From assembly GCA_964396145.1 (NCBI GenBank), contig CAYNEE010000002.1:1-59943 (forward strand): DNA of 59,943 nucleotides, written 5' to 3'. The notes below the pieces were generated by a model. That model did no database searches. It saw only the letters and a list, made by a program, of their open reading frames with translations, and was not told where the DNA came from. The stretch comes from an uncultured Gammaproteobacteria bacterium (lineage in GTDB: Bacteria > Patescibacteriota > Microgenomatia > UBA12405). The position numbers were made by a program, and so were the translations under genes. Positions within the stretch are counted from its first letter, which is position 1. Each line of letters starts with the position of its first letter. Below, piece by piece: positions 1-59,943 of the stretch.

Positions 1-1380
1 TGAAGAATCATAGAAACTACCGCTGATGGGAACATTACAGTCCCAGACTTTAAGTAGACGATTAGCAGGTAACCAACCAGTACTAAGTGAACCCTTAACG
101 CTGGTGATATTAACTTGATGATCAAAAGCAGAAGTGACATTTTTAGTAGCATCAAAATCTATAGACAAAGAATAAACATCCCGATCGTTTGGGAGTTCTC
201 CATTAGCGGCATTACCGTCATGATATTGGGTAATCCTGGACATATTTCTAATCACGTTATCTCCCAACCATCTCATTTTAACTGAAGCAATATCCTGCCA
301 ACCATTACTGGTAGTCACCCAAACGACATAAATTAACCTCCTGGGGCTAGAATTATTAGCAATAAAAGGATCACAGGTATGAATCCGGTTTTGAGCATCC
401 ATAATGTCCAAACCCTGAGTCGAGGTTCTGTCTGTGTACCACCAATCGCTTCTTCTGATTTCTAAACTATTGAAAGTTGGTGTGACACAAGTTAATTTTC
501 CGGTACAACTGTCGCCACAGCTACCGGTACAAGTTTGAGGAGAGCATAAATTATTGGCACAACTACAATCATTTAATTTAGTTCCCATGCAAAAACAGCC
601 GGGAACAGTCTGACAACTTTTGTTGTAGCATGTGTTAGTAGTACAGGCCTGACCAACACAAGAAGGACACTGAGTTGGTGTTGGGCCTCCACCGGGAGGT
701 ACTCCACCGCACCAACCACAATCAGGACCACCACAGTTATCACAATTACCAGTACCGTCAGAACAGCCATAAAAACCATGCTCCGCACAAACAGGGTTGG
801 GGACATTGTAACAAGTCACGGGGTGACAGCTTTGCCCTGGTCCAGGGCAATACTTTGTTCCTACCCACTGATCTGTCATGGTTGCTCCACATTGATATAA
901 AGTACAATCCTTACTAACATAACATCTAATATCTGCATATCCTGGAGTATTCAGACAAGTATTAATACAATAACCACCACCTTGACGGCAATCACATGGT
1001 TCAATACAAGTTCCACCCCAACATTTATTGGGGCTACAACAAGGTGATCCACTATTACAAGATTGGCCTAAGCTACGGCAAGAAGGTGTTGGTTGTGGTT
1101 TACAAGTTCCATCAGAACAACCGTAAGGGCAACTTTTTTCAAATACCCACCTCACTCCATTACAATAATACTGACCTCCATCTATACAAGACCTCGTTCC
1201 TTTGGTACAAGATGCCGATTTTTGACAAATACTATTACTATCACAATTACCGCTACAACACATCCAGTTACCATCACACCAAGATCCTTCTGGAGAACAT
1301 TGAGCTAAAACCGGATGCTCGTACAAACTGAACACAGATAAAATAAAAAATAAAAATAGTAATATCTTCTTTCTAATCAT
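1..1380 (-). CDS. Secreted cysteine-rich protein, partial (C-terminus lies beyond the left window edge). It has a signal peptide followed by repeated C-x6-C-x5/6-CC-x3/4-C-x4/5-C modules.
   Basis: Absent from the ORF track because no stop falls inside the window. The reverse complement of 1380..1 is one uninterrupted frame of 460 codons starting at ATG 1378-1380: MIRKKILLFLFFILSVFSLYEHPVLAQCSPEGSWCDGNWMCCSGNCDSNSIC... An ATGA stop/start overlap links it to the upstream ORF 1377..1862. The listed ORFs between 573 and 1331 are off-frame artefacts of this gene. Confidence 0.8.
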   Translation of the reverse strand, partial: MIRKKILLFLFFILSVFSLYEHPVLAQCSPEGSWCDGNWMCCSGNCDSNSICQKSASCTKGTRSCIDGGQYYCNGVRWVFEKSCPYGCSDGTCKPQPTPSCRSLGQSCNSGSPCCSPNKCWGGTCIEPCDCRQGGGYCINTCLNTPGYADIRCYVSKDCTLYQCGATMTDQWVGTKYCPGPGQSCHPVTCYNVPNPVCAEHGFYGCSDGTGNCDNCGGPDCGWCGGVPPGGGPTPTQCPSCVGQACTTNTCYNKSCQTVPGCFCMGTKLNDCSCANNLCSPQTCTGSCGDSCTGKLTCVTPTFNSLEIRRSDWWYTDRTSTQGLDIMDAQNRIHTCDPFIANNSSPRRLIYVVWVTTSNGWQDIASVKMRWLGDNVIRNMSRITQYHDGNAANGELPNDRDVYSLSIDFDATKNVTSAFDHQVNITSVKGSLSTGWLPANRLLKVWDCNVPISGSFYDSS

Positions 1381-1862
1381 TCTCTTCCAAAACTACACAT
1401 CCTGTAACCAATATTCATAATCATGATAACACTACCAGATTCATCCGTACTAATATTAACTTCGTCACCTTGACAGAAAGCCCATTCCCAATCAATGCCT
1501 TTATTGTTGGTTACTGCTATAAATTGTCCCTTTTTACCTCTACCCACTACTGGAACAAGAAGTTTCATACTTTCAGGATTAATTTTAATAGTCTTTTGAT
1601 TGTTTTGATCATCTTTTACTATTAATTCTGCGTTACCAGAATCCCAATTTACCACTTCAAAAGTTTCTTGTTTCTTTTGAACATACTTATTTTCGCCTAC
1701 TTCTATTATCGAAACTGGAGAGCTTTTAGAATCAACTAAGGTTTTGTCTGTTTTATGGGATTTTTCTTTATCAAAAAATTTTACAAAAGCTAATAGGGCT
1801 AATCCAATGATAATTATTAAAATTATAAAAATCCTTATTCTGAAGAATTTAAAGCCATTCAT
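1377..1862 (-). CDS. Hypothetical bitopic membrane protein
   Basis: 161-aa ORF with an N-terminal hydrophobic helix (FRIRIFIILIIIIGLALLAFV). It is translationally coupled to the downstream Cys-rich gene and lies on the same strand as the pilus operon. Confidence 0.5.
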   Translation of the reverse strand: MNGFKFFRIRIFIILIIIIGLALLAFVKFFDKEKSHKTDKTLVDSKSSPVSIIEVGENKYVQKKQETFEVVNWDSGNAELIVKDDQNNQKTIKINPESMKLLVPVVGRGKKGQFIAVTNNKGIDWEWAFCQGDEVNISTDESGSVIMIMNIGYRMCSFGRE

Positions 1863-2015
1863 TATCTAAATAATGACATTTTTTTGTTTTTATAGCAAAC
1901 CGACTAGTCTGTGTATACAGAAATAAAATACATTCTATTAAATTTTTCTATCTCTTCCTTGGTGACGTCAGGCCGATCAAGTAAAACCCTCAATGCTAAT
2001 TTGGTTTTTTTCTCT

Positions 2016-3347
2016 TTATTTTTTTTCTCTAAATCCAATCATTATTAGATTTGTTCTAGAAAAAAGATCATAGTCACTTTTTGTCGGCAATTCATTGTCA
2101 CGCCAAATCCTAATAACTGCAGCATCCCACTCCGAATCAGTTACTTCTGGTACAAATTCATCAATAAAAATATCTAGATTTTCTTTCTTAATTTGTTCTC
2201 TATAAGCATATTTTACGTAAAGCTCCATTTGTGTTACTCCACTAGGGGTGGTATATCTACCTGATGTATCAAAATATCTTGAATCTTCTGGAGTATAAGT
2301 CAAAGTAATAGGAACCAAACCTCCTGTTGAGGGAACCCTATACAAAAATGTTTTATTTAATATCTCCTGATGCTGCCAAATAAATTTATAAGCAGAAATA
2401 GGTACCCAAACCGATGATCCAAAAATAAAATTACCAGTTTCACCGGCAATTCCAAACGGTTCGTTTATGGCTTTATCTCTATACTCCTCTGCCTTTTCAT
2501 TCACTAACTTCAAATATTCATCCTGCCAGAGAGCAAATTTTTCAGGTTCGTCAATCGGAGAAGGAGCGACTACTAGGTCTTTAAACTCTTCTTTAGATTG
2601 TGGATCTTGAAAAATATTACCTTTAATCAATGATTCTTTTTCCCACTGAGCTTTAACAAGTCTTTCAACAATCTCACCCTGGGAGTTAATTCGAACTGGA
2701 ACACCTTGGTCAACTGAGAGAAAAGTACCATCTTTATTGGGGTTAATTTCCAGTGGCCCTAAACCAGGTTGGATATCATTGCCAGCCACAGTCGGAGGGT
2801 AGTCGACAAAACCTGTTTCATTCATGGGAACAGTAAAGAGCTTGTTTTGATATTCACCACCGACTTCCATTAATACCCAAACTTCGGTCGGGTTTTTAGG
2901 ATTGTCATAAATATATTTCCAATGAATATCTGTGGTTTCTGGAGCAAAGGGACGATTGTCAAACTGAATCCAATAATCAAGCCAGCGCTCTACTCTTTGT
3001 TGTTGTGCTAAGGCATCGGTGGACTGATTTAGTTTTTCCTGAGTCGAGGTATAAACACCGCCGGAGGCCTCAACTACATAAGTAGGGGTAGGAGCCAGAG
3101 TTTCAGTTGCTTTGACAATTACAGTTGGTACTTCAGTTGGATTAGGGGTAGAAGAGATGGTTGGTTCTTTAATAGGGGCAGTGGCTGGAGGAGTTTTGTC
3201 AGAGACTATTGGCGGGATTACCGGTCTCGCGTCTACTGGGGTACAGGCAACAGTCCCACCGACTATAGCAGCGACTAAAGTCTTATTGATAACTTTTTTA
3301 AGGTTAAAAGAACTTTTTTTAAATTCACCACTCTGTTCAGGCATCAT
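2016..3347 (-). CDS. Hypothetical surface protein or putative lipoprotein with a Pro/Thr-rich linker
   Basis: 443-aa ORF. It has an N-terminal hydrophobic segment ending in GGTVAC (weak lipobox) followed by a P/T-rich stretch. I recognise no family. Confidence 0.55.
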   Translation of the reverse strand: MMPEQSGEFKKSSFNLKKVINKTLVAAIVGGTVACTPVDARPVIPPIVSDKTPPATAPIKEPTISSTPNPTEVPTVIVKATETLAPTPTYVVEASGGVYTSTQEKLNQSTDALAQQQRVERWLDYWIQFDNRPFAPETTDIHWKYIYDNPKNPTEVWVLMEVGGEYQNKLFTVPMNETGFVDYPPTVAGNDIQPGLGPLEINPNKDGTFLSVDQGVPVRINSQGEIVERLVKAQWEKESLIKGNIFQDPQSKEEFKDLVVAPSPIDEPEKFALWQDEYLKLVNEKAEEYRDKAINEPFGIAGETGNFIFGSSVWVPISAYKFIWQHQEILNKTFLYRVPSTGGLVPITLTYTPEDSRYFDTSGRYTTPSGVTQMELYVKYAYREQIKKENLDIFIDEFVPEVTDSEWDAAVIRIWRDNELPTKSDYDLFSRTNLIMIGFREKK

Positions 3348-3383
3348 TTTAGATTATAACCTATAATGTATATGAGGATTATA

Positions 3384-3881
3384 TCACAATCTGGGAGAAA
3401 TGGTCTGAAAAAACCTCCCACTGCTGCCTACACCCTCAGTCCCAATAACTGTTTTTAAATCTAAAATTACATCTACAGCCTCAACTATACTACTACCCAC
3501 CTTCATCCGACAAGTCACAAAACTATTGCAATTATTGGGTAAAACTCCACTATCAAGTAAATTATAAGTTCCGTTGGCTGACTGTGAGGCAATTTTATTG
3601 CCCGCTAAATCACACAGTAAAGTTGTCGACACTCCATTGTAGGCCACGTAACTCAATTGTGTTTTACCACTACTACAAACCATAGTTTCCGGCCTAGCCT
3701 CTAAAATATTTTTTTTAAGCTCTCCAAAAACAAAATTAGCCTTACTGGTTAATTTTTCATTGTTTTCTGTAGAATTTTTAAGTCGAAAAGACATCCCCAG
3801 TGACCCAGATAAGGTAGTCATAATCAATCCTAAAATTGCCACCATCACTACAATTTCAATTAAAGTAAAGGCACGTCTCAT
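3384..3881 (-). CDS. Prepilin-type N-terminal cleavage/methylation domain protein (minor pilin or pseudopilin)
   Basis: The N-terminus MRRAFTLIEIVVMVAILGLI matches the class III signal pattern: a basic leader, F+1, E+5 and a hydrophobic helix. A 4-nt overlap joins it to the upstream gene. Confidence 0.75.
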   Translation of the reverse strand: MRRAFTLIEIVVMVAILGLIMTTLSGSLGMSFRLKNSTENNEKLTSKANFVFGELKKNILEARPETMVCSSGKTQLSYVAYNGVSTTLLCDLAGNKIASQSANGTYNLLDSGVLPNNCNSFVTCRMKVGSSIVEAVDVILDLKTVIGTEGVGSSGRFFQTISPRL

Positions 3882-4291
3882 TTCCGACTAAAAAAACGTC
3901 TAACCGTTAAACTCTGAGGGTTTTTCCCCGGCCAGTCCACTTTAACCATCAGTTCTGTACACTGCCTGGGCGTCCCTGTTCCACAATTCGGATAAGTCGC
4001 CGACTGAGTTATTGTGTCAAAATCTACGGTATAAACATATCCCGGAAAAGACGAATTACTTAGACCTGTCTGTGCCGACTCCTGATAATTCCAAAACAAG
4101 ATTGGATTATTCTGACTCCTGTCTACAAAATCTTCAACCACTTTATTGGCCAGTTCATTGGCCTTTCTTCTGTCAAAACTTGTTTGCCGGTTAGCAGTTG
4201 ACATCACAATCAAAGCCACTGCCGCCGTCATCACCAACGCCAAAATTCCTATGGCTACCACTGATTCAATTAAAGCCTGCGCTTGTTTCAT
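3878..4291 (-). CDS. Divergent prepilin-like protein (minor pilin candidate)
   Basis: The N-terminus MKQAQALIESVVAIGILALVMTAAV keeps E+5 and the hydrophobic helix, but the cleavage motif is degenerate. It sits inside the pilin gene array. Confidence 0.55.
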   Translation of the reverse strand: MKQAQALIESVVAIGILALVMTAAVALIVMSTANRQTSFDRRKANELANKVVEDFVDRSQNNPILFWNYQESAQTGLSNSSFPGYVYTVDFDTITQSATYPNCGTGTPRQCTELMVKVDWPGKNPQSLTVRRFFSRK

Positions 4292-4794
4292 TAATTTTCA
4301 ATCACCTCACCCTGGGTAACTTGTCCCATGGCATCAATAAAAATAGGTATCGACATATTTTTGCTTTCATTCAAAGTCATATTTATTGTTGTTGTTTCTC
4401 CGGCTGCATACATAGTATCGGTAGTATTTTTCCCTAAAAATCCAGTTCCAGCATAAAAAAACCTCCTGGTATTATCAGTTACATTTGCTTCTACTAAATT
4501 CTGAGAAAAATTAACTGTTGTCCCTATTGTAGAAATTGCGTTTAAATACAATTTCTTATCAGTACCATTAAAATAAATTTCTATAACTTTCAAATTTCCA
4601 CTAGCTCCCAAAGGCATTTGCCTGGTTTTAGCAAGCGAATTAGCCATTTTAAAATCAGAAACTACCTGGCTAGACGCTTTAAGCAAAGCCTGCCTTTGGA
4701 TTCCCCGATTAATATACACAAAAGCACCTGCCGACAACACCAACACAATCGCAACTGCGACTAATAACTCTACTAATGAAAACGCTTTCTTCAC
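4291..4794 (-). CDS. Prepilin-type N-terminal cleavage/methylation domain protein (minor pilin)
   Basis: N-terminus MKKAFSLVELLVAVAIVLVL. TAATG stop/start overlap with the next gene. Confidence 0.75.
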   Translation of the reverse strand: MKKAFSLVELLVAVAIVLVLSAGAFVYINRGIQRQALLKASSQVVSDFKMANSLAKTRQMPLGASGNLKVIEIYFNGTDKKLYLNAISTIGTTVNFSQNLVEANVTDNTRRFFYAGTGFLGKNTTDTMYAAGETTTINMTLNESKNMSIPIFIDAMGQVTQGEVIEN

Positions 4795-4812
4795 TATAAA
4801 ACTTTAGCACAA

Positions 4813-5208
4813 TTAAGGGTTCTTTAGGATATAAGTCGTCAATGTAGAATCAATTGGATTATTTTTTGCGTCTTCTAAAACCGCCGACAATTCATAACCA
4901 TAGCCATTATTCGTTGATACATAACCATAAGTATCACCTGCAGCCTGGCCTTTTGGTCCATATAGTCTGTCAGGCAAATAATCTGGCACCAAAGTGGAGA
5001 AAAAGGCGCCAGTTGCTGGATATTTTTTAGTTGCACTTGCTTGTCGATATATTTCTGCCGCCGCTGCCATTTTTTGTAAATCCTGAATTCTCCTGGTGTC
5101 CCTCGCTTTAGTATTCATTTTTGAAAAACTGACCATCCCCACCACACTCAAAACCGCAATAATGGTAATGACCACTATCAGTTCAATTAAAGTAAAAGCT
5201 TTTTTCAT
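4813..5208 (-). CDS. Type IV pilin or GspG-like pseudopilin paralog
   Basis: N-terminus MKKAFTLIELIVVITIIAVLSVVG followed by DTRRIQDLQKMAAAAEIY, which is a typical pilin alpha-1 helix. Confidence 0.8.
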   Translation of the reverse strand: MKKAFTLIELIVVITIIAVLSVVGMVSFSKMNTKARDTRRIQDLQKMAAAAEIYRQASATKKYPATGAFFSTLVPDYLPDRLYGPKGQAAGDTYGYVSTNNGYGYELSAVLEDAKNNPIDSTLTTYILKNP

Positions 5209-5612
5209 TGTTGGTTTTTAACACAATAATATGGTCCGCTTGCTGCCATCGTACAGGCATTATTAGTAGCATTGCCTCCTGTCGGATTTTCCAAAACAGC
5301 ACAAACACAGTATGTACTAGCTCCATTGACCAAACCGGAAAAATTATAAACCGTCGGACTGGAATTTTTAGGATCAACCGGCATAACCGACATTAAACCC
5401 GAACTAGCAAGTTGAGCAGTGTTTGGATAGACATAACTATTCTGACTGTAATACATTTCTGCTGCTTTTTGAATTGCATTCATATCCTGAACTCTTCTGG
5501 CATCCCGAGATTTTTTTTGAGCTCCACCATACGAGATTGAGGCCACTGCAATTAAAATCCCAATAATTGAAATTACTACTAATAATTCAAATAAAGTAAA
5601 AGCTTTTTTCAT
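5205..5612 (-). CDS. Type IV pilin or GspG-like pseudopilin paralog
   Basis: N-terminus MKKAFTLFELLVVISIIGILIAVAS, then SRDARRVQDMNAIQKAAEMYY, with C-terminal Cys residues. Confidence 0.8.
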   Translation of the reverse strand: MKKAFTLFELLVVISIIGILIAVASISYGGAQKKSRDARRVQDMNAIQKAAEMYYSQNSYVYPNTAQLASSGLMSVMPVDPKNSSPTVYNFSGLVNGASTYCVCAVLENPTGGNATNNACTMAASGPYYCVKNQQ

Positions 5613-5654
5613 TTTTATTGATTCTAGATTGATAATTTATAATTGAAGATTAAA

Positions 5655-6047
5655 TTAGCTCGCACATACATAATATTTTTTATCAGCGTTATCAGTTACT
5701 CCGCATTTTGCCTGACTCTCCCTCAATTCTTCACCTTTAGTAGCTTCCATCTCCGCACCCAATCTAAACGAGTCACTATTTATTAAAGTGTAAGTATAGG
5801 GACTATAATCCACAATCGAAGGAATATAACTTCTAATATCCGACGACCAAGTCGCACTGTCAGGATATTTTTGATTATCATTGTAATATGTTCGCAGAGC
5901 ATTTTTAATAGATGCCATGTTTTGTTTCTTTTGACTATCACTCGCTCTTTCCCTGGCTCCCATAAAATTAGGCATTATTATAGCCGTCAATACCCCGATA
6001 ATGGAAATTACTACTAAAAGTTCTATTAGCGTAAATGCTTTTTTCAT
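5655..6047 (-). CDS. Type IV pilin or GspG-like pseudopilin paralog
   Basis: N-terminus MKKAFTLIELLVVISIIGVLTAIIMPNF, with a C-terminal Cys pair. Confidence 0.8.
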   Translation of the reverse strand: MKKAFTLIELLVVISIIGVLTAIIMPNFMGARERASDSQKKQNMASIKNALRTYYNDNQKYPDSATWSSDIRSYIPSIVDYSPYTYTLINSDSFRLGAEMEATKGEELRESQAKCGVTDNADKKYYVCAS

Positions 6048-6068
6048 TTGATTAAAATTAACATTTTT

Positions 6069-6884
6069 TTAACATTGCCATTGACCCGATACTGGATCAT
6101 AACAAGGATCACCTGTCGGTATTGCCCCCTGGCAAAATCCTCTAAGGCAAAAACCATCACAACATGGCGTACCTCTCACACTACATGAACTACCCGCGGG
6201 CAAACAACTTGGCGGAGTAGTTGGCTCCGGAGAAACAATCGGTGGAGCAGTTGGTATCCGAGTTGCGGTCGGTGGAGCAGTTGGTATCCGAGTTGCGGTC
6301 GGTGGAGCAGTTGGTACAGGAGTCGATGTTAAAACAACTCCAGAGGTCGGAATCACTACTCCTCCAGTACTACTTAAATTCCCATTCACATCCACTGCTA
6401 TGTTAGGACTTAAGTATACAAAACAATAATTATCATCTATTCCGCCGCAATCATAGGTCATACTTTTATTAGTATCAAGTTGACATTGCTTGTCTTCTTT
6501 ATTTTCCAATTTAGCAAACAAAGCATAACTTTTACCATCAGCACTACTTTTATAGCAATACTGAGGAAAACCCTTCACATTTTCCTTGGGCATTTTTTTC
6601 ATATAAATATAGCCTTCATCTACAAACTCATCACCCCAGTTAACAGTTTTAGTATTAGTTCCACTCCCAATAACTATCCGACCGTCACTACTGGCTGTTG
6701 GAAATTTTTTATAGTCGGCATAATACATCTGTAAAGCCTTGGATACCGCATTTAAATCACCTTTACGGGCCACGTCATTGGCCTTTCTTTTGGCTGTCTG
6801 AAACTGACCGATGGCTATTGTCGTCAATATTCCCATAATTGCAATTACTACCAGTAGTTCTACTAAAGTAAAGGCTTTTCTCAT
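6069..6884 (-). CDS. Modular type IV pilin: pilin domain, Pro/Thr tandem-repeat linker and a C-terminal cysteine-knot-like module
   Basis: The start is taken at the internal ATG giving MRKAFTLVELLVVIAIMGIL; the track ORF begins 5 codons earlier at a GTG. The C-terminal part reads PTAPPTATRI x2 ... CLPAGSSCSVRGTPCCDGFCLRGFC. Confidence 0.8.
   Translation of the reverse strand: MRKAFTLVELLVVIAIMGILTTIAIGQFQTAKRKANDVARKGDLNAVSKALQMYYADYKKFPTASSDGRIVIGSGTNTKTVNWGDEFVDEGYIYMKKMPKENVKGFPQYCYKSSADGKSYALFAKLENKEDKQCQLDTNKSMTYDCGGIDDNYCFVYLSPNIAVDVNGNLSSTGGVVIPTSGVVLTSTPVPTAPPTATRIPTAPPTATRIPTAPPIVSPEPTTPPSCLPAGSSCSVRGTPCCDGFCLRGFCQGAIPTGDPCYDPVSGQWQC
6211..6317. repeat. 30-bp tandem repeat (about 2.5 perfect units plus one degenerate unit) encoding the PTAPPTATRI linker of the modular pilin
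   Basis: ggtggagcagttggtatccgagttgcggtc occurs identically at 6241-6270 and 6271-6300. A partial unit follows at 6301-6317 and a degenerate unit lies at 6211-6232. Confidence 0.9.
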
Positions 6885-6901
6885 GATTAAATATAACACA
6901 T

Positions 6902-7447
6902 CTAAATTCCCTGGGTTCTAATATCAGTAAGCATCGGAGTACTAGTCGCATCAGCATATGCGGTAGGTTTGATGTTGGGATAATTAGAGCTAGAAACCGA
7001 ATAATTAGCTACTTCTGTAAACCCCTCATCAATCGGTCCTTGATTATAAAGATTAGGATCACTTTTATTTTCCAAATTTGCCATTATTTTAAATAGTTTA
7101 GGACAAGGCTCAGTCTCATCATTGCTACCCACAATTATTGGATAGGGCTTACCGTCCGGGTCGCAGGGCCACTTGTTCATCCATGGTTTGAAAAAGTCAC
7201 CGTTACAATAGGCTGGATCAAACATTTTATGTAAATACTGGTTGTAATCCGGATAACAGCCTTTGTCGTTGTAATAATCCTCAAAAGCAATTTTTATCCT
7301 TTCCAAATCGGCCTTCCTTTTAGCGTCCTGCGACCGATTAACCATCGCCGCCGGCTTAAAAATACCCAAAGCTATAACCATTAAAATCATTAAAATAGCC
7401 ATTACAATAATTACCTCCACCAAGCTTATCGCTTTCTTTTGTTTCAT
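6902..7447 (-). CDS. Prepilin-like protein (minor pilin candidate)
   Basis: The N-terminus MKQKKAISLVEVIIVMAILMILMV has E+5 and a hydrophobic helix. The C-terminal domain contains Cys residues. Confidence 0.65.
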   Translation of the reverse strand: MKQKKAISLVEVIIVMAILMILMVIALGIFKPAAMVNRSQDAKRKADLERIKIAFEDYYNDKGCYPDYNQYLHKMFDPAYCNGDFFKPWMNKWPCDPDGKPYPIIVGSNDETEPCPKLFKIMANLENKSDPNLYNQGPIDEGFTEVANYSVSSSNYPNIKPTAYADATSTPMLTDIRTQGI

Positions 7448-7466
7448 AAACTATTCTAACCTTTTC

Positions 7467-8234
7467 TCAAAAAAATAAATTAATAATTTTTTCTCCCCAA
7501 AAATAGGCGATAATTGTCCCTAAAATTAAAAAAGGGCCAAATGGAATAGGGGAGAGCCGGCCCATTTTTTTTCTTGACATCAATATCAACCCTATAATCG
7601 AACCACTAATAAATGCTATATAAAAAGCCACTATAATTTTTGGAAAACCTAAAAATAAACCCATAAACAGCGCCAGCAAAACATCCCCCTCACCCATGGC
7701 CTGTTGGCCTTTAATTTTAATTTTCGTCAAAAGCCAGATAAAAAACCCGGCACCCAGAGCACTCCACCACTCAGTCATCGGCAATCCCAACATTCTTCGT
7801 CTCAGTTCCGCCAAGATTATTAACGGAACCGCCGTCGCATCCGGAATCATCATATACCCAATGTCAAAAGCCGCCTCAAACACCAGCAAACTCCAAATGA
7901 TTAACAATACTACTAATAATATGCCCCCTCTTTGGAAATTGAAATTTGTTTGGTTATTGTAGATTTGGTTATTAGTTATTGCAAACAATATCCCCGTCAC
8001 CACCTCCACCATTGGATAATAACTTGGCAATTTTTTCCCACAACATCGGCTTTTGCCTTTATATACTATAAATGAGAGTAGGGGAATATTGTCATAAAAT
8101 TTCAGGGGTTTTTGACAAAAATCACAATAGCTCCGTTGCTCTTTTACAATTGATTTTTTATGTCCCAGCCGCCACAGCACCATGTTAATAAAACTCCCCA
8201 CACACAAACCCAAAATAAATAAGACTAAAGTCAT
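7467..8234 (-). CDS. pilD: Prepilin peptidase / N-methyltransferase (A24 family)
   Basis: 255-aa polytopic protein. It has an N-terminal Cys-rich motif (CDFCQKPL...DNIPLLSF...CCGKKL) and a Gly-rich C-terminal half typical of PilD/GspO. It lies within the pilin array. Confidence 0.85.
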   Translation of the reverse strand: MTLVLFILGLCVGSFINMVLWRLGHKKSIVKEQRSYCDFCQKPLKFYDNIPLLSFIVYKGKSRCCGKKLPSYYPMVEVVTGILFAITNNQIYNNQTNFNFQRGGILLVVLLIIWSLLVFEAAFDIGYMMIPDATAVPLIILAELRRRMLGLPMTEWWSALGAGFFIWLLTKIKIKGQQAMGEGDVLLALFMGLFLGFPKIIVAFYIAFISGSIIGLILMSRKKMGRLSPIPFGPFLILGTIIAYFWGEKIINLFF

Positions 8235-8249
8235 AACTTATTGTAAACC

Positions 8250-8282
8250 AAAAAAATTCCCCTCCTTTAATCAAAGGAGGGG
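8250..8282 (-). terminator. Rho-independent terminator or attenuator downstream of the major pilin gene
   Basis: The minus strand reads CCCCTCCTTT-GATT-AAAGGAGGGG, a perfect 10-bp stem, followed by AATTTTTTT. It lies between the pilin stop (8308) and the pilD start (8234). It is also copy 1 of the G-rich hairpin repeat family. Confidence 0.7.
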
Positions 8283-8307
8283 ATTAAGGGGTAGATTTAT
8301 TTTCCCT

Positions 8308-8928
8308 TTACTCCGGTACACACATCATGTTAGCCACAGTAGCACTAGGTGCTAAAGTCGCATCCACCCAGGTAGTCGGCAAGACACAGGTAGCACTCTG
8401 AGGTGAAATCGTCATAGCTCCAGTATCCAAACACTTCAACTTACCTCCTTGTTCACCGGTCCTGTTAGCCTTGGCTTTAGGAAAGAAACAGACATAATTG
8501 GTGTCCGTTCCATCGGTATAAGCGTAAAACATATCAACTGGCTTGGCGTTATCCTTAAAAGGAGCCTTGTTCAGAAAAGAGGTCTTAATTTCAGAAGTCT
8601 GAACTAAAGGAGAATCCGTAGTTCCGACATGGTTTACAAAAGCTGTCCCCACCACTCCAAACATGGGTACATTTCCTCGCATCACCTGAGCTGTTCCCGC
8701 TGGAATAGTCGTCCCCGAACCTGAATTCCAGGCATAGGCGTTTTGAGAAGCAAAGTAACGTTCATGAGCACTTAAAACTTCAGCCGCATCATTTTTAAAT
8801 TGGGAATCGCGGGCTTTATTGGTCTGTTCAATAGGATTTAAAGTTGCCAAAACTGCGACCGACAATATGGCAATTAAGGTGATAACTATCAATAGTTCCA
8901 CCAATGTAAAAGCTTTTCGCATTATCAT
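8308..8928 (-). CDS. Type IV pilin, probable major subunit
   Basis: N-terminus M(IM)RKAFTLVELLIVITLIAILSVAVLATLNPIEQ. It is the first pilin gene after pilC, is followed by its own terminator, and has a C-terminal Cys pair. Confidence 0.8.
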   Translation of the reverse strand: MIMRKAFTLVELLIVITLIAILSVAVLATLNPIEQTNKARDSQFKNDAAEVLSAHERYFASQNAYAWNSGSGTTIPAGTAQVMRGNVPMFGVVGTAFVNHVGTTDSPLVQTSEIKTSFLNKAPFKDNAKPVDMFYAYTDGTDTNYVCFFPKAKANRTGEQGGKLKCLDTGAMTISPQSATCVLPTTWVDATLAPSATVANMMCVPE

Positions 8929-8970
8929 TTTTTTTAAAATTTTTAACTAACTTATACCATTGTGGCATTT

Positions 8971-10185
8971 TTAAACGGAAGATGTCAAGGTATAGATAGG
9001 CATAATCACCGCCACCACCAAAAACCCGACCCCGATACCTAAAACTACCATGATAAGAGGCTCTATCGCTGCCGTCAGAGCCTTGACCGCTTCCTCAGCC
9101 TCTTTAGTAAAATAATCGGAAACCTTCATCAACACCTCATCCAATTTTCCCGTCGCCTCACCAGTGGAAATCATTTGATTAACAATTGGAGGGAAAATAC
9201 CTGTATTTTCAAAAGAAACTGCTACCGAAAAACCTTTTTGTACCTTTTCGGCAATTTCCAGAAAAGCTTTTTTATAAACCTCATTACCGGACACCGTTGC
9301 CACAATTTTTAAAGCCTCAACTAAAGTAATTCCGGCTGTCAACAACATGGATAAAGTCCGGGTAGTATTGGCCAAAACTGATTTTTCATTTAACACCCCC
9401 ATAATTGGAATTTTTAGTAATAATTTATCTCGGCGCAAATGAAATGCCTGACTATTCATGCCGACCCTATAAGCCATAAACAATCCCACGCCTATTAACG
9501 GAAACATAAACCATAATTTAGCCACAAAACTGGACACATTCATCAGAGCTTGGGTAATCTTTGGCATCTGGGCTGTCCCAAAATCAGCATACATGGCCGT
9601 CATTTTAGGGATTACAAAAATCATCATCACAAAAGCCACAATAATCATGGCCACAATCACGATAACCGGATAAATCATGGCTCCCTTGACCTTGCCTTGA
9701 AACTCACTTTGCCCCTCCATGGTGTCGGCTAATTTATTCATTACTTCATCCAAAACTCCCGCCTCCTCTCCAGCCGAAACAGAGGCAATATAAGCCTCTC
9801 CAAAAACTTTTTTAGAAGCCGAAAGTGATTTTCCTAGAGGCATCCCTCCTCGAACCTCATCCAAAGTCTTTGCCACAATTTGCCCCAAACCACTACCCTC
9901 ATCATATTGGTTTTTTAACAAGGCTAGAGCATCGGTCAGAGCCAACCCAGCTGTCAACATTGTTGATAATTGCCTGGTAAAAGTACTGACTTGTTTCAGA
10001 TTTGCTCTCCCTTTAAAGCTTCGGGTCAATTCAGAAAACATACCTCCTGATTTTGCCTCCACCGATAGGGGAATTAAACCGCTATCCTTAATCGAATCCA
10101 CCACCTCTTTTTTACTGGCCAAATCCAATTCTCCCTTAATTAGTTTTCCACTCCAATCCCTGGCTTTATAAGCAAACTTAGCCAT
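8971..10185 (-). CDS. pilC: Type IV pilus platform protein (GspF/PilC family)
   Basis: 404 aa with two repeats of the T2SS-F domain and three hydrophobic blocks. It overlaps the pilT stop. Confidence 0.9.
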   Translation of the reverse strand: MAKFAYKARDWSGKLIKGELDLASKKEVVDSIKDSGLIPLSVEAKSGGMFSELTRSFKGRANLKQVSTFTRQLSTMLTAGLALTDALALLKNQYDEGSGLGQIVAKTLDEVRGGMPLGKSLSASKKVFGEAYIASVSAGEEAGVLDEVMNKLADTMEGQSEFQGKVKGAMIYPVIVIVAMIIVAFVMMIFVIPKMTAMYADFGTAQMPKITQALMNVSSFVAKLWFMFPLIGVGLFMAYRVGMNSQAFHLRRDKLLLKIPIMGVLNEKSVLANTTRTLSMLLTAGITLVEALKIVATVSGNEVYKKAFLEIAEKVQKGFSVAVSFENTGIFPPIVNQMISTGEATGKLDEVLMKVSDYFTKEAEEAVKALTAAIEPLIMVVLGIGVGFLVVAVIMPIYTLTSSV

Positions 10186-11242
10186 TCTTCTTTAACAGTC
10201 TTAAACTATTAAGAAATTCTTCCGGTTTTAAAGCAAAGCTTGAGGCTAAATGCTCTTCAACCATCCCGCTTTTTACCAACCGGGCTAGTGACATTTCCAA
10301 TCCCACCATACCCTGATCTGCTCCGGTCTGAATAATATTGTCAATCATAAAAGTTTTCCCTTCCCTAATAGTATTGGCTAGAGCCGGATTGGCCATCAAT
10401 ATTTCCGTCGCTACTGCCCGTCGACCATCAATGGTCGGAATTAATCGTTGCGACACCACTGCTGACAACACTGAAGCAAGCTGCATTCTGATCTGGGGCT
10501 TACTACCCTCGGAAAAGACATCAATAATTCTGTCAATTGATTGGGCAGCCGAATTAGTATGTAGAGTCGAAAAAACCAAGTGTCCTGTTTCTGCTACCGT
10601 CAAGGCCAATTGTATAGTTTCCAAATCTCTCATTTCTCCCACAAAAACCACATTTGGATCCTGACGCAACGAAGATTTCAAGGCTCTACCAAAACTGAGA
10701 GTATCCTCTCCCAATTCTCTTTGGGCAATTAGCGACTTTATTGGTCTAATAATATACTCAATCGGATCCTCAATTGTCACAATATTTACCGATTTTTCCT
10801 TGTTAATTTCATTTAGAATCGAGGCTACCGTGGTTGATTTTCCCTGTCCTGTTGGCCCAGTCACCAGCACAAAACCCTGCCTTAATTTAGTAAAAGTTCT
10901 TACCACTTCCGGTAAGCCTAAACTTCCCAGTTCCGGAATTTGGTCAACAATTACCCTCAGAGCACAGGCAAGCTGTCCCTTTTGATTAAAAATATTAACC
11001 CTAAAACGGTATTCTTCCAAAGTTACCGATAAATCCATTTCTTTTTCCACCACAAACCTTTCTTTTTGTTTTTCATTTAACAAAGACAAAATCAATTCCG
11101 GATCATCAATCGATCCAAAAGTACCGATATCAATCAGTGAACCCTGGACTCTCATTTTAGGCACCTGTCCAATCTGTAAATGTATATCCGAAGCGCCATT
11201 TGCAATCGCTAGTTTACAAATCTCTTCTGTTTTTGAATGCAT
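10178..11242 (-). CDS. pilT: Type IV pilus retraction ATPase
   Basis: 354 aa with Walker A GPTGQGKST, the ASDIHL motif and the GHLVFSTLHTN His box. It has no GspE N-terminal domain, which is typical of PilT. Confidence 0.9.
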   Translation of the reverse strand: MHSKTEEICKLAIANGASDIHLQIGQVPKMRVQGSLIDIGTFGSIDDPELILSLLNEKQKERFVVEKEMDLSVTLEEYRFRVNIFNQKGQLACALRVIVDQIPELGSLGLPEVVRTFTKLRQGFVLVTGPTGQGKSTTVASILNEINKEKSVNIVTIEDPIEYIIRPIKSLIAQRELGEDTLSFGRALKSSLRQDPNVVFVGEMRDLETIQLALTVAETGHLVFSTLHTNSAAQSIDRIIDVFSEGSKPQIRMQLASVLSAVVSQRLIPTIDGRRAVATEILMANPALANTIREGKTFMIDNIIQTGADQGMVGLEMSLARLVKSGMVEEHLASSFALKPEEFLNSLRLLKKNG

Positions 11243-11244
11243 TT

Positions 11245-12984
11245 TTAATATTGTGCCACCCGCAAAACTTCGTCTGCAGTGGTAATTCCTTCTAAAACTT
11301 TAACGTAACCATCTTGTTTCATAGTCAACATGCCCTCCTCAACCGCTTGTTTTTGAATCGCCGAGGCCGCCGCATGTTCCACTATTAGTTTACTGATTTT
11401 TTCGCTTATCGGCATGACTTCATAAATAGCAATTCTTCCCATATATCCGGTATTATTACATTTAGTACAGCCCACTGCCTTGGGTATACGCAAAGTTTTA
11501 CCTTCTTTTTTAGCCTTTTCTTCCAACATCCCATATATCGGTCCCAAAGTTTCTTTAAACTCGGTCAAAGTCGCCGGATCAATTTCTACAAATTGCCTAC
11601 ATTCTGGGCAAAGTCTTCTTAAAACCCGCTGGGCTACCACACAAGTTAGTGCTGAAATCAACAAAAACGGCTCCACTCCCATATCTATCATCCGGGGTGG
11701 CGCTCCCGAAGCATCATTAGTATGCAGAGTTGAAAAGACCAAATGTCCAGTCAAAGAAGCGTTAATAGCCAGTTCTGCCGTTTCCGTATCCCGGATTTCC
11801 CCGACCATCATAATATTTGGATCCTGACGTAAAAAAGATCTTAAGGCTGAGGCAAAAGTCAATCCCGCCTGAACGTTTACCTGGACCTGATTAACTCCTT
11901 TCATCTGATACTCAACCGGGTCTTCAATGGTAACTACATTTACCTTTGGAGTCGCCACCTTATCCAAAATTGAATAAAGGGTGGTAGTTTTACCAGAACC
12001 TGTCGGACCGCAGACAATAATAATCCCGTGAGGTCTTTCAATCGCTTCAATTAAATTTTTCAATGCAAGACCCCTTAAACCCAAATCCGGCAAAGAGGGG
12101 ACTTTGGTCGATTTTCTTAGCAAACGCATTACTACCTTTTCTCCGTATGATACCGGCAAAGTCGAGATACGCAAATCAACTTCATTGCCGTCTACGTTAA
12201 TGTTAAAACGTCCATCCTGAGGGATTCTTTTTTCATCAATTTTTAAGTTAGCCAAAATCTTAATCCGGGAAACTACTGCCTCCAACACGTTTCGAGGCAG
12301 TACATATTTTTCCTGTAAAATACCGTCAATCCTATAACGGACCCTCACATTCTCCTCAAGCGGTTCTATATGGACATCAGAAGCCCGGGAGCGGACCGCG
12401 TATTCCAAAATAGTATTAACAATTTTGGCAATCGGTGCCTCTGTTGTTACCGCCTTGTCTGTTTCTGCCTGAATCTTGGCCTCATCAGCCTTTCTCTCAT
12501 CCAAAGCTTTACTCACCTCCGAAGTAATTCCCTTTTCCCTTTCATATTTTTCCTGGATAAAAGCGTCAATTTTAGACTCCAAAGCCATTGCCGCCTTGAT
12601 CCTCAGACCGGTCTTTTTTTCCAAAAACTCAATTGTTTCCAAGTCCAAGGGGTTGGCCATCGCCACTTCCAAAATTTTATTTTTGGGATCCATCCGATAG
12701 GGGACCAGGTGGTACTTTTCAGCTACACTCTGAGCCACCAACGACAACGCCTCTGGAGAAAAGCCGATTTCATCTAAATCTACAAAAGGAATTTTTAAAA
12801 ATTCCGCCTTGTATTTCAAAAAATCTTCTTCTGGAAACAACCTCATCGAACGGATAATCGACTCTTCGTTCTCGCCACTTTTAACCATCTTCAAGCTAAT
12901 TTCCTCAGCCTGAGATTCGTTGATTACCCCCTTATCTAAAAGAAGTTCGCTTAATTTTTTATAGTTTTTTAATTCGGCAGGCAT
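11245..12984 (-). CDS. pilB: Type IV pilus assembly ATPase (GspE/PilB family)
   Basis: 579 aa with a GspE-N domain, Walker A GPTGSGKTT, the GHLVFSTLHTN motif and a tetracysteine motif (CPECRQ...CTKCNNTGY). Confidence 0.9.
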   Translation of the reverse strand: MPAELKNYKKLSELLLDKGVINESQAEEISLKMVKSGENEESIIRSMRLFPEEDFLKYKAEFLKIPFVDLDEIGFSPEALSLVAQSVAEKYHLVPYRMDPKNKILEVAMANPLDLETIEFLEKKTGLRIKAAMALESKIDAFIQEKYEREKGITSEVSKALDERKADEAKIQAETDKAVTTEAPIAKIVNTILEYAVRSRASDVHIEPLEENVRVRYRIDGILQEKYVLPRNVLEAVVSRIKILANLKIDEKRIPQDGRFNINVDGNEVDLRISTLPVSYGEKVVMRLLRKSTKVPSLPDLGLRGLALKNLIEAIERPHGIIIVCGPTGSGKTTTLYSILDKVATPKVNVVTIEDPVEYQMKGVNQVQVNVQAGLTFASALRSFLRQDPNIMMVGEIRDTETAELAINASLTGHLVFSTLHTNDASGAPPRMIDMGVEPFLLISALTCVVAQRVLRRLCPECRQFVEIDPATLTEFKETLGPIYGMLEEKAKKEGKTLRIPKAVGCTKCNNTGYMGRIAIYEVMPISEKISKLIVEHAAASAIQKQAVEEGMLTMKQDGYVKVLEGITTADEVLRVAQY

Positions 12985-13006
12985 ACACTATAATCAATAG
13001 TAGACT

Positions 13007-13633
13007 ATGCCGCACTTTCCTTCAAGCCTTATTATCAGTCCTTCCCCCCAATCTTCACGTCAAAAAGCACTAGATATTTTTTCCGAATTAAATCATCTCC
13101 CAGACAATAATCCCGACCTTTTAGAACTGACGGAATACACAATTGAGGCCGTCCGTAAACTTAAAAAATTTCTCTCTCAAAAACCCTATAACCATGAAAG
13201 CAAAATTATTTTCATCCCCGAAGCCCAGGAACTTAATTTAGAATCACAAAACACTCTTTTGAAAACTCTTGAAGATCCTGGAAAAGATAATTATATTATC
13301 CTCACCTCCACCCGTCCCGCCCGACTGCTACCAACCATTATTTCCCGTTGCCATCAAATCAAAATTACTCCTGCCGTTTCCTCAAAAGAAGTCAAGCCTA
13401 TCAAAACCAGCGGTTACCCTAAAAAAGATTTAGCTCTAGCCGCTAGCCTCTACACCGACAAAAGTGAAATCAAAGCTTTACTCTTGAACCAGGTTAACGC
13501 CTGGCAGGAGGAACTGACCAAAAATCCCACTCCAAAAACCGCCCAAACCCTCTCTGCTCTGATTCACTCTCTGGAGCTTATCGAAGCCAATGTCGACCCC
13601 AAAAGCGCCCTAGATTGGTTTCTACTGTCCTAA
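13007..13633 (+). CDS. holB: Short DNA polymerase III delta-prime-like clamp-loader subunit
   Basis: 208 aa with the motifs QNTLLKTLEDP and LPTIISRC (sensor 1 and SRC). It lacks a Walker A motif. Confidence 0.6.
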   Translation: MPHFPSSLIISPSPQSSRQKALDIFSELNHLPDNNPDLLELTEYTIEAVRKLKKFLSQKPYNHESKIIFIPEAQELNLESQNTLLKTLEDPGKDNYIILTSTRPARLLPTIISRCHQIKITPAVSSKEVKPIKTSGYPKKDLALAASLYTDKSEIKALLLNQVNAWQEELTKNPTPKTAQTLSALIHSLELIEANVDPKSALDWFLLS

Positions 13634-13998
13634 AAACCCTTCCCCGTCCCTTCCCTTGACAGGGCAGGGTGAATAAACTGTAAAATTTTCTTTTTTACCT
13701 CATCTAAGCTGCCCAAAACTTCTTCATTTGTAAACCTCAAGGTTTCAATTCCACAAACTTGTAAAAATTTATCTCTATACCTATCTTTTTCTTTAACTCT
13801 TACATGATAACCACCGTCAATTTCAATAGCCAGACACAAAGAGGCACAATAAAAATCTAATATAAATCTATCTAATGCCTTTTGACGAATAAACTTGACT
13901 CCTAATTGTTTTCGCCTCAACAACCGATTCCAAATAATTTTTTCGGCCTCCGTTTCACTCCGACGATGACGTCTCGATTCTCCTGTTAATTCTTCCAA
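13630..13998 (-). CDS. DUF559 (Vsr-like endonuclease fold) domain protein
   Basis: 122 aa. The sequence EAEKIIWNRLLRRKQLGVKFIRQKALDRFILDFYC...AIEIDGGYH resembles the DUF559 family pattern. Its last 12 codons are encoded by one copy of the hairpin repeat. Confidence 0.7.
   Translation of the reverse strand: MEELTGESRRHRRSETEAEKIIWNRLLRRKQLGVKFIRQKALDRFILDFYCASLCLAIEIDGGYHVRVKEKDRYRDKFLQVCGIETLRFTNEEVLGSLDEVKKKILQFIHPALSREGTGKGF
13636..13672 (-). repeat. G-rich hairpin repeat, copy 2 (minus orientation)
   Basis: The reverse complement reads CACCCTGCCCT-GTCA-AGGGAAGGG-ACGGGGAAGGGTT. Confidence 0.7.
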
Positions 13999-14077
13999 AT
14001 ATCGTACATGATATTTTTTGTCTTTAATTCTACTACAACTCCATTTTTCATTGTATTTTAAATTACATTAAATAAAA

Positions 14078-14120
14078 CCCCTTGCCCTGTCAAGGGAAAG
14101 GGGTAGGGGATAGGGTTTCT
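14078..14120 (+). repeat. G-rich hairpin repeat, copy 3 (plus orientation)
   Basis: CCCCTTGCCCT-GTCA-AGGGAAAGGGG-TAGGGGATAGGGTTT: an 11-bp stem with one mismatch, followed by a G-rich tail. Confidence 0.7.
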
Positions 14121-14265
14121 CACTCTCCAACTCCTTGTCAAAGAGAGACACGGCCCCGCGGAGGTGTGACCACTAAGGGAGATTGAGAAAAGAGGGGATA
14201 AGGTTTAAAACAATTCCCGCATTTTCCCCTCACACTTTTTAAAAAACTGATATAATAGGGCCACC

Positions 14266-15396
14266 ATGTTTTCTCCGATATTTACCATTAATAACCAGAT
14301 TTTAAAAAACATCGGTACTCTTGAGGCTGCCAAGGCTGTCATTGATGAGGCACCTCTGATTCCTGCTTACGAAAAACAGTTTCAGCAAGAAGCTGTCATC
14401 CGCACCGTCCATTATGGTACCCGGATTGAAGGTAACGATCTCACTTATCAGGATGTGGCAAAGCTTGTCGAAGGCCGTGAAGTTACTGCTGCCGACCGGG
14501 ATATTCAGGAAGTTATCAATTACAGAAACGTCATTAACTACCTTGAGGAAATTTGGGCCACCTATGACGCCGGATTACCGTTACCAGAAGAAAAATACAA
14601 AGAGGGTATTGACCCTAAAAACAGGCTATTTTTTTACAGTGAAACCATTATCAAAAAGATTCACGAGTTGACCACTGTCAAAATTATCGACGAAGCCGAC
14701 GTCGGTAAATACCGCCGCCAACAGGTCGTTTTAAAAAATACTAAAACCGGCGAAATTGCTCATCGACCCCCTCCGGCTATCGAAGTACCCTATTTGATTA
14801 CCGACTTTGTCGCCTGGTTAAACGACTCCAAATCCAGAGAAATTCATCCGGCTATTAGAGCCGCCATTACTCAATATGTTTTAGTCGCCATCCACCCTTT
14901 TGTTGAAGGAAATGGCCGTGTTTCCCGGGCTTTTGGAATATTACCTCTCTATGTCGAGGGTTATGACATCCGCCGTCTTTTTTCCATTGAAGAATATTTT
15001 GATAGAAACGCCGAAACTTATTACAATACCCTCCAGTCCACCCACGAAAAAAATAGTGACATTTTTGAACGTGACCTGACCGACTGGGTGACCTATTACA
15101 CGGAAGTCTTGGCCATCGAGCTTTCTCGGGTCAAAGACAAAGTCCAGACTCTCTCCCGGGACCTAAAATTCAAACAAAAACTTGGCGGCAAGCAAGTTCA
15201 TTTAACCGAAAGACAAATAAAATTAGTCGAATACATGCAGCAATTTGGCGGCTTACGCATGCCCGATGCCAAATCTCTTTTACCTATGGTTAGTGACGAC
15301 ACCATCTGGCGTGACCTCAAAAAACTTATTGACGATAAGGTCGTCCAAAAACGCGGCTCCACCAAGGGTGCTTATTACTGTCTTAGCAATGTTTAA
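14266..15396 (+). CDS. Fic family protein (AMPylase-type), with a Fic_N-like motif and a C-terminal wHTH-like region
   Basis: The Fic motif HPFVEGNGRVSRA is present (HxFx[D/E]GNGRxxR). An upstream TRIEGN segment resembles the inhibitory motif. A TATAAT box lies at 14249-14254. Confidence 0.9.
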   Translation: MFSPIFTINNQILKNIGTLEAAKAVIDEAPLIPAYEKQFQQEAVIRTVHYGTRIEGNDLTYQDVAKLVEGREVTAADRDIQEVINYRNVINYLEEIWATYDAGLPLPEEKYKEGIDPKNRLFFYSETIIKKIHELTTVKIIDEADVGKYRRQQVVLKNTKTGEIAHRPPPAIEVPYLITDFVAWLNDSKSREIHPAIRAAITQYVLVAIHPFVEGNGRVSRAFGILPLYVEGYDIRRLFSIEEYFDRNAETYYNTLQSTHEKNSDIFERDLTDWVTYYTEVLAIELSRVKDKVQTLSRDLKFKQKLGGKQVHLTERQIKLVEYMQQFGGLRMPDAKSLLPMVSDDTIWRDLKKLIDDKVVQKRGSTKGAYYCLSNV

Positions 15397-15476
15397 GCTC
15401 CAATTATCAATCTACAATTTCCAATTATTAAAGATTGAACTCTGAAGACTGAAGATTGAAGATTTATAATAACCTC

Positions 15477-17423
15477 ATGTACTCTCTTTCCGACTTTGAC
15501 CTGGAAACTCTCTCCCCCCAAAAGCTTGGCGAAATTTTAGTCGATGCCAAAAAAGCCTACTATACCACCGGTCGACCCCTCATGGATGACCATACCTACG
15601 ATACCCTAGAAGCTGTCTTAAAGAAAAAATCACCCTACCATCGGCTCTTTTCCAAAGTCGGTCACGATAATTTCGACACCGGCTGGGAGAAAAAGAGTCA
15701 TTCTATACCCATGGGTTCCCAAAACAAAGTCAGCACCTACAAAGATCTCATCCACTATTTTGAATTAAAAAACAAATCTTCCCCCTTTCTTCAAAGGGGG
15801 ACTAGAGGGGGATTTTTGGTCCAACCTAAATGTGACGGCATCTCTTTGGAAATCAGATATGAAAACGGTCATCTGCTGGATGCCATTACCCGGGGTGACG
15901 GCCACACCGGTGATGTCATTACCCAGAATGTCGTCAAAATGAAACAAGTAGTTTTAACCACCGCCAAAAAATTCAACGGTTCGGTCCGCTGCGAAATCCT
16001 CGTCACCAAAAAAGACTTTGTTGAGTTAAACAAATTGGTAAAAAATGAGGCAGGGCTTTACTCCAACCCCCGTAACGCCGCCTCCGGCCTCTCCCAACGT
16101 CTCGACGGTCTTTATTCTGAATTTTGTACTTTATATGCTACTGATATTTCTGGAAATTTTTCTACCGAGTCAGAAAAAATTTCTCTTCTAAAAAACCTCG
16201 GCTTCACCTCCGTTGAATCACATCTCTGTCAAAGTTTTGAAGACATCGAAAAAATTTATCAGAATTTTTTACGCCGGGATAGGGGAGTCTATCCCTATGA
16301 CATCGACGGCCTGGTCGTCAAAATCAATAATCTTGACATTGCCACGAGTCTTGGACAAAAAAATGGTCGCCCCAAATACCAGGTTGCCTACAAGTTTCCC
16401 GCCGATTCTAACCAAAGTGTCATTAAAAACATCACCTGGCAGGTTGGCCCCCTGGGTTCCATCACTCCGGTAGCCGAAGTTGAACCGGTCGAGATTTCCG
16501 GAGCCATTATCAACTTTGCCTCTCTTGGTAATTATGACTTAGTCCTCAAAAAAAACCTAAATACTGGTGATATCATTGAAATCTCCCGTCGTGGCGATGT
16601 CATTCCCCATATTGAAAAAGTCATTACCAAAGTCAATGCTGGCACCACCCCCATTCCTACCCATTGCCCTGCCTGTAAGACCCCACTTCTTAAAGAAGAC
16701 AAATTTCTCCGTTGTCCAAACGGCCATCACTGCTTGCCTCAAATTTTAGGATCACTTCGGCTTTTTTGCGACAAGCTCAACATCCTTGGCCTTTCCGACA
16801 AGACTATCGAAAAGCTCTATCACTCCGGCAAACTAAAAAAACCCGGCGATTTTTACAAATTAAAAGTTGAAGATATCGCCAATCTCGACAATCTGGGAGA
16901 AAAATCAGCCAAAAATGTTCTCCATCAAATTGCCTCTAAAAAAACCCTCAGTCTTAAAGAGCTTTTTACCGCTGCCTCTATCCCTGATTTCTCAGCAGCC
17001 AGAATACAACAACTCATCACTGCCGGTTTTAACACCCCCGAAAAACTATTAGACATTACCCTAAACGACATTCTCTCCCAAAAAGGTTTTCAAAAAACTT
17101 TAGCCCAAAAAATAATTAATGGTATAAATTTTAGGAAAGAATGGATTATATCGATACTTATCAATACGTCTTTAATTACTCCTAAATCCCACAAAGGAAC
17201 TTTGTCCGGTCTGACTTTTGCCATTACCGGCACTCTCTCCCGGTCCCGTAACTCAGTCATCAAAGAGATTGAAAATGCGGGTGGCAAATTTCACTCCGCC
17301 GTCAGTAAAAACACCTCTTATCTAATTACCAATGACACCACCACTAATTCTTCTAAATTAACTGACGCCCAAAAAAATGGAGTTAAAATTATCAACGAAA
17401 ATGATTTTCAAAAATTACTCTGA
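15477..17423 (+). CDS. ligA: NAD-dependent DNA ligase
   Basis: It has the adenylation motif KCDGISLE (KxDG), TRGDG, OB and Zn-finger regions (CPAC...C..G.HC), HhH motifs and a C-terminal BRCT. The start is moved to ATG 15477 because the track's TTG at 15456 lies inside a TATAAT box (15465-15470). Confidence 0.9.
   Translation: MYSLSDFDLETLSPQKLGEILVDAKKAYYTTGRPLMDDHTYDTLEAVLKKKSPYHRLFSKVGHDNFDTGWEKKSHSIPMGSQNKVSTYKDLIHYFELKNKSSPFLQRGTRGGFLVQPKCDGISLEIRYENGHLLDAITRGDGHTGDVITQNVVKMKQVVLTTAKKFNGSVRCEILVTKKDFVELNKLVKNEAGLYSNPRNAASGLSQRLDGLYSEFCTLYATDISGNFSTESEKISLLKNLGFTSVESHLCQSFEDIEKIYQNFLRRDRGVYPYDIDGLVVKINNLDIATSLGQKNGRPKYQVAYKFPADSNQSVIKNITWQVGPLGSITPVAEVEPVEISGAIINFASLGNYDLVLKKNLNTGDIIEISRRGDVIPHIEKVITKVNAGTTPIPTHCPACKTPLLKEDKFLRCPNGHHCLPQILGSLRLFCDKLNILGLSDKTIEKLYHSGKLKKPGDFYKLKVEDIANLDNLGEKSAKNVLHQIASKKTLSLKELFTAASIPDFSAARIQQLITAGFNTPEKLLDITLNDILSQKGFQKTLAQKIINGINFRKEWIISILINTSLITPKSHKGTLSGLTFAITGTLSRSRNSVIKEIENAGGKFHSAVSKNTSYLITNDTTTNSSKLTDAQKNGVKIINENDFQKLL
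15781..15817 (+). repeat. G-rich hairpin repeat, copy 4, in frame inside ligA
   Basis: CCCCCTTT-CTTC-AAAGGGGG-ACTAGAGGGGGATTTTT. The perfect 8-bp hairpin encodes SPFLQRGTRGGF just upstream of the KxDG motif. Confidence 0.65.
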
Positions 17424-17802
17424 GTCGGCCAGCACCCTGGCTAAAAAAATTCTTGACAGTTTTCCTGGTGCCAACACCGTCGTCTGCCTCGATTCCTCCC
17501 ACCCCCATTTAGATCAATACCGACAAAAATTATCAGACTTTTTAAAAGAACACCGACAGTCTTCCTCCGACTCCAATTTACTGATAATAAGTGATCCGGG
17601 ACTGAATCAGTTTACTCATTTTGAAAAACCAATTTTAGAGCTTCGCAAACTTTATCCTCGGCTAAAAATTGTCATCGCTTTGCCGGTAGTTTCTGAATCA
17701 CAAAAAGCTCAGTTCCAGTCTCTTTGTGATAGTCTAATTTATCTTCATAGTGAACCACTCTTTTTTAGTCCTAACCAATTTTATGAACAACAAAATTTTT
17801 AG
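17401..17802 (+). CDS. Hypothetical protein
   Basis: The ORF overlaps the ligA 3' end, and its start is uncertain. I recognise no motifs. Confidence 0.4.
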   Translation: MIFKNYSESASTLAKKILDSFPGANTVVCLDSSHPHLDQYRQKLSDFLKEHRQSSSDSNLLIISDPGLNQFTHFEKPILELRKLYPRLKIVIALPVVSESQKAQFQSLCDSLIYLHSEPLFFSPNQFYEQQNF

Positions 17803-17898
17803 CATTATTAGTATCAGACTGCTAATAAATATATCAAATTAATTAAAACCTATTTTTAGACAAAACTTATATATAAATCAATTACAAAATATATCAAA

Positions 17899-18426
17899 AT
17901 GAAATTATTTTTCGGACTAGGCAATCCCGGTAAAAAATATCAATCAACCCGACACAATTTGGGTCAAAAAATTCTTTTGCAATTTGCTCAAAAAAACTCT
18001 CTTGTTCTTTCTGAAAAAAACAAGTTAAAAAGCAGGGTAGGGGAGTGGTCAAAAAATATTTTTGCCCACTCCAATGGCTTCATGAATGAGTCGGGAAATC
18101 CTCTAAATTTAGTTTCTCGTTTTTACAAAATTTCTCCAAAAAATATTTATGTTATCCATGATGATTTGGACCTCCCGGTAGGGGAGTGGCGGCTCCAATT
18201 TGACCGTGGTCCCGCCGGTCACAACGGTATTAAATCAATTATTGAAAACTTAGGCTCTCAGACCTTTTGGCGTCTAAGAATTGGTATTGGTCATCCCCAA
18301 AACCCAAATATCTCTGTCGAAGACTATGTCCTCCAGCCATTTACCGCCACTGAAAAAAAACTTATCGATAAAGTAACCCCCGAAATTCTTGATAAAATAG
18401 ATGAGATTTCCAGATCGGGCCTTTAG
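17899..18426 (+). CDS. pth: Peptidyl-tRNA hydrolase
   Basis: FGLGNPGKKYQSTRHNLG and GPAGHNGIKS motifs. The last 10 nt overlap tRNA-Ala. Confidence 0.9.
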   Translation: MKLFFGLGNPGKKYQSTRHNLGQKILLQFAQKNSLVLSEKNKLKSRVGEWSKNIFAHSNGFMNESGNPLNLVSRFYKISPKNIYVIHDDLDLPVGEWRLQFDRGPAGHNGIKSIIENLGSQTFWRLRIGIGHPQNPNISVEDYVLQPFTATEKKLIDKVTPEILDKIDEISRSGL

Positions 18427-18488
18427 CTTATCTGGTAGAGCATAGCATTCGCATTGCTAAGAGGGCGGTTCGAGTCCGCCAAGGTCCA
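18417..18488 (+). tRNA. tRNA-Ala (anticodon CGC)
   Basis: Cloverleaf folded by hand: acceptor GGGCCTT/AAGGTCC with the G3:U70 alanine identity pair, anticodon loop TTCGCAT, and T arm GGCGG-TTCGAGT-CCGCC. No CCA is encoded. Confidence 0.85.
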
Positions 18489-18489
18489 C

Positions 18490-18999
18490 TTACTTTAACC
18501 TTTCCTTGATTGATTCCGCCACTATTTTAGCGTTATCCACATTCACCTGGTTGTTCAACCTAGCACTTATCAGGTAATTGACCTCGCCCACTTTAATACT
18601 CAAGATATTACCAGCCGCATTCCAGTAGGCCACATCCCCCAAATCAGTAAATTTTTGATATTTTCTTTCCTCGTAACGGGCATAATCTTCTGCTCGAACT
18701 TTATCTTTTACCAAAAGCAGCATGTTTTCAGATTTATAAACCGGCTCACTATCACCATAACTACAACGATTGTCGCTCGAATCATTATCTTTTATAACTG
18801 TTTTCAAAAAAGCTTGAGCCACCTCTGGAGACAAAATATCACAAGCCTTACCACTGCCGTTATAAGGCAGTTTTTTGACCTCTATTTTCTTAACTACGTC
18901 TTCACTCTCTACCTTCGGCGCTGAATTTTTGTTTCTTAAAAAGAAAATGGCTACCAATAACAGTACAACTGCCATGACTGCAATTATTTTTTTACTCAT
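18490..18999 (-). CDS. Hypothetical membrane-anchored or secreted protein
   Basis: 169 aa with the N-terminal signal anchor KKIIAVMAVVLLLVAIFFL. Confidence 0.5.
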   Translation of the reverse strand: MSKKIIAVMAVVLLLVAIFFLRNKNSAPKVESEDVVKKIEVKKLPYNGSGKACDILSPEVAQAFLKTVIKDNDSSDNRCSYGDSEPVYKSENMLLLVKDKVRAEDYARYEERKYQKFTDLGDVAYWNAAGNILSIKVGEVNYLISARLNNQVNVDNAKIVAESIKERLK

Positions 19000-19333
19000 T
19001 ACTTATTTTACGCTAAACTATCTCATAGTAACACCATCCAAACCAACTCCTATCTCTGAAACTTTAACCCTCTTTAAGGAAAATTTTGAAAAGAGAAAAA
19101 AGTACGTCAAAAATGAATACCAAGCCTATGGCCTAGAACTAGCCGATGAACTGGATGATTGGGATCATAAATCTCTTTATATTCGCCTCGCCCAAAAAGA
19201 GGACCGCAAAATGCTTGAGACTGCCCGCTATTTTGTCAAAGACCATATCCCCGGAGCCGTTAAAAGTAAAGCCGCTCTCTTTATGTGGAAACTAAAACAA
19301 CTTCGTTTAGAAAAAGCCAGAAGTAAGCTATAA
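18974..19333 (+). CDS. Hypothetical protein (start uncertain)
   Basis: The C-terminal two-thirds looks coding (YGLELADELDDWDHKSLYIRLAQK...). The 5' part of the track ORF overlaps the divergent gene and is probably not translated. Confidence 0.35.
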   Translation: MTAIIFLLITYFTLNYLIVTPSKPTPISETLTLFKENFEKRKKYVKNEYQAYGLELADELDDWDHKSLYIRLAQKEDRKMLETARYFVKDHIPGAVKSKAALFMWKLKQLRLEKARSKL

Positions 19334-19343
19334 TGTACCCTGG

Positions 19344-20399
19344 ATGAAATTTTGGAAGTCATATAAAAAATTTATAATCTGGGGACTACTTCTAATCTTA
19401 GTTCTATTTTTCGTCTATGGTCGGATTCAAGCTCAAAAATTTAAAAACCCAGCCATTTTAAATCCCTCCAAAGACAAAATTGTTAAACCCGAGTATAAAA
19501 CCATCAAAAACGAACTTAAGCTTTCCGGTTCTATTGATGCTCGTGACAAAGCCGAGGTCCGTTTTCAGACCGGTGGCCGCCTCGCCTGGGTCGGCGTCAA
19601 AGAAGGGGATAGAGTCAGAAAATGGCAAAGTCTCGCCTCTCTCGACCGTCAGGAGTTAAAAAAACAATTAGAAATTTCTTTTAATAACTATCGTACCCAA
19701 CTCTCCCAATTTGACGACACTCAGGATAAATATAAAGAAGAAAAGGAAGCCTTGATTCTAACTGACGAAATGAAACGAATTTTGGCCCGTTCCCAATTTG
19801 CCCTCAACAACTCCGTCATCAATTATGAACTCAATGATCTGGCTATTAAATACGCCACCATTTGGAGTCCCATTAATGGAATTGTAGTCAATGTTGAGCA
19901 GCCTCATGCCGGTGTCAATATCACTCCCGCCTCCGCCTCCTTTACCATTATTGATCCCAGTTCAGTCTATTTTAAATCGGAAATTGATGAAACTGATGTC
20001 CCGCTCATTCATGTCGGTCAAGCTGCCACTATCGAAATTGATTCCTACCCCAATGACAATTTGAATTCCCAGATTACCGATATTTCCTTTTTGCCTGTCG
20101 CAGGCCAAAGCTCTACTGTTTACAAAATCGATTTTAAATTACCGGTTAGTAACAGTGACCTCAAATACCGTCTCGGTATGGAAGGGGATGCAACTTTAGT
20201 CCTACACCAAGAGGAAAATGCCCTCACTATTCCCATTGACGCTCTCAATCAGGAGGACGATAAAAATTTTATCTGGCTTAAAACCAGTGAGGGTAAATTA
20301 GAAAAAAAATATGTGACAATCGGCGTTGAAAACGACGATGAGGTTCAGATTACAGAAGGTCTCAGTCCAGATGAACAAATCGTTATCAAAAAACTCTAA
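19344..20399 (+). CDS. Efflux periplasmic adaptor (HlyD/MacA-like membrane fusion protein)
   Basis: 351 aa with an N-terminal TM helix, a coiled-coil hairpin and lipoyl/beta-barrel-like segments. It lies directly upstream of the MacB-type ABC genes. Confidence 0.7.
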   Translation: MKFWKSYKKFIIWGLLLILVLFFVYGRIQAQKFKNPAILNPSKDKIVKPEYKTIKNELKLSGSIDARDKAEVRFQTGGRLAWVGVKEGDRVRKWQSLASLDRQELKKQLEISFNNYRTQLSQFDDTQDKYKEEKEALILTDEMKRILARSQFALNNSVINYELNDLAIKYATIWSPINGIVVNVEQPHAGVNITPASASFTIIDPSSVYFKSEIDETDVPLIHVGQAATIEIDSYPNDNLNSQITDISFLPVAGQSSTVYKIDFKLPVSNSDLKYRLGMEGDATLVLHQEENALTIPIDALNQEDDKNFIWLKTSEGKLEKKYVTIGVENDDEVQITEGLSPDEQIVIKKL

Positions 20400-21072
20400 A
20401 ACAGTTGTTTTAGAACTGGTTAATGTTGTTAAAAGCTACCGCACCGGCGAAACTGTTTTTAATGCCCTGGATGGTGTTTCTTTGCAAATTCGCCAAGGCG
20501 AATTTGTCTCCATTACCGGTCCCAGCGGTTCCGGTAAATCTACTCTCATGCACATCATTGGCCTCTTGGATAATCCAAGCTCAGGTCAAGTTTTACTTGA
20601 AGGTAAGGATGTTTCTCACTTAGATGAAAACCAACTGGCCCGTCTTCGCAATGTCACCCTCGGTTTTGTTTTTCAACAATTTAATCTTCTTGCCAAAACT
20701 TCGTCTCTCGAAAACGTCACTCTGCCTCTTTTGTATTCCGACATTCCTAAATCCGAACACCAGGAACAGGCTTTAGCTATGCTTAAAAAAGTCGGTCTTT
20801 CCGACAAGCTCAAAAACACTCCCGCCCAGCTCTCAGGTGGTCAGCAACAGCGTGTTGCTATTGCCCGAGCTTTGGTCAACAATCCCAAAATTGTTTTAGC
20901 CGATGAGCCCACCGGTAATCTTGATTCTAAATCCGGAACTGAAGTTATTGAGTTAATTCAGCAACTTCATCGCGAGGGTCATACTATTGTCCTGGTCACT
21001 CACGATATGAATCTCGCTAAACTCGCCGAACGCATTATCCTTATTAAAGACGGTTTAATTCAAAAAATATGA
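20371..21072 (+). CDS. ABC transporter ATP-binding protein (MacB/LolD-like)
   Basis: Walker A GPSGSGKST, signature LSGGQQQRVAIARA and Walker B VLADEPT. The start is taken at MNKSLSKN. Confidence 0.9.
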   Translation: MNKSLSKNSKTVVLELVNVVKSYRTGETVFNALDGVSLQIRQGEFVSITGPSGSGKSTLMHIIGLLDNPSSGQVLLEGKDVSHLDENQLARLRNVTLGFVFQQFNLLAKTSSLENVTLPLLYSDIPKSEHQEQALAMLKKVGLSDKLKNTPAQLSGGQQQRVAIARALVNNPKIVLADEPTGNLDSKSGTEVIELIQQLHREGHTIVLVTHDMNLAKLAERIILIKDGLIQKI

Positions 21073-22292
21073 GATTAAAACCCTCTCTTGAAGACCTTAT
21101 TAATTCTTCCTTTCGTTCGGTTTTAAAAAATAAAAGCCGGACTATCCTAACCTCTTTAGGTGTAATTATCGGAGTAACTTCAGTAATTTTGTTAACTTCC
21201 ATCGGTACAGGTTTAAAAAAATATGTCAGTGACCAGTTTGAGTCTCTTGGGAGTAATACTTTATTTGTCGCCCCAGGAAAAGTTTTTAACGAACAGGGTG
21301 GTTTCAATGGCCAGGAATCCAGTCTCATCTCGGTTTCCTTTACTGAAAAAGACATTTCCCGTCTTAAAAAAGATTTAAAAGGTTCTATCATCTTACCTAC
21401 CAAAAGTACCAGTGCCGAAGTCAAGTCAAAGGATAAAAAGAAAAATGCCGCTACCATCGTCGGTACTACTTACCAGTACGGTCCCCATAATAACGCCATT
21501 CCCTCCACTGGCAACGGCCGTTGGTTTACCAAAGAAGAAGATGACAAAGGCGAAGCTGTTGCCATTCTGGGACCAAAAATGGCTAATGATTTATTTCCCA
21601 GTGGCAATGCTTTAGGTAAAAAAATTATCATTGGCAGTAAAAACGTTAAAATTATCGGCATAGGAGATAGTCGTGGCAGTAGTATGGGTGGTCCCAATTT
21701 AGACGAATATATTTTTGTTCCTTACAATTTGGCAGTAGATCTTGCCGGCAACAACAAGGTCCAGGAAATTATGGTCAAAGCCCCGAGTGAAAAAGAGGTC
21801 GGTAACACCAAACAAAAAATTATTGATGTTTTGTCTGAAAATTACGACAAAGACGATTTTTCCGTTTTTGATTCAGCCCAACTTTTAACCTCCATCAATA
21901 GTATTATTAGCACCCTAACTATTGCCCTTACTGGTATTGCCGCCATTTCTTTGGTGGTTGGAGGTATCGGCATTATGAACATAATGCTCGTCACTGTCTC
22001 GGAGCGTACCCGCGAAATTGGTCTTCGTAAAGCCATCGGCGCCTACCCTCGGGCTATTCTTTTACAGTTTCTTTTTGAAGCAGTTATTCTCTCTGGAATT
22101 GGCGGTATTATCGGGATTATTTTAGGAACACTCGGTACTTTTGGCATCAACAAATTTTTCCCAGCCCAGGTCACCCCCGGCTCTATTTTAATTGCCTTTG
22201 GTGTAGCTTTCATTGTCGGCATTATTTTCGGAGTTGCCCCCGCCCGTAAAGCCAGCAAACTTTCACCTATTGAAGCTCTGCGCTATGAATAA
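21069..22292 (+). CDS. ABC transporter permease (FtsX/MacB family)
   Basis: 407 aa with an N-terminal TM helix, a large extracytoplasmic domain and a C-terminal FtsX-like 3-TM block (ERTREIGLRKAIGA). Confidence 0.85.
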   Translation: MRLKPSLEDLINSSFRSVLKNKSRTILTSLGVIIGVTSVILLTSIGTGLKKYVSDQFESLGSNTLFVAPGKVFNEQGGFNGQESSLISVSFTEKDISRLKKDLKGSIILPTKSTSAEVKSKDKKKNAATIVGTTYQYGPHNNAIPSTGNGRWFTKEEDDKGEAVAILGPKMANDLFPSGNALGKKIIIGSKNVKIIGIGDSRGSSMGGPNLDEYIFVPYNLAVDLAGNNKVQEIMVKAPSEKEVGNTKQKIIDVLSENYDKDDFSVFDSAQLLTSINSIISTLTIALTGIAAISLVVGGIGIMNIMLVTVSERTREIGLRKAIGAYPRAILLQFLFEAVILSGIGGIIGIILGTLGTFGINKFFPAQVTPGSILIAFGVAFIVGIIFGVAPARKASKLSPIEALRYE

Positions 22293-22309
22293 TCTGCTAA
22301 TATAAATTA

Positions 22310-22870
22310 GTGAAACACGAAATCAGACGTTATTTTTTACCCTCAATCATTGTCTTTACAATCATCCTGCCCATTTGGATTTTAAATAAAGTCGCCTGGT
22401 ATCAGTTTATTTTTCTCTTCTTTGGTCTTTTTTGGGGTTCATTTTTTATCGAAATTGATCACCTCATCTACTGGTTTTTTCTTCGTCCTGAGCTGGAAGA
22501 AAGTCAGCTAGCTCGGATAGCTTGGAAAAAAAAAGACTTTCGCTCTCTCTTTAAATTATTTCAATCCACCCACTATCAGCACACCAGTCTAATTTTTCAT
22601 CACTATTTTTTTCAAATTATTTTAACCCTGGTTTCCTTTTTTATCTTTACTTCCACCCCCAACATTTTTATCAAAGCCTTTACCCTAGCCACCGGACTCC
22701 ACCTACTCTCAAGAGAGTATTACGACTATCGTGAAAATCCAGAGTTTCTAAAAAGCTGGCTCTTTGCCCGAGAAAATAAACAGCTACCCACAGCTTATCT
22801 TAAATATTATCTATATGTCTTTGCTTTTTTTAATTTACTCTTTACTTTATTACTTATTCTCTCCCGATGA
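22310..22870 (+). CDS. Hypothetical polytopic membrane protein
   Basis: 186 aa with a GTG start and several hydrophobic helices. Confidence 0.5.
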   Translation: MKHEIRRYFLPSIIVFTIILPIWILNKVAWYQFIFLFFGLFWGSFFIEIDHLIYWFFLRPELEESQLARIAWKKKDFRSLFKLFQSTHYQHTSLIFHHYFFQIILTLVSFFIFTSTPNIFIKAFTLATGLHLLSREYYDYRENPEFLKSWLFARENKQLPTAYLKYYLYVFAFFNLLFTLLLILSR

Positions 22871-23367
22871 ACGAAGTTTCCCCCAGCTTGGTTAAACAGG
22901 CTAAAAAACACCTAGCTCCATCTCAGTTAGCTCTAGTCGATGATGCTATTATGGTTCTTGATACTCTAAAAAGAAACCATGTCAACGATTACTCATTTTT
23001 GGTTGCCCCGGTTTCCAAAGCCTACGAAGGTTATTTAAAGGATTTTTTCCTTAAAATAGGTATTATTGATAACTATAGTTACCAAAGCGACCGTTTCCGT
23101 GTCGGCAAAACTCTCAACCCCTCTCTTCGATACAAACGTTTTTCTATTTACCAAAAACTGGCCGATCTCAGTCGAAGTGGAGAAGAGATGGCTGAAAAAC
23201 TCTGGACCGCCTGGAAATATGGCCGTAACGAAATTTTCCACTTTTTTCCCAATAAACTTAAATATCTCTCTCGTGAAGATGCTACCGACCGGATTACTAT
23301 GTTACTTTCCGCTATCAACGATTCCGGCAAATTTTATCAGGATTACCTCAACGGCACTCTGCTATAA
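22867..23367 (+). CDS. Hypothetical protein with a HEPN-like Rx4H motif
   Basis: 166 aa and predominantly helical by eye. GRNEIFH (R-x4-H) lies in the C-terminal third. It is coupled by ATGA to the upstream gene. Confidence 0.4.
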   Translation: MNEVSPSLVKQAKKHLAPSQLALVDDAIMVLDTLKRNHVNDYSFLVAPVSKAYEGYLKDFFLKIGIIDNYSYQSDRFRVGKTLNPSLRYKRFSIYQKLADLSRSGEEMAEKLWTAWKYGRNEIFHFFPNKLKYLSREDATDRITMLLSAINDSGKFYQDYLNGTLL

Positions 23368-23579
23368 TGAGCCTTATGACTCAAAAAGTTTTTCTTGATC
23401 AGGATAAATGCATCGGTTGCAACACTTGTCCTTTGATTGACCCTGACACTTTCGAAATGGATACTTCTATTTATAAGGCCCGGGTTAAAAAACAACCCGA
23501 AACTATCACTAAAAACGTCAATTCAGCCATAACTTCCTGTCCAGTCGGCGCTATTTCGACCATTGAAGAGGTCAAGTAA
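23367..23579 (+). CDS. Small ferredoxin (single-cluster type)
   Basis: 70 aa with CIGCNTC...C near the N-terminus and a distal CP motif. Confidence 0.65.
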   Translation: MSLMTQKVFLDQDKCIGCNTCPLIDPDTFEMDTSIYKARVKKQPETITKNVNSAITSCPVGAISTIEEVK

Positions 23580-23597
23580 CTGTGCTTTAATGTCTAC

Positions 23598-24581
23598 ATG
23601 GCAAAAAATACCCGTTCTAAAAACCAACCTGGAATTTTTATTCCTACTCCTCTTGCTGCCGTTTTAGGCATATTACTTCTAGTTACTTCCTTTTATTCAG
23701 GCTATTCCTGGAAAAGAAACAGTGATCCTGCCAATGCTGCAGTTGATAAAAGTAAAAGTACAGTCTTTGCCGCTAAAAAAACCAGCAAACCTCAATTAGA
23801 TTTTTACGTTATGAGTTTTTGTCCATACGGTAATCAAATAGAAGATGCTCTCCGTCCTGTTTATGACTTACTTAAAGACAAGGTTGATTTTATACCCCGT
23901 TACATCTTTAACAAAGTTGAAAATCTCCAAGCTTATTGCCAGAGTTCCGGCGACGTCAAGCAATGCCCAACTTACGTTCAAAATGGTTATTTTAAGACCG
24001 AAGCTGATTGTCAGAAAACTATTACCGATGCCTACAACAAATGTATGGATACCAATAGTTACATCAAGGCCGAAAACGGAGCTATGTACTCTGCCCTTCA
24101 TGGTCGTCAGGAAGCCAATCAGAATGTCAGAGAGATCTGCGCCTGGAATATGTTAGACAACAAAGATCAATGGTGGAATTTTGTTGATAACATCAATAAA
24201 AACTGTACTGCTGAAAATGCTGATACCTGTTGGGAAGCTCAAGCCAAAAGTGCCGGTCTTGATACCCAAAAAATTACTGAATGTTTCAACAAAGAGGGTA
24301 TCAGTTTGATTGAAAAAGAAATTGCCCTGACTACCCAGAATAATGTTTCCGGTTCACCCACCGTCCTAATCAACGGCGTCCTCTTCCCACCCGAATCCGC
24401 CTATACTCAGGATGGTAAAGGCAGCCTTAAAATAGGTAACAAATATGCTACTCAGGACCGTTTCCGAGCCCCTAACGTCATCAAAGAAGCTGTCTGTGCC
24501 TCTACCTCCAAAGCTCCCGGTGAATGTAAAACTGAGCTCCCTGATCTCAGTGGCGCTTCAGTCCCCGCCGGTGGCTGTTAA
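23598..24581 (+). CDS. Membrane-anchored DsbA-like thioredoxin-fold protein with the monothiol active site CPYG
   Basis: It has an N-terminal TM helix, FYVMSFCPYGNQ at the position of CxxC, and a cis-Pro loop GSPTVLINGV. There are many additional Cys residues. Confidence 0.55.
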   Translation: MAKNTRSKNQPGIFIPTPLAAVLGILLLVTSFYSGYSWKRNSDPANAAVDKSKSTVFAAKKTSKPQLDFYVMSFCPYGNQIEDALRPVYDLLKDKVDFIPRYIFNKVENLQAYCQSSGDVKQCPTYVQNGYFKTEADCQKTITDAYNKCMDTNSYIKAENGAMYSALHGRQEANQNVREICAWNMLDNKDQWWNFVDNINKNCTAENADTCWEAQAKSAGLDTQKITECFNKEGISLIEKEIALTTQNNVSGSPTVLINGVLFPPESAYTQDGKGSLKIGNKYATQDRFRAPNVIKEAVCASTSKAPGECKTELPDLSGASVPAGGC

Positions 24582-25114
24582 TGAAACTAAATTCTCAACA
24601 ACTTCGCCAAAGCAGAGTAGGGGAGTCACAAAAAAAACAGCGCCTCATCAAGCGTCAACCTCTGGTTTTGGTTTTAGATAATGTTTTAGACACTTACAAT
24701 ATCGGCTCTTTTTTTCGCCTAGCTGATGCTTTGGGCGCCCAAAAAATTTATCTTTGTGGTCCCGCCGTCACCCCACCTAATCTTAAAATCCACCGAGCCT
24801 CGGTTGGTACTTGGAAATGGATACCGTGGCAACATTATAATTCCACTAGTAACTGTCTTAAGCAACTCAAAAAAGACGGTTATAAAATCATCGCCTGTGA
24901 ACAGGGGAAAAATACTATTGACTATCGCCACTATCAATACCCTTTTCCTCTTGCTATCGTCGCTGGTAGCGAAGTTTCCGGAATTTCCAAAGATACTCTT
25001 AATCTCTGCGATCAAATTATTGAAATCCCTATGTATGGCGTCAATATTTCCCTAAATGTTCTTATAGCCACCGCTCTCATTGCCTTTAAGTCTCTAGAAA
25101 AAAATAAAAAATAG
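24581..25114 (+). CDS. SpoU/TrmH family RNA 2'-O-methyltransferase
   Basis: NIGSFFRLADALGA, AIVAGSEVSGIS and IPMYGVNISLNV motifs. Confidence 0.75.
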   Translation: MKLNSQQLRQSRVGESQKKQRLIKRQPLVLVLDNVLDTYNIGSFFRLADALGAQKIYLCGPAVTPPNLKIHRASVGTWKWIPWQHYNSTSNCLKQLKKDGYKIIACEQGKNTIDYRHYQYPFPLAIVAGSEVSGISKDTLNLCDQIIEIPMYGVNISLNVLIATALIAFKSLEKNKK

Positions 25115-25262
25115 CCGAATTTTAGGTAAAATTTTAAAGTATTTTTGATATATTTTGATACAGTTTTTTATAAAAATTTTGCCTATCTTTACGTGTAATT
25201 TGCTACTTGTAAAGCTAATTTTATCTGTTAAAATGAAATTATCTCTATAATGAGGGTTTTTT

Positions 25263-27203
25263 ATGGCAGACACTCAAAAATATACTTCCGATCAGATTAT
25301 CGTTCTTGAAGGTCTTGAACCGGTCCGAAAACGGCCGGCTATGTATATCGGCTCAACCGATAGTCGGGGACTTCATCATTGTCTAACGGAAATTATTGAT
25401 AACTCTATCGACGAAGCCTTGGCAGGCTTTGCCAAAAATATCTGGATTATTGTCCACAAAGATAATTCCGTCACCATTGCCGACGATGGCCGAGGAATTC
25501 CAGTCGATATCATGCCCAAATACGGTAAACCGGCGATTGAAGTTATTATGACCACACTTCACTCGGGTGGTAAATTCGAAGGCGCCGCCTACAAGGTTTC
25601 CGGAGGTCTCCATGGCGTTGGTGCTGCCTGTGTTAACGCTCTTTCTTCTACCTTCAGAGTCGAGGTCCGTCGTGAAGGGAAAATTCAATCTATAGAATTC
25701 TCTCGAGGTAAAGTCAAATCTCCTTTAAAAACTATTCAAGAATCCCATATTGATAAGATTAACGAGATGATCCCTAAAACCATCACCGGGACCACTACTA
25801 CTTTTTACCCTGATTCTCAGATTTTTAAAGAAACCCTGGATTTTGACAATAAAACTATCATTAAATCTCTCAAAGATAGAGCCTATCTTACCAGTAAAAT
25901 CTATTTCCACTATTACGACGAAAGGCACGACAGTGAACATCACTACTATTTTGAAGGCGGCATTTTATCTCTATTACGTGAACTAAACAAAAACAAAGTT
26001 GTCCTCCATGAACCCATTTATCTTCATGGTCAAAGTGATGGTGTCGATGTGGAAATCGCCATCCAGTATAACGATTCTTTTCAAGAAAATACTCCTTCGT
26101 TCGTCAACATTATTAACACTCACGAAGGTGGCACTCACTTAACTGGTTTTAAAATCGCCCTCACCAAAGCCATCAAGGACTATGCCGAAAGAAAAGAACT
26201 GATTAAAAACAAAAACGACACTATCAGCGGTGATGACGTCCGTGAAGGCTTGACTGCCGCTCTCTCCATTAAAATGGGTAGCAAGGACCTTCAGTTTGAA
26301 GGTCAAACCAAGGGTAAATTAGGCAATTCTGAAGTTCAGCCTATTGTTGCCAAAATAGTCAGAGAACAGCTTGACACTTATTTTGAAGAGCACCCTGACA
26401 CCGCCAAAGTAATTGTCGGCAAAGCCCTTTTAACTATCCAAATCCGTAAAGCTGCTAAGGCCGCCAAAGACGCCATCATGCGCAAGGGTGCTTTTGACTC
26501 CATGGGTTTACCCGGAAAACTTGCCGACTGTCAAAGCAAAAAACCAGAGGAATGTGAGATTTACATCGTTGAAGGTGACTCTGCTGGTGGCTCTGCCAAA
26601 CAAGGCCGTGACCGCAAATTTCAGGCCATTTTACCTCTCTGGGGTAAAGCCTTGAACACAGAGGGCGCACGTCTGGACAAAGTTGTTAATTCAGATAAGT
26701 TAAAAGATTTTATAATCGCATTGGGTATGGGCATAGGAGACACCTTTAATTTGGAAAAACTACGTTATCATCGGGTAATTCTAATGTCGGACGCTGACGT
26801 CGACGGCTCTCATATCGCCACCTTGCTTTTAACTTTTATTTTCCGTCATCTTCCGGGCCTCATCGAAAATGGCCATATTTATATTGCCATGCCTCCGCTT
26901 TATCGAATTAAACAGGGCAAAAATGTCGAATATGTCTATACCGACGAAGAAAAAGAGGCTTATCTTAAAAGCATTGATACTGGAAAAAGTTATGACCTTC
27001 AACGCTACAAAGGTTTGGGAGAAATGAATCCTCAACAGCTCTGGGAAACAACTATGAATCCTGAAACCCGCCAATTAAAACAAGTTAATATTGAAGACGC
27101 CATCAAAGCTGATGAAGTCTTTAGGATTCTTATGGGTGAGGAAGTTCCTCCTCGCAAAAAATTTATTGTTACTCATGCTCATTTAGCGAACATTGACGTT
27201 TAA
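25263..27203 (+). CDS. gyrB: DNA gyrase subunit B
   Basis: 646 aa with the GHKL ATPase motifs, Toprim EGDSAGG and PLWGK. It lies directly upstream of gyrA. Confidence 0.95.
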
Positions 27204-27205
27204 CC

Positions 27206-29860
27206 ATGACTGATACCATTCCCAGTAAAACCAATTTAACCAACAATATCGGCAAAATTATTCCGGTAGACATTATTCCGGAAATGGAAAAATCCTATCT
27301 GGACTACGCCATGTCAGTTATTGTTGAAAGAGCCCTACCTGACATCAGAGATGGTCTCAAACCAGTCCATCGCCGCATTCTTTATGCCATGGAACAGATG
27401 AACTTGGGTCCTTCAGGTCGTTTTACCAAATCAGCCAAAGTTGTCGGTGAGGTTTTGGGAAAATACCACCCTCATGGTGATGCTGCTGTTTACGGTTCTC
27501 TAGTACGTCTGGCTCAAAATTTTTCTCTTCGCTACACCCTCATTAATGGCCAAGGAAACTTTGGTTCCATTGATGGCGATCCACCGGCAGCTATGCGTTA
27601 TACCGAAGTCAAAATGAGCAAAATTGCTCCAGAAATGATTGCTGACCTGGACAAAGACACTGTTCCCATGAAAGATAATTTTGATACCACCCTTCAGGAA
27701 CCGGAAGTTCTGCCTGCCAGGATTCCCAACTTACTTTTAAACGGCGCCGATGGTATTGCCGTCGGTATGGCCACCCGCATTCCTCCCCACAATCTCAAAG
27801 AGCTTTGCGCCGGTATTGATCATCTGCTCAACAACTGCACTCTGGAAAAAGAAGAAGCTCCTCTGGAAATCAATCCCATTCTGGACAAACACCTTAGTAC
27901 TCAGGACATGGTTTTAAAACCGGTTAAAGACCTCGAAAGACTTTCTTTTAATTTTGAAACTACTGCCACAAGCGAGGATTTAGCCCAATTTGTGACCGGA
28001 CCTGATTTCCCAACAGCTGGAGAAATATATGGAAAAACAGGCATTTTAGAAATGTACAACACCGGCCGAGGTAAATTTACTCTCCGCGGTAAAGCCGCTA
28101 TTGAAGAAACTAAATCAGGTAAAGTCAGAATCATCATTACCGAAATCCCGTACCAGGTTAATAAGTCGGAAATGATTCAAAAAATCGCTCAACTCGTCAC
28201 CGATAAAAAAATCCTGGGTATTTCTGATCTCCGGGACGAATCTGACCGTCATGGTATCAGAGTCGTTGTCGAAATTAAAAAGAACGGCAAACCCAAAGCT
28301 GTCTTAAACAAGCTTTATAAATATACCTCTCTCCAGTCATCATATTCTGCCAATATTTTAGCTTTAGTGAACGGCGTTCCCCAAACTCTTAACCTTCGTC
28401 AAATTTTACTATTATTCTTAAGACATCGTGAAAGTATTATTCGCCGTCGTTCCATTTTTGATCTAAAAAGCGCCTACCTGAGAAACCATATTCTCGAAGG
28501 TTTTAAAAAAGCTCTCGACATTATCGACGAAGTTATAAAAACCATTCGGGCTACCAAAACTGACGAAGATCCTAAGCTTAAATTAATGGAAAAATTCGGC
28601 TTCACTGACCTTCAGTCTCAGGCCATTTTGGATATGCAGCTTAGAAAACTCTCCGGCCTGGAACGCCAAAAAATCGACGAAGAGTACCAAAATATTCAAC
28701 AAACTATTGCCACCTTAACTGCCATTGTCACTGTTCCTGAAAAAATGATTTCCATTTTAAAATCAGAAAACCAAGAAATTTCTGATAAATATGGTGACAG
28801 TCGGCAAACTAAAATCTATATTAAATCCCTAGAAGATTTCAGCGACGAAGATCTTATTCCCAACGAAGCCACCCTAGTCACTCTTACCCGTGGTGGTTAT
28901 ATCAAGCGTGTACCCATGGAAACCTACCGGACTCAGCGTCGTGGCGGTATGGGTATCAGCGGCATGACCACCAAGGCAGAGGATGAAGTTGAAAACATGC
29001 TCTTTGTCGATACTCACGATGATCTTTTAATCTTTACCAACAAGGGCCGATGTTTCAAAATCAAAGTTTGGGATATTAATGAATCCAGCCGTCAATCCAA
29101 AGGTCAGGCCGTCATCAACCTCATTAACATTATTCAAGGAGAAACAGTCCAAGCTATTTTACCCATCAGTAAGGGAAATTCAGCCAACTATATTATTCTC
29201 TCCACCAAAAAAGGCGTTATTAAAAAAACCGCCATTGACAAGTTTAAAAATGTCCGCCAATCAGGTTTAGCTGCCATCAAACTCGATCCTCATGACGAAT
29301 TGATTTGGGCCAAGCTCAGCTCCGGCAGCGACCAAATTTTCATGGTAACCTATCGGGGCAAGTGCATCCGTTTTAACGAAGCCGACGCCCGCCCTATGGG
29401 TCGACACACCCGAGGTGTTCGGGGTATCAACCTCAAAGAAAATGATTATCTAGTCGGACTGGACATTTTACCTCAAAGTGTGGCTGCCGCCAAAGAAGAA
29501 AAAAACAATAAAAAATTCTTCCGACATCTCTTAATCATTACCGAAAACGGTATCGGTAAACGTTCCGACGCTTATCTCTATCCCCTCCAAAAACGCGGTG
29601 GAGTAGGTGTAAAAGTTTCCAATCTTACCGATAAAACAGGCAACATCTCCGGTGCTGCCGTAGTTACCGAAACCGACGATCAAATCCTTTTTGTTAGTCG
29701 CAAGGCTGTTACTATTAAGCTACCTCTAAAAAATATACCTACCTTGTCAAGAAATACCAAGGGTGTTATTCTCATGAGGCTCAAAAGTGACGATAAGGTC
29801 AGTACTCTGACAGTACTACCTTCCAACCCCGAATCGGAAAATACCCCGAAAAAAATATAG
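27206..29860 (+). CDS. gyrA: DNA gyrase subunit A
   Basis: 884 aa with DGLKPVHRR, the HPHGD QRDR region, the AAMRYTE catalytic Tyr context, and C-terminal beta-pinwheel repeats. Confidence 0.95.
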
Positions 29861-30053
29861 GATATTTATATATCAAAATTATAGGATAATCGTATAATAT
29901 TTTTGATTATTAGCAGAGTAGGGGAGTGAATGCTAGGTAGCTTAGAAAATTCAAAAATGACCTAAAATAGGGAAAAAACGTCCATAAGCTAGGCTAGGGG
30001 AGTCGTCTTTATGTATTTTGCCATTAGATTGGCCAAAAGCCTCCAATTATAGG

Positions 30054-31010
30054 CTAGGACTCCTTTTTATCTGAACCTGGATGATTACCTAAATGGTATT
30101 TTTCATGAACTTCACGAAGTCTCGCATCAGTTACATGAGTATAGATTTGGGTGGTAGCAATATTTTTATGTCCCAAAATTTCCTGAACCGAACGAAGGTC
30201 AGCTCCGGCCCGCAGTAAATCTGTCGCCATCGAATGGCGGAGAGTATGAGGTGTTGCTGCTACCGGCAATCTGGCAAGCCTTACATAATGCTTAACCATT
30301 CTCTCAATCGATCTGGCCGTCAGTCTCATTTTTACCGTCTCCTGGATTAATTCCTTTTTTCCTCCATAGCGGATAAACAATGCTTCGTCCTTATCCGTCC
30401 GGCTTTTTAAGTATCTGTCAATATATTCGGCCGCCCGCATCGAAATAAAAACCACCCTGGCTTTGCCGCCCTTACCAATTACACCAAATTCACGTGTCTT
30501 TAGGTTAATTTGTTCTCTATCCAATCTAACTAGCTCCGATACCCGCAAGCCCGTAGAAAACAGCATTTCCAAAATTGCCCTATCTCTTAATCCAGTTTTA
30601 GTGGAAAGTAAGGGTTGATTTAAAAGTCTTTCCAACTGCTCGGCGTTTAAAAATTTTAAGGAATGATCTTTATTTTTAGGAACATCAATCTTTTCCGGCT
30701 GCATAACCTCATAATCGTTTTTAATCAACCATTTTAAAAAGGACCGAAGAGCAATTACATAATAGCCCTGAGTTACTATTTTCATTTCACCGTTAGTTCC
30801 GGGCAATCTGGATAAGTATAACCTGAAGTCTCTAACTGCCTCGGGATTTATGTCTGAAACCTTTGCTGTCTCAATTCCTTTACTCTGAAAGTACTTTTCT
30901 AAAACTGAGAGGTAATGCTGATAATTTCTGACCGTCAGCTTAGAGCAATTTTTTTCCACCTCCAAATGTTCTAAAAATCGCCTGGTAGCCATACTCAAAT
31001 CCAAATCCAT
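30054..31010 (-). CDS. xerC: Tyrosine recombinase, XerC/XerD family
   Basis: An N-terminal SAM-like core-binding domain and a C-terminal HTLRHSMATDLL...LGHKNIATTQIYTHV (R-H-R-Y catalytic signature). The start is ambiguous: GTG 31025, ATG 31010 or ATG 30992. Confidence 0.85.
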   Translation of the reverse strand: MDLDLSMATRRFLEHLEVEKNCSKLTVRNYQHYLSVLEKYFQSKGIETAKVSDINPEAVRDFRLYLSRLPGTNGEMKIVTQGYYVIALRSFLKWLIKNDYEVMQPEKIDVPKNKDHSLKFLNAEQLERLLNQPLLSTKTGLRDRAILEMLFSTGLRVSELVRLDREQINLKTREFGVIGKGGKARVVFISMRAAEYIDRYLKSRTDKDEALFIRYGGKKELIQETVKMRLTARSIERMVKHYVRLARLPVAATPHTLRHSMATDLLRAGADLRSVQEILGHKNIATTQIYTHVTDARLREVHEKYHLGNHPGSDKKES

Positions 31011-31658
31011 AGTTAATCGTAGCACAGAAAGTTCATAAACGTTCGTTTACGGGCCTCTGGTGAGGTCATCTATAAATTATGCCTATTTATAGGTATAATT
31101 TTAAGAATAACAAAAAATTAGATAAAAAATAGGCTGGGGGAGTAGGCTTAGCTTTTTAAAGCTGGCCCTTGTCCGGGTAGCCAGTCTTAATAGGCGAGTA
31201 AAAAAGACATTTATTTAAAACCCGTTTTAATAAAAACTAAAAATAAATGATTAATAATTGAAAATTGAAAATTGTAGATCCAGCCACTCCCCTCCACTTC
31301 TCTTTTGAATAACGTCGTAAAAGATACATTGTGCGACATATTAAAATTGACTTCCCCTCTATAGGGGACAACTATCTTTTTCTTTGTCCTATTCTAGTTT
31401 CTGGTTTCTTGTTTTTAATTTTCTATTTATACTTTTATGCCCCTCCTCCCAGGCACTTCTCACCGGCAAAAGTGATCTATTGCTGCTAATCCAAGTTTTC
31501 CACACAGACTATATCATACTATATCACTACCCTATCCTATAATAATCATGAAAATTATAGGATATATCGTGAAAATCCTTCCCCCACTTCCCTACTCGGC
31601 TCGACGTAACCTTTTTTTTGCGAAGTCAACCTTAAAAACTGTTTTTATTCTACTTTCA

Positions 31659-32444
31659 TCAGCCCCATCTGGTGGTTAAAATCATGGCAAGTATCGCTGC
31701 CACCGCCATATAACTAAAAGTCCTGACCACTCCCCTAAAAAGTCTATCTCTAATTTCTGCCTGTATTAAGGCAGAAATTATATATATAACTACTACCAGG
31801 TAGACTGAACCTCTAAAAATTCCTACAGGCCAAAAAGAGAGAATGCCTATAAGCTCTGCCAAGATCACGCTGGGTACAATTATATACGGCCACCTCCCCT
31901 TTTCCTTACCGTCATCGGGTAATTCTATGGCAATATTCCAGTAACTATTGGCAAATAACATCAACCCTATTAAAAAAGCTACCAACATATTTCCCCAAAA
32001 AGGCAGTTTAAACGATAACAGTGAATCAAAAATAAAGAAAGCAGTCAGTAGCATAATAATCAGACTTACCGTGTATGCCGCCCGGTAAAGTGGCACTGTC
32101 TTGTAGCCAATTGCTACCAAAAAAACATTTTTTATCAAAAACATCGTATGCAAAATTAGACCGAAAAATAAGCTAGATCCAACAATATATATCGGTGTAC
32201 TCGGCAACAGTGAAGCAAACAACCCAAAACCCACCGTCCACAAGCAGGGCAGTAAAATCACCATAATTTTAGTATCAATAGTCCCTTCAAAAATTATCCC
32301 CAACCCAAACCAAAACAGAAAAGCTACTATCGCCAAAAGAACTAGCAATCCATAATAACTGGATTCTACCGGTAAAGATAAATACATCGCGAAAGCTCCC
32401 CCACCGATTAAAGCCGAAATAAAATGTTTAAATCTTTTGTTCAT
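31659..32444 (-). CDS. Hypothetical polytopic membrane protein
   Basis: About 260 aa, mostly hydrophobic helices. The start is taken at MNKRFKHF. Confidence 0.5.
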   Translation of the reverse strand: MNKRFKHFISALIGGGAFAMYLSLPVESSYYGLLVLLAIVAFLFWFGLGIIFEGTIDTKIMVILLPCLWTVGFGLFASLLPSTPIYIVGSSLFFGLILHTMFLIKNVFLVAIGYKTVPLYRAAYTVSLIIMLLTAFFIFDSLLSFKLPFWGNMLVAFLIGLMLFANSYWNIAIELPDDGKEKGRWPYIIVPSVILAELIGILSFWPVGIFRGSVYLVVVIYIISALIQAEIRDRLFRGVVRTFSYMAVAAILAMILTTRWG

Positions 32445-33144
32445 AGTCAAAACCAGCAAACACATTAACCACATCTTCATTTTCCTCTAATTCTTCAATC
32501 AGATCCAAAATTTTTCCCAATTCTTCCTCTGAATTTAATTTTATCGGATTCATAGCCTTATATACTAGCCCGGAAGTCTCTATGGCTATTCCCCTGTCAA
32601 CCATTACCGATTTCACCCTGTTTAAATCTTCGGCTTTAGTTAAAATACTTTTACCCTCGATTTCCCTCGCTCCCTCATCAATCAAAGCTAGCTCCGCTGC
32701 CTCGTCTGGCTCTGTTTCTAGCTCTATCTCCCCTACTCTCTCAAACATAAAAGCTACACTACCACTTTCACCTAAATTTCCGCCATAATTTCTCAAAATT
32801 AGCTTGACTTCACTCAAAATCCGGTTTTTATTATCCGTCTCAAACTCAATCATCATCGGTACCCCAAAGGGACCAAAAGCCTCAAACAGACCACTGTTTA
32901 GATTATTCTTTCTCTCTTCAAATCTTTTTAGAAGTCTTTCAATGTTCTCTTTAGGCATATTCACCTCTCTTGATTTCTCAATTGCCGCCCGCAAAGCCGC
33001 ATTCGACTCGGGATTGGTATTGCCTCCCCCTTCTCTAATTGCCGTTAGTATATCCTTGGAAACTTTGGTAAAAGCTTCACTTCTTTTTTTATCCTGAGCC
33101 CCCTTCCGATTTTTAATATTGGCCCATTTAGAATGACCTGACAT
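32428..33144 (-). CDS. yebC: YebC/PmpR family DNA-binding regulator
   Basis: N-terminus MSGHSKWANIKNRKGAQDKKRSEAFTK. Confidence 0.9.
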   Translation of the reverse strand: MSGHSKWANIKNRKGAQDKKRSEAFTKVSKDILTAIREGGGNTNPESNAALRAAIEKSREVNMPKENIERLLKRFEERKNNLNSGLFEAFGPFGVPMMIEFETDNKNRILSEVKLILRNYGGNLGESGSVAFMFERVGEIELETEPDEAAELALIDEGAREIEGKSILTKAEDLNRVKSVMVDRGIAIETSGLVYKAMNPIKLNSEEELGKILDLIEELEENEDVVNVFAGFDYEQKI

Positions 33145-33934
33145 AACTATTATATTTTATCATCGAGGCATAGTTTTTACCCGGATTAATGGTTAATTCC
33201 TCGAGTAATAAAGTTGGATTAGTTACCCGGGAACAACCAAACATTTTTGCCAAAAAATCCGCATAATTTTCAGTTAATTTATTCCCTTGAGCTACCACTT
33301 CACAGCCTTCCTTGATTGTTTCATTTTCCACTGCCACCACGTTATAGCCTTGCCAGTTTAAACGATCAGCCACAAATGCTCCCAAAGCATTTTCCCCGCT
33401 ACTATTTTTAACTGACACCTTCAAACCCTTCTGTTGTAGTTCTCCTAGGGCAAAATCCCGAGGTAGAATATCATCTAATTCTTCCTTTTTTACCAACAAA
33501 TTAGTATTTATTACCTCTGTTTTAAACAGCCAATTATTTTGTTGCCACCAAAAACGAAAACTCTCTGAGGGTCCCAAAAAACGCCATAAGCCAGAGCTTC
33601 TCCATGCCTCAACTTTTGATAAAACCAATATTTTTTCCGGGTAAATTCCAAAATTATAAAAGAACATCTTTCTGACCAGATCCTCCTCCTTACCCTGATC
33701 AAATATCTTTTCCACCTTATTGGCCGGATACCAACCCATTCCTCCTGGAAACCACAGCTCCACTTCCGATGCCACTTTTAACAAGTTAACCATCCCCCGT
33801 AGAGGTGAAATTGAAACCACTCCCACCCCCTCTGGAGACACTACTCCGACCACCCTGTCTTCTTCTCGGAAACCCTTTTTAATTACAAAAAATAGAGATA
33901 TAAAAATTACCAATGCTATCAATATTTTCTTCAT
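33128..33934 (-). CDS. Membrane-anchored LytR_C-domain protein
   Basis: It has an N-terminal TM helix. The C-terminal LKVSVKNSSGENALGAFVADRLNWQGYNV resembles the LytR C-terminal domain. Confidence 0.45.
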   Translation of the reverse strand: MKKILIALVIFISLFFVIKKGFREEDRVVGVVSPEGVGVVSISPLRGMVNLLKVASEVELWFPGGMGWYPANKVEKIFDQGKEEDLVRKMFFYNFGIYPEKILVLSKVEAWRSSGLWRFLGPSESFRFWWQQNNWLFKTEVINTNLLVKKEELDDILPRDFALGELQQKGLKVSVKNSSGENALGAFVADRLNWQGYNVVAVENETIKEGCEVVAQGNKLTENYADFLAKMFGCSRVTNPTLLLEELTINPGKNYASMIKYNSYVRSF

Positions 33935-34596
33935 AATTGTACAATAATTTTTTTCAAATCAGAGGCCAACTCCGTCTCAAAATTTTTGTCTAAAAATGAC
34001 AATTTTTTAGCCTGCAAAAAGGGTCTTTCCAACCCCAAAAGTCGATGTCCGCCATAAATTAAATCTCCAGCCAAGGGCCATCCAAGATAACTAAAATGAA
34101 CCCTAATCTGGTGTGTCCGTCCCGTTTTTAAATCCACCTCCACTAAACTATAAATTTTGTTTTCATGTTTGTATTTTTCCAAAACTTTAAAATGAGTTTC
34201 CGCTTCTTTCCCATTTTCTACCACAGCAAAACGTCCGAATTGATATTTAGACCTGTTTATCGGCACTTTAATTACCCCATTTTGTGGCAAATCCCCTTCT
34301 ATCAGCGCCCAGTAAACTTTCTTTATCTGTCTCTCTTTAAACATTTTCATTATTTTTTCCCGAAAATCGGCATTCAGTGCTATCACCATCAATCCCGAAG
34401 TTCCCTTGTCCAGTCGATGGACAATCCCCTGTCGGGGCAGTTTATTATCGCCCCATTTTTTCTCCAACCACTCTTCCAAACTACCTTTAACCTTCCGTCC
34501 TTCACGGGTGCAAACCACTCCAGCTTTTTTGTCCAGAATCAACATATCTTTGTTTTTGTATATTATTTTTGCCTTGCTTTCCATAAAAAATACCAT
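33931..34596 (-). CDS. RluA-family pseudouridine synthase (no S4 domain)
   Basis: HRLDKGTSGLMVIA catalytic Asp motif and the RTHQIRVH motif. Confidence 0.85.
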   Translation of the reverse strand: MVFFMESKAKIIYKNKDMLILDKKAGVVCTREGRKVKGSLEEWLEKKWGDNKLPRQGIVHRLDKGTSGLMVIALNADFREKIMKMFKERQIKKVYWALIEGDLPQNGVIKVPINRSKYQFGRFAVVENGKEAETHFKVLEKYKHENKIYSLVEVDLKTGRTHQIRVHFSYLGWPLAGDLIYGGHRLLGLERPFLQAKKLSFLDKNFETELASDLKKIIVQL

Positions 34597-34865
34597 AAAA
34601 CCTGAATTACTCCCGCAGCTATCAGGTAATCATTTAAATTATTATAAAGCCTGGTCCCCGGTATCTGCCAGTAATCTCTGACCCCTCCCAACCACATTCT
34701 TTCATATAAATTCAACCACCCACCAACAAATATTAAAAGCCAACCCCAGGCTGCCTTTTGTTTAAACCATAACCACAAGCAAATCACCAATAAAATCACT
34801 TGTAACCACTCTATTCCCAAAAAATTCATCCCAAAACTTGCTCCTTGATTAGTAATTATTCTCAT
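34563..34865 (-). CDS. lspA: Miniature signal peptidase II-like protein
   Basis: 100 aa with NQGASFGM, GGWLNLYER and NNLNDYLIAAG, which resemble LspA blocks. The N-terminal ~50 aa typical of LspA are absent, and the first catalytic Asp position reads Glu. Confidence 0.5.
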   Translation of the reverse strand: MRIITNQGASFGMNFLGIEWLQVILLVICLWLWFKQKAAWGWLLIFVGGWLNLYERMWLGGVRDYWQIPGTRLYNNLNDYLIAAGVIQVLWYFLWKARQK

Positions 34866-35188
34866 TTTTCATCTTCCCGAGCACATTTTACACAAGTGGT
34901 TGTTTCTGGATTTACTGACAACCGGTCTGTGTCAATCATTTGTCCGCATTTTTCACAAGTTCCGTATTTACCTAATTTAAGTCTGGTTAAAGCTTTTCTG
35001 ATCTGGATGACTTGTTTTTGAATAAAATTAGCCTTGACCTGATTTTCAAAATGTTCTACTTGATCATCAGCATCATCCTCTATTTCCTTGACCTCTTTTA
35101 GCTCCTTCTCATTTCTTTTGAGATCCATCAACTTCTTTTCCAAAAATTTTTGGATGCCAACGGTCAGTCCTTTAGGAAAACTTATCAT
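34862..35188 (-). CDS. DksA/TraR-type C4 zinc-finger protein
   Basis: A coiled-coil N-terminus followed by CEKCGQ...CVKCA. Confidence 0.6.
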   Translation of the reverse strand: MISFPKGLTVGIQKFLEKKLMDLKRNEKELKEVKEIEDDADDQVEHFENQVKANFIQKQVIQIRKALTRLKLGKYGTCEKCGQMIDTDRLSVNPETTTCVKCAREDEK

Positions 35189-35765
35189 ATCCCAGCATAA
35201 ACAATCCACCCACAAAAAGCAAACTCATCACACCCCACCAACTTTGATAAATTATACCTAAAAATACGAAAAAACAAATCATAAACCAAAAAAACAAAAA
35301 CCCTTTTCGACCACTTTTAAACCATAAAAAAGACCGATATTTCTGCCTAACCGGTAAGGTTAATAACGCCGCCGCCAATATCGCCGCCGGCAGTCGCCAG
35401 TTTTGTTGAGCCCAGGCGAACATTACCGTCAAAAACGATACACTCGGGATAGCATCCTCCAAAAAGGACCATAACTTCCAACCCTTATCCTTGGCAATCA
35501 GCACCGCAAATAAGAGCCACAAAATCAACCCACCCCAGATCAACGATTCGTTTATTTTCCAAAACTCAATCCAGGCACCCCCATTTCCCTGCCATTTACC
35601 CCAATTGACCAAACCATAACTCAACCGAGATCCAATTAAAAACAAAAACAAAGCCACCCAATTAAACGCCACCACATCCTCATTTGGATAATTTTCCTTA
35701 AAGGTCCGCCAACTAATATACAAATATCCAAAAATAGCGAATATTAAAATTAATACCTGATTCAT
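35172..35765 (-). CDS. Polytopic membrane protein, possibly prolipoprotein diacylglyceryl transferase-like
   Basis: The start is moved to MNQVLILIF, because the track ORF's first 15 codons are tRNA-Leu sequence. It has hydrophobic helices with Gly/Trp-rich loops. Being two genes upstream of the lspA-like gene in the same operon (the dksA-like gene lies between) is the main support for the Lgt call. Confidence 0.35.
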   Translation of the reverse strand: MNQVLILIFAIFGYLYISWRTFKENYPNEDVVAFNWVALFLFLIGSRLSYGLVNWGKWQGNGGAWIEFWKINESLIWGGLILWLLFAVLIAKDKGWKLWSFLEDAIPSVSFLTVMFAWAQQNWRLPAAILAAALLTLPVRQKYRSFLWFKSGRKGFLFFWFMICFFVFLGIIYQSWWGVMSLLFVGGLFMLGYDKFS

Positions 35766-35851
35766 GGTGCCGAAGGTGGGAATCGAACCCACATGATGTT
35801 GCCACCACACGATTTTGAGTCGTGCGCGTCTACCAATTCCGCCACATCGGC
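35765..35851 (-). tRNA. tRNA-Leu (anticodon CAA), CCA encoded
   Basis: The reverse complement reads GCCGATGTGGCGGAATTGGTAGACGCGCACGACTCAAAATCGTGTGGTGGCAACATCATGTGGGTTCGATTCCCACCTTCGGCACCA. It has a long variable arm and the anticodon loop CTCAAAA. Confidence 0.9.
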
Positions 35852-35880
35852 TATTTTCGTATTATCTCACAAAAAACACC

Positions 35881-37191
35881 TTAGTTTTTCTTTTCCACGT
35901 CAAAGAAACTTACCTGTTTACCGTTAAAGTAGAGATTAAACTGCCCGGTAGGACCGTTACGGTGCTTTTCAATTGCGCATGTCACAATCTCTTTGACTTC
36001 CTCATCCTCTCGGTGTAAAAACATAACTACGTCGGCATCCTGCTCGATACTGCCTGATTCCCGTAAATCTGACAACCTCGGCTTTCCTCCCCTTGATTCC
36101 ATTTGTCTGTTAAGCTGGGCCGCCGCAATCACTGGCACCCTTAATTCTCTCGCTAAATTCTTTAAGCCTTGAGAAATTTCTGAAACCTCCTGAACCCGAT
36201 TGTCCCGGGTATAACCATGCATCAGTTGCAGATAATCAACCACCACAAATTTTATCCCCTTATCCGATTGTAAACGCCTGGCTTTGGTCCGTAGCTCCGT
36301 TACTGTCAACCCCGGAGTATCATCAATATATAGAGGTGCCTCGGCCAAAACTCCCATAGCTTCCGATAAAGATGTAAAATCATCATCGGAAAGTTGGCCT
36401 GTTTTTAGCTTCCAAGCATCAATCAAACCCTGGCGTACCAGCAGTCTATCCACCAATTCTTCCTTACTCATTTCCAGTGAAAAAACCACTGTCGGCAATT
36501 TTTCTTCTACGGCTACATGCCGGGCGATATTGAGTAAAAATGCCGTTTTTCCCACCCCTGGTCTCGCTGCTAAAATCAGCAAGTTACTATCCTGCATCCC
36601 TGCTAGCATCGAATCCATTTGTTTAAATCCAGTTGGTAAACCTCTCAGTCCGCTTCCACGTTTTTGCAATTCATCTAAACGGTCAAAAGAAGCCGTTAGT
36701 ACTTCTCTAATCGACGAAGGTACTGATTTCATATGACGTTGGGATAGAGCATAAACTTCCTGTTCCGCCATGTCTAGAAGTTCATCAGCCGGAATTGCTT
36801 CATCAAAAGCCTTTTCCGAAATCCGTCCCGCCGCCGAAATTAACTCCCGTTTTGCCGATAATGCTTTTATAATTCTACCGTAGCTTTCCACATTAGCCGA
36901 TGTTGGCACCTCTGCAGCTAGTTTTGATAAAAAGGCCTTACCTCCAATGGTTTTAAGCAGTTTTTTCTCCTTGAGCTTTCCGGCCACCGTCACCATATCA
37001 ATCGGACTTCGGTTCTCATAGAGCTCCATCATGGATTCATAAATTAAGCCATAGTTCCGGTTATAAAAATGTTCTGGTCGCAAAAATTCCGATACCCCCA
37101 GAACCGCATCATTATCAATTAGAATAGATCCTAAAACTGATATTTCTGCCTCTTCAAAAGCGGGCGGCAGTTTTATATTTGACTCTTTAAT
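35881..37191 (-). CDS. dnaB: Replicative DNA helicase
   Basis: Walker A GVGKT and the C-terminal RecA-like motifs are present. The conserved N-terminal segment LPPAFEEAEISVLGSILIDNDA lies upstream of the track's TTG start. I propose an ATT start at 37189-37191, preceded by AAGGAGGT and a 6-nt spacer. Confidence 0.85.
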   Translation of the reverse strand: MKESNIKLPPAFEEAEISVLGSILIDNDAVLGVSEFLRPEHFYNRNYGLIYESMMELYENRSPIDMVTVAGKLKEKKLLKTIGGKAFLSKLAAEVPTSANVESYGRIIKALSAKRELISAAGRISEKAFDEAIPADELLDMAEQEVYALSQRHMKSVPSSIREVLTASFDRLDELQKRGSGLRGLPTGFKQMDSMLAGMQDSNLLILAARPGVGKTAFLLNIARHVAVEEKLPTVVFSLEMSKEELVDRLLVRQGLIDAWKLKTGQLSDDDFTSLSEAMGVLAEAPLYIDDTPGLTVTELRTKARRLQSDKGIKFVVVDYLQLMHGYTRDNRVQEVSEISQGLKNLARELRVPVIAAAQLNRQMESRGGKPRLSDLRESGSIEQDADVVMFLHREDEEVKEIVTCAIEKHRNGPTGQFNLYFNGKQVSFFDVEKKN

Positions 37192-37724
37192 AGGATTACC
37201 TCCTTCCCTTCAGGTAAATTATCTCTGTCTACCTTTAGAGACTCTATGGCTTCTAAATTTTCTTTATCAAATTCATCCATAAATTTGTGGTATTCCTCTT
37301 CATTCTCTTCAAAATCCACCGGGATAATATAATTTGCTGCCGTACTTTTAGCCAGTTCTATGGATTTTTCATTCATTGAAATCAATAGCACGTCTGCCTC
37401 TTCAAGCTTTTCTTTTTTCTTTTCACTCAAGTCTCCTTCTACCCTCCCGGTCAATAAAACCTTGACCCTGTCAATGTTTAGAGCATACATCCCATTTGTC
37501 CCGTTAATCTCTACTCCCCCAATTTCATATTCTCCCGCTCCAACTATAATTACCCTTTCCTCTTCTTGGCCTAATTTTATAAAATTTGCCTCTTTTTTGG
37601 TAAAAATTACAATTCTTGATGACATAGATTTTTTCTCCAAATCATCTTTTTCGGGGTTAATCCAGACACTTTCTTTCTTACCCTGTAAATATATTTTATT
37701 ATTCCCAAAATATCTAATTTCCAT
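37173..37724 (-). CDS. Hypothetical protein
   Basis: 183-aa ORF that is acidic and Lys-rich, with no motif I recognise. Confidence 0.45.
   Translation of the reverse strand: MEIRYFGNNKIYLQGKKESVWINPEKDDLEKKSMSSRIVIFTKKEANFIKLGQEEERVIIVGAGEYEIGGVEINGTNGMYALNIDRVKVLLTGRVEGDLSEKKKEKLEEADVLLISMNEKSIELAKSTAANYIIPVDFEENEEEYHKFMDEFDKENLEAIESLKVDRDNLPEGKEVILLKSQI
37189..37205 (-). promoter_or_regulatory. Shine-Dalgarno AAGGAGGT, 6-nt spacer and ATT putative initiation codon of dnaB
   Basis: The reverse complement of 37205..37189 is AAGGAGGTAATCCTATT. No ATG, GTG or TTG is in frame between the upstream stop (37210-37212) and TTG 37081-37083. Confidence 0.55.
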
Positions 37725-37730
37725 AGCCCT

Positions 37731-38210
37731 ATGATAACATTAAAGCAATCTATGATTAAGACTTTGCTTCTGACCGTTTTTTTTGGACTTACCTTGGGCC
37801 TGGGTCTTAGCGGTACCATTTACTATCTCAAACAAAATCAAAAAAACCGTCAAAGTCTATCAACTGTCATTCCCACTCTCAATCCTGATTCTAGCAACAC
37901 CGCTGTCTCTGTTACCCCCATTCCCAACAATCCCGGCTCTTCCGTCCCCCTAAATATTACCTCCCATCAAAATTATGACCTGGTTTCTGCCGCCAAAATC
38001 ACCCTCACTGGCACCACTACCCCAAAAAGCCTTTTAGTCATCACCACACCCAGCCAAAATTATCATTTTTTTGCCGATGACAGCGGAAAATTTTCTCAAA
38101 ACATCACTCTTGATTCCGGCTTTAATACTTTAAATATAAAATCGATTACCCCCGATAATCAGGAAACCCAACTCACTTATTATTTAACCTTTTCTACAGT
38201 CAAAATATAA
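37731..38210 (+). CDS. Hypothetical membrane-anchored surface protein
   Basis: It has an N-terminal TM helix followed by a Ser/Thr/Pro-rich segment. Confidence 0.5.
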   Translation: MITLKQSMIKTLLLTVFFGLTLGLGLSGTIYYLKQNQKNRQSLSTVIPTLNPDSSNTAVSVTPIPNNPGSSVPLNITSHQNYDLVSAAKITLTGTTTPKSLLVITTPSQNYHFFADDSGKFSQNITLDSGFNTLNIKSITPDNQETQLTYYLTFSTVKI

Positions 38211-38869
38211 TGAAAAAAATCTTTCTTGTTTTCCTCACTACCTCTTATTTTTTCATGGCGACTCCCCTACTCGCCCAAACTCCTTCCCAAACTTTAGGAG
38301 AAAACATCGAAGATTTACGAGAAAATCTCCAACAAAAAGTTCGTGAAAAATTAGCCGAAATCACCGATACTGTTACCCCCAATCCTCGTAAAGCCTACCC
38401 TGGCACCATTGTCGAAATTAACGCCGATAAAATTAAAATCAACTCCCAAGACCAGGAAATGGAATTTACTCTTGCTTCTGACACCGTTTATTTAAACCAA
38501 AAACAGGCTAAAATTAAACGCGAAGACCTTAAATCAGGACAAAATATTCTACTTTTAAGCCTCAATCAAGACACTATAAATTACGCCAAAAGAATCCTGT
38601 TAGTCGACCCTAAAGACCTTCAAAACGATAAAAAAACCACCTTTGGTACCATCGCCGATATCTCTACTACTGGTTCTGTCCTAACTCTTCTTAGTGTCAA
38701 CAACAAAGACGAAAAAATGCAAATCAGAATTGATCCAAAAACTGAAATTAGGAGCAAAGACAATAAAGTTCTCAAATTATCAGACCTTAAAAAAGATCAA
38801 AAAATTATTTGTATTTCAGGTCCTTTGGACAAACAATCCTATCCCGCTCTCCGTCTCATTACCCTATAA
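38210..38869 (+). CDS. Hypothetical secreted protein
   Basis: Signal peptide MKKIFLVFLTTSYFFMATPLLAQ. TAATG overlap with the upstream gene. Confidence 0.5.
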   Translation: MKKIFLVFLTTSYFFMATPLLAQTPSQTLGENIEDLRENLQQKVREKLAEITDTVTPNPRKAYPGTIVEINADKIKINSQDQEMEFTLASDTVYLNQKQAKIKREDLKSGQNILLLSLNQDTINYAKRILLVDPKDLQNDKKTTFGTIADISTTGSVLTLLSVNNKDEKMQIRIDPKTEIRSKDNKVLKLSDLKKDQKIICISGPLDKQSYPALRLITL

Positions 38870-38904
38870 TCGGCAAAAATTGCTATAATTCCTATGCCTA
38901 TTAT

Positions 38905-38979
38905 GGTGGGATTAGCTCAATTGGTTAGAGCGTCTGCCTGTGGAGCAGAAGGTTGCCGGTTCAAGTCCGGTATCTCACC
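38905..38979 (+). tRNA. tRNA-His (anticodon GTG) with encoded G-1
   Basis: G-1 pairs with C73. Acceptor GTGGGAT/ATCTCAC, anticodon loop CTGTGGA, T loop TTCAAGT. Confidence 0.85.
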
Positions 38980-39679
38980 CACTTATTCTTTGTTCTACTA
39001 TAATTTCCCCTCCTGGTGGCAAAAAACTGGCTTGCGTTTCCACGAAACCCTCTTTTTCCATTAGTGGCTCAATACAAACATAACCGGGATCATAAATTTT
39101 AATCTTTCCCTCTTCTTTAAAAGCCGTCCAAACTTTGACATAATTAAAACCTAAAAGCTGCCACTTTATCGCATTTTTACCCGAAATTTCCAATATATTG
39201 TCCTCTTCAATTTTTATCTCCGGGTTACTTTTCACTGCCATAGTCATCTCCTCGCCATTCAGTTTAATTCCCTGCCAGCCCTGAGGCGTATCCCAATAAT
39301 TATGTACTGCCACATTTACTCTTTTAGCCTCTGAGGAAAGGTTTTTTATAATTATTTGCTGGCTAAATGTTTCTCCTAAGCTAAATCTTTGCTCCACCCC
39401 CAAACCTTCAATTTCTAGTTTTATTCTAGTATCTGATTTCTCGTTTCTAGTTTCTAGCTCCCACAACCCATTCCTAAACGGCCCATGCGCCACCATTCCT
39501 AGGCTTTTTACTCCCTCCATCGCAAAATTGGGCACGCATATATGAGTATTCCCTGTTTTACCATCAATTCTCTCATTAGTTCCCAAAATCTTTTCTCCAT
39601 TTTTGCATAGTTCATAAATCCTCCCCCCTTCTAAATCTATTTTTAAACTCCAGTCTCGACTTTTTATTTCTTTTAATCT
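38975..39679 (-). CDS. Aldose 1-epimerase-like (hexose-6-phosphate mutarotase-like) protein
   Basis: HGPFRNGLW and VCIEP segments resemble the YeaD/aldose-epimerase family. The start is taken at MRLKEIKS. Confidence 0.45.
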   Translation of the reverse strand, partial: RLKEIKSRDWSLKIDLEGGRIYELCKNGEKILGTNERIDGKTGNTHICVPNFAMEGVKSLGMVAHGPFRNGLWELETRNEKSDTRIKLEIEGLGVEQRFSLGETFSQQIIIKNLSSEAKRVNVAVHNYWDTPQGWQGIKLNGEEMTMAVKSNPEIKIEEDNILEISGKNAIKWQLLGFNYVKVWTAFKEEGKIKIYDPGYVCIEPLMEKEGFVETQASFLPPGGEIIVEQRISG

Positions 39680-39719
39680 CATAATGTATTTTATCCCAAA
39701 GCAAATGATAAAATCACTT

Positions 39720-40985
39720 ATGACAAAAACCAAATATCAGAATGTCAAAGGCATGCGGGATTTTTATCCCGAGACCTGGATGGATCAACTTTGGCTATCT
39801 GATATCTTTTTGGAAAACGGCCGGCTTTTTGGCTACAGTGAATATGAAGCTCCCCTCTTAGAAAATATCAACCTCTACCTTGAAAAAAGCAGTCAGGAAT
39901 TGTTGGAAAAACAAACCTTTATTGTTAACGATCGCGGTAGTGACCGCCTAGTCCTTCGTCCGGAACTCACCCCTTCCCTTGCCCGGCTAGTAGCTACCAG
40001 GGAAAACGAACTCTCCTTTCCTCTCCGTTGGCAATCTTGGGGTCGTTTCTGGCGCTATGAACAGCCTCAACGTGGCCGTGGTCGAGAATTTTTTCAATGG
40101 AACATTGATCTAATTGGTGTTGACTCCCCAGCAAGCGATGCCGAAATCCTAACTATTGCTGCCACCACTTTAAAAAATTTGAATCTTAGTCCTGGCGATG
40201 TTCAAATTCGTATCAACGACCGGGAATCTCTACAGAATTATCTTTCCAAAAAGCTTTCTCTTGACCAAAACCAATATAAAAAATTACTCCAAGCTATCGA
40301 CAAAATCGATAAAATGGATACAAAAAGTTTTGAAAACTGGCTCAAAGATTTAAGTTTTTCAGAAAAACAAATTTCTCAACTCCCTACCCTTCTCAAAACT
40401 GTCCCTAAAAATTTTTCTCCCCGCCTTGAACAAAGTCTCTCCCTCATTCCCAAGGACTTAATGAACTACTTTACTATTGACCTAAAAATTGTCCGCGGCC
40501 TTGATTACTACACCGGCCTGGTCTTTGAAACCTGGGCTACTACCTCTACCATTAAGCGGTCACTTTTTGGTGGCGGCCGTTACAACAATCTCACCCAGCA
40601 AGTCGGAGGCAAAAAAAATCTTCCCGGAGTTGGCTTTGCCGTTGGTGACATGTCCACTTTTGAACTCCTTAAGGACCTAAACAAGCTGCCCCAAATTAAC
40701 CCTAATCCCAGCTCACTCTTTATTACCACCTTCTCCAATCAAACCTATCAAAATTCCCTGAATTTAGCCACTTTTTTACGTAATAACCAAATCAATACCA
40801 CTCTCAACCTTGACCCCAATCTTAAACTCGGCCAACAATTTAAATATGCTGCCAAAAACAATTTTGATTACGTCATCGTCCTAGGACCAGAGGAAATTGA
40901 CAAAAAACAGGTCACTCTCAAAAACCTAAAAAGCGGTGAACAAAAAAGACTCTCTCAAGACGATTTATTGTCCATTCTGTGCTAA
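39720..40985 (+). CDS. hisS: Histidyl-tRNA synthetase
   Basis: [30 protein letters not shown] and the class II motif 3 GGGRYN. The start is taken at [11 protein letters not shown]. Confidence 0.9.
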
Positions 40986-40995
40986 AATAACTCCT

Positions 40996-41262
40996 ATGAA
41001 ATCAGCGATCCATCCTACATATCACACCGACTGCCAGGTTACTTGTGCCTGCGGCAATAAATTCACCACCGGTTCAACTCTGGAAAAAATTGAGGTTGAA
41101 GTCTGCAGTCAATGTCATCCTTTCTTTACCGGACAGCAAAAATTTGTCGACATTAAGGGTAGAATTGATAAGTTTAAGGAAAAAGAAGCCAAAGGTGTTG
41201 CTTACAAGGCCAAAAAGGAAGCTGCTAAATCTAAAACCAAATCAAAAAAGGCCAAAAAATAG
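40996..41262 (+). CDS. rpmE: Ribosomal protein L31 (Zn-ribbon type) with a Lys-rich tail
   Basis: [10 protein letters not shown]...CACGNKF...[10 protein letters not shown]. Confidence 0.85.
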
Positions 41263-41271
41263 CTGCTTTTT

Positions 41272-41979
41272 ATGCCTACTATTAATCCCAATATTGCCAC
41301 TTTAGAATTCCGCATCGGCCCCGGCGGTCAGGAAGCTGAGCTCTGGCTTGAAGACCTAATGCGTATGTATACCCGCTATGCCGAAAAAGTCGGTTGGAAA
41401 GTCAAATATCTTGACAGTAACATTCTTCAAATCTCCGGTATTGACGCTTTTCCTCAGTTAAAATGGGAAACAGGCACTCACCGTGTTCAAAGAATTCCTG
41501 CCACCGAAAAACGTGGCCGTATTCAGACTTCAACCGCTGCCATTGCTGTGTATCCCCAGGTTACCTCCCAGGATGTGGTTATTAACCCCGACGATGTCGA
41601 AATGAGCGCCTCCCGCGCCGGTGGCAATGGCGGCCAAAACGTCAATAAAGTTTCCACTGCTGTCCGTATTCTTCACAAACCTACCGGACTCACCTTTTCC
41701 GTCCGTCAAGAACGTTCCCAGGAACAAAATCGGGCTATTGCTATGGACCTTTTACGGGGTAAGCTTTGGCAACTGGAGGAAGATAAACGGGTTCAGGAAC
41801 TCGGCACCACCAGAGAAAAGGTTGGTCTGGCTATGCGCGCTGACAAAATCCGCTCTTACAACTATCCCAGAAACCAGATCAAAGACCACCGTCTCGATAA
41901 AGACTTCCCTCTTCAAAAAATCCTTGACGGTGACATGAGTGACCTTATCTTGGAATTAAGCGTCCTAGACTCCGCTTAA
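41272..41979 (+). CDS. prfA: Peptide chain release factor 1-like protein lacking the N-terminal domain 1
   Basis: [17 protein letters not shown] (P-A-T anticodon-like tripeptide) and [13 protein letters not shown] (GGQ). It is only 235 aa and starts at the position equivalent to domain 2. Confidence 0.75.
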
Positions 41980-43191
41980 AACTTCCAGCGCCTTTTTGAG
42001 CTGATTATCAATTTTCACTTCTTCTTTTTCCGGTACATATTTCACCTCCACATCCGGTTTAACCCCATCCTTATGGATATTTTTTCCAGAAGGTAACAGC
42101 CATTTCGCAATAGTTACATGCAAGCCCGAACCGTCAGTGAAATCTACCGGCTCCTGGACAGTCCCCTTACCAAAGCTTTTCTCACCCACCAACTTAGCTC
42201 GGTTATAATCCCGCAATGCTCCTGCTAAAATCTCTGCTGCAGAGGCCGAACCGCCGTTAATTAGTACCACCAATTTGTCTTTTAATAAATTTCTCCGCTT
42301 GGTATCCACCTCATAATTTTCTTTTTTACCACTACTGCTTTCCTGAATCACTACTGTTCCCTTTTCTAAAAAATCAGAGGCTACCAGTACACTGGCATCT
42401 AAATAACCTCCGGGATTATTCCTCAAGTCCAGGACAATTCCTCCGTAATTCTCTCCTAACTTAATTTTTTCTGATTTTATTTTATCTACTACCTCAGGCC
42501 AATCTTTAAATGTCTGTTCACTAAATTTATACAGCCTCACCCAAGCAACTTGTTTATGATTAAACTCTATCCATTCCCATTCGGTACTAGCCACCACAAT
42601 GGTGTCTCTTTTTAGTGTCACCTCAAAAGGCTCTGCTTTTTCTCCTTCTCTATATAGAGTTAAAGTCACCTCACTTCCAATCTTGCCTCTAATAAGCTCC
42701 ATAGCTTCATTCAAACTTATTCCGGTAGTTTCTCTGTCTACCTTATTGTCCTTATCAACTATCTTTAAAATCAAATCCCCCGCTTTTATTCCAGCTTTTT
42801 CTGCCGGAGTTTTGGCAAGAGGTGCAATCACCGCCAAAGTTTCTTCTTTGTAACCCAGTTGTATTCCTATTCCTCCAAATTCACCAGCCAAATCATCATT
42901 ACTGCTTTTGTTTTCTTTTGGCGGTAAAAATACCGTATAAGGATCATCTAGCGCCGCCACCATACCCTCAATTGCCCCATAGCTCATCTTTTTATCATCA
43001 AGTTTATCTTTTTCCAAAAAGCTTTTCTCTAATTTTTCCCTAACCTTAGACATTAAATTTAAATTTAGGCTTTTTTCAATTCCTGTTTTGGAAAATTCGT
43101 CCACACTTAATCTCCCGGCCCTAAAAGCAATCAGGGCACTAACCGCCATTAAAGCTAAAACCACTGCTGTATTTCTTACTGCCTTGCCCAT
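41965..43191 (-). CDS. Carboxy-terminal processing protease (S41) with a PDZ domain
   Basis: N-terminal TM helix, a PDZ segment, and [16 protein letters not shown]...[11 protein letters not shown]. Confidence 0.9.
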
Positions 43192-43200
43192 GTTTTTATT

Positions 43201-43416
43201 CTACCTTAATTTTTTCCATTCACTTTCACTTATTTTTTCCACTTTTACCTCTCCATCCCGGCCACTTAAATCTTCAACACAAATTATTCCCTTAACTCCG
43301 ATTACTTCGGCCTTAGTCAGCAACACCTCATCCAAAGTCCAGGTTTTAATCATCTCTCCTCTTGAATCCACATTAAGCTCTCTCAAAGCTACGACCAGCT
43401 TAGTTTTTTTCTTCAT
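43201..43416 (-). CDS. Hypothetical small protein
   Basis: 71-aa ORF immediately downstream of rpsR on the same strand (between rpsR and the S41 protease gene). Confidence 0.35.
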   Translation of the reverse strand: MKKKTKLVVALRELNVDSRGEMIKTWTLDEVLLTKAEVIGVKGIICVEDLSGRDGEVKVEKISESEWKKLR

Positions 43417-43426
43417 CTATACCATT

Positions 43427-43684
43427 TTACTCTGCCGAGGCAGTATAAGGCAACAAGGCCAATTCTCTGGCTTCCTTGATGACTTTTGACAATTCTCGTT
43501 GGTGCTTCATACAGACACCAGTTGTCTGGGCTGACAGAATTCTTTTTCTAGTTGACAAAAACTCACTAAACTTTTCATAATCCCGCCAATTAGGCGATTT
43601 TTGAGCTTTACAAAAAGCACAATCAGTCCCCCGGCCTTTAAGCCTAACTAATCTGTTTCTATCTTTACGTCCACCTTTTTTCAT
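43427..43684 (-). CDS. rpsR: Ribosomal protein S18
   Basis: CAFCK...DYEKFSEFLSTRKRILSAQTTGVCMKHQRELSKVIKEARELALLPY. Confidence 0.9.
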   Translation of the reverse strand: MKKGGRKDRNRLVRLKGRGTDCAFCKAQKSPNWRDYEKFSEFLSTRKRILSAQTTGVCMKHQRELSKVIKEARELALLPYTASAE

Positions 43685-43686
43685 AT

Positions 43687-44253
43687 TTATTTATTTTCTT
43701 CAGTTGCCGGGCTTTCCTCAACGGCCGGAGATTCCTCAGTCGCTGGACTTTCTTCAGCAGTCACTGCAGGCGCCGGAGCCTCGGTTGTTTCCGTCTCTAA
43801 ACCAATATCATCGGGGATGACAATGTCTTCAATTGCCCCGTTATTTAAATCTAAATTAGGTTCACTAGCGGCTACTTCTTCACCATCTTTCGGGTGATTC
43901 ATCCCCATGCCCATACCTTTATTATCCAAAACAATCATGTCTTCGATAACAATTTCCGATACTTGCTTTTGAACACCGGTAGAATCAGTAATTTCTCTAT
44001 ATTGAATCCGGCCTTCAACATAAACCCGGCGACCCTTGGACAATAATTGAGAACACAGCTCAGCTAATTTGTTCCAAGCCACGATTCGGTGAAATTGAGC
44101 ATCTTCTTTCTTTTCACCTTGTTTGGTTACCCAAACCCGATTAGTAGCAACCCCAAAAGAGGCTACTGCCATTCCTCCTGGGGTGTATCTTAACTCCGGA
44201 TCCCGAGTTAAGTTACCAATTAACATAACTTTATTCAGACAACGACTAGGCAT
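43687..44253 (-). CDS. ssb: Single-stranded DNA-binding protein with a repetitive acidic tail and no canonical D-D-D-I-P-F tip
   Basis: OB fold: NKVMLIGNLTRDPELRYTPGG...FHRIVAWNKLAE. The tail ends EESPATEESPAVEESPATEENK. Confidence 0.9.
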   Translation of the reverse strand: MPSRCLNKVMLIGNLTRDPELRYTPGGMAVASFGVATNRVWVTKQGEKKEDAQFHRIVAWNKLAELCSQLLSKGRRVYVEGRIQYREITDSTGVQKQVSEIVIEDMIVLDNKGMGMGMNHPKDGEEVAASEPNLDLNNGAIEDIVIPDDIGLETETTEAPAPAVTAEESPATEESPAVEESPATEENK

Positions 44254-44271
44254 AATTCTTCCTTCCTTACT

Positions 44272-44571
44272 TTAAATTTTTAAAATTAAATGACGAATAA
44301 TATTTTTTTCTCGGTTAAGAAACAGGGTAAATTCCTTTGACTTAACCGCTGCTTTACCACCAACATAAAACACCCAAAAAACCCCCTTTTCCTGACCAGC
44401 TATAGGATAGGCTAGGGTTTTAGTACCTAAATCTTCCCTTTTTTCCAATTCATAACCCAACTTAGTAATCTCTTCTTCAATTAGCTTGAGAGTTTTTTCT
44501 TTTTCTTTCGACTCGGCTTTGGGGTTGAGTACCACCACTACCTCGTAACGGTAATTTAGACTGTCTTTCAT
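44272..44571 (-). CDS. rpsF: Ribosomal protein S6
   Basis: 99 aa with YEVVVVLNP at the start. It sits in the canonical rpsF-ssb-rpsR order. Confidence 0.8.
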   Translation of the reverse strand: MKDSLNYRYEVVVVLNPKAESKEKEKTLKLIEEEITKLGYELEKREDLGTKTLAYPIAGQEKGVFWVFYVGGKAAVKSKEFTLFLNREKNIIRHLILKI

Positions 44572-44577
44572 CGAAGT

Positions 44578-45942
44578 TTAGCTTAACATGATTTTTTTAA
44601 TTTTACAATCATCTTTCGTATCTTCCACTAAATATCCCCTTTTATTAATCTCTTCTCTCAACCTATCTGACTCTACCCAATTTTTATTTCTCTTCGCTTC
44701 ATTTCTCTCCTCAGCCATTTTGATTATTTCCTCAGGAATTTCTTCTGTTTTTGTCTCTGAAAGCTTTAACCCTAAAATTTTATCCAGTTCGAGCAGTGTT
44801 GCTTTAATATCTTCTTTTTTATAGTCTCCTTTTATCATTTTCCAAATTACCGCCACCGCCTCCGGAGTCGATAGATCATCTTCCATTTTTTCCAAAAATT
44901 CCGCCCTTATTTCCTCTATTACCTCTCCTTCTCCGCTCACTTGAGCTGCCTTTTTTAATTTTGTTACTGCCTGTTCGGCTACCCCCAAATTCCTAAAATT
45001 AAAATCCAAGCCCTGCTTGTAATTAGAACTTAAAATTAAATATCTCAAAGCCATTGGCTCATAACCTTTATCCTTTATATCAGTTGCCAAAACAATATTC
45101 CCAAGACTCTTAGACATCTTAGCTCCTTCAAAAGTCAACCAACCGTTGTGGAGCCAGTAATTGGCAGTCTGATGACCAAAAGCTCCGTATCCCTGGGCAA
45201 TTTCATTGGTATGATGTACCCCGATATGCTCTTTTCCACCGGTATGAATATCAAATTTATTACCAAGATATTTAGTTGACATAGCCGTACATTCGAGATG
45301 CCACCCTGGAAAACCCTCTCCCCAAGGGCTCGGCCATTTCATAATATGATTAGGCTGATTGGTTACCCACAACAAAAAATCCCAAGGTTTCTTCTTTTCC
45401 TCATCCACCTCAACACGCGCTCCTGCCTCCATTTCCGCAAGTTTTAAATTGGCAAAACTGGAATACTCGGGAAATTTTGATGTATCAAAAACCAGACCTG
45501 TTTTTGTTTTATAAGTAAAACCTCTCTCTTCTATTTTCTTAGCCAAATTAATTTGTTCATCAATATGTTCCGTCGCCCGGCACAATACATCAGGCATTGA
45601 AATATTCAAAATTTTTAAGCTTTCCAAAAACTGAGCTTCATATTTTTTGGCTACTTCCCAAACACTCAAACCTTCTCTTTTGGCCCCTTTTTCCATTTTG
45701 TCCTCTCCACTATCCTCATCTGAAGTCATATGCCCGACATCAGTTATGTTCATTATCCAAGTAACTTTATACCCTAAATATCGGAATAATCTCACTAAAG
45801 TATCCCACTGCACATAGGCATACATATGACCGATATGCTGATTCCAATAGACTGTCGGACCACAGGAATAAATTCCAATTTCTCTATCTTTAATCGGCAC
45901 TAATTCTTCTTTCTTTCGACTCAGGGTGTTATAAACTTTCAT
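44578..45942 (-). CDS. cysS: Cysteinyl-tRNA synthetase
   Basis: HIGH motif (HIGHMYAY), KMSKS, and the Zn-binding Cys context. Confidence 0.9.
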   Translation of the reverse strand: MKVYNTLSRKKEELVPIKDREIGIYSCGPTVYWNQHIGHMYAYVQWDTLVRLFRYLGYKVTWIMNITDVGHMTSDEDSGEDKMEKGAKREGLSVWEVAKKYEAQFLESLKILNISMPDVLCRATEHIDEQINLAKKIEERGFTYKTKTGLVFDTSKFPEYSSFANLKLAEMEAGARVEVDEEKKKPWDFLLWVTNQPNHIMKWPSPWGEGFPGWHLECTAMSTKYLGNKFDIHTGGKEHIGVHHTNEIAQGYGAFGHQTANYWLHNGWLTFEGAKMSKSLGNIVLATDIKDKGYEPMALRYLILSSNYKQGLDFNFRNLGVAEQAVTKLKKAAQVSGEGEVIEEIRAEFLEKMEDDLSTPEAVAVIWKMIKGDYKKEDIKATLLELDKILGLKLSETKTEEIPEEIIKMAEERNEAKRNKNWVESDRLREEINKRGYLVEDTKDDCKIKKIMLS

Positions 45943-45944
45943 TT

Positions 45945-46442
45945 CTAGTCTATTTTACCACCCTTAAACTCACTCGTTTGTGACATCTGTGTGGGATCTG
46001 GTGCCTGCTTTTTCCTCTTTCCTGGCGCAAACTGAGTTTTAGCCGCCTCTCTTTTAACATTACCTGGTTCTTCCAATAATTCTTCCCTCTCTCTTACCTC
46101 AGCCTCCCTTTGTAGTCTAATCTTTTCCAAAAATTCCTCTTCTTCCCTCTTTTCTTTTTCTTGTTTCTGGTTTCTGATTTCTTGCAGCTCTTCTTCTAAT
46201 TTTCTCCCTTGACTTGCCGCAACTTTTCGGAGACGGTCCATCTCTTCTTGTTTCTCTACTTCTTCGCTTTTTTCCATTTTACCCATCTCTGCTTCATCTA
46301 TTTTCTTAATACCTCCCAACAACTCTTGGCCGCTAATAACACTCTGGCCTATGTTTACGGTCTCTTTAACTCCAGTTTCCGCCGTCTCCTGACTAATTTC
46401 CCCCAAACCCTTCATTATTCCCTTTATTATTGAATCTGTCAT
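45945..46442 (-). CDS. Hypothetical highly charged coiled-coil protein
   Basis: 165 aa, rich in E, K and R. Confidence 0.4.
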   Translation of the reverse strand: MTDSIIKGIMKGLGEISQETAETGVKETVNIGQSVISGQELLGGIKKIDEAEMGKMEKSEEVEKQEEMDRLRKVAASQGRKLEEELQEIRNQKQEKEKREEEEFLEKIRLQREAEVREREELLEEPGNVKREAAKTQFAPGKRKKQAPDPTQMSQTSEFKGGKID

Positions 46443-46482
46443 TTATCTATTTTATCTTATTCTGGTTTCTAGTTTCTCGTTT

Positions 46483-47088
46483 CTATATCTCCCTCCTGCC
46501 TTCAAAGGCTCGAGCAAGCGTCACCTGATCAGCAAAACCAAGCTCAGCCCCCATTGGCAAACCACTACCTATCCGGCTAATTTTGCCCTTAAAACCACCC
46601 TCCTCTAACTTTTTTTTAACGTAAAGCGCTGTCCCCTCTCCTTCAATCGTTGGGTTTGTTGCCAAAATTATCTCTTCTACTTCATTTTTTCCAACTCTTA
46701 AAATCAGTTCATTGATTTTTAGGTCATCCGGACCAATATGATCCAACGGATTAATCGCTCCTCCTAGAACGTGGTACAAACCCTTAAAGCTACCCACCGC
46801 TTCAATTGCCAAAACCTCATCAGCTCTTTCCACTACACATAGAAGCTTCTTCTCCCGAGTACTATCACTACAAATTTCGCACAATTCCCCCTCCCCAACC
46901 CCAAAACACTCCCGGCAGATTTTTATTCTTTTTTTTAAATTTTTTATAGCCTCGCCCATACTCTCCGTCATCGTTTCCGGCACAGATAAAAGATAAAATG
47001 CCAATCTCTGGGCACTTTTCGGCCCAATCCCCGGCAATCTTTCAAAACTGTCCACCACCTCCTGCATGGCCGCCGGTATCTTCTTCAT
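46483..47088 (-). CDS. recR: Recombination protein RecR
   Basis: HhH motif LPGIGPKSAQRLAF, a C4 zinc finger and a Toprim domain. Confidence 0.9.
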   Translation of the reverse strand: MKKIPAAMQEVVDSFERLPGIGPKSAQRLAFYLLSVPETMTESMGEAIKNLKKRIKICRECFGVGEGELCEICSDSTREKKLLCVVERADEVLAIEAVGSFKGLYHVLGGAINPLDHIGPDDLKINELILRVGKNEVEEIILATNPTIEGEGTALYVKKKLEEGGFKGKISRIGSGLPMGAELGFADQVTLARAFEGRREI

Positions 47089-47093
47089 AGTTT

Positions 47094-47345
47094 CTATCTC
47101 ATCAATCCTTCCAAGCCACCCATTTCCTGCATTCTTTTAGCCGCACCTTCTTGTGACTTTTTCATAGCCTTATTAATCACTTCGACGAGCATTTTATTTT
47201 CTTCACCATTAACAGACAAATACTTAACCTTTTGGTCTCCAGAAACCTTAATTAAAATTCCACCTTCTTCAATTTCAGTTATTTCTGACTCTAAAGCTTT
47301 TTTTAATTTAAAAGCCTGGGCTACTAATTTTGCTTTATCAAACAT
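47094..47345 (-). CDS. YbaB/EbfC nucleoid-associated protein (short)
   Basis: 83 aa, in the conserved dnaX-ybaB-recR order. Confidence 0.65.
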   Translation of the reverse strand: MFDKAKLVAQAFKLKKALESEITEIEEGGILIKVSGDQKVKYLSVNGEENKMLVEVINKAMKKSQEGAAKRMQEMGGLEGLMR

Positions 47346-47378
47346 ATTTATAAAAAATATTAACTCTTAATTTTAACA

Positions 47379-48845
47379 TTAACCAAAAATTTCCTTGGCC
47401 ACATCTTCTATCGCCATTTCTTTTTTATTTTCTCGCTTTGCCTCGCCAGAGTCCCTCTCCGACAGAATGGAGGCAGGTTTTTTGTCCGCCAATACACACC
47501 TAAACCCCAACTTTCTCCCAAACACCTTGTCTAAACCTATTTCCACTATTTGTCTGTGTTTCACCTCTTCCAGCTTATCTTTATGAAATTTATAAAATAC
47601 CTCAATTACCAGTTCCCCCTTATCTATTTTTTGAGGTCTAGCCGCTCTCAAAAACGCTTCTACCGAATGGTTGTAGGGCCTAACTGCCAACAACACCTCC
47701 GGCCATTTTATTTCTATCTCATCTATCCTTTTATTCCATTCCTCAGTTTTCTTTTCTGGCCTTTTCTCTTCTATCTCTTTCTCTTTATCTTTTTTTGGTT
47801 GAACTTTGTCATCTAAAGTTTGCTTAGAAATTGTTTTTTGGTTATTGGTTATTTCTATCACTGCCATTTCCAAAGGCAATTGTTCAATCGGCGATATTTT
47901 TTCCCATTCTCCCATCAAAACCAATTTTTCTACAATTTTTTTTACCCCTGAATTATCCAAATCCGTCAACATTTTTTGGTGAAAAAAATTCAACCATTTT
48001 AGTCGAAGCTCTCCAAAATCTACTCCTCTCTGAGCCATTTCTTCCAAGCGGAAAATAATTTTATTGATATCACCAGCCTCTAAATCTTTTTCCAGCTCCT
48101 CCGCCTCATACTCTCCCCTATTTTTAGAAAAATACTCCTCAACCTCTTTTAGTTTTATTTTTTTGCCGTACTCCAAAATTATTTCATTAAAACTTTTTTG
48201 TAAGTTCCTAAAACTGCCGTCTGAATTATTTATAATTATTTTTTTTGCCGGTTCGTCTATTTCAATCTTTTCCCCTTTAATAACTTTATCCAATGACCTT
48301 CCCAACTCTTGCTCTCCTCCTTTCCTGAAATTAACTCTTAAAAGCCTTGATAGTACCGTTTCCGGTATCTTTTGCGGATCAGTCGTACACAAAACAAACA
48401 AGGTCCTCTCCGGAGGCTCTTCTATTAGTTTTAAAAGAGCGTTAAAGGCCTCTTTTGTCAACATGTGCACCTCATCAATGATAAAGACTTTTTTCTGCAG
48501 CCTGACTGGTGCTAAATAAGCATTTTCCTTTAAGGCCCTGACATCATCTATTCCTCTGTTTGAAGCCGCATCAATTTCGATAATATCCAGGCTATTTCCT
48601 TTTTCAATCTCCTGGCAATTACCACACTTTCCGCAAGCCTCTCCCTTTATGGGTTTAAGACAATTCACTGCCTTGGCTAAAATCCGGGCCGCCGAAGTCT
48701 TTCCGGAGCCTTTCGGTCCGACTAAAAGCAATGCCTGAAAAGCACTCTCCTCACTGATTAACTTTTTTATTTTTTCCGATACCTCAGGCAAATCAAGATC
48801 AGTTGTTTTAGTGGGTCGATATTTCAAGTGAAAAACAGCCATCAA
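47379..48845 (-). CDS. dnaX: DNA polymerase III subunit gamma/tau
   Basis: Walker A GPKGSGKTS, a Zn module CGKCGNC, the DEVHML Walker B motif and SRL. Confidence 0.9.
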   Translation of the reverse strand: MMAVFHLKYRPTKTTDLDLPEVSEKIKKLISEESAFQALLLVGPKGSGKTSAARILAKAVNCLKPIKGEACGKCGNCQEIEKGNSLDIIEIDAASNRGIDDVRALKENAYLAPVRLQKKVFIIDEVHMLTKEAFNALLKLIEEPPERTLFVLCTTDPQKIPETVLSRLLRVNFRKGGEQELGRSLDKVIKGEKIEIDEPAKKIIINNSDGSFRNLQKSFNEIILEYGKKIKLKEVEEYFSKNRGEYEAEELEKDLEAGDINKIIFRLEEMAQRGVDFGELRLKWLNFFHQKMLTDLDNSGVKKIVEKLVLMGEWEKISPIEQLPLEMAVIEITNNQKTISKQTLDDKVQPKKDKEKEIEEKRPEKKTEEWNKRIDEIEIKWPEVLLAVRPYNHSVEAFLRAARPQKIDKGELVIEVFYKFHKDKLEEVKHRQIVEIGLDKVFGRKLGFRCVLADKKPASILSERDSGEAKRENKKEMAIEDVAKEIFG

Positions 48846-48856
48846 CCCATTCTAGC

Positions 48857-49219
48857 TTATTTTAAAAGATTTTCTAGCCCGTGTTTAATCCACTCTGATA
48901 AAATTTCCGATTCTTTCTTCAGTAGAAATTTACATTCATATTTTAGCTTGGGTGTACAGATGACAATATCTCCCAATCTTAGCCAACCGTCGCTATCTAC
49001 CTTTCTATTTAGGGGAAAACCCAACACCTGGGGAATATATTTTTTCTGTCTGTATTTAATATTTAAATCTTTAGCTTTTTTAGTCCCGACAAAATAAAGA
49101 CTCAGTTCAGTCGCCTCCTTAAAACCAAAAAAATTCAACCATTTCAAGCTGTATTTGATTACCTCCCCTTCTGATAACCCCCAGTTTTTAGGATGTTTTA
49201 TTAAAACCCTGTTTTTCAT
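48857..49219 (-). CDS. YbeY-like protein truncated before the zinc-binding His triad
   Basis: LNIKYRQKKYIPQVLGFPL and LGDIVIC resemble the YbeY core. The protein stops at ...EWIKHGLENLLK, where YbeY normally has H-G-x-L-H-L-x-G-Y-D-H. Confidence 0.5.
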   Translation of the reverse strand: MKNRVLIKHPKNWGLSEGEVIKYSLKWLNFFGFKEATELSLYFVGTKKAKDLNIKYRQKKYIPQVLGFPLNRKVDSDGWLRLGDIVICTPKLKYECKFLLKKESEILSEWIKHGLENLLK

Positions 49220-49650
49220 TGAGCCAATTCTTCTTTGACTATTTTGGAAACCAATTCTCCTCCGGCCTGACCGGCGACTGCTTTCATACTTTCCCCCATG
49301 ACTGCACCAAAATTGTTGCCTTTTTCGGCAACTATTTTTTTGACTATTTCTCTTAATTTTGTCTCATCCATTTCCTGAGGCAAATAGCTTTTAACCAACT
49401 CAATTTCCTCTTCCTGCTCTTTGACTAAATCTTGCCGACCACCCTTGGCAAACATTGTCTTAGCCTCTTCCTTGTTTTTAAGCTCTTTTCGAAGTACGTT
49501 AATTTCCTCTGCTTCACTCATCTCACCTGGAGGTAACTGCAGTGCCCTTTTGTCAATCAAAGACACCAAAAACCTCAGGGCGTTTGCCTTTTTGCCATTA
49601 CCTGATTTTAACGCTTCAACTGCTTGATTTTTGATTTGATCACACAACAT
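49216..49650 (-). CDS. GatB/YqeY domain protein
   Basis: 144 aa. The pattern ALRFLVSLI...LRKELKNKEEAKTMFAKGGRQDLVKEQEEEIELVKSYLP is typical of YqeY. Confidence 0.7.
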   Translation of the reverse strand: MLCDQIKNQAVEALKSGNGKKANALRFLVSLIDKRALQLPPGEMSEAEEINVLRKELKNKEEAKTMFAKGGRQDLVKEQEEEIELVKSYLPQEMDETKLREIVKKIVAEKGNNFGAVMGESMKAVAGQAGGELVSKIVKEELAQ

Positions 49651-49855
49651 ATTTTCGGGATTTTTTAGCTCTCTTGCGACACCTTTCTCTCCACAAGATT
49701 ACTTTTTTTTGAGCATAACGGACTTCTGATGGTTTTTCATAAGCCGCCCTTTTACGGACTTCTTCTGTAATATCCTCCTCCATGCACAGCCGTCGGAATT
49801 TACCGATAATATCATCTTTAGTTTCGCCTTTTTTTCTTTTGACAATTATGGGCAT
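49640..49855 (-). CDS. rpsU: Ribosomal protein S21
   Basis: MPIIVKRKKGE...FRR...YEKPSEVR. A strong SD (AAGGAGGTG) lies upstream. Confidence 0.8.
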   Translation of the reverse strand: MPIIVKRKKGETKDDIIGKFRRLCMEEDITEEVRKRAAYEKPSEVRYAQKKVILWRERCRKRAKKSRKYVV

Positions 49856-49892
49856 CAAATCACCTCCTTAAACTCTGCTATTTTACCTGTCT

Positions 49893-50564
49893 TTACTGAC
49901 TTTGTAAACACTTGGCTCTATCAAGACTATTGACTACCCCATCATTGTTTAAATCTCCAGGAGACACACACTTTACCGTTGGTATCGGAGTCGTCGCCGT
50001 TCCTCCCTGACCCTTTTGACAGAACATATAGTCCAAGCTATTAACCACTCCATCCTTATTATAATCAGTACTCCGGTCACAAACTCCAGCAGCCCCTGTC
50101 GGCCTAATCCCCACCGATGAGGTAGGTGTGGGAGCTGTTGTTATCACAGGTAAGACAGTCCCTGAAGGTGTCGCTCCTTTAGTTTTAAAAGAATATGGAA
50201 TCCCATTATTATCAAATTGCTCCTCACCTATCTTGATCCTAAAATAATAGTTAGTATTAGCCTTTAGGGAACTTAAAGTTACTGAATGATTGGTCACCGC
50301 CTCACTTTCAGGTGCTCTCAACAATAAACTTGCTGGAGTGGTCCCGTATTCCACCACCCCCATATTGGCTTTGTCAGATACCCAAGTAATCACTGCACTC
50401 TTACCGTCTTCACCAGCTTTAGCCAGCACATTCTTAGGTTCCGTAGCTGCAGAAGCTCCACTAAAAAAAGTTTTGGCAGTTGTCATGCCTACAACCCCCA
50501 ATACTCCCACCAAAAGCATAATCACAATGATAATGATCGTTTTTACAGTCGGTTTCTTGGTCAT
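49893..50564 (-). CDS. Surface protein: signal anchor, Fn3/PAP_N-like domain, PT linker and a two-repeat dockerin-like module
   Basis: VITWVSDKANMGVVEYG...TNYYFRIK, then DYNKDGVVNSLD and DLNNDGVVNSLD. Both repeats fit the DxNxDGxxNxxD Ca-binding loops of dockerins. Confidence 0.65.
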   Translation of the reverse strand: MTKKPTVKTIIIIVIMLLVGVLGVVGMTTAKTFFSGASAATEPKNVLAKAGEDGKSAVITWVSDKANMGVVEYGTTPASLLLRAPESEAVTNHSVTLSSLKANTNYYFRIKIGEEQFDNNGIPYSFKTKGATPSGTVLPVITTAPTPTSSVGIRPTGAAGVCDRSTDYNKDGVVNSLDYMFCQKGQGGTATTPIPTVKCVSPGDLNNDGVVNSLDRAKCLQSQ

Positions 50565-51223
50565 AACCTTCTCAAAGCTAGTGAAGATAATACCCCGATT
50601 ACACCCATAACCATCAACACAATTGTATTTTCTACTGTTCCAGTTTTAGGCAATTCTCCGGCTGGTGGAGCGGTAGTTACCTGTGCCTGTGGAGCTGTTG
50701 TCCCGTCATTTGCCACAATATTATATAGTCCATTCTGATTACTGCTACACACAATTAAATCTTGAAGACTCGTTTCGTTCCAAATATTTGAATCCTTACT
50801 CTCCCCAGGTGTACAGCTAAAATTGGCAGGAGCACTACCTAGCGCCTTGGCCTTAAAAGTCAACACAGCTAAATCACCATTCAGAGGCGTCATCTCGTAA
50901 GTAATTGAATCACGAGGTCCAAAATTAGTTGCAAATTTACCAGCCACATTATCTATTTGTACATCTCCCATAGAAAAATCAAATGCCGGACTAGGAGCCT
51001 TGTCTAAAGAAATAAGCTCTAATCTAGTATTATCAAAAGTACCCCAAGTATCCACCATTTGTGACTTGTTACCTCCAGAATCCACGGCAATCATCACTTT
51101 AAAAGTATCCCCTATCTTGTAGGTTCCTGCACTGGGCACAAACTTTAAAACCGCATTAGCAGCTAAAACCTTGTTAGCTGGAAAGAGAAATAAAACTAAT
51201 AATATTGCTAGTATCCTTTTCAT
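50561..51223 (-). CDS. Cohesin-like domain protein with a C-terminal LPXTG sortase anchor
   Basis: Signal peptide ...NKVLA, then AVLKFVPSAGTYKIGDTFKVMIAVDS...FDNTRLELISL...GDLAVLTFKAKALGSAPANF (cohesin-like pattern). The C-terminus is LPKTG, a hydrophobic stretch, then RRL. Confidence 0.55.
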   Translation of the reverse strand: MKRILAILLVLFLFPANKVLAANAVLKFVPSAGTYKIGDTFKVMIAVDSGGNKSQMVDTWGTFDNTRLELISLDKAPSPAFDFSMGDVQIDNVAGKFATNFGPRDSITYEMTPLNGDLAVLTFKAKALGSAPANFSCTPGESKDSNIWNETSLQDLIVCSSNQNGLYNIVANDGTTAPQAQVTTAPPAGELPKTGTVENTIVLMVMGVIGVLSSLALRRL

Positions 51224-51762
51224 TTACTTAAATAAGGTAACACTTTTGCACTGCTGTTTTCAACCAAATTAGTTTTGGAGTCAATTGAAAGACTTGCTTC
51301 AGGTGACAACGGTTTTATGTCAAACTCCACAATCCCAATTTCCTTGTTAGCTGTTAATTTATAACCATCCTTTTCCACAATCAAATAATTGGCTACTATC
51401 AAAAATTTGTCACGACTATCTTTTATAAAAGCCGGAGCCGGTAAAACCCCCGCATTTTTAAGATTACTAATTTCCATACCCTTGTAATTTACATAAAGAT
51501 CAATTGCCCCTAAAGATTGGTCATTTTTAGAAACTAACATTAAGACTCTATGATTTCCCTGTTCTTTCCAATAAAAACTGATGTCAGCCTCTGAAATTGG
51601 GGTTACAGTACCTATTGTCTCTTTCTCAACCATAGTCGGAGTCGTGTTTACAACTTCTAGACTTTGGTTATTTTTATTAGTTCTGGATAAAAATATAACG
51701 CTTTCTACTATGACTACAATCGATATTAATACAATCGGCCAAAATAATTTATTGTTTTTCAT
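51220..51762 (-). CDS. Membrane-anchored hypothetical protein (possibly a second cohesin-like beta-sandwich)
   Basis: N-terminal TM helix, then LGAIDLYVNYKGMEISNL...IGIVEFDIKPLSPEASLSI. A 4-nt overlap links it to the downstream gene. Confidence 0.4.
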   Translation of the reverse strand: MKNNKLFWPIVLISIVVIVESVIFLSRTNKNNQSLEVVNTTPTMVEKETIGTVTPISEADISFYWKEQGNHRVLMLVSKNDQSLGAIDLYVNYKGMEISNLKNAGVLPAPAFIKDSRDKFLIVANYLIVEKDGYKLTANKEIGIVEFDIKPLSPEASLSIDSKTNLVENSSAKVLPYLSK

Positions 51763-51766
51763 AAAT

Positions 51767-52933
51767 TTAATATAATTGTCCTTGCTTTTTAGCCAAGGTC
51801 AGCCTTAATAAATTAACATCATTAGTATTTACCTGGCAGTTTCCGTCCAAATCACCTTTTAGATTCTGTCCATCAGCCACTGTAACCAATTTAGCTGATT
51901 GATTCTTTACATAGATAAAGTCAATTCCGTTTACTTCTCCGTCCTGTTCCTCACTATCCTTACCTACCACATCTCCAGGCAAAATCGGATAGTCCGTAAA
52001 ATCATACCAAGGGCTGGTAGCGGGGTCATTAGTCATGGTAATTTCACCTGTATACTTACCCGCCGCCTCACTTTGTTTATTTTTATAATATTTCATTTGT
52101 AAGTGTTTACTCCCTTTAAAGAGTGCTGACACACTATCAGTGTAAGCAAAATCTTTAAGTGGCACACTACCCTTAAACACTACCCTGTCTTCTTTATCAA
52201 TCACTTCTTGAGGAATTATGTTGTTATAAGCTTTCCTGTTCTGATCACCGTGCTGAACTATAAGCTGCAAAGGCCAGTCAACTAAACACTTATGGTCATT
52301 GGGTCTAATCCCATAATAACTAACCATGTAATTCAAAACTGGGTCTCCAGTGGGAACTACCACACCATCAGTAATCTCATACTCACCATTACCGGTAATG
52401 TTCCCATCTAAAAGTTTTTCAGCACTTCCTGGAGCATAAATAGTTCCCCTAGAATCCTCTTTAACCAGGGTTATTGCCCTGGGACCACCTTTTTTAACCG
52501 CATCAAAATTCAAAGTTATGGCCTGACCTGCATCCTTAAGATTGGCCGTACAAGTCGTCGCTGTATCATCGGCTACCACTGTTACAAAAGTACAAGTTAA
52601 ACCTGCACTATTAGTCGGTAATGTCTTACTTAAAGCCACACTTCTGAAACCATTGGCCGTAACCCCAGTTGCGCCCTTAAAAACAATCTCTGGACCATAA
52701 CAAACTTTCGTTTGTACGGTTTCTACCTTGGAATTAGCAGGTCCTGAATAGCTAATCACATAACTTAATTTTTCACCAACCTTTTTAGTTATCCGTGTTC
52801 CTGGCGAAATAAACAAATTCAATACACCGGCCGCCGCTCCTTTTCTCACATCCTGGTTTTGCTTAACCAAAAGTAAACCACCCCCGACTGCTGTCAGTAA
52901 TAAAAGTGTTAATATGATTTTCCCTACTTTCAT
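51767..52933 (-). CDS. Surface protein with a single C-terminal dockerin-like repeat
   Basis: The start is taken at MKVGKIILTLLLLTAVGG. The C-terminus carries DLDGNCQVNTNDVNLLRL. Confidence 0.55.
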   Translation of the reverse strand: MKVGKIILTLLLLTAVGGGLLLVKQNQDVRKGAAAGVLNLFISPGTRITKKVGEKLSYVISYSGPANSKVETVQTKVCYGPEIVFKGATGVTANGFRSVALSKTLPTNSAGLTCTFVTVVADDTATTCTANLKDAGQAITLNFDAVKKGGPRAITLVKEDSRGTIYAPGSAEKLLDGNITGNGEYEITDGVVVPTGDPVLNYMVSYYGIRPNDHKCLVDWPLQLIVQHGDQNRKAYNNIIPQEVIDKEDRVVFKGSVPLKDFAYTDSVSALFKGSKHLQMKYYKNKQSEAAGKYTGEITMTNDPATSPWYDFTDYPILPGDVVGKDSEEQDGEVNGIDFIYVKNQSAKLVTVADGQNLKGDLDGNCQVNTNDVNLLRLTLAKKQGQLY

Positions 52934-52937
52934 TATC

Positions 52938-54254
52938 TTATTTAAACATAGTAATATAATTATTTTTCCAAATTTCATAGTCGGCCATAGTGACCAATCC
53001 GTCACAATTGAAATCAGCTTTCCAGTTGTTCCTGGTACTGGGATCAGTACCACACTTGGCTACATTAAACTCATCTCTCCAAATGGAATAATCCATCAAA
53101 TCAACCGAACCACTACAGTTAGCATCACCCTTACCCTTAGCCGTAGCATCAGAACACTGAGTACATTTAGAAGTCGCTGTACACTTAGTTAAATCTGTAG
53201 TCCAATTTCCTCCAACAGCCGGACAGCAATAATCTCTGCCTCCGCAAGCCATTTTCATACCTGCCGCAGTACATAAAGTATCCTGAGGTGTTCCGTCGGA
53301 ATCGGGAGGAGTACAATTTCTAAGCTTGTTACCATTATTTGGATCAGGACAGGCTTGAGCCCCAGGACATTTATCAGATACCGGAGGCTTAGATGGAGGT
53401 TGAGTCACCACAATCGGCGGATTTGCCGGTTTACAGATTCCGCTTGAACAATTTTTACTATTACATTGAGTATTGTTAGTACACTTACAATTATCCGGTC
53501 TATTGGTCAATAAACTACAGTTCTCTATACATTGAGGGTAAGCCAAACCCTCATCGGTACAAGTCAAACCAGAACAGCAAGACCGAGTCGAACAAGGCTT
53601 ACCACTACCAGCACAAACCACCGGTGTCGGTGTCGGAATAGGGATATAAGTTGGAATTTCAGTTCTAGGCACACACCGAGGATACGATAAACCCTCATCA
53701 GTACATACATCAGTCGACAAACAACACGATCTAGTGGAACATGCCTGACCAGATTTCGCACAAGGAATCGGAGTCGGAGTTGCTGGCCGAGGAGTATTGG
53801 TTGGTACAGCCGTTGGCCTTATTCCGCACCTATTATCACCACAATAGCCGCTAGCACACAAACTGTGTCCATTACAGTAACAACCATTAGGTCTACCGGT
53901 CGCCCTGCCACAAGGATCAACAGGTAAATTAGCACAAACACCATCTCCGCAATACCCGCTACAACAATTAGAATTGTTACTACACCCAGAACCATTATTC
54001 CTACACCGAGGAGTGGTTGGAATACTTGTAGGAACTCTGGTAGGTGCTACTCCTCCACATCTTCCTCCATTACATATTCCCGAACAACACTCACCATTAT
54101 ATCTACAAGAATGATTCGCTGGACCACATCCACCAGCCGCCTGATTTCTACTATCCTGATTCTCTTGAACTAATTTCGTGGCTACTGGAATCGCAATAGC
54201 CATTACCAACAAACCTAAAATCAAGGGAATTTGAGCTAAACCTTTTCTTTTCAT
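52938..54254 (-). CDS. Membrane-anchored protein with multiple cysteine-knot-like modules separated by PT linkers and a C-terminal two-repeat dockerin-like module
   Basis: The start is taken at MKRKGLAQIPLILGLLVMAIAI. Modules include CGPANHSCRYNGECCSGICNGGRC and CRNNGSGCSNNSNCCSGYCGDGVC. The C-terminus has DANCSGSVDLMD and DFNCDGLVTMAD. Confidence 0.65.
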   Translation of the reverse strand: MKRKGLAQIPLILGLLVMAIAIPVATKLVQENQDSRNQAAGGCGPANHSCRYNGECCSGICNGGRCGGVAPTRVPTSIPTTPRCRNNGSGCSNNSNCCSGYCGDGVCANLPVDPCGRATGRPNGCYCNGHSLCASGYCGDNRCGIRPTAVPTNTPRPATPTPIPCAKSGQACSTRSCCLSTDVCTDEGLSYPRCVPRTEIPTYIPIPTPTPVVCAGSGKPCSTRSCCSGLTCTDEGLAYPQCIENCSLLTNRPDNCKCTNNTQCNSKNCSSGICKPANPPIVVTQPPSKPPVSDKCPGAQACPDPNNGNKLRNCTPPDSDGTPQDTLCTAAGMKMACGGRDYCCPAVGGNWTTDLTKCTATSKCTQCSDATAKGKGDANCSGSVDLMDYSIWRDEFNVAKCGTDPSTRNNWKADFNCDGLVTMADYEIWKNNYITMFK

Positions 54255-54324
54255 TGTTCTAATTTCAACTATTTCTGCTTTCAGTTTTACATGTTTACCA
54301 TACCAGGTCAATAGATCAAATTCA

Positions 54325-54342
54325 TATACTATATATAGTATA
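54325..54342. promoter_or_regulatory. Perfect 18-bp palindrome TATACTATATATAGTATA in the divergent promoter region
   Basis: It lies between the divergent starts at 54254 (minus strand) and 54359 (plus strand). The two 9-nt halves are exact reverse complements. Confidence 0.35.
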
Positions 54343-54358
54343 CTGTTTTTAAAGACTC

Positions 54359-55690
54359 ATGAAATCAAAAAGTACCAAGACCCTCATCCTCCTTCTCCTT
54401 CTCCCCTTTCTACTTTTTGCTCTTAAAACTATTCTCGACATCCGCAAATCAGCCTCAGGTGTTCCCGCCAATATCATCATCAACACTCAATCTTTAGGCA
54501 CAAATATAAACGGAAGTCTCTGGAAAAATCTGGCCCAAGGTGGTGAAGAAGCCAAAGACATGATTGGCCCCGTCGCTACTAAACTCCAATCTCTCCAGCT
54601 CCAATTAATCCGTATTGATCATCTTTTTGATTATTACCAGGTTGATCAGGGCAATGGCCAATACGATTTTTCTCGACTTGACCAAGCTGTCAATAGTATT
54701 TTAGCGACAGGCGCCAAACCCATGCTGTCTTTATCCTACACCCCCGATTCCAAGGAACCCGGTGATTGGAACCAGTGGAATCGCTTAATTGAGGCTACTG
54801 CCCGACATTATTCAGTTGAAAAAAATATCTCCGGAATTTATTACGAAGTTTGGAACGAACCCGATCTCTTTGGTGGCTGGCACTATGGCCGTTCTCCCAA
54901 CTATCTCACTCTCTATAAAAATACCTCTTTGGCTGTAAAAAGAGGAGCTGGAAATAGTTCCTATAAAATAGGCGGTCCGGCTATTACTGCCTACTACAAT
55001 AATTGGATTAAAGCTCTCTTTAAATTTGCCGCCGCCAATAATTTACCTCTGGATTTTATTTCCTGGCATAAATATTCTTTTAATTCTGATGATTATGTCC
55101 GTGATTTTGAAAATTTAAATTCAATTCTTGCCGACTACCCTCAATATTTTAATATTGAAAGGTTAATTACCGAGCTTGGCCCCAATTCCGAACCCGACTC
55201 TGCTTACGACAACTCTCTTAGTGGCATTCATCTCATTTCTCTCTCTACTAAACTTTATGGAAAAATCCATCGCATTTTTACTTTTGAAGCTGTCGATGGA
55301 CCCTCTGCCCGCTCAGATAAATCCACAGGTTGGGGAATTCTTTCCCACAGTGGTCAAATTAAACCTCGTTACCAGGCTCTTCAGTTTCTCAACCAAATTA
55401 GCGGCACTCAATTAGCCCACGAAGGCGACGGTACTTGGGTTACTTCTCTCTCTTCCAAAAAAAGCACTACTATCCAAACTCTTCTCGTCAACTACGACCC
55501 TAAACTCAGCCACATCGAAACCACCCCCATTACTTATCAAGGTTTAACTCCAGGCAAATATCTCTTAAAAACCAGCCAATATTTAGGCAATAATAATCAA
55601 AAAATTATCGATGTAATCAGTGATCACTACACCGAAAACATTTATCTTAACCCCAACACTGCTTATTTTCTTGAGCTAACTAAAAACTAG
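54359..55690 (+). CDS. Membrane-anchored clan GH-A glycoside hydrolase (GH39/GH5-like)
   Basis: N-terminal TM helix, YYEVWNEPDLFGGW (NEP acid/base motif), and later RLITELGPN (candidate nucleophile Glu). Confidence 0.55.
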   Translation: MKSKSTKTLILLLLLPFLLFALKTILDIRKSASGVPANIIINTQSLGTNINGSLWKNLAQGGEEAKDMIGPVATKLQSLQLQLIRIDHLFDYYQVDQGNGQYDFSRLDQAVNSILATGAKPMLSLSYTPDSKEPGDWNQWNRLIEATARHYSVEKNISGIYYEVWNEPDLFGGWHYGRSPNYLTLYKNTSLAVKRGAGNSSYKIGGPAITAYYNNWIKALFKFAAANNLPLDFISWHKYSFNSDDYVRDFENLNSILADYPQYFNIERLITELGPNSEPDSAYDNSLSGIHLISLSTKLYGKIHRIFTFEAVDGPSARSDKSTGWGILSHSGQIKPRYQALQFLNQISGTQLAHEGDGTWVTSLSSKKSTTIQTLLVNYDPKLSHIETTPITYQGLTPGKYLLKTSQYLGNNNQKIIDVISDHYTENIYLNPNTAYFLELTKN

Positions 55691-56754
55691 TTACCAATAA
55701 CTAATTTTCTAACATCGCCAATCGTTACTAACAAAATTAGCGCCAGCAAGATTACCATTCCGATATTATTAACCATAATCTCAAACTTTTCGTTAGCTCT
55801 CTTTCTGGCAATCAATTCATAAAGCACAAAAATGATTCTTCCTCCGTCCAAAGCCGGAAAAGGTAAAATATTTACAATCGCCAAATTAACCGAAATAATT
55901 CCAAAAAAGTGAATTACCGCCCAAATCCCCTGCCCGCTTCTAATTGCCGAGGTCGCCTTGTACATTCCTAAAGGTCCGGCCACATCTTTTGGCACCTCAC
56001 CTCTAAACAACCCAGTTATCATCTGTCCCAAACCTCCAGCTATCAATTTACCCCAATAAATTGCCTCCTTAAAACCAGCTCCAATCCCTTTGTAAAACTC
56101 AAACCATTTTATTTTTTTGATTTCTACACTTGACACCACTACTCCCATTAATCCCTGTCCTTCCGGCGCACTTTCTCTGATTTCAACCTCTACCAACCGG
56201 TCCCGACCAATCCCTTCTTCAATCATTAATTCAATTTTTTCACCTTTATGCTCGCCCACTTTTGTGGTTAAATCCTCACCTTTTGCCAGTTCTATATTTG
56301 CAAACTTTTTAATCACCTGATCTTTTTTCAAACCAGCTTTTTCCGCCGGACTGTCAGCCACTACTTCAAGTATCTTCACTCTTCCACTCTCCTCTGGAAT
56401 TCCGGTTACTGTATAGCTGATAGAAAAAATCAACACCGCGAACACCACATTCATCAATACCCCTCCCAAAACAATCAGCATCTTTTGCCAGGGATTTTTA
56501 GTTAAAAATGATTCTTTTGACTTTTTTACTTTTTTTTCGGAAGAATCCTCACCATAAAGTTTACAAAACCCACCGATAGGAAGCCAATTTAGACTCCATA
56601 TTGTCCCCCACTTTTTTTTGCCTATAATCCGTGGTGGCAACCCTAGTCCAAATTCTTCTACTTTTACTCCGCTTAATTTCGCTGCTAAAAAATGACCAAA
56701 TTCATGAACTAAAACCAAAACCGATAAGGCAATCACAAAAATCAAAATATCCAT
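55687..56754 (-). CDS. rseP: Site-2 (M50) zinc metalloprotease RseP/RasP type with a PDZ domain
   Basis: HEFGHFLAAK (HExxH), a PDZ segment, and NILPFPALDGGR. Confidence 0.85.
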   Translation of the reverse strand: MDILIFVIALSVLVLVHEFGHFLAAKLSGVKVEEFGLGLPPRIIGKKKWGTIWSLNWLPIGGFCKLYGEDSSEKKVKKSKESFLTKNPWQKMLIVLGGVLMNVVFAVLIFSISYTVTGIPEESGRVKILEVVADSPAEKAGLKKDQVIKKFANIELAKGEDLTTKVGEHKGEKIELMIEEGIGRDRLVEVEIRESAPEGQGLMGVVVSSVEIKKIKWFEFYKGIGAGFKEAIYWGKLIAGGLGQMITGLFRGEVPKDVAGPLGMYKATSAIRSGQGIWAVIHFFGIISVNLAIVNILPFPALDGGRIIFVLYELIARKRANEKFEIMVNNIGMVILLALILLVTIGDVRKLVIGN

Positions 56755-56757
56755 AGC

Positions 56758-57309
56758 CTAAGCCCGAATCTCCTCTTCTTTTTTCTTTGCTATCTCTTCC
56801 ATTTTACTCATAAACTCATCAGTAGTTTTTTGCAACTCTGTTTCATCTCTTTTAAACTCATCCTCAGAAATAGTTTTGTCATTTTTAGCATCCATAATTT
56901 TTTTTCGAAAATCAGCTCTTGCATCCCTCAACATCCCTCGAGCCCCTTCAAGTTTTCGACCCAAGAGTTTTATATAATCTTCCCTCTGTTCTACTGTTAG
57001 CATCGGCAAACTCAATCTAATCAGTTCTCCGTCAACTACCGGCATCATCCCAATGTTAGCTGCTTGAATCCCATTATTGATCTCTCTTAATACTGTTTTG
57101 TCCCAGGGTTCAAACACCAAACTCCTAACATCCGGTACAGAAATAGATCCTAATTCCATTAGTCTCATTTTCTGACCGTTGTAAACCTCCACGATAACAT
57201 TTTCTATTAAAGCTGCTGTCGCTCTCCCGGTTCTAATCGAGGCAATGTCTTCAGAAAAAATTCCCAAAATTTTTTCCATTCTTTCTTTGACTTCTGCAAA
57301 ATTGATCAT
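56758..57309 (-). CDS. frr: Ribosome recycling factor
   Basis: 183 aa, with a length and sequence pattern typical of Frr. It lies downstream of tsf. Confidence 0.9.
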   Translation of the reverse strand: MINFAEVKERMEKILGIFSEDIASIRTGRATAALIENVIVEVYNGQKMRLMELGSISVPDVRSLVFEPWDKTVLREINNGIQAANIGMMPVVDGELIRLSLPMLTVEQREDYIKLLGRKLEGARGMLRDARADFRKKIMDAKNDKTISEDEFKRDETELQKTTDEFMSKMEEIAKKKEEEIRA

Positions 57310-57339
57310 GAACTATTTTAGCAAAAAATACCCGCCGAC

Positions 57340-57798
57340 TTATATTTCAAATCTTTCAAACCGCCCTAGTTTTATATTTTCTCCAAACTTAGAATTCAGC
57401 GCCACTACCAGATCGTTCATTTTTAGACTTGGATCTTTAACGAATTCCTGCTCCAAAAGCTCCTTGCTGTTTTTTGGGGACATGGCTGCAATTTGTAGAC
57501 AAAAATCCTTAGCTACTGCCATGAATTCCTCATTTTTAGCCACAAAATCAGTTTCGCATAGCAGCTCAACCATCACCCCTATTTTACCGGTACTATGAGT
57601 ATAAGTTGCCACCATCCCTTGGTGGGTTTCCTTTTCGGCTCGCTTTTCAGCCTTGGCAAAACCTTGTTTTTTCAAAATTTCTTTAGCCTTAGCTTCATCA
57701 CCATTAACTTCTTCCAAAGCCGCTTTTATTTCCATAATTCCTAGACCCGTTTCGGCTCTCATTTTTTTAACTAATTCGATTATTTTTTTATTATCCAT
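57340..57798 (-). CDS. tsf: Elongation factor Ts (short form)
   Basis: UBA-like N-terminus (LVKKMRAETGLGIMEIKAALEE) and the TDFVAKNEEF motif. It is only 152 aa. Confidence 0.8.
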   Translation of the reverse strand: MDNKKIIELVKKMRAETGLGIMEIKAALEEVNGDEAKAKEILKKQGFAKAEKRAEKETHQGMVATYTHSTGKIGVMVELLCETDFVAKNEEFMAVAKDFCLQIAAMSPKNSKELLEQEFVKDPSLKMNDLVVALNSKFGENIKLGRFERFEI

Positions 57799-57823
57799 TT
57801 TTTATTTACTAATAACTAATTAT

Positions 57824-58723
57824 CTATTTAACTCCTGCCGCCTTAATGGCTCTGCCAATTTCCTCCACTATTACGGTAATACTTTTAACATTGTCATCAT
57901 TGGTGGGAATTGGAAAATGGACTTTTTCCGGATTAGAATCTGTGTCCACCATAGCTACCACTTTCAGACCGGATTCTACTGCCTCTTTAACTGCAGTTTT
58001 TTCAAATCCAGCATCTACTACCACCAACACTTCAAAAAGTTTGTCCAATTTAGTTAAGCCACCCACCATTTTTTCCAGACGGGATTTTTCCTTGTTTAAA
58101 ATTGACAAATCTCTCTTACTGACCTGAGCATATTGGCCGCCTTCGCTTAAGCCAGCATTCAGGTCATTTAATTTTTTAATATTTTTCTTAATTTCATTCC
58201 AGTTTGAGATAGTCCCCCCAACCCAACGATCAGTAATATAGGGTACTCCGGCATCCAAAGCCACCCTTCTCACCACTTCCTTGGCCTGTCTTTTAGTTCC
58301 TAAAAGTGCAATTTGTTTGCCATTTCTTTTGGCGTTATATACAAAATTACAAGCTTTTTCCAGGGTCTCAAAACTTTTATTCAAATCAAATAGCTGTATC
58401 CCCTCTCTAGCCTGAAATAAATATTCTTTAATTTTAGGATTGGTTTTAGATACTTTATGGCCGAGGTGACTACCAGCCTTAAGCAAATCCTGGACCTCAA
58501 TCGTCAGATTATACTTTTTATCTTCTTTTTTAACTTTTTGCTTATTGTCTGGTTTATCATTTCCAACCTCTAGTTTCTCAATTTTATTTTCTATTTTCTT
58601 TTTCAGTTTTTCGTTTGACTCTTTAATCCTGTTTTTATCAGTATTTTTAGCTTTTTTAGCCTTAACTACCAATGCTTTTTTAACGAGGCTCTTGCCTGTT
58701 CTGTTGACTGTTTTTGTTTTCAT
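57824..58723 (-). CDS. rpsB: Ribosomal protein S2 with a ~75-aa Lys-rich N-terminal extension
   Basis: The S2 core LLKAGSHLGHKVSKTNPKIKEYLF begins about 80 residues into the ORF. No in-frame ATG lies nearer to the core. Confidence 0.85.
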   Translation of the reverse strand: MKTKTVNRTGKSLVKKALVVKAKKAKNTDKNRIKESNEKLKKKIENKIEKLEVGNDKPDNKQKVKKEDKKYNLTIEVQDLLKAGSHLGHKVSKTNPKIKEYLFQAREGIQLFDLNKSFETLEKACNFVYNAKRNGKQIALLGTKRQAKEVVRRVALDAGVPYITDRWVGGTISNWNEIKKNIKKLNDLNAGLSEGGQYAQVSKRDLSILNKEKSRLEKMVGGLTKLDKLFEVLVVVDAGFEKTAVKEAVESGLKVVAMVDTDSNPEKVHFPIPTNDDNVKSITVIVEEIGRAIKAAGVK

Positions 58724-58857
58724 AGTTTTTATTGTATCTTGCCGTAGTTCAGCGAATGATTAATGAGCTGAACGAAGGCAGATTGCTTTTAGGGTATTTT
58801 TTAACCCAAAACTAACTTTTAATCCTCAAATTATACCATACCACTTAAAGCATCTTT

Positions 58858-58913
58858 ACACGTTTCGCCCGTAACCATGGGTCTCATCAGCCCCGCAGTG
58901 GCGGGGGACGTGC
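58858..58913 (-). ncRNA. Hammerhead ribozyme, type III topology (stem III open)
   Basis: The minus strand reads GCACGUC-CCCCGC-CACU-GCGGGG-CUGAUGA-GACCC-AUGGUUAC-GGGC-GAA-ACGUGU. It has the GUC cleavage site, the CUGAUGA and GAA cores, a closed 6-bp stem I, a closed stem II with the G10.1:C11.1 pair, and a 6-bp stem III. Confidence 0.75.
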
Positions 58914-58914
58914 T

Positions 58915-58965
58915 GATCCGGGAGGAAATTTCTTAGCTTAAGCTAAAATTTTTCCTCTCCGGATC
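58915..58965 (-). other. 51-nt near-perfect RNA hairpin immediately 5' of the hammerhead
   Basis: GATCCGG(A)GAGGAAA...TTTCCTCCCGGATC forms the outer stem (14 bp with one bulge). An inner TTAGC-TTAA-GCTAA stem follows. There is no U-tract after it. Confidence 0.7.
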
Positions 58966-59020
58966 TGTTCCAGAATTAACTCATGGAACTATTTCGGTAT
59001 TCTCTTTCCCAAATTGGCCT

Positions 59021-59943
59021 CTAGGGTAGCCACTCGGGTTTAGAAGGTAACGACATTAAATGTCCAGCTTGATTGTTTGGATCTTTTACAAACCAAGCCA
59101 AGGCATATCTAAACGTTTTATCGTAATTAGTATCTGTTTTGTCCAGAAGCCAATACCGATCAACCATAAAATATGCCGCTTCTACATCGTTTTGTCCGAT
59201 TTCCATCTTAATTATCTCGCCGAGTTTCTCATCTTTGAGAGTATAAAGCACTGGTATCGAACAAGCCGGGCCATGATAATCACCACCTGCTGTTGAAGGT
59301 ATTCCCCATTTACTTACATTTTGAATGAACTCCTTATAAGTTAAATTATCCGGAGCATCATCAGTAACCCAATACCATTTATGGTAATGAGGCCACATTC
59401 GGATGTAAGTCAGTGAGTATTTTCCCTGAACATTGTCATTGACATTATTAGTGTTATACACCTGATTATTGGCCACTATCCGGGTACTTTTATTCATACA
59501 AGCAACCACTAAATAGGTACTGCCAACAGGTGCTTCACAACCACCGCCTTCAGCCGGTCGACATTGTTCCGCTCCAGTGACCATGGCTATACATTGACCA
59601 TCTTCAGGAACATCTTCCCGTCGAGCACCTTCGCAAGAATTCTCCTCACAAACTGCCTTCAAATCCACGGGTGTCTTTGTTGGTTGTGGTGTTGGAGTTG
59701 GAACTTGCGGAGTCGGTGTCGGAGGCGTAGGAGTCGAGGGTGTTGGAGTTGGCGGAGTCGGTGTCGGAGGCGTAGGAGTCGAGGGTGTTGGAGTAATATT
59801 CCGACTTTCAGTTTCCGTTGTCTCTGAACAGACTTGTTGGTTGTACTTGTCTTTGACAGTAACTGTTCGAGTGCGGATTTCCTTTGACGAATCGCTGGGA
59901 TCTACACTCCAGGCTGACCATTCACCATAGAAGGTTTCTGTGT
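59021..59943 (-). CDS. Surface protein, partial (N-terminus beyond the right window edge), with a Pro/Thr tandem-repeat linker and a Cys-containing C-terminal domain
   Basis: The frame stays open upstream of the track's internal Met at 59668, through PTPTPSTPTPPTPTP repeats to the window end. Confidence 0.7.
   Translation of the reverse strand, partial: TETFYGEWSAWSVDPSDSSKEIRTRTVTVKDKYNQQVCSETTETESRNITPTPSTPTPPTPTPPTPTPSTPTPPTPTPQVPTPTPQPTKTPVDLKAVCEENSCEGARREDVPEDGQCIAMVTGAEQCRPAEGGGCEAPVGSTYLVVACMNKSTRIVANNQVYNTNNVNDNVQGKYSLTYIRMWPHYHKWYWVTDDAPDNLTYKEFIQNVSKWGIPSTAGGDYHGPACSIPVLYTLKDEKLGEIIKMEIGQNDVEAAYFMVDRYWLLDKTDTNYDKTFRYALAWFVKDPNNQAGHLMSLPSKPEWLP
59707..59794. repeat. 45-bp tandem repeat (about 2 units) encoding the PT-rich linker
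   Basis: gcggagtcggtgtcggaggcgtaggagtcgagggtgttggagttg at 59707-59751 is repeated from 59752. Confidence 0.85.

Follow-up and report, generated by a model that had tools for sequence, protein, structure and literature searches.

[quoted passage not shown] 2021, PMC8179133). Those of Streptococcus sanguinis are PilB, in which a pilin is combined with a vWA module, and PilC, in which it is combined with a lectin (PMC8179133; Shahin et al. 2023, PMC9934059). Little is understood of how the ultrasmall CPR/Patescibacteria recognize their hosts and stay attached to them. The only structure with an experimentally demonstrated role is the type IV pilus, and this in Saccharibacteria alone (PMC9894109, PMC11623550). 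There, the minor pilin PilX2 of Nanosynbacter lyticus TM7x, which carries an accessory domain at its C-terminus, is required for efficient host binding (PMC11623550). This provides an experimental precedent for a pilus-presented binder in the superphylum to which the pilin described here also belongs. Bacterial knottin sequences exist, without experimental structure, according to the KNOTTIN database paper (PMC5753296), and a literature search for knottins in CPR or other bacteria and for cysteine-rich Patescibacteria pilins returned nothing specific beyond that remark. A first-pass annotation of the DNA had presented the architecture of this pilin as new. As a modular pilin it falls into a known class, whereas a knottin as the grafted pilin module was not found described in the literature.

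The window, i.e. the whole stretch of DNA analysed (59,943 nucleotides), contained a pilin gene from an uncultured Shapirobacteria-like (CPR) bacterium. In our reading, which we consider reasonably likely to be right, the gene codes for a type IV pilin of the modular kind. Its effector module would be new and would most likely serve as an adhesin or ligand binder that the pilus presents. From the N-terminus onwards, the protein consisted of a prepilin leader and GspG-like pilin module, a Pro/Thr linker, a knot and a tail:

6069..6884, minus strand: complete modular prepilin gene, 271 aa (ORF call; protein identical to public P0001)
6873..6884, minus strand: leader peptide MRKA (Pfam N_methyl, NCBIfam IV_pilin_GFxxxE, orthologue comparison)
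6369..6872, minus strand: pilin module, residues 5 to ~172 (AlphaFold, alignment A1, family profiles)
6207..6368, minus strand: Pro/Thr-rich linker, residues ~173–226 (~54 aa), predicted disordered (pLDDT 46–58, composition)
6239..6316, minus strand: perfect tandem repeat with a 30-bp unit, in frame within the linker; 2.6 units, 78 bp (sequence)
6132..6206, minus strand: knottin-like module CLPAGSSCSVRGTPCCDGFCLRGFC, C227–C251, C-x6-C-x6-CC-x3-C-x4-C (pattern, profile, predicted structure)
6072..6131, minus strand: C-terminal tail QGAIPTGDPCYDPVSGQWQC, 20 residues, with the extra Cys pair C261 and C271 (alignment, module model)

The reading frame was uninterrupted over its 271 codons, from an ATG at 6884 to the stop codon at 6069–6071; an alternative in-frame start, a GTG at 6899, would give a leader reading MLYLIMRKA. 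The public NCBI protein collection already held the identical sequence. The protein carried a class III signal peptide (MRKA followed by FTLVELLVVIAIMGILTTIAI; Ala at −1, Phe at +1 and Glu at +5 of the mature pilin), with matches above the cut-offs of Pfam N_methyl (28.3 bits, cut-off 21.2) and NCBIfam IV_pilin_GFxxxE (TIGR02532; 29.2 bits, cut-off 16.3). The leader junction in orthologues read KAFTL or KGFTL. Residues 4–124 matched GspG (NCBIfam TIGR01710) with E = 2e-13 and 50.5 bits, below the equivalog cut-off of 88.85, and the match to Pfam T2SSG (20.2 bits) fell slightly short of the cut-off of 21, so that the thresholds for GspG membership were missed in both families. The full-length AlphaFold model (alignment of 106 sequences) predicted a lollipop fold, with a helix at residues 7–58 followed by a beta-sheet head of about 10 strands (pLDDT 88–98); by region, pLDDT was 88–98 at residues 11–170, 46–58 at 171–220 and 71–88 at 221–250. 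Foldseek matches of this model were weak (best E = 0.13), with pilins first (4d40, 7t31) and DkTx at rank 31. Judged from its signal, predicted fold and operon, the gene product is a type IV pilin, and it would be cleaved by PilD, N-methylated and incorporated into a filament.

The gene had initially been read as encoding one chimeric protein of a pilin, a PT stalk and a separate knot-like module. This reading held: no stop codon lies between the parts, and in the AlphaFold model a low-confidence linker of ~50 residues joins two confidently predicted folds. That an assembly or frameshift error fused a pilin gene with a small Cys-rich gene, or that the Cys module is the D-region loop of a pilin, has in our judgement a negligible chance of being right. 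Errors or pseudogenes do occur there, as one cluster member (P0123) has a frameshift inside its first knot. However, the reading frame is not interrupted between the pilin and the Cys module, so these are not two genes, and the fusion was found in at least three lineages and many independent assemblies, with knot-bearing orthologues drawn from independent ENA, JGI, NCBI and Logan assemblies. The predicted knot also folds separately beyond the linker. Moreover, the pilin module has four conserved Cys of its own (C110, C134, C146 and C154, invariant columns in alignment A1), and plain orthologues without the extension (160–175 aa) end near residue 172, ~55 residues before the knot, which argues against a D-region loop.

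The gene was located in a pilus operon, in the order PilB, PilT, PilC, 206-aa pilin, PilD, 181-aa pilin, 271-aa pilin and six further pilin or pilin-like genes:

11245-12984, minus strand: PilB, MshEN and T2SSE (domain search)
10178-11242, minus strand: PilT-like ATPase (domain search)
8971-10185, minus strand: PilC, T2SSF (domain search)
8258..8988, minus strand: 206-aa pilin gene (8308-8928) with flanking signals (promoter-like and terminator-like search)
7467..8234, minus strand: prepilin peptidase PilD (Pfam A24_N_bact and Peptidase_A24)
6902-7447, minus strand: 181-aa GspG-like pilin gene, the sole gene between PilD and the 271-aa gene
5655-6047, 5205-5612, 4813-5208, 4291-4794, 3878-4291 and 3384-3881, minus strand: six downstream pilin or pilin-like genes (same operon)

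The synteny of the operon was kept in loci L001–L003 and L084–L086, in which the slot of the 271-aa gene was occupied by a pilin with four knots (P0002; L001–L003), a pilin with one knot (P0128; L084, L085) or a plain 170-aa pilin (P0023; L086). In the window, the 271-aa gene lies downstream of PilD, and the gaps to the genes on either side measure 17 and 21 bp. The 206-aa pilin gene was preceded by a promoter-like TTGACA-18-CACAAT (TG-extended) at 8988–8959 and followed by the strongest terminator-like hairpin of the region at 8283–8258. The same promoter and terminator pair flanked its orthologue in L001. The 206-aa pilin is therefore a candidate major pilin, and we lean towards a minor pilin for the tightly packed 271-aa gene, since the dedicated flanking signals belong to the 206-aa gene and not to it.

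Homology contradicts a minor status. The 206-aa pilin matched pilin families over its N-terminal helix only. The best family matches of the pilin module of the 271-aa protein were major subunits (GspG at 2e-13, ComGC, Myxococcus PilA), and among solved structures its profile matched the alpha-1 helix of pilins, with Geobacter PilA, Thermus PilA4 and GspG as the best matches and every match a major pilin or pseudopilin. The 271-aa protein could thus be the major pilin or one of two, every subunit bearing tether and knot and the fibre resembling a knottin bottle-brush, an alternative that we take seriously but regard as rather unlikely. The resemblance to GspG covers most of the globular part, and the module is strongly conserved across Shapirobacteria and Woesebacteria (50–69% identity, more than 100 cluster representatives). 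Together with the 181-aa GspG-like pilin gene, the 271-aa gene directly follows PilD, which is reminiscent of the pil locus of S. sanguinis, where the major pilins PilE1 and PilE2 form a pair. A subunit located in the fibre body could also bear a module by means of a long flexible linker (PMC8179133), but those modular pilins that have been characterised to date are minor subunits (PMC8179133). Likeness over the N-terminal helix, moreover, cannot tell major from minor pilins, the dedicated promoter-like site and strong terminator belong to the 206-aa pilin in a second lineage as well, and the extension of the four-knot relative (157 aa, about the size of the pilin module) was judged hard to pack on each subunit.

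In the linker, about half of residues 169–225 were Pro or Thr. Most orthologues had no such linker, and its length and composition varied freely among related pilins. The perfect 30-bp repeat reported earlier (PTAPPTATRI twice) was present, its position being slightly different from the 6241–6300 given: the periodicity extended over 6239–6316 and the two full units were encoded at 6255–6314, after which come two degenerate ones, PTAPPIVSPE and PTTPPSCLPA. The repeat had also been called length-variable by slippage. Indirect support came from elsewhere in the family, where the near-identical P0002 and P0121 differed by exactly one 34-aa knot and the near-identical P0026 and P0034 by 14 linker residues. 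For the window gene, in contrast, no second allele was found in any collection searched: an exact-sequence contig look-up for the protein gave no record, the exact 30-bp repeat unit had 0 matches in metagenomes, and the 600 listed metagenome matches to tail peptide patterns included no relative.

The six Cys of the knot (C227, C234, C241, C242, C246, C251) were contained in 25 residues, with a spacing identical, on our comparison, to that of the published omega-conotoxin MVIIA sequence (6-6-0-3-4; C-C-CC-C-C). In the six-frame ORFs of at least 60 aa of the window, the framework pattern matched five times, always in the coding frame of the pilin gene or of the genes for two other window proteins, whereas none of 100 shuffled versions of the window contained a match. 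A profile built from 17 modules and run against PDB sequences matched cystine-knot peptides exclusively (37 of 37), with wrightide R1 (4.2e-6) and omega-atracotoxin Hv1a (1.5e-5) as the best matches. The AlphaFold model of the 48-residue module was of moderate confidence (pLDDT 73.6), and its top Foldseek matches were delta-conotoxin TxVIA (rmsd 1.4 Å over 26 columns, TM 0.73), covalitoxin-I, huwentoxin-X, omega-conotoxin MVIIA and similar toxins. Superposition on conotoxins and spider toxins gave an rmsd of 1.4–1.9 Å and a target-normalised TM of 0.6–0.73, with Foldseek E > 0.5, as is to be expected of so short a chain. Profile and predicted fold both point to a knottin-like domain. Its putative disulfide connectivity would be that of knottins (I–IV, II–V and III–VI, the third bridge threading the ring made by the first two), for which the superposition on knottin toxins provides indirect support.

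In the alignment of the 17 modules, five Cys columns were invariant and the sixth Cys was always present, shifted only in two divergent modules of a dockerin protein. The conserved positions were the Cys and one Gly only; neither a ligand nor a binding surface emerged, nor any conserved functional residue besides the Cys. Beyond these positions the likeness to knottins was weak, and it may have arisen by convergence. Against Pfam Conotoxin_I2 and Conotoxin, the single window knot reached E = 0.01–0.03, below the cut-offs. A word-indexed protein search with the 17-module alignment and the 140-aa four-knot tail of P0002 returned nothing, source proteins included, and such a word index appears blind to short Cys-rich sequences like these. 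A carbohydrate-binding module of the CBM1 or hevein type was rejected: no CBM appeared in the Pfam output for the whole protein (E <= 0.1) or the isolated module (E <= 1), and the Cys pattern did not fit, CBM1 having four Cys and hevein eight with a CCSxxGxCG motif. The resemblance was limited to the layout of a PT linker and a mini-domain.

The protein ended with C271. Strands at residues 39–40 and 45–46 of the module model (pLDDT 61–68) suggested that C261 and C271 probably close a small beta-hairpin. Among knot-bearing pilins, the tail with the extra Cys pair was found in the window protein alone.

Relatives with 1, 2, 3 or 4 knots were recovered in the same operon slot. Including the plain pilins, the knot number within the family was 0, 1, 2, 3 or 4, and 3 and 4 occurred inside one cluster at at least 90% identity. 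The knots, whatever their number, were carried by a small Shapirobacteria clade; other clades had the PT tail only, and PT tails without a knot arose independently in two of them (P0006–8; P0042, P0049 and P0060). When species-representative genomes were searched with the pilin alignment, the matches listed were mostly generic pilin N-termini of Planctomycetota and Verrucomicrobiota and not the Shapirobacteria orthologues. This search was of use only as a negative sample: among 162 pilin-like ORFs in 86 loci, knots were present on orthologues of the window pilin only.

Across related pilins, the knot loops diverged much faster than the pilin module. P0003 and P0004 were 97% identical in the pilin module and 72% in the last knot, and the window protein and P0002 were 73% identical in the pilin module and 40% in the knot. 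This fast divergence could reflect relaxed constraint instead of selection for binding. The extension might also bind no particular ligand. The PT tract, perhaps O-glycosylated, and a protease-resistant knot would then serve to space, shield or stabilise, for example by hiding the pilus from phages or proteases, by changing its surface properties or by joining fibres through disulfides. The poorly conserved loops and the free variation of the linker are consistent with such a role, as are the PT-only tails of the two clades, in which the tether alone was kept, and O-glycosylation of CPR pilins has been discussed (PMC11623550). As sister clades carry knotless PT tails, the tether may have a role of its own. 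For the extension as a whole we nonetheless find this explanation unlikely: the loops change around a strictly maintained six-Cys framework, and the knots are duplicated up to four times, which is more typical of a binding scaffold than of a passive cap. Furthermore, the genome also has this module on the dockerin protein, a display protein distinct from the pilin.

The dockerin protein is one of two non-pilin surface proteins of the window with which the pilin had been said to share the module. Both indeed contained two copies of the framework:

1..1392, minus strand: secreted Cys-rich protein, cut by the window edge, with a signal peptide and two knot frameworks at 1225-1299 and 994-1080 (pattern)
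52941..54311, minus strand: membrane-anchored or secreted protein with two knot frameworks at 54057-54128 and 53934-54005, PT linkers, other modules rich in Cys and a dockerin at the C-terminus (pattern, Pfam)

A gene next to that of the dockerin protein had weak matches to cohesin (E = 0.0085) and to an LPXTG anchor (E = 8e-5). Recent intragenomic copying of a knot into the pilin was rejected, as the knots of the window shared only 44–62% nucleotide identity. At E <= 1e-3, the module profile matched 333 representative proteins, a few of them eukaryotic; in the 135 that were scanned, the most frequent Pfam families were toxin or Cys-rich ones, namely Conotoxin_I2 (53), Dickkopf_N (20) and Toxin_12 (15). 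Among the 150 matches listed, P0004 and P0034 were the only pilins, both from the family of the window pilin, and none of the others had a prepilin signal. Many bacterial carriers had Sec, Tat or lipoprotein signals, with up to ~28 knot copies; most of those found were knot-only repeat proteins, and all were annotated as hypothetical, one example being a Myxococcota protein. The 271-aa protein thus combines a pilin module with a module that also occurs outside pilus biology, in the two window proteins and in the profile matches, and this combination is what makes a pilin modular.

Every relative of known function was a toxin or an inhibitor (ion-channel toxins, the alpha-amylase inhibitor wrightide R1, a trypsin inhibitor). 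The knot could accordingly be a warhead, i.e. a toxin, channel blocker or enzyme/protease inhibitor, which the pilus delivers to the host envelope or holds against it, a role in keeping with that of knottins in venoms and plants. The surface composition of the window knot, as read from the sequence, was cationic and hydrophobic (2 Arg, 2 Phe, 2 Leu), the tandem knots of its relatives recall the bivalent double-knot toxin DkTx, and one multi-knot bacterial protein (P0143) also had an M23 peptidase domain. However, the likeness to toxins consists essentially of the Cys framework and one Gly, with functional residues not shared, and the voltage-gated channels of nerve and muscle that animal knottins target are, to our knowledge, absent from bacteria. 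The module is also covalently tethered, with no evident cleavage site, and most bacterial carriers had no effector-delivery context. We hold this role to be improbable. Equally doubtful is a wider proposal, in which the knots are hypervariable, copy-number-variable warheads for host recognition or host attack, borne on a retractile pilus and on a cohesin–dockerin surface scaffold. If it were true, the loops and the copy number would decide which host cell the epibiont grabs or disables, a bacterial counterpart of venom knottins and a first biological role for bacterial knottins would have been found, and a host-range determinant of Microgenomates would have been identified.

We favour a modular pilin with a binding module, for which we propose the following mechanism. 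The GspG-like module would enter the type IV pilus built by PilB, PilC and PilT of its own operon, in our leaning as a low-abundance rather than the bulk subunit. The disordered Pro/Thr tether of ~54 residues, which could reach ~15 nm when fully extended (estimated from the residue count), would hold the 25-residue knottin-like domain and the disulfide-closed hairpin away from the filament. As a very stable scaffold with fast-evolving loops, the knot would be the effector module; it would bind a ligand on another cell or surface, and the retractile pilus would present it and pull. The outward projection of the knot and its adhesive function are both parts of this proposal. The locus offers a small, easily synthesised candidate recognition module from a different, uncultivated CPR lineage, and the conserved pilin, which in nature bears zero, one, two, three or four knots or just a PT tail, provides a ready-made comparison. 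The list of modular pilins gains a module that is not flagged by domain databases: the window knot has no above-threshold InterPro/Pfam signature, so that a domain-based survey like that of Raynaud et al. would miss it. The 333 representatives indicate a large uncharacterised set of bacterial tandem-knot secreted proteins. Mini-binders that are stabilised by disulfides and tethered to a pilus may be of interest to protein engineers as well.

Compared with known systems, the pilin module had its best-scoring named family in GspG/PulG, the major pseudopilin of type II secretion. Unlike GspG, which has no C-terminal extension, it belongs to an extended protein, and its operon resembles those of type IV pili in having a second ATPase of the PilT type and numerous genes for pilins. 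The knot shares its Cys framework and predicted fold with ICK peptides (MVIIA, TxVIA, Hv1a, wrightide R1, DkTx), and the tandem copies in its relatives parallel DkTx. Those peptides are free, secreted animal or plant peptides of 25–40 residues that are released from precursors by cleavage and target channels or enzymes, whereas the window knot is a domain covalently tethered to a bacterial filament subunit. With the bacterial multi-knot secreted proteins, two of which are encoded in the window, it shares matches to the same module profile. PilX1 and PilX2 of TM7x, likewise pilins of CPR/Patescibacteria, are also extended by domains at the C-terminus and have been put forward as tip adhesins (PMC11623550). 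They come from a different phylum, and a sequence relationship with the window pilin was not detected. As accessory domains they have a beta-jelly-roll and a seven-bladed beta-propeller, and their signal peptides are non-canonical (PMC11623550). As in PilB and PilC of S. sanguinis, a class III pilin module encoded in a pilus operon is linked to a C-terminal module found outside pilus biology, and the proposed role is the same, a ligand-binding module displayed on the filament. In place of their bulky vWA and lectin modules and short loop, the window pilin and its relatives present a knottin-like module of ~25 residues, in one to four copies, which in the window pilin is carried on a long disordered PT linker of ~54 aa.

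The gene at 6069–6884 (−) consists of 271 codons in one open reading frame that begins with MRKAFTLVELLVV, and no stop codon separates the pilin part from the Cys-rich end. If used as the start, an in-frame GTG at 6899 would lengthen the protein by five residues. P0001, from a public protein collection, is identical to the product. A class III (prepilin) signal at the N-terminus was recognised both by Pfam N_methyl (28.3 bits, cut-off 21.2) and by the NCBIfam GFxxxE domain (29.2 bits, cut-off 16.3). The globular part resembled GspG-type proteins at scores below the family cut-offs (NCBIfam TIGR01710, E = 2e-13, residues 4–124; Pfam T2SSG, 20.2 bits). It is followed by a Pro/Thr-rich tract (residues ~173–226) with a perfect 30-bp DNA periodicity (6239–6316; 78 bp, 2.6 units), a Cys module (residues 227–251, CLPAGSSCSVRGTPCCDGFCLRGFC, encoded at 6132–6206) and a 20-residue tail with Cys at 261 and 271. 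The first-pass annotation had described one gene for a chimeric pilin with a tandem repeat and a Cys module. This held, including the perfect repeat, except that 6255–6314, and not 6241–6300, encodes the two PTAPPTATRI units. It had also noted the same Cys framework in two other genes of the window, and we found two copies in 1–1392 and two in 52941–54311. The framework pattern gave five matches in the six-frame translation, all in the coding frame of these three genes, and zero in 100 shuffles of the window, which confirms the observation.

The gene sits within a type IV pilus operon, with all genes on the minus strand:

11245–12984 (−), PilB (MshEN + T2SSE)
10178–11242 (−), PilT-like ATPase
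8971–10185 (−), PilC (T2SSF)
8308–8928 (−), 206-aa pilin
7467–8234 (−), prepilin peptidase PilD
6902–7447 (−), 181-aa GspG-like pilin
6069–6884 (−), the modular pilin gene
3384–6047 (−), six more pilin or pilin-like genes

Close homologues came from sources named Candidatus Shapirobacteria and Woesebacteria (Microgenomates, CPR). Distal to the pilin genes, the window encodes a PT-rich protein of 443 aa whose N-terminus is lipoprotein-like (2016–3347, −) and a 161-aa membrane-anchored protein (1377–1862, −), both without a Pfam match. In L001, a related locus, the pilin genes are followed instead by genes for a PilX_N-like pilin, PilM and two small proteins (11678–14809); conservation thus does not extend to the distal end of the cluster. 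A gene for a Fic-domain protein (14266–15396, +) lies beside the operon, a position kept in all related loci. Elsewhere in the window are a weak HEPN/RNase LS-like toxin match (22867–23367, +) and a tyrosine recombinase of the Phage_integrase family (30054–31025, −).

Profile searches and structure models indicate that the Cys module is very probably a mini-domain of the knottin type, with a putative knot pairing of its disulfides. AlphaFold2, run on a 106-sequence alignment, predicted a confident pilin module (residues 11–170, pLDDT 88–98; helix 7–58 and a beta-sheet head), a low-confidence, probably disordered stretch (171–220, pLDDT 46–58) and a second folded unit (221–250, pLDDT 71–88). 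The pilin module carries four conserved Cys of its own (invariant C110 and C146, nearly invariant C134 and C154), so the terminal module is not the ordinary pilin D-region loop that had been considered at first pass. When a profile of 17 modules from the window and its relatives was run against every chain sequence in the PDB, all 37 matches were inhibitor-cystine-knot peptides, among them wrightide R1 (4.2e-6), omega-atracotoxin Hv1a (1.5e-5), asteropsins, the double-knot toxin, conotoxins and a squash-type trypsin inhibitor. Searched by itself, the window module retrieved similar peptides at E ~0.05, and Pfam toxin models reached only E = 0.01–0.03 on the isolated knot. When the last 48 residues were modelled on their own with AlphaFold (pLDDT 73.6), the great majority of 26 Foldseek matches were knottin toxins at E > 0.5, as is usual for chains so short. 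These included delta-conotoxin TxVIA (rmsd 1.4 Å over 26 columns, target-normalised TM 0.73), covalitoxin-I, huwentoxin-X and omega-conotoxin MVIIA. The likeness may stem from either descent or convergence.

A whole-protein search retrieved 282 relatives, most of them 160–175 aa long, covering 59–63% of the query and ending approximately where the window linker starts. A minority had C-terminal extensions, with four knots (P0002), two (P0003, P0004, P0005), one (P0026, P0034, P0128) or a Pro/Thr tail without Cys (P0006–8, P0042, P0049, P0060). The operon slot was constant in every lineage checked, between the post-PilD pilin and the next small pilin, and the flanking genes were likewise the same (Fic, DNA polymerase III delta'). 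It holds four-knot P0002 in loci L001–L003, one-knot P0128 in L084 and L085 and the plain 170-aa P0023 in L086, which identifies the window pilin as the orthologue of an ordinary, well-conserved pilin that gained a C-terminal extension. An assembly chimera was excluded, since the pilin–knot architecture recurs in independent assemblies. In a neighbour-joining tree built from the pilin module only, the window pilin clustered with P0002–P0005, P0026 and P0034 formed a separate nearby branch, and the forms with only a Pro/Thr tail were split over two other clades; this spread indicates that the extension arose several times in this pilin family. Within the P0002 cluster (at least 90% identity), P0121 has lost exactly one 34-residue knot (three copies against four) and P0123 has a frameshift inside knot 1. 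The linker of P0034 is 14 residues shorter than that of the near-identical P0026. Taken with the P0121 deletion, this shows that length change by recombination between repeats is real in the family. A second allele of the window's own 30-bp repeat was not found in the collections searched.

A HMMER scan with the module profile over 1.84 billion representative proteins matched 333 proteins (E ≤ 1e-3), nearly all with several copies, up to ~28 in a 1,960-aa hypothetical protein from Myxococcota. Their N-termini resembled lipoprotein, Tat or Sec signals, and eukaryotic matches were few (e.g. a mosquito protein). Pfam matches on 135 of the 333 were mostly to conotoxin, spider-toxin or other Cys-rich families (Conotoxin_I2 53, Dickkopf_N 20, Toxin_12 15, Toxin_19 11, Conotoxin 8, Omega-toxin 5); other domains were rare (CBM96 3, Peptidase_M23 1, dockerin 1). 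Tandem knottin-like repeats are common in the secreted proteins of other bacteria (P0142–P0289, all annotated as hypothetical), and one of these, P0143, combines an M23 peptidase with seven knots. The only pilins among the 150 matches listed were P0004 and P0034, both from the family of the window pilin, and none of the others listed had a prepilin motif. Knots in 162 pilin-like open reading frames of 86 loci were confined to orthologous Shapirobacteria genes. Within the data searched, pilin–knot fusions are thus limited to one small clade.

Evidence on whether the modular pilin is a minor or a bulk subunit conflicts. The best named matches of its pilin module, like its solved-structure matches, are major (pseudo)pilins, and its GspG match reaches into the globular head; the 206-aa pilin matches pilin families over the N-terminal helix only. 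These matches favour a bulk subunit. In favour of a low-abundance subunit, the 206-aa pilin gene has a TG-extended promoter-like site directly upstream (8988–8959, −) and, directly downstream, a terminator-like hairpin that is the strongest in the 13.7-kb region (8283–8258, −; 11-bp stem, 6 GC). This pair flanks the orthologue in L001 (5906–6633) almost base for base, and in L086 the promoter-like site alone was present. The 206-aa pilin is probably the operon's major pilin, and read-through from its gene would supply PilD and the other pilins; the modular pilin gene lies downstream of PilD, 17 and 21 bp from its neighbours. We lean slightly towards a minor pilin, partly because the modular pilins characterised so far are minor subunits.

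Two further genes of the window bear knots. At the downstream end of the pilus cluster, 1–1392 (−) encodes a large secreted Cys-rich protein, truncated by the window edge, with a signal peptide, two knots and many further Cys-rich segments; it had no Pfam or NCBIfam match. The other belongs to a possible cohesin–dockerin surface display cassette (49893–54311, −, and 54359–55690, +):

52941–54311 (−), knot protein with a C-terminal dockerin
51767–53053 (−), unannotated 428-aa open reading frame
50561–51223 (−), 220-aa protein, matching cohesin weakly (E = 0.0085) and an LPXTG anchor (E = 8e-5)
49893–50564 (−), second dockerin protein, with an fn3/purple-acid-phosphatase-N domain
54359–55690 (+), divergent GH39-like glycosidase

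If the cassette is real, knots would be presented in two ways, on the pilus and on a scaffold. Exporting so many disulfide-rich proteins would require an extracytoplasmic thiol-disulfide oxidoreductase, for which the 327-aa product of 23598–24581 (+) is a candidate by its thioredoxin-like domain (VSR_TRX 5.5e-9, GILT 9e-6, Thioredoxin_4, weak DSBA).

As in known type IV pilins, PilD would remove the leader of the modular pilin. The hydrophobic helix would then carry the subunit into a filament built by PilB and PilC, which PilT could retract. The knot would be held outside the fibre on a flexible tether, as suggested by ~54 residues without predicted structure after the C-terminal end of the head domain. 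The knot is probably the effector, a binder for a surface ligand. Its Cys framework is fixed across relatives and its loops change fast: P0003 and P0004 share 97% identity in the pilin module and 72% in the last knot, and the window pilin and P0002 share 73% and 40%, respectively. Consistent with this role, knot copy number differs between close strains, and the same genome carries knots on a dockerin protein beside the weak cohesin/LPXTG gene. The knot might instead be a toxin or inhibitor, or the extension a passive spacer or shield.

In a targeted literature search, we found no description of a knottin-type module on a pilin or of a series of zero to four knot copies on one conserved pilin, and no account of what bacterial knottin-like repeats do. 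On these, the KNOTTIN database paper (PMC5753296) records only that there are bacterial sequences, none with an experimental structure. The overall design of the window protein is that of a modular pilin, and the first-pass impression that such pilins had not been described is out of date, modular pilins being an established design. With its function entirely inferred, the knot offers a candidate for host recognition that could be tested in a CPR lineage not yet cultivated. The effector role also draws on characterised precedents, since the grafted C-terminal modules of S. sanguinis PilB and PilC act as adhesins (PMC8179133). A further precedent is PilX2 of the CPR bacterium TM7x, which was needed for efficient host binding (PMC11623550).

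Follow-up and report, generated by a model that had tools for sequence, protein, structure and literature searches.

A small gene for a DUF559-family nuclease and the two inverted, structured repeats that enclose it form one discrete, recurrent unit of 0.45-0.55 kb, whose gain, loss, swapping and decay among related genomes affect the unit as a whole. We describe this cassette from the window, a stretch of 59,943 nucleotides that makes up contig C2 of the genome referred to here as G000 (628 kb in 21 contigs, approximately 40% GC), whose relatives carry the label Candidatus Shapirobacteria (candidate phyla radiation). The best explanation, to which we give an even chance of being correct, is a DUF559 cassette ended by inverted triplex-type repeats, with a nuclease that would act on those ends and so maintain or propagate the cassette. 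That the cassette comes and goes between related genomes suggests that the DUF559 family could be the hitherto unrecognized partner of a bacterial repeat class that has long gone unexplained.

The DUF559 gene and its locus

The DUF559 gene lies between holB and a Fic gene, its stop overlapping that of holB by 3 nt (Table 1). The open reading frame matches the Pfam family DUF559 (PF04480) with E=1e-28 and 99.9 bits, against a gathering cut-off of 20.6, over model positions 3-108 of 109, while its other Pfam matches are weaker and restriction-endonuclease-like only. By sequence, the closest solved structure is PDB 3HRL (E=1.5e-23), an uncharacterised 'endonuclease-like protein'. Residues D48, E59, D61 and H65, which make up the D..E-x-D..H core, are invariant in 22 sequences including that of the window. 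A search of the G000 genome returned this single DUF559 gene. Relative to its 140-aa orthologue in the related genome G015, the assembly sequence of the window carries a 1-nt deletion in a T-run at ~14010-14019, within the N-terminal 18 codons. This deletion shifts the native ATG (14051) into another frame, so that the native start is lost, but the Pfam domain is still open from the TTG.

The initial annotation, made from the sequence of the window alone, had placed the DUF559 reading frame of 122 codons between inverted repeats of ~40 nt that share an exact 16-mer, and had proposed that the 3′ copy supplies the last codons and the stop. All of this stands, with repeat lengths of ~35-40 nt. 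The 16-mer occurs once on each side, in inverted orientation, and the gene-distal repeat codes for the final 13 DUF559 codons (HPALSREGTGKGF), with the stop held in its T-run. A decayed solo repeat adjoins the cassette on the Fic side and is missing from the orthologous spacer in G015.

Table 1. Coordinates of the cassette, its neighbors and further repeats in the window
Feature	Position	Strand	Remark
Family-B solo repeat between prepilin peptidase and pilin genes	8258-8297	+	
holB (DNA_pol3_delta2)	13007-13633	+	One side of the DUF559 ORF
DUF559 nuclease ORF (Vsr-like PD-(D/E)XK)	13630-13998	-	122 aa counted from the TTG start
Gene-distal terminal repeat, CCCTGCCCT gtca AGGGAAGGG acg GGGAAGGGT	13636-13669	-	Three-block motif, triplex-type
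Exact 16-mer TGCCCTGTCAAGGGAA	13651-13666	-	Elsewhere in the window only at 14083-14098
Native N-terminus remnant (MKNGVVVELKTKN...)	13986-14051	-	Starts at the ATG that relatives use; frame broken
Gene-proximal terminal repeat, CCCCTTGCCCT gtca AGGGAAAGGGG ta GGGGATAGGGT	14078-14116	+	Inverted relative to the gene-distal repeat
Exact 16-mer, second copy	14083-14098	+	
Decayed solo repeat, V3-like, ..CTCCTT gtca AAGAGAGA (27-nt linker) AAGGGAGATT	14123-14185	+	By-eye comparison with V3 copies
Fic upstream block (TTCCGCATTTTCCCCTCA...TATAAT)	14214-14265	+	Conserved genus-wide; right-hand edge of the inserted material
Fic gene	14266-15396	+	Other side of the DUF559 ORF
Family-B solo repeat in ligA	15779-15814	+	In frame, peptide SSPFLQRGTRGGF, five residues before the catalytic KxDG lysine

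Terminal repeats have a three-block layout

Each repeat runs from a pyrimidine-rich arm through a 4-nt GTCA loop into the complementary purine arm, usually with one central mismatch, followed by a linker of 1-4 nt, a mirror copy of the purine arm and a T-run. Several variants have a nested mini-hairpin of 14-28 nt in place of the short linker. The initial annotation had described a hairpin repeat, and a hairpin with a G-rich tail is indeed present; it is, however, no plain hairpin, since the tail forms a third block that mirrors the G-arm. The mirror blocks of the two window copies score 9/9 and 10/11. In most copies the mirror match is perfect or near-perfect, and most cases beat 500 tail shuffles (p<=0.02). 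Among the variants that flank DUF559 genes the mirror block covaries with the hairpin, AGGGAAGGG being followed by GGGAAGGGT, AAGAGGGG by GGGGAGAT and AGGGGAGG by GGAGGGGT.

Repeats were counted by a scan for C-rich hairpins together with a finder for the three-block layout, which was controlled on reversed sequence. In its strict form the finder gave 8 matches in G000 and 39 on the 949-kb contig C1 of a related genome (G019:C1), with 0 matches in the reversed-sequence control in both cases. An nhmmer search of the 628-kb G000 genome with a repeat profile returned exactly 9 copies, which we call family A (E 1e-11 to 4e-8).

Repeats of the BoxC/PIT/TM type, purine-motif repeats with an intrastrand-triplex layout, have been known since the 1990s and amount to thousands of copies in hundreds of genomes; we know of no function or partner for them. 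In TM repeats, a loop of 3-6 nt joins a C-rich stem of ~9 nt to a G-rich stem, and after another, short loop comes a further G-rich block that could pair as a third strand; one stem mismatch is allowed, and the repeats are dispersed at variable loci (PMC4666352). The three-block layout, the single stem mismatch and the dispersal at variable loci are shared between the BoxC/PIT/TMECO repeats and those described here. Unlike them, the window copies (CCCTGCCCT..AGGGAAGGG..GGGAAGGGT and CCCCTTGCCCT..) do not, in a by-eye comparison, fit the literal TMECO consensus CCCTCNCCC N3-6 GGGNGAGGG N3 GGGNGAGGG; the loop is usually GTCA and the second loop is often a nested mini-hairpin. Further differences are the host, a member of the candidate phyla radiation, the many copies translated in frame, and the DUF559 gene between two copies. 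On sequence grounds, we classify the repeats as triplex-class by layout, and the window copies as belonging to the BoxC/PIT/TMECO layout class and not to the TMECO sequence family.

The loop of the gene-proximal repeat reads TTGACA on the gene strand (14093-14088), and the repeat may contribute this sequence to the gene as a -35 box. As a canonical promoter the repeat is unsupported: TAATGT, 17 nt after TTGACA, is a 3/6 match to a -10 box, and the promoter scan was silent. Holder et al. (2015, PMC4666352) report that PIT elements acted neither as promoters nor as terminators in E. coli.

The cassette recurs in related genomes

The relatives sampled were 24 other genomes of the same family and 16 genomes from sister families of the order. 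DUF559 genes are present in 20 of the 24 family genomes, with 1-3 copies each, and in none of the 16 sister-family genomes. In the 20 genomes that carry the gene, inverted repeat pairs bracket ~35 of the 39 DUF559 loci, and a DUF559 gene that lacks such repeats is not the rule. The arms match each other at any one locus but vary from locus to locus, which gives variants V1-V6 and others. The start codon is set 25-60 nt inward from one repeat, and the C-terminus usually enters the other. Intact genes of relatives encode 130-150 aa with D, E-x-D and H invariant, whereas several other copies have decayed through stops, truncations or an internal deletion.

The site occupied in the window is polymorphic. 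The order pilB-holB-Fic-ligA is kept across the genus. Of 23 congeneric genomes, 5 have a cassette in the holB-Fic spacer, with three variants among them: V1 in G000 and G015, V2 in G022 and, decayed, in G013, and a third variant in G012. In 15 genomes the spacer is without DUF559 and measures 62-177 bp, the shortest being scarcely more than the conserved Fic promoter block; these are the empty sites for which the initial annotation had proposed looking. G016 has a repeat-repeat doublet without a gene, tails outward, G011 has one solo repeat, and the remaining DUF559-less spacers partly hold unrelated repeat families. Short doublets elsewhere in the genus have the (+,-) order of cassette ends in four cases and the (-,+) order in zero. 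Between the close relatives G013 and G015, the flanks are identical up to the junctions on both sides and the cassettes differ (DUF559 proteins 49% identical). Of the old V1 repeat, G013 keeps the purine half only, cut within the loop (GTCA/AGGG). The spacer of G021 carries an unrelated insert of ~930 bp with a long minus-strand ORF and without DUF559.

Inverted repeats could in principle let the enclosed segment flip, as in programmed inversions. A 2023 survey (PMC9881135) lists 'DUF559 domain-containing protein', without comment, as enriched among predicted inversion targets (odds ratio 14.3), and in the relatives the gene is found on either strand relative to GC skew (18 vs 7). That enrichment is, however, expected from flanking inverted repeats alone, no recombinase is associated with the cassette, arms of 35-40 nt with structured ends are short for inversion, and flipping would detach the gene from nothing of consequence. 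We regard an invertible switch as very improbable.

The association extends beyond the family. Of 80 DUF559 loci sampled across many phyla, 53 have a three-block repeat with its tail outward within ~250 nt; the sample includes some 'Gammaproteobacteria' records that are mislabelled Shapirobacteria-like contigs. Repeat density in this sample is ~1.8 per kb near DUF559 vs 0.11 per kb per strand farther out. Transfer across phyla, which near-identical repeats in 'Gammaproteobacteria' records could have indicated, is ruled out by Shapirobacteria-like neighbor genes and a GC content of 32-34%. In two such records, CAZCFJ010000016.1 and CAYSME010000012.1 ('uncultured Gammaproteobacteria', 32-34% GC), the neighbor genes are 56-74% identical to those of G000, and both are probably mislabelled bins.

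One possible objection is that DUF559 is only a passenger at a repeat hot spot. The repeats would then be spread by host processes (replication slippage, recombination, structural instability), and the nuclease would have its job elsewhere, for example in mismatch or restriction-type repair. The gene would merely sit between repeats that mark unstable spacers or serve as handy expression signals. Solo repeats do far outnumber cassettes, also in genomes without DUF559, and the holB-Fic spacer does collect unrelated repeat families; Holder et al. (PMC4666352), in the main survey of TM repeats, tie the motifs to local genome instability and report no mobility genes near them and no associated enzyme. 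Such a passenger would not be expected to have, at nearly every locus, a matched inverted pair at fixed distances, nor arms that covary and are swapped together with the gene. No other gene bracketed by such repeats was seen in G000, and the enrichment around DUF559 holds across phyla. We therefore consider the passenger reading rather unlikely.

Selection on the cassette and its age

The cassettes of G000 and G015 are orthologous, and between them the DUF559 gene has dN/dS = 0.149/1.145 = 0.13. The cassette dS of 1.15 compares with 1.24 for holB and 1.70 for Fic. With synonymous sites near saturation, the two end repeats have changed at 2 of 79 nt. Gene and ends are both under purifying selection. 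A solo repeat read in frame in the mtaB-like gene (see below) has changed at 2 of 38 nt in the same pair of genomes, both changes being non-synonymous. Together with the 2 of 79 changes in the end repeats at dS ~1.1, this indicates that the repeats are constrained as DNA and not as peptide.

Judging from this divergence, the window cassette is old and has been inherited vertically since the split of G000 and G015 (dS ~1.1). Since it has been at the holB-Fic site from before that split, it is not highly mobile. The proposal of a miniature selfish element, made in the initial annotation, can accordingly be kept only in part: the cassette is a discrete recurrent unit with presence/absence and swap, but the window copy is old, and no target-site duplication is visible at the holB-Fic or mtaB-like sites, where the empty sites are too diverged or remodelled.

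Another reading is that the gene is domesticated. DUF559 could be a host structure-specific nuclease that clears folded triplex repeats or processes them, for example where forks stall, and sits between repeats for autoregulation, being neither selfish nor mobile. Purifying selection, the single copy and the one site held since the G000/G015 split agree with this, and the strong bias in how solo repeats are oriented relative to GC skew suggests that they interact with replication. A host function is harder to reconcile with the patchy distribution of the gene (0-3 per genome, with 4 of the 24 family members and all 16 sister-family genomes lacking it), with the many decayed copies, and with close relatives that carry different cassettes at the same site. 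We judge domestication to be unlikely.

Solo copies and their relation to the gene

Solo copies number 12 in G000: seven of family A, beyond the pair at the cassette, and five of a sister family B, which has the layout of family A and a different sequence. The initial annotation had assigned the solo copies of the window, including that in ligA, to the same repeat as the cassette ends; this does not hold, as the copies at 15779-15814 and 8258-8297 belong to family B. Seven of the 12 solos are read in frame within genes. Besides the copy in ligA, these are in miaA (peptide PAPSREGLGEGF), a GT4 glycosyltransferase (RPVKGGAGGGF), a PMT_2 membrane glycosyltransferase (NPPPSPSLDRAG, on the opposite strand), a protein of unknown function (PALSREGTEKGF) and a radical-SAM mtaB-like gene, which has two copies, one from each family. 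Because these seven copies lie in frame within coding sequences, the repeats are not ordinary terminators, and such terminators or chance are ruled out as sources of a family that recurs, covaries and occurs within genes. Translation of the repeat consensus leaves 5 of 6 reading frames open, for which reason the repeat is tolerated within genes.

Orthologues of the solo-bearing genes show presence or absence at exactly these loops. The ligA loop has a repeat in about half of the congeners, with differing variants, and none in the rest. The mtaB-like gene carries a repeat at site 2 in G000 and G015 but not in G013, and at site 1 in G000 only. Two surface loops of the mtaB-like protein are insertion hot spots: depending on the genome, they have been struck by at least three repeat families that are unrelated to one another (insert peptides include ..VIASEARQS.., ..RHSRKSGNP.. 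and ..CRDVINHVST..).

Hairpins of this type with a TTGACA loop occur at 2-38 per family genome vs 0-3 for the reversed pattern; in the sister families, the pattern finds AT-rich, non-hairpin matches only. V3 solos peak in G021 and G019 and V2 solos in G006, G023 and G018, all of which carry the matching DUF559, although these genomes are related and hence not independent samples. A strict rule that the repeat goes with its gene fails, leaving a trend: G007 has 16 such hairpins without DUF559, and V4 is almost exclusively a DUF559 flank, with no solos in the genomes that carry it. A few such hairpins are also found in G011, G014 and G017, and the family-B solos of G000 are without a cognate DUF559 in that genome. 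The initial annotation had suggested MITE-like or footprint derivatives of the cassette, and gene-less doublets and solos do exist. Given the solos in G007 and the near-confinement of V4 to DUF559 flanks, we can only infer that solos might be derivatives moved by the nuclease.

A candidate role for the nuclease and comparison with known systems

DUF559 is a very large family for which, to our knowledge, no function has been established. In the mechanism that we favor, the encoded nuclease would recognize the folded end repeats, as hairpin or triplex in single-stranded DNA, and would nick there. Nicking would maintain or propagate the cassette and perhaps solo copies in trans. The gene-proximal repeat may add a -35 box, and the gene-distal repeat gives the C-terminus and stop. 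Recognition by the nuclease of its own repeats could as readily prove wrong as right. A full-text literature search for DUF559 returned no description of flanking repeats or mobility.

The proposed partnership resembles that of REP/RAYT, with an unrelated enzyme. In REP/REPIN-RAYT systems (REPtrons), a single nuclease-type gene is flanked by inverted structured repeats that are also scattered as singlets and doublets; RAYT is an HUH/Y1 transposase and a single, vertically kept gene. As in REP/RAYT, the gene described here is flanked by inverted copies of a genome-dispersed repeat. In contrast to it, the window enzyme is PD-(D/E)XK and Vsr-like with no HUH/Y1 Pfam match, the repeats are triplex-type, and several DUF559 cassette variants per genus are gained, lost and swapped. 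Homing endonucleases of the Vsr-like (EDxHD) type, I-Bth0305I among them, are encoded by small, free-standing, selfish genes that are patchy in distribution and often decayed. The DUF559 gene shares with them the fold superfamily, the small free-standing gene, the patchy distribution and the frequent decay, whereas it has no intron or intein, has inverted structured ends, and is known here from presence/absence and swap.

Other mobile or repetitive elements share single features. Rickettsia palindromic elements (RPEs) are 100-150 nt long, lie in frame in housekeeping genes and are kept in the protein. The solo repeats of the DUF559 type are likewise read in frame in conserved proteins that have orthologues without them, but they measure 35-45 nt, follow the triplex layout, show a strong strand bias and come with a candidate partner nuclease. 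IS200/IS605-type single-strand transposons resemble the cassette in having hairpin ends and a preferred orientation relative to replication. DUF559 is an unrelated enzyme, however, and neither the non-inverted subterminal hairpins nor the defined target tetranucleotides of those transposons were seen in the cassette. With transposons that have terminal inverted repeats and with MITEs, the cassette shares the terminal inverted repeats.

A wider version of the mechanism would make DUF559 nucleases the missing enzymatic partners of BoxC/PIT/TM repeats across bacteria. Each lineage would nick its own folded repeat in single-stranded DNA at the fork, propagating a 0.5-kb cassette and strand-locked solos, including translated copies in essential proteins. 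We put this forward tentatively and think it doubtful in such generality. If true, the specific, covarying and selected pairing would give DUF559 and the repeats a testable role in the structure-specific nicking of triplex or hairpin DNA. The pairing would be a second nuclease-repeat partnership beside REP/RAYT, mechanistically unrelated to it, and would explain the presence of short structured repeats in frame within essential genes of minimal genomes.

Orientation of repeats along the chromosome

In all 12 solo copies of G000, the G-rich strand coincides with the strand that GC skew shows to be C-rich. On G019:C1, 33 of 33 solos are oriented alike, and the sole copies facing the other way form the far ends of two DUF559 cassettes. 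At scattered loci in other genomes the bias is 22 vs 10, and an absolute strand lock is thus borne out only in part. All contigs of G000 have a strong, uniform GC skew (|0.1-0.38|). On the 949-kb G019:C1, skew is positive in almost every 20-kb bin and its sign never changes, while the three-block repeats crowd into 459-947 kb. The constant sign and this concentration point either to very asymmetric replication or to a scaffolding artefact. In G000, a family-A and a family-B repeat lie co-oriented in the dnaA-rnpA spacer, the presumed origin region (G000:C8:21205-21650).

Follow-up and report, generated by a model that had tools for sequence, protein, structure and literature searches.

The nonamer TAGGGGAGT, which is concentrated in the window (the whole stretch of 59,943 nucleotides analyzed here), is probably the local form of a KOPS-like polarity word, AGGGGAKT (K is G or T), that steers FtsK toward a dif-like site at ~31.3 kb. 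Eight exact copies are present against 0.53 expected (none of 100 dinucleotide shuffles reached eight), and TAGGGGAGT is the top 9-mer of the window by third-order Markov z-score. The initial annotation had placed seven of these copies correctly but gave seven as the total, an eighth being located on the minus strand at 31729-31737; the one-mismatch copies that it reported at 31135, 31286, and 31586, the extended form AGCAGRGTAGGGGAGT shared by the sites at 18031, 24611, and 29912, and the SRVGE(W/S) translations of the coding copies were all recovered. It had also proposed a genome-wide count against expectation, and the MAG to which the window belongs (628 kb), that of an uncultured Shapirobacteria (CPR) member, contains 15 copies versus ~3-5.5 expected. 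Eight of these 15 lie within 16-38 kb of the window's own contig, and the enrichment of TAGGGGAGT is therefore mostly local; the window appears enriched because it spans dif, where the density of the word peaks. The orientation bias that had been described is likewise real, but it is not a plus-strand bias: every TAGGGGAGT copy to the left of ~31.3 kb is on the plus strand, and every copy to the right is on the minus strand.

Taken in the 5′ to 3′ direction of its G-rich strand, AGGGGAKT aims at dif from both arms, in 12 of its 13 copies in the window. To the left, exact TAGGGGAGT copies occur on the plus strand inside ligA (16280..16288, in the frame D-R-G-V), twice inside pth (18038..18046 and 18179..18187, both V-G-E-W), in the N-terminal part of a SpoU methyltransferase gene (24618..24626), and twice in the gyrA-xer spacer (29919..29927 and 29995..30003, the latter kept in four relatives). 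The context of the first pth copy, GGGTAGGG, also matches the canonical KOPS, GGGNAGGG. To the right, exact copies occur on the minus strand in the C-terminal end of a conserved gene for a membrane protein (copy, 31729..31737; gene, 31659-32480, minus strand) and within a plus-strand gene (38210-38869), to which the copy at 38261..38269 is antisense, so that its orientation tracks the arm and not the gene. Copies of AGGGGATT, all directed toward dif, lie in a spacer at 8278..8285 (plus strand) and at 34290..34297, 34423..34430, and 55924..55931 (minus strand). Two near-copies at conserved positions flank the site and also point toward it, namely TGGGGGAGT (31135..31143, plus strand), ~170 bp to its left, and TAGGGAAGT (31586..31594, minus strand), ~250 bp to its right; the octamer is found 100-200 bp left of dif in 32 species. 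The sole copy pointing away from dif, GAGGGGAGT (31286..31294, minus strand), belongs to a conserved block and is located 20 bp left of the 24-bp dif core, at an identical distance in nine other species.

The dif-like site, ACGTCGTAAAA-GATACA-TTGTGCGACAT (31312..31339; 28 bp, with a 24-bp core at 31314-31337), has an 11-6-11 layout, in which imperfect inverted 11-bp arms, matching at 8/11 positions here and at 9/11 in the species consensus, flank a 6-bp center. Its opposite strand reads ATGTCGCACAA TGTATC TTTTACGACGT, which resembles classical XerCD/dif in layout and in the TGTAT(A/C) center and shares 17 of 28 bases with E. coli dif, GGTGCGCATAA TGTATA TTATGTTAAAT (PMC3025954). The block is unchanged in seven relatives, in which the flanks vary; the site is single-copy in 21 of the 23 genomes of the genus, including all 13 of the 13 high-quality genomes, and more than 119 CPR species have an exact match to the 24-bp core. 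The site sits in a 633-bp spacer adjoining a gene for an Xer-family tyrosine recombinase (30054..31025, minus strand), the start of which is 287 bp away. The product carries a Phage_integrase domain (Pfam, 148 bits) and an N-terminal SAM-like domain, and scores 240, 237, and 220.3 bits against the NCBIfam models of XerC, XerD, and XerA, respectively. An Xer gene lies beside the site in 69 of the 119 species (median distance, 328 bp), and Xer presumably acts at 31312-31339. A recombinase gene at most ~300 bp from its site is also a feature of the XerS/difSL and XerH/difH modules (PMC5357621); however, the Xer found here (323 aa) belongs by size and type with XerC/D/A and not with XerS or XerH, and a second conserved Xer paralogue is encoded elsewhere in the genome, so that one or two recombinases may act. 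The superphylum-wide conservation of the 24-bp core is a further difference from the known dif modules.

The polarity of AGGGGAKT around this site recurs in related genomes. The toward:away ratios by arm are 7:1 and 8:0 on the window's own contig, 53:7 and 15:0 in the relative G015 (together 68:7, on a 534-kb contig), and 25:0 and 12:0 in the relative G034 (sampled). Around the dif loci of 119 species it is 218:15, and 130:0 at more than 1 kb from dif, counts that overstate independence because the genomes are related MAGs and the copies within ~2 kb of dif are orthologous. In G015:C7, G034:C1, and G000:C8, the polarity flips a second time 1.5-8 kb past dnaA, where the GC skew also steps, the numbers being small; on a 949-kb contig from a relative of ~1.2 Mb, dnaA and the dif-like site are 752 kb apart. 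At the dif-like site, changes in the polar word, in gene orientation, and in the level of GC skew coincide. Of 39 species, 35 show a downward step in skew across the site; its sign flips (+,-) in the six species of conventional skew, and a (-,+) flip never occurs; within the genus, no sign change was found at the site. Because the GC skew keeps its sign, the evidence for calling this locus the terminus consists of the word, the direction of the genes, the step in skew, and the location of dnaA.

The word is densest at dif (<2 kb), with conserved spacer copies on both sides; up to 10 kb from dif there is a copy about every 2.5-4 kb, and along long contigs one every 8-11 kb, or about 1 per 5-17 kb overall. 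Both density and skew lie within the criteria for KOPS prediction, which in frequency ask for a minimum of one copy per 40 kb close to dif and one per 70 kb over the genome (PMC3384302). The same figures bear on three functions suggested in the initial annotation, namely that the word is a DNA-uptake signal, a binding site for Xer or a regulator, or part of a small mobile repeat. Type IV pili are encoded, copies cluster near xer, and three copies share a 16-mer, but we regard all three functions as extremely improbable. DUS/USS occur at ~1 per kb, in contrast to ~1 octamer per 5-17 kb here, and the 15 nine-mers in 628 kb fall short of the high density of that class; these nine-mers, and the few dozen octamers that the 0.63 Mb contain, are, moreover, strictly polar around dif. 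A dif-centered polarity over hundreds of kilobases is atypical of uptake signals and operators alike. Against a recombinase or regulator site, the copies are chromosome-wide at ~1 per 8-17 kb and mostly within unrelated genes; the right arm of the dif-like site is unique in its own genome, where a search for additional dispersed dif half-sites found none. Against a repeat element, the dispersed copies have no flanking conservation and share only the octamer and two upstream purines, giving the consensus RRNAGGGGAKT.

The orientation of the word tracks the chromosome arm, independently of gene strand and, on the gyrA-side arm, of base composition. In genes that oppose their arm (plus-strand genes on the minus-polar arm), the word follows the arm 14:3 as a 7-mer and 6:0 as an 8-mer. 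A point against the KOPS-like reading is that the 16S rRNA gene of G034 runs against its arm. It is very improbable that base composition, codon usage, or a VGE or RGV peptide produced the pattern as a by-product with no function at the DNA level. On the orfX-side arm, where the word is fully skewed, its count is admittedly close to that given by the G-rich composition of the strand alone. On the gyrA-side arm, however, it occurs on the C-rich strand 10-80 times as often as expected, as the top octamer (z 10-36), and unbiased scans of this arm in three genomes ranked TAGGGGAG, AGGGGAGT, or AGGGGANT first among all octamers. An unbiased scan across 119 species gave 96:2 for AGGGGAGT versus 6 expected. 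Among 168 same-base permutations, AGGGGAGT (25:5) and TAGGGGAG (23:4) were the highest, and the mean permutation favored the opposite strand (2.4:8.35). The ratio of 130:0 at a distance from dif argues in the same direction. A conserved VGE peptide had been named beforehand as an explanation that would undo the signal, and three of the eight window copies do encode V-G-E; nevertheless, copies are found in three reading frames, antisense, and in spacers, and changes in the amino acid and in the motif are uncoupled at the orthologous sites of a relative. For example, the pth copy at 18179..18187 is retained in G015 despite a Val to Ile change at an overlapping codon.

A candidate reader of the word is FtsK, the gene for which (G000:C1:45161-47329) encodes a protein of 722 aa with a gamma domain (PF09397, 92 bits). 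This domain aligns to 2VE8, 2VE9, and 2J5P, the first two being the KOPS-bound gamma domain of P. aeruginosa; in comparison with the P. aeruginosa domain, R1300 and E1306 are kept, E1303 is replaced by Asp, and N1296 by Ala. We infer that FtsK-gamma reads AGGGGAKT. In the most probable mechanism, which parallels that of KOPS in E. coli and SRS in B. subtilis, the gamma domain, a winged helix, would load preferentially on AGGGGAKT, FtsK, the septal DNA translocase, would then pump DNA toward dif, and Xer recombination at dif would resolve chromosome dimers during division.

Like the KOPS of E. coli, P. aeruginosa, and V. cholerae (GGGNAGGG, read by FtsK gamma), AGGGGAKT is a G-rich octamer that is more than 85-90% dif-directed on both arms and denser near dif, occurs in genes and spacers at ~1 per 8-17 kb, and is accompanied by an FtsK with a gamma winged helix in which R1300 and E1306 are kept; its consensus, RRNAGGGGAKT, overlaps the KOPS register GGNAGGG. 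By contrast with KOPS, the information is shifted to the 3′ side (AGGGGAKT), the FtsK carries the two substitutions mentioned above, and the word is held on the C-rich strand of one arm while the GC skew never changes sign. The canonical GGGNAGGG is itself unskewed on the gyrA-side arm here (9:9, 3:3, and 8:9); GNAGGGGA and the canonical GGGNAGGG (46:4) lead the polar octamers in CPR lineages that have the same dif and no strand disparity. In B. subtilis, the SRS read by SpoIIIE is GAGAAGGG or GAGNAGGG. Two window copies read GAGTAGGG, which is compatible with GAGNAGGG; however, the core is unlike that of SRS, and GAGAAGGG is not biased toward dif on the gyrA-side arm (1:3, 0:0, and 0:2). The FtsK-guiding word varies among phyla with its polarity and density kept, as exemplified by SRS (SpoIIIE) and by the L. 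lactis KOPS, GAAGAAG (PMC3384302).

The polarity evidence is neutral as to which protein reads AGGGGAKT, and the word could instead be a dif-oriented architecture word read by a segregation, condensation, or replication protein other than FtsK. In being terminus-skewed on both arms and commoner toward dif, the octamer resembles the architecture imparting sequences (AIMS) of Hendrickson and Lawrence (as cited in PMC5993296). AIMS are a statistical class without a stated reader, whereas one word family tops the ranking here. We consider a reader other than FtsK unlikely, given that an FtsK-gamma with largely kept DNA-contact residues is encoded and no other candidate was seen. To our knowledge, no protein other than FtsK-gamma is known to read G-rich octamers that converge on dif.

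The initial suggestion of a Chi-like or other strand-oriented recombination signal was correct in that the word is strand-oriented and tied to Xer/dif, but the word is more KOPS-like than Chi-like. KOPS and Chi are inseparable by polarity alone; Chi sites, too, are over-represented and share the direction of replication on each arm, and the genome encodes a 1036-aa fusion of a UvrD/PcrA-type helicase and a PD-(D/E)XK nuclease, for which AGGGGAKT might be a crossover hotspot. We nevertheless judge this role to be quite improbable. The fusion scores 139-156 bits, far under the AddA/RecB cut-offs of 696-861; in its genome (93.6% complete) RecC is absent and no AddB partner was seen, and with neither RecBCD nor AddAB encoded as a reader, the word was not assigned to the Chi class. 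Moreover, Chi requires neither a density peak <2 kb from dif nor conserved spacer copies on both sides of it, and AGGGGAKT overlaps the KOPS register RRNAGGG, with sister lineages using GGGNAGGG.

A literature search found no published FtsK-guiding signal, and no paper on a dif site or a candidate FtsK-guiding word, for Candidatus Shapirobacteria or the CPR. From the present results, a concrete dif site and a candidate word of this kind are available for Candidatus Shapirobacteria and, by extension, for a large part of the CPR/Patescibacteria. The 24-bp dif core is a landmark by which CPR genomes could be oriented and finished and dif-integrating elements spotted, and AGGGGAKT offers a second, composition-independent read-out of the chromosome arm where GC skew is uninformative, so that the unidirectional replication proposed for these genomes becomes testable. 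Such replication has been put forward as the cause of the chromosome-wide G/C strand disparity reported for this group (PMC7143001). It is tempting to speculate, and we consider it a genuine though tentative possibility, that the AGGGGAKT/dif axis reveals an ordinary two-armed ori-dif layout in these Microgenomates chromosomes despite one strand being G-rich nearly all round, in which case the disparity would not arise from unidirectional replication. If so, the disparity would come from a process that marks one strand regardless of fork direction, and selection would maintain the FtsK-guiding word against a strong mutational bias on one arm. A G-rich word held on a C-rich strand offers a clean natural case of selection on such signals.

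The 9-mer TAGGGGAGT is the top 9-mer of the window by third-order Markov z-score and occurs there in eight copies against 0.53 expected, a count that none of the dinucleotide shuffles reached; the over-representation described in the initial annotation is therefore real. The seven positions reported there are all correct and the three near-copies around the xer gene are present, but an eighth copy, at 31729-31737 (minus), had been overlooked. The settings of the copies are heterogeneous: two copies in pth and one in SpoU are read in the frame V-G-E, one in ligA in the frame D-R-G-V and one at the C-terminal end of a conserved membrane protein in the frame F-R-G-V, two lie in the gyrA-xer spacer, and one is antisense within a plus-strand gene. 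Every copy to the left of approximately 31.3 kb is on the plus strand and every copy to the right is on the minus strand. The whole 628-kb, 21-contig MAG (G000, Candidatus Shapirobacteria) contains only 15 copies, 8 of which are located within one 22-kb stretch, so that the signal is local and falls below the density of a DNA-uptake signal. The proposal of an uptake signal fails on density and distribution, and those of an operator or Xer arm site and of a small mobile repeat fail on the same two grounds and on the absence of flank conservation.

When the two spacers beside the Xer-type recombinase gene (30054-31025, minus), both free of ORFs, were aligned with those of seven relatives, one block within the 633-bp spacer proved to be invariant; it is a dif-like site at 31312-31339. 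The site is an 11-6-11 imperfect palindrome that reads ACGTCGTAAAA-GATACA-TTGTGCGACAT on the plus strand and ATGTCGCACAA TGTATC TTTTACGACGT on the other strand, and it is identical to E. coli dif, GGTGCGCATAA TGTATA TTATGTTAAAT (PMC3025954), at 17 of 28 positions, including five of the six in the centre. Its 24-bp core (31314-31337) is present once in 21 of the genus's 23 genomes, among them all 13 of high quality, and a search of G000 for dispersed one-armed copies (dif half-sites) found none. With each species represented by one genome, more than 119 species had an exact match to the core; by record title these comprise Shapiro-, Beckwith-, Woese-, Nomura-, Kaiser- and Moranbacteria, Parcubacteria and Saccharibacteria. 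The exact core also occurs in many MAGs titled "uncultured Gammaproteobacteria", "Bdellovibrionales", "Methanoperedens" or "Dormiibacterota" (loci L058, L059, L066, L073 and others); these have low GC and strand disparity and look like mislabelled or contaminated bins. Of 119 species, 69 have a Xer gene beside the site, at a median distance of 328 bp; such adjacency is a hallmark of the XerS/difSL and XerH/difH modules (PMC5357621). It is inferred that Xer acts at the dif-like site; a second Xer paralogue is kept across the genus at a position far from it.

Several other features surround the site. The block AGTTTTCCACACAGACTATATCA at 31494-31516, about 160 bp to the right of dif, is invariant among the relatives and includes TTTTCCACA, which resembles a DnaA box even though the origin polarity switch and dnaA itself are elsewhere. 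This look-alike, the nearby gyrB/gyrA genes and an AT-rich stretch would suggest a replication origin in the 633-bp spacer; this reading was rejected on two grounds: the site is a point of gene convergence, and dnaA maps to a different contig or, in a relative, to a position 752 kb distant. The palindromic promoter-like boxes TATAGGATA and TATCCTATAAT (29866-29897 and 31530-31575), of which TATAGGATA has five copies in the window against 0.4 expected, recur in both spacers flanking xer and are kept in the relatives; they are candidates for xer operator sites or divergent promoters. In the genome as a whole, no word is more over-represented than the short tandem heptamer repeat GAAACYA (GAAACTAGAAACCAGAAAC...), which is found at 31392-31414 and, for example, at C8:6325, C8:10443 and C5:34815 on other contigs; GAAACTAGA has 50 copies genome-wide against 4-10 expected, and in the related genome G015 the repeat is strand-skewed (GAAACTAG, 15:2 on one arm). 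A dispersed repeat family was rejected, as BLAST of the spacers against the genome returned only the octamer/16-mer and this unrelated repeat. A mobile or invertible element bounded by inverted motif copies around xer was likewise rejected, since the locus is a conserved chromosomal one in all relatives. Searching the two spacers for non-coding RNA gave no Rfam match at the gathering threshold or at E up to 5.

The strand switch in the window is part of a polarity toward dif that extends over both chromosome arms. In the 76-kb contig that contains the window, AGGGGAG has plus:minus counts of 7:1 to the left of the site and 0:13 to the right. In G015, where the dif-like site lies at 127.9 kb of a 534-kb contig, the corresponding counts are 7:0 and 5:25 for AGGGGAGT and 6:0 and 4:23 for TAGGGGAG. 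Counted as copies directed toward:away from dif, the core word AGGGGAKT (K = G or T) gives 7:1 on the gyrA-side arm and 8:0 on the orfX-side arm of G000, 53:7 and 15:0 in G015, and 25:0 and 12:0 in 400 kb sampled from a third genome of the genus, G034. Pooling the 8-kb loci that surround the site in 119 species gives 218:15, or 130:0 when only copies past the first kilobase are taken; the genomes counted are related MAGs whose dif-proximal copies are orthologous. When all octamers were scanned without bias (up to one N, skew of at least 0.85), the top rank on the gyrA-side arm went to TAGGGGAG, AGGGGAGT or AGGGGANT in each of the three genomes, and the first octamer on the left side over the 119 loci was AGGGGAGT (96:2 against 6.1 expected, z = 36). 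Word density is maximal within 2 kb of dif, with positions conserved in the spacers on both sides, and a second polarity flip, accompanied by a rise in GC skew of about 0.15, occurs 1.5-8 kb past dnaA (G015:C7, G034:C1 and G000:C8). One conserved copy runs counter to this pattern: GGAGGGGAGTG at 31286-31294 (minus), 20 bp left of the dif core, is directed away from it, as is a copy at the same distance in nine other species. Possible roles for this copy are those of an accessory site or of an element at which FtsK loads or stops.

Neither GC nor GC3 skew changes sign at dif or anywhere along entire long contigs (the window; G015:C3, 534 kb; G034:C1, 949 kb), the sign of GC3 skew being constant over 534 kb and over 870 kb, and the level of GC skew only steps by about 0.1-0.15 at dif and near dnaA. 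Since one strand is G-rich along whole contigs, composition predicts a G-rich word on one strand everywhere. On the gyrA-side arm, 168 permutations of AGGGGAGT averaged 2.4 copies toward dif and 8.35 away, and the two highest toward-dif counts among them belonged to AGGGGAGT (25:5) and TAGGGGAG (23:4). On the orfX-side arm the word is 100% skewed and its count is no higher than the composition expectation; its density is similar on both arms. Among species, GC skew drops across the site in 35 of 39, with a (+,-) sign flip in the six that have conventional skew and a (-,+) flip in none; within the genus its sign is unchanged at dif. In genes that oppose the dominant direction of their arm, the word remains aligned with the arm (14:3 for the 7-mer, 6:0 for the 8-mer). 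The lone 16S rRNA gene of G034 (G034:C1:684548-686097) lies on the strand opposite to the gene and word polarity of its arm, an orientation that would be head-on to any fork from dnaA. A conserved V-G-E peptide, an explanation raised initially, is contradicted by the orthologous sites in G015, where motif and amino-acid changes are uncoupled: the motif is partly retained at some despite V to I or V to D changes and lost at others via synonymous or conservative change. The 16-mer shared by a few dif-proximal copies is present as described, but in dispersed copies information is confined to the octamer and purines at -3 and -2 (RRNAGGGGAKT); the 16-mer is therefore a trait of those few copies, and was rejected as the true unit of the motif.

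These statistics are the defining statistical properties of KOPS and SRS, the polar sequences that orient FtsK and SpoIIIE. Published KOPS occur once per 10-22 kb, with a skew that is 0.8-0.9 over the genome and reaches 0.9 or more near dif, and they are predicted by a skew of >90% near dif and at least 1 copy per 40 kb (PMC3384302). The genome encodes one FtsK (722 aa; G000:C1:45161-47329) that carries a gamma domain (PF09397, 92 bits) alignable both to E. coli 2J5P and to the P. aeruginosa domain in its crystals with KOPS (2VE8/2VE9). The recognition helix of the encoded domain reads GYARAARVLDQLE, compared with GYNRAARIIEQME in E. coli; R1300 and E1306 are retained, whereas E1303 is replaced by Asp. 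The consensus RRNAGGG... overlaps the KOPS register GGNAGGG, and among the window copies one reads GGGTAGGG and two read GAGTAGGG, which are KOPS/SRS-like contexts. Where CPR lineages have the same dif but no strand disparity, GNAGGGGA and GGGNAGGG itself (46:4) head the list of polar octamers. E. coli KOPS and B. subtilis SRS were rejected as the polar word here, both being unskewed on the gyrA-side arm. A Chi site would have the same kind of polarity, but RecC is absent from the genome, the sole helicase-nuclease scores far under the AddA and RecB cut-offs, and a peak at dif is not required of Chi. That enzyme, the only RecB/AddA-like one found in G000, is a 1036-aa PcrA/UvrD-type helicase fused to a C-terminal PD-(D/E)XK (Cas4/AddB-like) nuclease (G000:C1:66637-69747). 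On the combined grounds of the KOPS/SRS statistics, the FtsK with a gamma domain, the register overlap, the octamers of sister lineages and the dif-centred density, AGGGGAKT is read as the KOPS of this lineage. FtsK-gamma presumably binds the word.

A literature search yielded neither a paper linking KOPS, FtsK or dif to the candidate phyla radiation nor one containing the dif core sequence. Chromosome-wide G/C strand disparity has been published for other Microgenomates, with unidirectional replication as the proposed cause (Kadnikov et al., 2020; PMC7143001). The near-chromosome-wide G-rich strand observed here matches that disparity and extends it to Shapirobacteria. Despite the constant sign of the skew, gene orientation and the polar word mark out two arms, and this two-armed polarity of the word argues for an ordinary ori-dif axis beneath the strand disparity.

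Follow-up and report, generated by a model that had tools for sequence, protein, structure and literature searches.

A conserved gene cluster of Candidatus Shapirobacteria that probably encodes a non-enzymatic cohesin-dockerin assembly on the cell envelope

Introduction

The ScaE protein of Ruminococcus flavefaciens is reportedly attached through an LPXTG sortase signal. The cohesin of ScaE is bound by the dockerin of ScaB (PMC5429695), and in Clostridium thermocellum the CohI9-X-DocII fragment of CipA is bound to the type II cohesin of SdbA (3KCP, 4FL4). Cohesin-dockerin modules also occur outside classical cellulosomes: cohesins are known from Archaeoglobus fulgidus (2XDH) and from Clostridium perfringens glycosidases (2VO8/2JH2), and Cellulosilyticum lentocellum possesses a minimal cohesin-dockerin system (PMC13487519). 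Pam pili are a CPR-specific surface structure with homologues in Microgenomatia; they are assembled by donor-strand exchange with PapD-like chaperones and are encoded beside ATP synthase genes (bioRxiv 10.64898/2026.03.03.709456). The cluster described here derives from an uncultured, ultra-small bacterium assigned to Candidatus Shapirobacteria (CPR/Patescibacteria), and specifies three cohesins and three dockerins. No enzyme-free 3+3 cluster of this kind was found in the literature searched.

Results

Organization and conservation of the locus

The window, which is the whole 59,943-nt stretch of DNA that was analyzed, contains five closely packed genes, A-B-C-D-E, all on the minus strand between positions 49893 and 54254. 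The features of the locus are as follows.

52938..54254, minus strand: gene A, 438 aa; anchor or signal, cysteine modules, C-terminal dockerin
51767..52933, minus strand: gene B, 388 aa; cohesin, Ig-like X module, dockerin
51220..51762, minus strand: gene C, 180 aa; transmembrane helix and divergent cohesin
50561..51223, minus strand: gene D, 220 aa; signal peptide, cohesin, LPKTG sortase signal
49893..50564, minus strand: gene E, 223 aa; hydrophobic segment, Fn3/PAP-N-like domain, dockerin
54284..54311, minus strand: putative sigma-70-type promoter of the A-E operon, a conserved motif upstream of A
54325..54342, no strand: perfect palindrome of 18 bp, TATACTATATATAGTATA, between the divergent genes A and GH39
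54359..55690, plus strand: GH39-family glycoside hydrolase, 443 aa; N-terminal signal or anchor, no dockerin

An earlier sequence-only reading had described five tightly packed, co-oriented genes, and the junctions bear this out. Gaps of 4 nt separate the A stop codon (52938-52940) from the ATG of B (52933) and the B stop codon (51767) from the ATG of C (51762), and ATGA overlaps join C to D (51220-51223) and D to E (50561-50564). The starts that were re-assigned in that reading, 54254 for A and 52933 for B, are correct, as the orthologues open with MKRKGLAQIP and MK.GKI.L, respectively. Moreover, the TTG at 54311 that opens the longer A frame belongs to the -35 box of a promoter that 11 loci have in common. 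This putative promoter comprises a TTGACC -35 box (54306-54311) and a TAAAAC -10 box (54284-54289) that is preceded by TG. Eleven related loci with otherwise diverged sequences carry the motif TTGAyCTATTGAC-N16/17-TG-TAAAACT upstream of A. The site is absent from the output of a generic promoter scan, and the assignment therefore derives solely from conservation.

The order frr-rseP-(GH39)-A-B-C-D-E-rpsU-yqeY-ybeY was found in 22 Shapirobacteria loci, all with an identical A-E order. Within Shapirobacteria, the cluster is a constant element of this syntenic region. The 4-nt gaps and overlaps, the identical order in 22 loci and the conserved promoter show that A-E is a single operon-like unit that is conserved and has a conserved promoter of its own. 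E and rpsU are only 34 nt apart, with a strong RBS between them. In a six-frame scan, the signals exceeded chance: across the 60-kb window, dockerin-type loops were confined to A, B, and E, and the C-terminal LPXTG to D.

The GH39 neighbor

The divergent gene previously was called GH39/GH5-like, which agrees with a Pfam Glyco_hydro_39 score of 83.9 bits and with PDB matches to GH39 β-xylosidases (E 2e-19); PslG was a weak match. The gene occupies the same divergent position at every locus that covers that side. The 18-bp palindrome noted between A and GH39 was recovered as TATACTATATATAGTATA, 17-34 nt upstream of the GH39 start codon. It is retained in locus L007, as a 20-bp variant in L012 and with one mismatch in L010, but a comparison of the intergenic regions of related loci found it missing from more distant loci. 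The palindrome could be the -10 region of a GH39 promoter or an operator.

As cohesin-dockerin systems classically are cellulosomal and the GH39 gene is a genuine, conserved divergent neighbor, A-E might specify a minimal cellulosome-like complex that degrades glycans with the GH39 enzyme. This is highly improbable: Pfam and dockerin-loop scans found no dockerin in the GH39 protein, no catalytic Pfam domain was detected in A, B, E or ten A-, B-, D- or E-like ORFs of related loci, no CBM Pfam domain was present in the dockerin-bearing proteins or the orthologues scanned, and the metabolism of Shapirobacteria is very sparse (PMC6744442). GH39 is a conserved neighbor whose membership of the A-E system is uncertain.

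Cohesins of D, B, and C

The D protein consists of a cleavable-type signal peptide, a cohesin (residues 23-172, nt 50708-51157), a linker, the LPKTG motif (residues 191-195, nt 50639-50653), a hydrophobic tail and RRL. The window copy scored 16.7 bits with Pfam Cohesin, below the cutoff of 24.1, and 23 of the 26 D homologues matched this family (best 4e-10). The 50 best PDB matches to the AF2 model of D (pLDDT 85) in Foldseek were all cohesins, with E about 1e-8 and TM about 0.75. Thus, the cohesin proposed for D withstood both the Pfam and the structural checks. The sortase signal also held, with 22.9 bits for Gram_pos_anchor (cutoff 20), 18.6 bits for TIGR01167 (cutoff 15.9), and residues L191, P192, T194, and G195 invariant in the 26 homologues. 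By its architecture, D is a predicted anchoring scaffoldin. As stated previously, no sortase gene was found in the window, nor did the scan find one within 10 kb on either side of 23 loci; a sortase family is reported to be near ubiquitous in Microgenomates (PMC6744442).

Gene B had been read as a β-rich protein ending in one dockerin-like repeat. The dockerin itself stands (Dockerin_1 in 28 of 34 family members), but alignment revealed a full two-repeat domain with an insertion in the first loop rather than a single repeat, and an N-terminal cohesin had been overlooked that hhalign relates to the D cohesin family (prob 96%, E 2.5e-9). An N-terminal signal or anchor precedes this cohesin (residues 35-190, nt 52364-52831), which is followed by the Ig-like X module (residues 198-317, nt 51983-52342) and the dockerin (residues 318-388, nt 51770-51982). 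Pfam Cohesin matched 3 of 34 family members, and the window copy scored below cutoff for Dockerin_1 (17.2 bits). The best Foldseek matches to the AF2 model (pLDDT 88) were 3kcp_A and 4fl4, the CipA Coh9-X-DocII structures, with E 2e-11 over ~356 columns; single cohesins came next. The modeled layout identifies B as a putative Coh-X-Doc adaptor scaffoldin. An SLH domain is present in one B homologue.

The description of C as transmembrane-anchored and β-sandwich-like was right about the anchor but too loose about the fold, which is that of a cohesin. A single N-terminal transmembrane helix containing a near-invariant Glu-Ser is followed by a divergent cohesin (about residues 60-178, nt 51229-51585). 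Pfam Cohesin was matched by 45 of 71 C-family representatives (best 1.8e-10), cohesins were the best PDB matches of the family profile (5lxv_A 9e-4, 4ums 3e-3), and hhalign gave 86% to the D family and 90% to the B cohesin. The 80 representatives are mostly 170-217 aa, and all are 66-217 aa except two weak multi-stretch proteins of 510 and 628 aa.

Dockerins of E and A

In the E protein, a hydrophobic segment at the N-terminus, which is highly conserved, is followed by an Fn3/purple-acid-phosphatase-N-like domain (residues 43-128, nt 50181-50438) and, reached via a Pro/Thr linker, a dockerin (residues 162-219, nt 49908-50081). Both domains had been proposed previously and both exceeded their cutoffs (Pur_ac_phosph_N 39.3 bits, Dockerin_1 33.6 bits); the best PDB match of the tail was the cellulosomal dockerin 2y3n_B. 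Both domains recur in 539 homologues, each about 220 aa long. Residues C162, D167, N169, D171, N175, D178, C182, C199, D204, N212, D215, and C219 are invariant, such that an invariant Cys pair brackets each Ca loop. E is the best-conserved member of the cluster, with the transmembrane segment and the Fn3 motif EYGTTPASLLLR invariant.

The A protein comprises a conserved hydrophobic anchor or signal (residues 1-41), a body (residues 43-367) of six small cysteine modules with Pro/Thr linkers followed by a 10-Cys domain, and a C-terminal dockerin (residues 372-438, nt 52941-53141). The dockerin-like tail noted earlier was verified: Dockerin_1 scored 23.0 bits with the full protein (cutoff 22.9) and 27.7 bits with the C-terminal 80 aa, 12 of 16 A C-termini matched, and the PDB matches of a profile built from the 16 orthologous C-termini were all dockerins (4fl4_A, 3.4e-5). 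At least five C-C-CC-C-C modules had been counted in A, of which four are strict; the remainder are two variants with the spacing C-x9-C-x-C-x5-C-x4-C-x4-C and the larger 10-Cys domain. Across A orthologues, conservation is limited to the first 40 aa and the dockerin. From species to species the body is hypervariable, with lengths of 363-1626 aa and differing Cys modules, and the strict modules are absent in distant orthologues. The four strict modules share a framework and similar spacing with the ICK peptides ω-atracotoxin-Hv1a (1HVW) and Aca toxin 1 (6NK9), although the alignment is weak and not significant (E about 0.2), concerns sequence and not disulfide connectivity, and the A modules, unlike the toxins, are arrayed within a large bacterial surface protein. 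CPR bacteria commonly possess DsbA-like and VKOR proteins (PMC6744442).

Overall, family-level HMMs or structure identify six interaction modules, namely the cohesins of D, the B N-terminus and C, and the dockerins of A, B, and E. The core of the sequence-only reading, a small wall-anchored cohesin-dockerin display with non-enzymatic cargo, is supported with three cohesins instead of one.

Pairing of cohesins and dockerins

Pairing was assessed by partial Mantel tests on rate covariation, controlled for housekeeping divergence. The B dockerin and D cohesin covaried with r 0.72 (12 taxa, p 0.0002) and r 0.66 (21 taxa, p 0.0003), and ranked first in every jackknife. The A dockerin and B cohesin gave r 0.36 (15 taxa, p 0.005), and the E dockerin covaried with no cohesin. 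As non-partner cohesin pairs also correlate (r about 0.5), only the B-D signal clearly exceeds background. The rate covariation points to binding of the B dockerin to the D cohesin and, more weakly, of the A dockerin to the B cohesin, and so suggests a chain wall-D-B-A.

With both a cohesin and a dockerin, B instead might polymerize head to tail into a pilus-like filament in which D, B, and A would suit a base, shaft, and tip logic. Alternatively, the filament might be a Pam-pilus relative assembled by donor-strand exchange, as Pam pilins, which are present in Microgenomatia, combine a nine-strand β-sandwich with an Ig-like domain (bioRxiv 10.64898/2026.03.03.709456). A filament of either type is doubtful in the extreme, however: the B dockerin and B cohesin did not covary in the partial Mantel test (r -0.20, n=18) whereas the B dockerin and D cohesin did, the cluster has no gene for a PapD-like chaperone or RbmA-like terminator, the pam operon adjoins ATP synthase genes and not frr/rpsU, and the structure closest to B is CipA Coh-X-Doc, with Pam pilins compared by description only.

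Discussion

The A-E cluster probably specifies a self-contained, non-enzymatic cohesin-dockerin assembly on the cell envelope that displays a species-specific binding protein. All five proteins would be exported by Sec and a sortase encoded elsewhere would join D to peptidoglycan. The X-dockerin of B would insert into the D cohesin, a contact that parallels CipA-SdbA and ScaB-ScaE, and the A dockerin would insert into the B cohesin, which would place the hypervariable, disulfide-rich A body at the distal end of the wall-D-B-A chain. E, with its Fn3 domain and Cys-clasped dockerin, may pair with the membrane-anchored cohesin C, a partner assigned by elimination only. The likely role is not polysaccharide breakdown but adhesion or host recognition, in which the displayed A would let the bacterium attach to a host cell or surface or recognize it.

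The N-terminal hydrophobic segments of A, B, and E are unusually well conserved. These segments may be uncleaved membrane anchors, in which case the topology would differ. Adhesion is not the only role that accords with the constant position of the cluster beside housekeeping genes and with how strongly E is conserved; a structural role in the envelope suits both equally well. In the structural case, cohesin-dockerin contacts would link peptidoglycan, through D, with the membrane, where C and the N-terminal helices of A, B, and E would sit, and would form a housekeeping wall-membrane tether or surface layer required for envelope integrity. The invariant location between frr-rseP and rpsU-yqeY-ybeY, the short E-rpsU spacing with its strong RBS, the invariant segments of E, the Glu-Ser within the C helix and the SLH domain of one B homologue are in keeping with this role, as is the essentiality of a dockerin-domain protein in the saccharibacterium Southlakia (PMC10633639). 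Nevertheless, a structural complex is rather unlikely: the A body varies extremely between species, a trait seen more typically in recognition proteins that face outward than in structural ones, and the A, B, and E segments may not stay in the membrane.

Among described systems, D resembles ScaE of R. flavefaciens in combining a single cohesin with an LPXTG signal, and ScaE cohesins (2zf9, 4iu2/4iu3) were among its structural matches; B resembles ScaB in its X module and dockerin, and the B dockerin covaries with the D cohesin. The A-E system differs in that it has no attached enzymes or CBMs, it carries a cysteine-knot-like array and an Fn3 protein as cargo, B has one cohesin whereas ScaB has many, an extra membrane-anchored cohesin (C) is present, and it belongs to a CPR bacterium whose genome is reduced. 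The B model aligns across all three modules with the CipA fragment in its complex with SdbA, in the same order of cohesin, Ig-like X module, and dockerin. This is a likeness by fold, with sequence identity of about 12%; the first dockerin loop of the B window copy has an insertion, and the anchor is LPXTG/sortase instead of SLH. Like A-E, Pam pili are a CPR surface structure with a nine-strand β-sandwich followed by an Ig-like domain and paired cysteines, but A-E has dockerins, an LPXTG anchor, a different neighborhood, and no chaperones, a distinction made by description only. The non-cellulosomal cohesins of A. fulgidus and C. perfringens were among the structural matches of D and B, and these systems and that of C. 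lentocellum share with A-E the use of cohesin-dockerin modules outside classical cellulosomes. Unlike these examples, A-E unites the full 3+3 set in one operon, without an enzyme partner, and is conserved clade-wide at one chromosomal position.

Organization and promoter of the gene cluster

Five minus-strand genes, here named A to E from the upstream-most to the last, lie beside a divergent glycoside hydrolase gene:

52938-54254, minus strand: gene A, cysteine-rich protein with a C-terminal dockerin
51767-52933, minus strand: gene B, cohesin and dockerin protein
51220-51762, minus strand: gene C, membrane-anchored cohesin
50561-51223, minus strand: gene D, cohesin with an LPXTG anchor
49893-50564, minus strand: gene E, fibronectin type III-like domain with a dockerin
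54359-55690, plus strand: GH39, glycoside hydrolase

The junctions are as tight as the sequence-only reading stated, with 4-nt gaps at A/B and B/C and ATGA overlaps at C/D and D/E. That reading also re-assigned the starts of A and B correctly, as an equivalent methionine opens the orthologues and the TTG at 54311 which opens a longer frame for A is instead part of the -35 box (TTGACC) of a promoter. Eleven loci that have diverged elsewhere share the pattern TTGAyCTATTGAC-N16/17-TG-TAAAACT in front of A. A generic promoter and terminator scan performed at chance level and the conserved A promoter was absent from its list. The 18-bp palindrome noted at 54325-54342 is real, with conservation limited to close relatives; it was detected by reading the sequence and with a custom script, and an inverted-repeat tool gave no such entry. 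At the other end of the cluster, the E stop codon and rpsU (49640-49858) are only ~34 nt apart (49859-49892); this spacer contains a strong ribosome-binding site, AAGGAGG, and a promoter-like site at 49880-49908 overlaps the end of E. Transcription of the surface cluster may run through into the housekeeping genes.

Three cohesins, one with a sortase signal

The cohesin-like domain ascribed to D was examined at both the family and fold levels. The window copy scored 16.7 bits against Pfam Cohesin (PF00963), which is under the 24.1 cutoff, but 23 of 26 homologues match the same family (best 4e-10). A D-family profile found no match among PDB sequences, and a fold search therefore was required for identification. 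The AlphaFold2 model (pLDDT 85) retrieved only cohesins among its top 50 Foldseek matches in the PDB, with a best E-value of 8.6e-9 and target-normalised TM scores of 0.6-0.76; the matches include the sortase-anchored Ruminococcus flavefaciens ScaE cohesin and a non-cellulosomal Archaeoglobus fulgidus cohesin. Thus, D is assigned as a cohesin by family HMM and by a predicted nine-stranded beta-sandwich that superposes on solved cohesins. The protein ends in LPKTG, 21 mainly hydrophobic residues and RRL, and the textbook sortase signal claimed for it was borne out by Gram_pos_anchor (PF00746, 22.9 bits, cutoff 20) and TIGR01167 (18.6 bits, cutoff 15.9), LPXTG matches being the sole NCBIfam result. 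L191, P192, T194 and G195 of the motif are invariant in 26 aligned homologues.

The sequence-only reading recognized D as the single cohesin of the cluster. The identity of D stands, but the count does not, as the B N-terminus and C also are cohesins by profile or fold. Homology to the D cohesin family covers residues 31-191 of B (hhalign 96%, E 2.5e-9); three of 34 B homologues match PF00963 and Foldseek of the B model returns cohesins. The window copy of C has no Pfam match. Within the C family, for which an exhaustive search found only 80 representatives of 66-217 aa (most 170-217 aa) bar two weak multi-stretch outliers, 45 of 71 members match PF00963 (best 1.8e-10), the top PDB matches of the family profile are cohesins, and hhalign relates C to the B cohesin (90%) and to D (86%). 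The description of C as a membrane-anchored beta-sandwich thus was right in kind, with the fold now narrowed to cohesin. In the middle of its transmembrane helix (51684-51762) a Glu-Ser pair (E20, S21) is near-invariant in 71 family members, which suggests that the helix contacts another membrane protein.

Three dockerins and an adaptor scaffoldin

The three proteins proposed to bear dockerins, A, B and E, each carry two tandem calcium-binding loop-helix repeats of dockerin type I (PF00404), recognized at the protein or family level. E is the clearest case, with Dockerin_1 at 33.6 bits and, for the Fn3/PAP_N-like domain also read correctly from the sequence, Pur_ac_phosph_N at 39.3 bits. A reached 23.0 bits as a whole protein, at threshold, and 27.7 bits for its tail; the C-termini of 12 of 16 orthologues match Dockerin_1 and their joint profile retrieved only dockerins from the PDB (4fl4_A, 3.4e-5). 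The window copy of B was sub-threshold (17.2 bits), but Dockerin_1 was recognized in 28 of its 34 homologues (best 5.8e-7). B had been credited with one dockerin-like repeat because an insertion interrupts the first loop of the window copy; the dockerin is upheld, but the orthologue alignment and the model reveal two complete repeats with both helices. The cluster therefore comprises three cohesins (residues 35-190 of B, 60-178 of C and 23-172 of D) and three dockerins (residues 372-438 of A, 160-223 of E and, together with the X module, 198-388 of B). In six-frame scans of the 60-kb window, dockerin-type calcium loops were found in A, B and E only and a C-terminal LPXTG in D only, so that the pattern is no compositional accident.

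The AlphaFold2 model of B (pLDDT 88) has three confident domains, and its best match was the CohI9-X-DocII region of Clostridium thermocellum CipA (3KCP, 4FL4) over ~356 columns with an E-value of 2e-11. On this match B is an adaptor scaffoldin consisting of a cohesin, an X module and a dockerin, in which the Ig-like X module directly precedes the dockerin to give an X-dockerin dyad.

Variable and conserved cargo

Protein A contains 49 cysteines (11% of residues) downstream of a conserved hydrophobic N-terminal segment. The Pro/Thr linkers attributed to A are present between the elements of its body, but the at least five C-C-CC-C-C modules resolve into four strict copies and two variants (C-x9-C-x-C-x5-C-x4-C-x4-C), accompanied by a larger 10-Cys domain. 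The modules reproduce the framework of inhibitor cystine knot (ICK) toxins 6NK9 and 1HVW with an E-value of ~0.2, which is not significant, and Pfam Conotoxin_I2 scored 14.9 bits against a cutoff of 27. This ICK-like framework occurs in the window A and its nearer relatives only, and in none of 697 other ORFs of the related loci. Across species, conservation of A is limited to the first ~40 residues and the dockerin, and body length varies between 363 and 1626 aa, with differing cysteine-rich modules. Hypervariability within a population was considered and rejected, as the cluster is 99.6-100% identical in contigs from six samples (public runs). Samples that contain this organism include SRR15237811, SRR36594270 and SRR13001968. 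In the lineage of loci L011 (7697-9427), L013 and L015, A is short (201 aa) and the B-like protein is extended at its N-terminus by a Cys-rich stretch, with its conserved C-terminal half and dockerin retained.

The A N-terminus (54132-54254 in the window, and the same position in loci L007-L028) is far more conserved than the body and comprises a variable basic leader, G/A, and then [LFI]AQ[IL]PL..GLL.MA.A.PVATKLVQ.NQDTRN.AA. The conserved leader-G/A-hydrophobic layout resembles a prepilin signal, yet has Pro at +5 and no N_methyl match. A canonical type IV pilin was rejected on these grounds (no PF07963 or NCBIfam match, Pro at +5); genuine pilins in the window do match PF07963. The tail LV.QNQ[DE].R[RK]GA is common to A and B, and in the window and 23 loci the N-terminal motifs fall on A and B, bar one chance match each in unrelated ORFs of L026 and L029. 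A small secreted cadherin-like/Glucodextran_B-like beta-sandwich protein (37731-38210, plus strand) has the N-terminus '...YYLKQNQKNRQSLS' past its hydrophobic segment, which is the post-TM QNQxxR motif of A and B. The motif may serve export or processing and be typical of the lineage.

The pilins belong to a complete type IV pilus gene set (6069-12984, minus strand; also 3384-3881 and 4291-4794), and several have N_methyl motifs with Ala instead of Gly at -1 (RKA|FTLVE). The principal pilus genes and a further gene of the window are:

11245-12984, minus strand: PilB-like ATPase
10178-11242, minus strand: PilT-like protein
8971-10185, minus strand: PilC-like protein
7467-8234, minus strand: prepilin peptidase
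14266-15396, plus strand: Fic/DOC-family protein, 376 aa

At 59021-59943 (minus strand) lies the 3' part of a gene that runs past the window end; its product has a long PT-repeat linker (PTPSTPTPPTPTPPTP...) followed by a Cys-containing C-terminal domain of 215 aa with no Pfam match, and probably is another secreted surface protein.

E is the best conserved cluster member, with 539 homologues of ~220 aa that share its two domains and that, where named by NCBI, are "fibronectin type III domain-containing protein" or hypothetical. The Fn3 motif EYGTTPASLLLR is invariant, as is a Cys pair that brackets each of the two calcium loops of the dockerin.

A miniature cellulosome incorporating the neighboring enzyme is disfavoured. 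The adjacent gene, read from the sequence as a GH39/GH5-like glycosidase, is a genuine GH39 (Glyco_hydro_39, 83.9 bits; PDB beta-xylosidases at 2e-19), but neither Pfam nor the six-frame calcium-loop scan of the window found a dockerin in it. Moreover, no catalytic or carbohydrate-binding Pfam domain was detected in A, B, E or ten A-, B-, D- or E-like ORFs of related loci, in agreement with the earlier view that the cargo is not cellulases. Thus, the cluster shows neither the dockerin-bearing carbohydrate-active enzymes nor the CBM-bearing scaffoldin that characterize a cellulosome.

Distribution and genomic neighborhood

D homologues in GTDB species genomes belong nearly all to Candidatus Shapirobacteria (Microgenomates, CPR). 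In 22 of 23 loci, as far as the contigs reach, the gene order is frr, rseP, GH39 (divergent), A, B, C, D, E, rpsU, yqeY and ybeY, which indicates that the cluster is fixed and vertically inherited in the clade among housekeeping genes. The 534,577-bp contig JALHFY010000001.1 is an example from a closed or near-complete Shapirobacteria genome with the cluster. One locus, L009, has an extra 306-aa ORF (1507-2424) with a short E-like stretch between E and rpsU. Loci L008, L009, L012, L018, L021, L024, L026, L028 and L029 are titled 'uncultured Gammaproteobacteria', 'Pseudomonadales' or 'Candidatus Methanoperedens', and have the Shapirobacteria gene order with housekeeping proteins 50-80% identical; these contigs probably are mislabelled or contaminated bins.

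The window lacks a sortase gene, as already remarked in the sequence-only reading: a six-frame search with the TLxTC expression found none in the window (60 kb) or in the flanking 10 kb on either side of 23 related loci, and Pfam gave no sortase match in 20 mid-size window ORFs. Meheust et al. [quoted passage not shown] The former would process the LPXTG signal of D and the latter would serve the many extracellular cysteines.

Module pairing and a model for assembly

Pairing was probed indirectly, by asking whether the rates of the modules covary among orthologous clusters; partial Mantel tests controlled for housekeeping divergence. The B dockerin covaried with the D cohesin (r 0.72, 12 taxa, p 0.0002; r 0.66, 21 taxa, p 0.0003) and this was the top pair in every jackknife. 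The best correlate of the A dockerin was the B cohesin (r 0.31-0.36; r 0.36 at 15 taxa, p 0.005), and the E dockerin correlated with none of the cohesins. As unrelated cohesin pairs likewise reached r ~0.5, the covariation is suggestive of pairing, but is not proof. A chain from peptidoglycan through D and B to A may be envisaged, with the variable A distal; E would be left to pair with membrane cohesin C, solely by elimination.

A pilus-like filament, either a polymer of B or a relative of the Pam pili newly described in CPR (bioRxiv 10.64898/2026.03.03.709456), is less likely. Self-polymerization of B was rejected as its dockerin and cohesin do not covary (r -0.20), and the best match of B is CipA. 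Pam pilins assemble by donor-strand exchange with PapD-like membrane chaperones encoded in the operon, whereas the present cluster has no chaperone genes, C is a cohesin with an N-terminal transmembrane segment, and the neighborhood is unlike the pam operon, a distinction that is drawn from gene content and neighborhood.

Cultured CPR relatives have an episymbiotic biology. From the enzyme-free cargo, the interspecies variability of A and this lifestyle, we infer a role in adhesion or host recognition. A purely structural tether of the envelope is a serious alternative, and is consistent with the location of the cluster among housekeeping genes, the invariant transmembrane segments of E and A, the conserved Glu-Ser pair in the C helix and an SLH domain in one B homologue, as well as with the finding that a dockerin protein is essential in Southlakia (PMC10633639). 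If the cluster is such a tether it still would define the clade, but would be less informative about host interaction. The adhesive role can be extended to a broader proposal that is conceivable but doubtful: Shapirobacteria, and perhaps other CPR, would have re-purposed the plug-and-socket modules of cellulosomes as a clade-wide epibiotic envelope nanostructure, a non-covalent chain from the membrane (C and E) and the wall (D) through adaptor B to a fast-evolving, disulfide-knotted tip, A. The latter would set which host cell or surface is recognized, and host range would evolve by swaps of the A body between its conserved N-terminal anchor and dockerin.

Comparison with known cohesin-dockerin systems

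What is known of host attachment and recognition by ultra-small CPR/Patescibacteria comes largely from a few cultured Saccharibacteria. With its five genes encoding six interaction modules, the cluster is a compact, fully specified candidate for a surface apparatus, and it occupies one and the same chromosomal position throughout a CPR class. The predictions are that cohesins and dockerins form three pairs, that the hierarchy runs wall-D-B-A and that the tip varies. Full-text literature searches gave no description of the cluster, and neither Microgenomates nor Microgenomatia was mentioned among the matches listed for cohesin, dockerin or scaffoldin. For the cohesin-dockerin field it would represent a natural minimal enzyme-free system in which the three pairs are apparently orthogonal, one cohesin is anchored in the membrane and one dockerin is Cys-clasped. 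Such features could shed light on how cellulosomal modules evolved and provide new orthogonal parts for protein assembly.

Cohesin-dockerin modules are known outside cellulosomes. The parts themselves, and the logic of an LPXTG-anchored cohesin that receives an X-dockerin, are familiar. D is alike in architecture to the anchoring scaffoldin ScaE of R. flavefaciens, which is a single cohesin with LPXTG, and B resembles the adaptors of the ScaB-ScaE and CipA-SdbA pairs, in which an X-dockerin plugs into an anchor. What is new is the complete enzyme-free set of three cohesins and three dockerins within one operon, the membrane-anchored cohesin C, the Cys-clasped dockerin of E, the hypervariable Cys-knot-like cargo A, and fixation at one chromosomal site through a CPR lineage.
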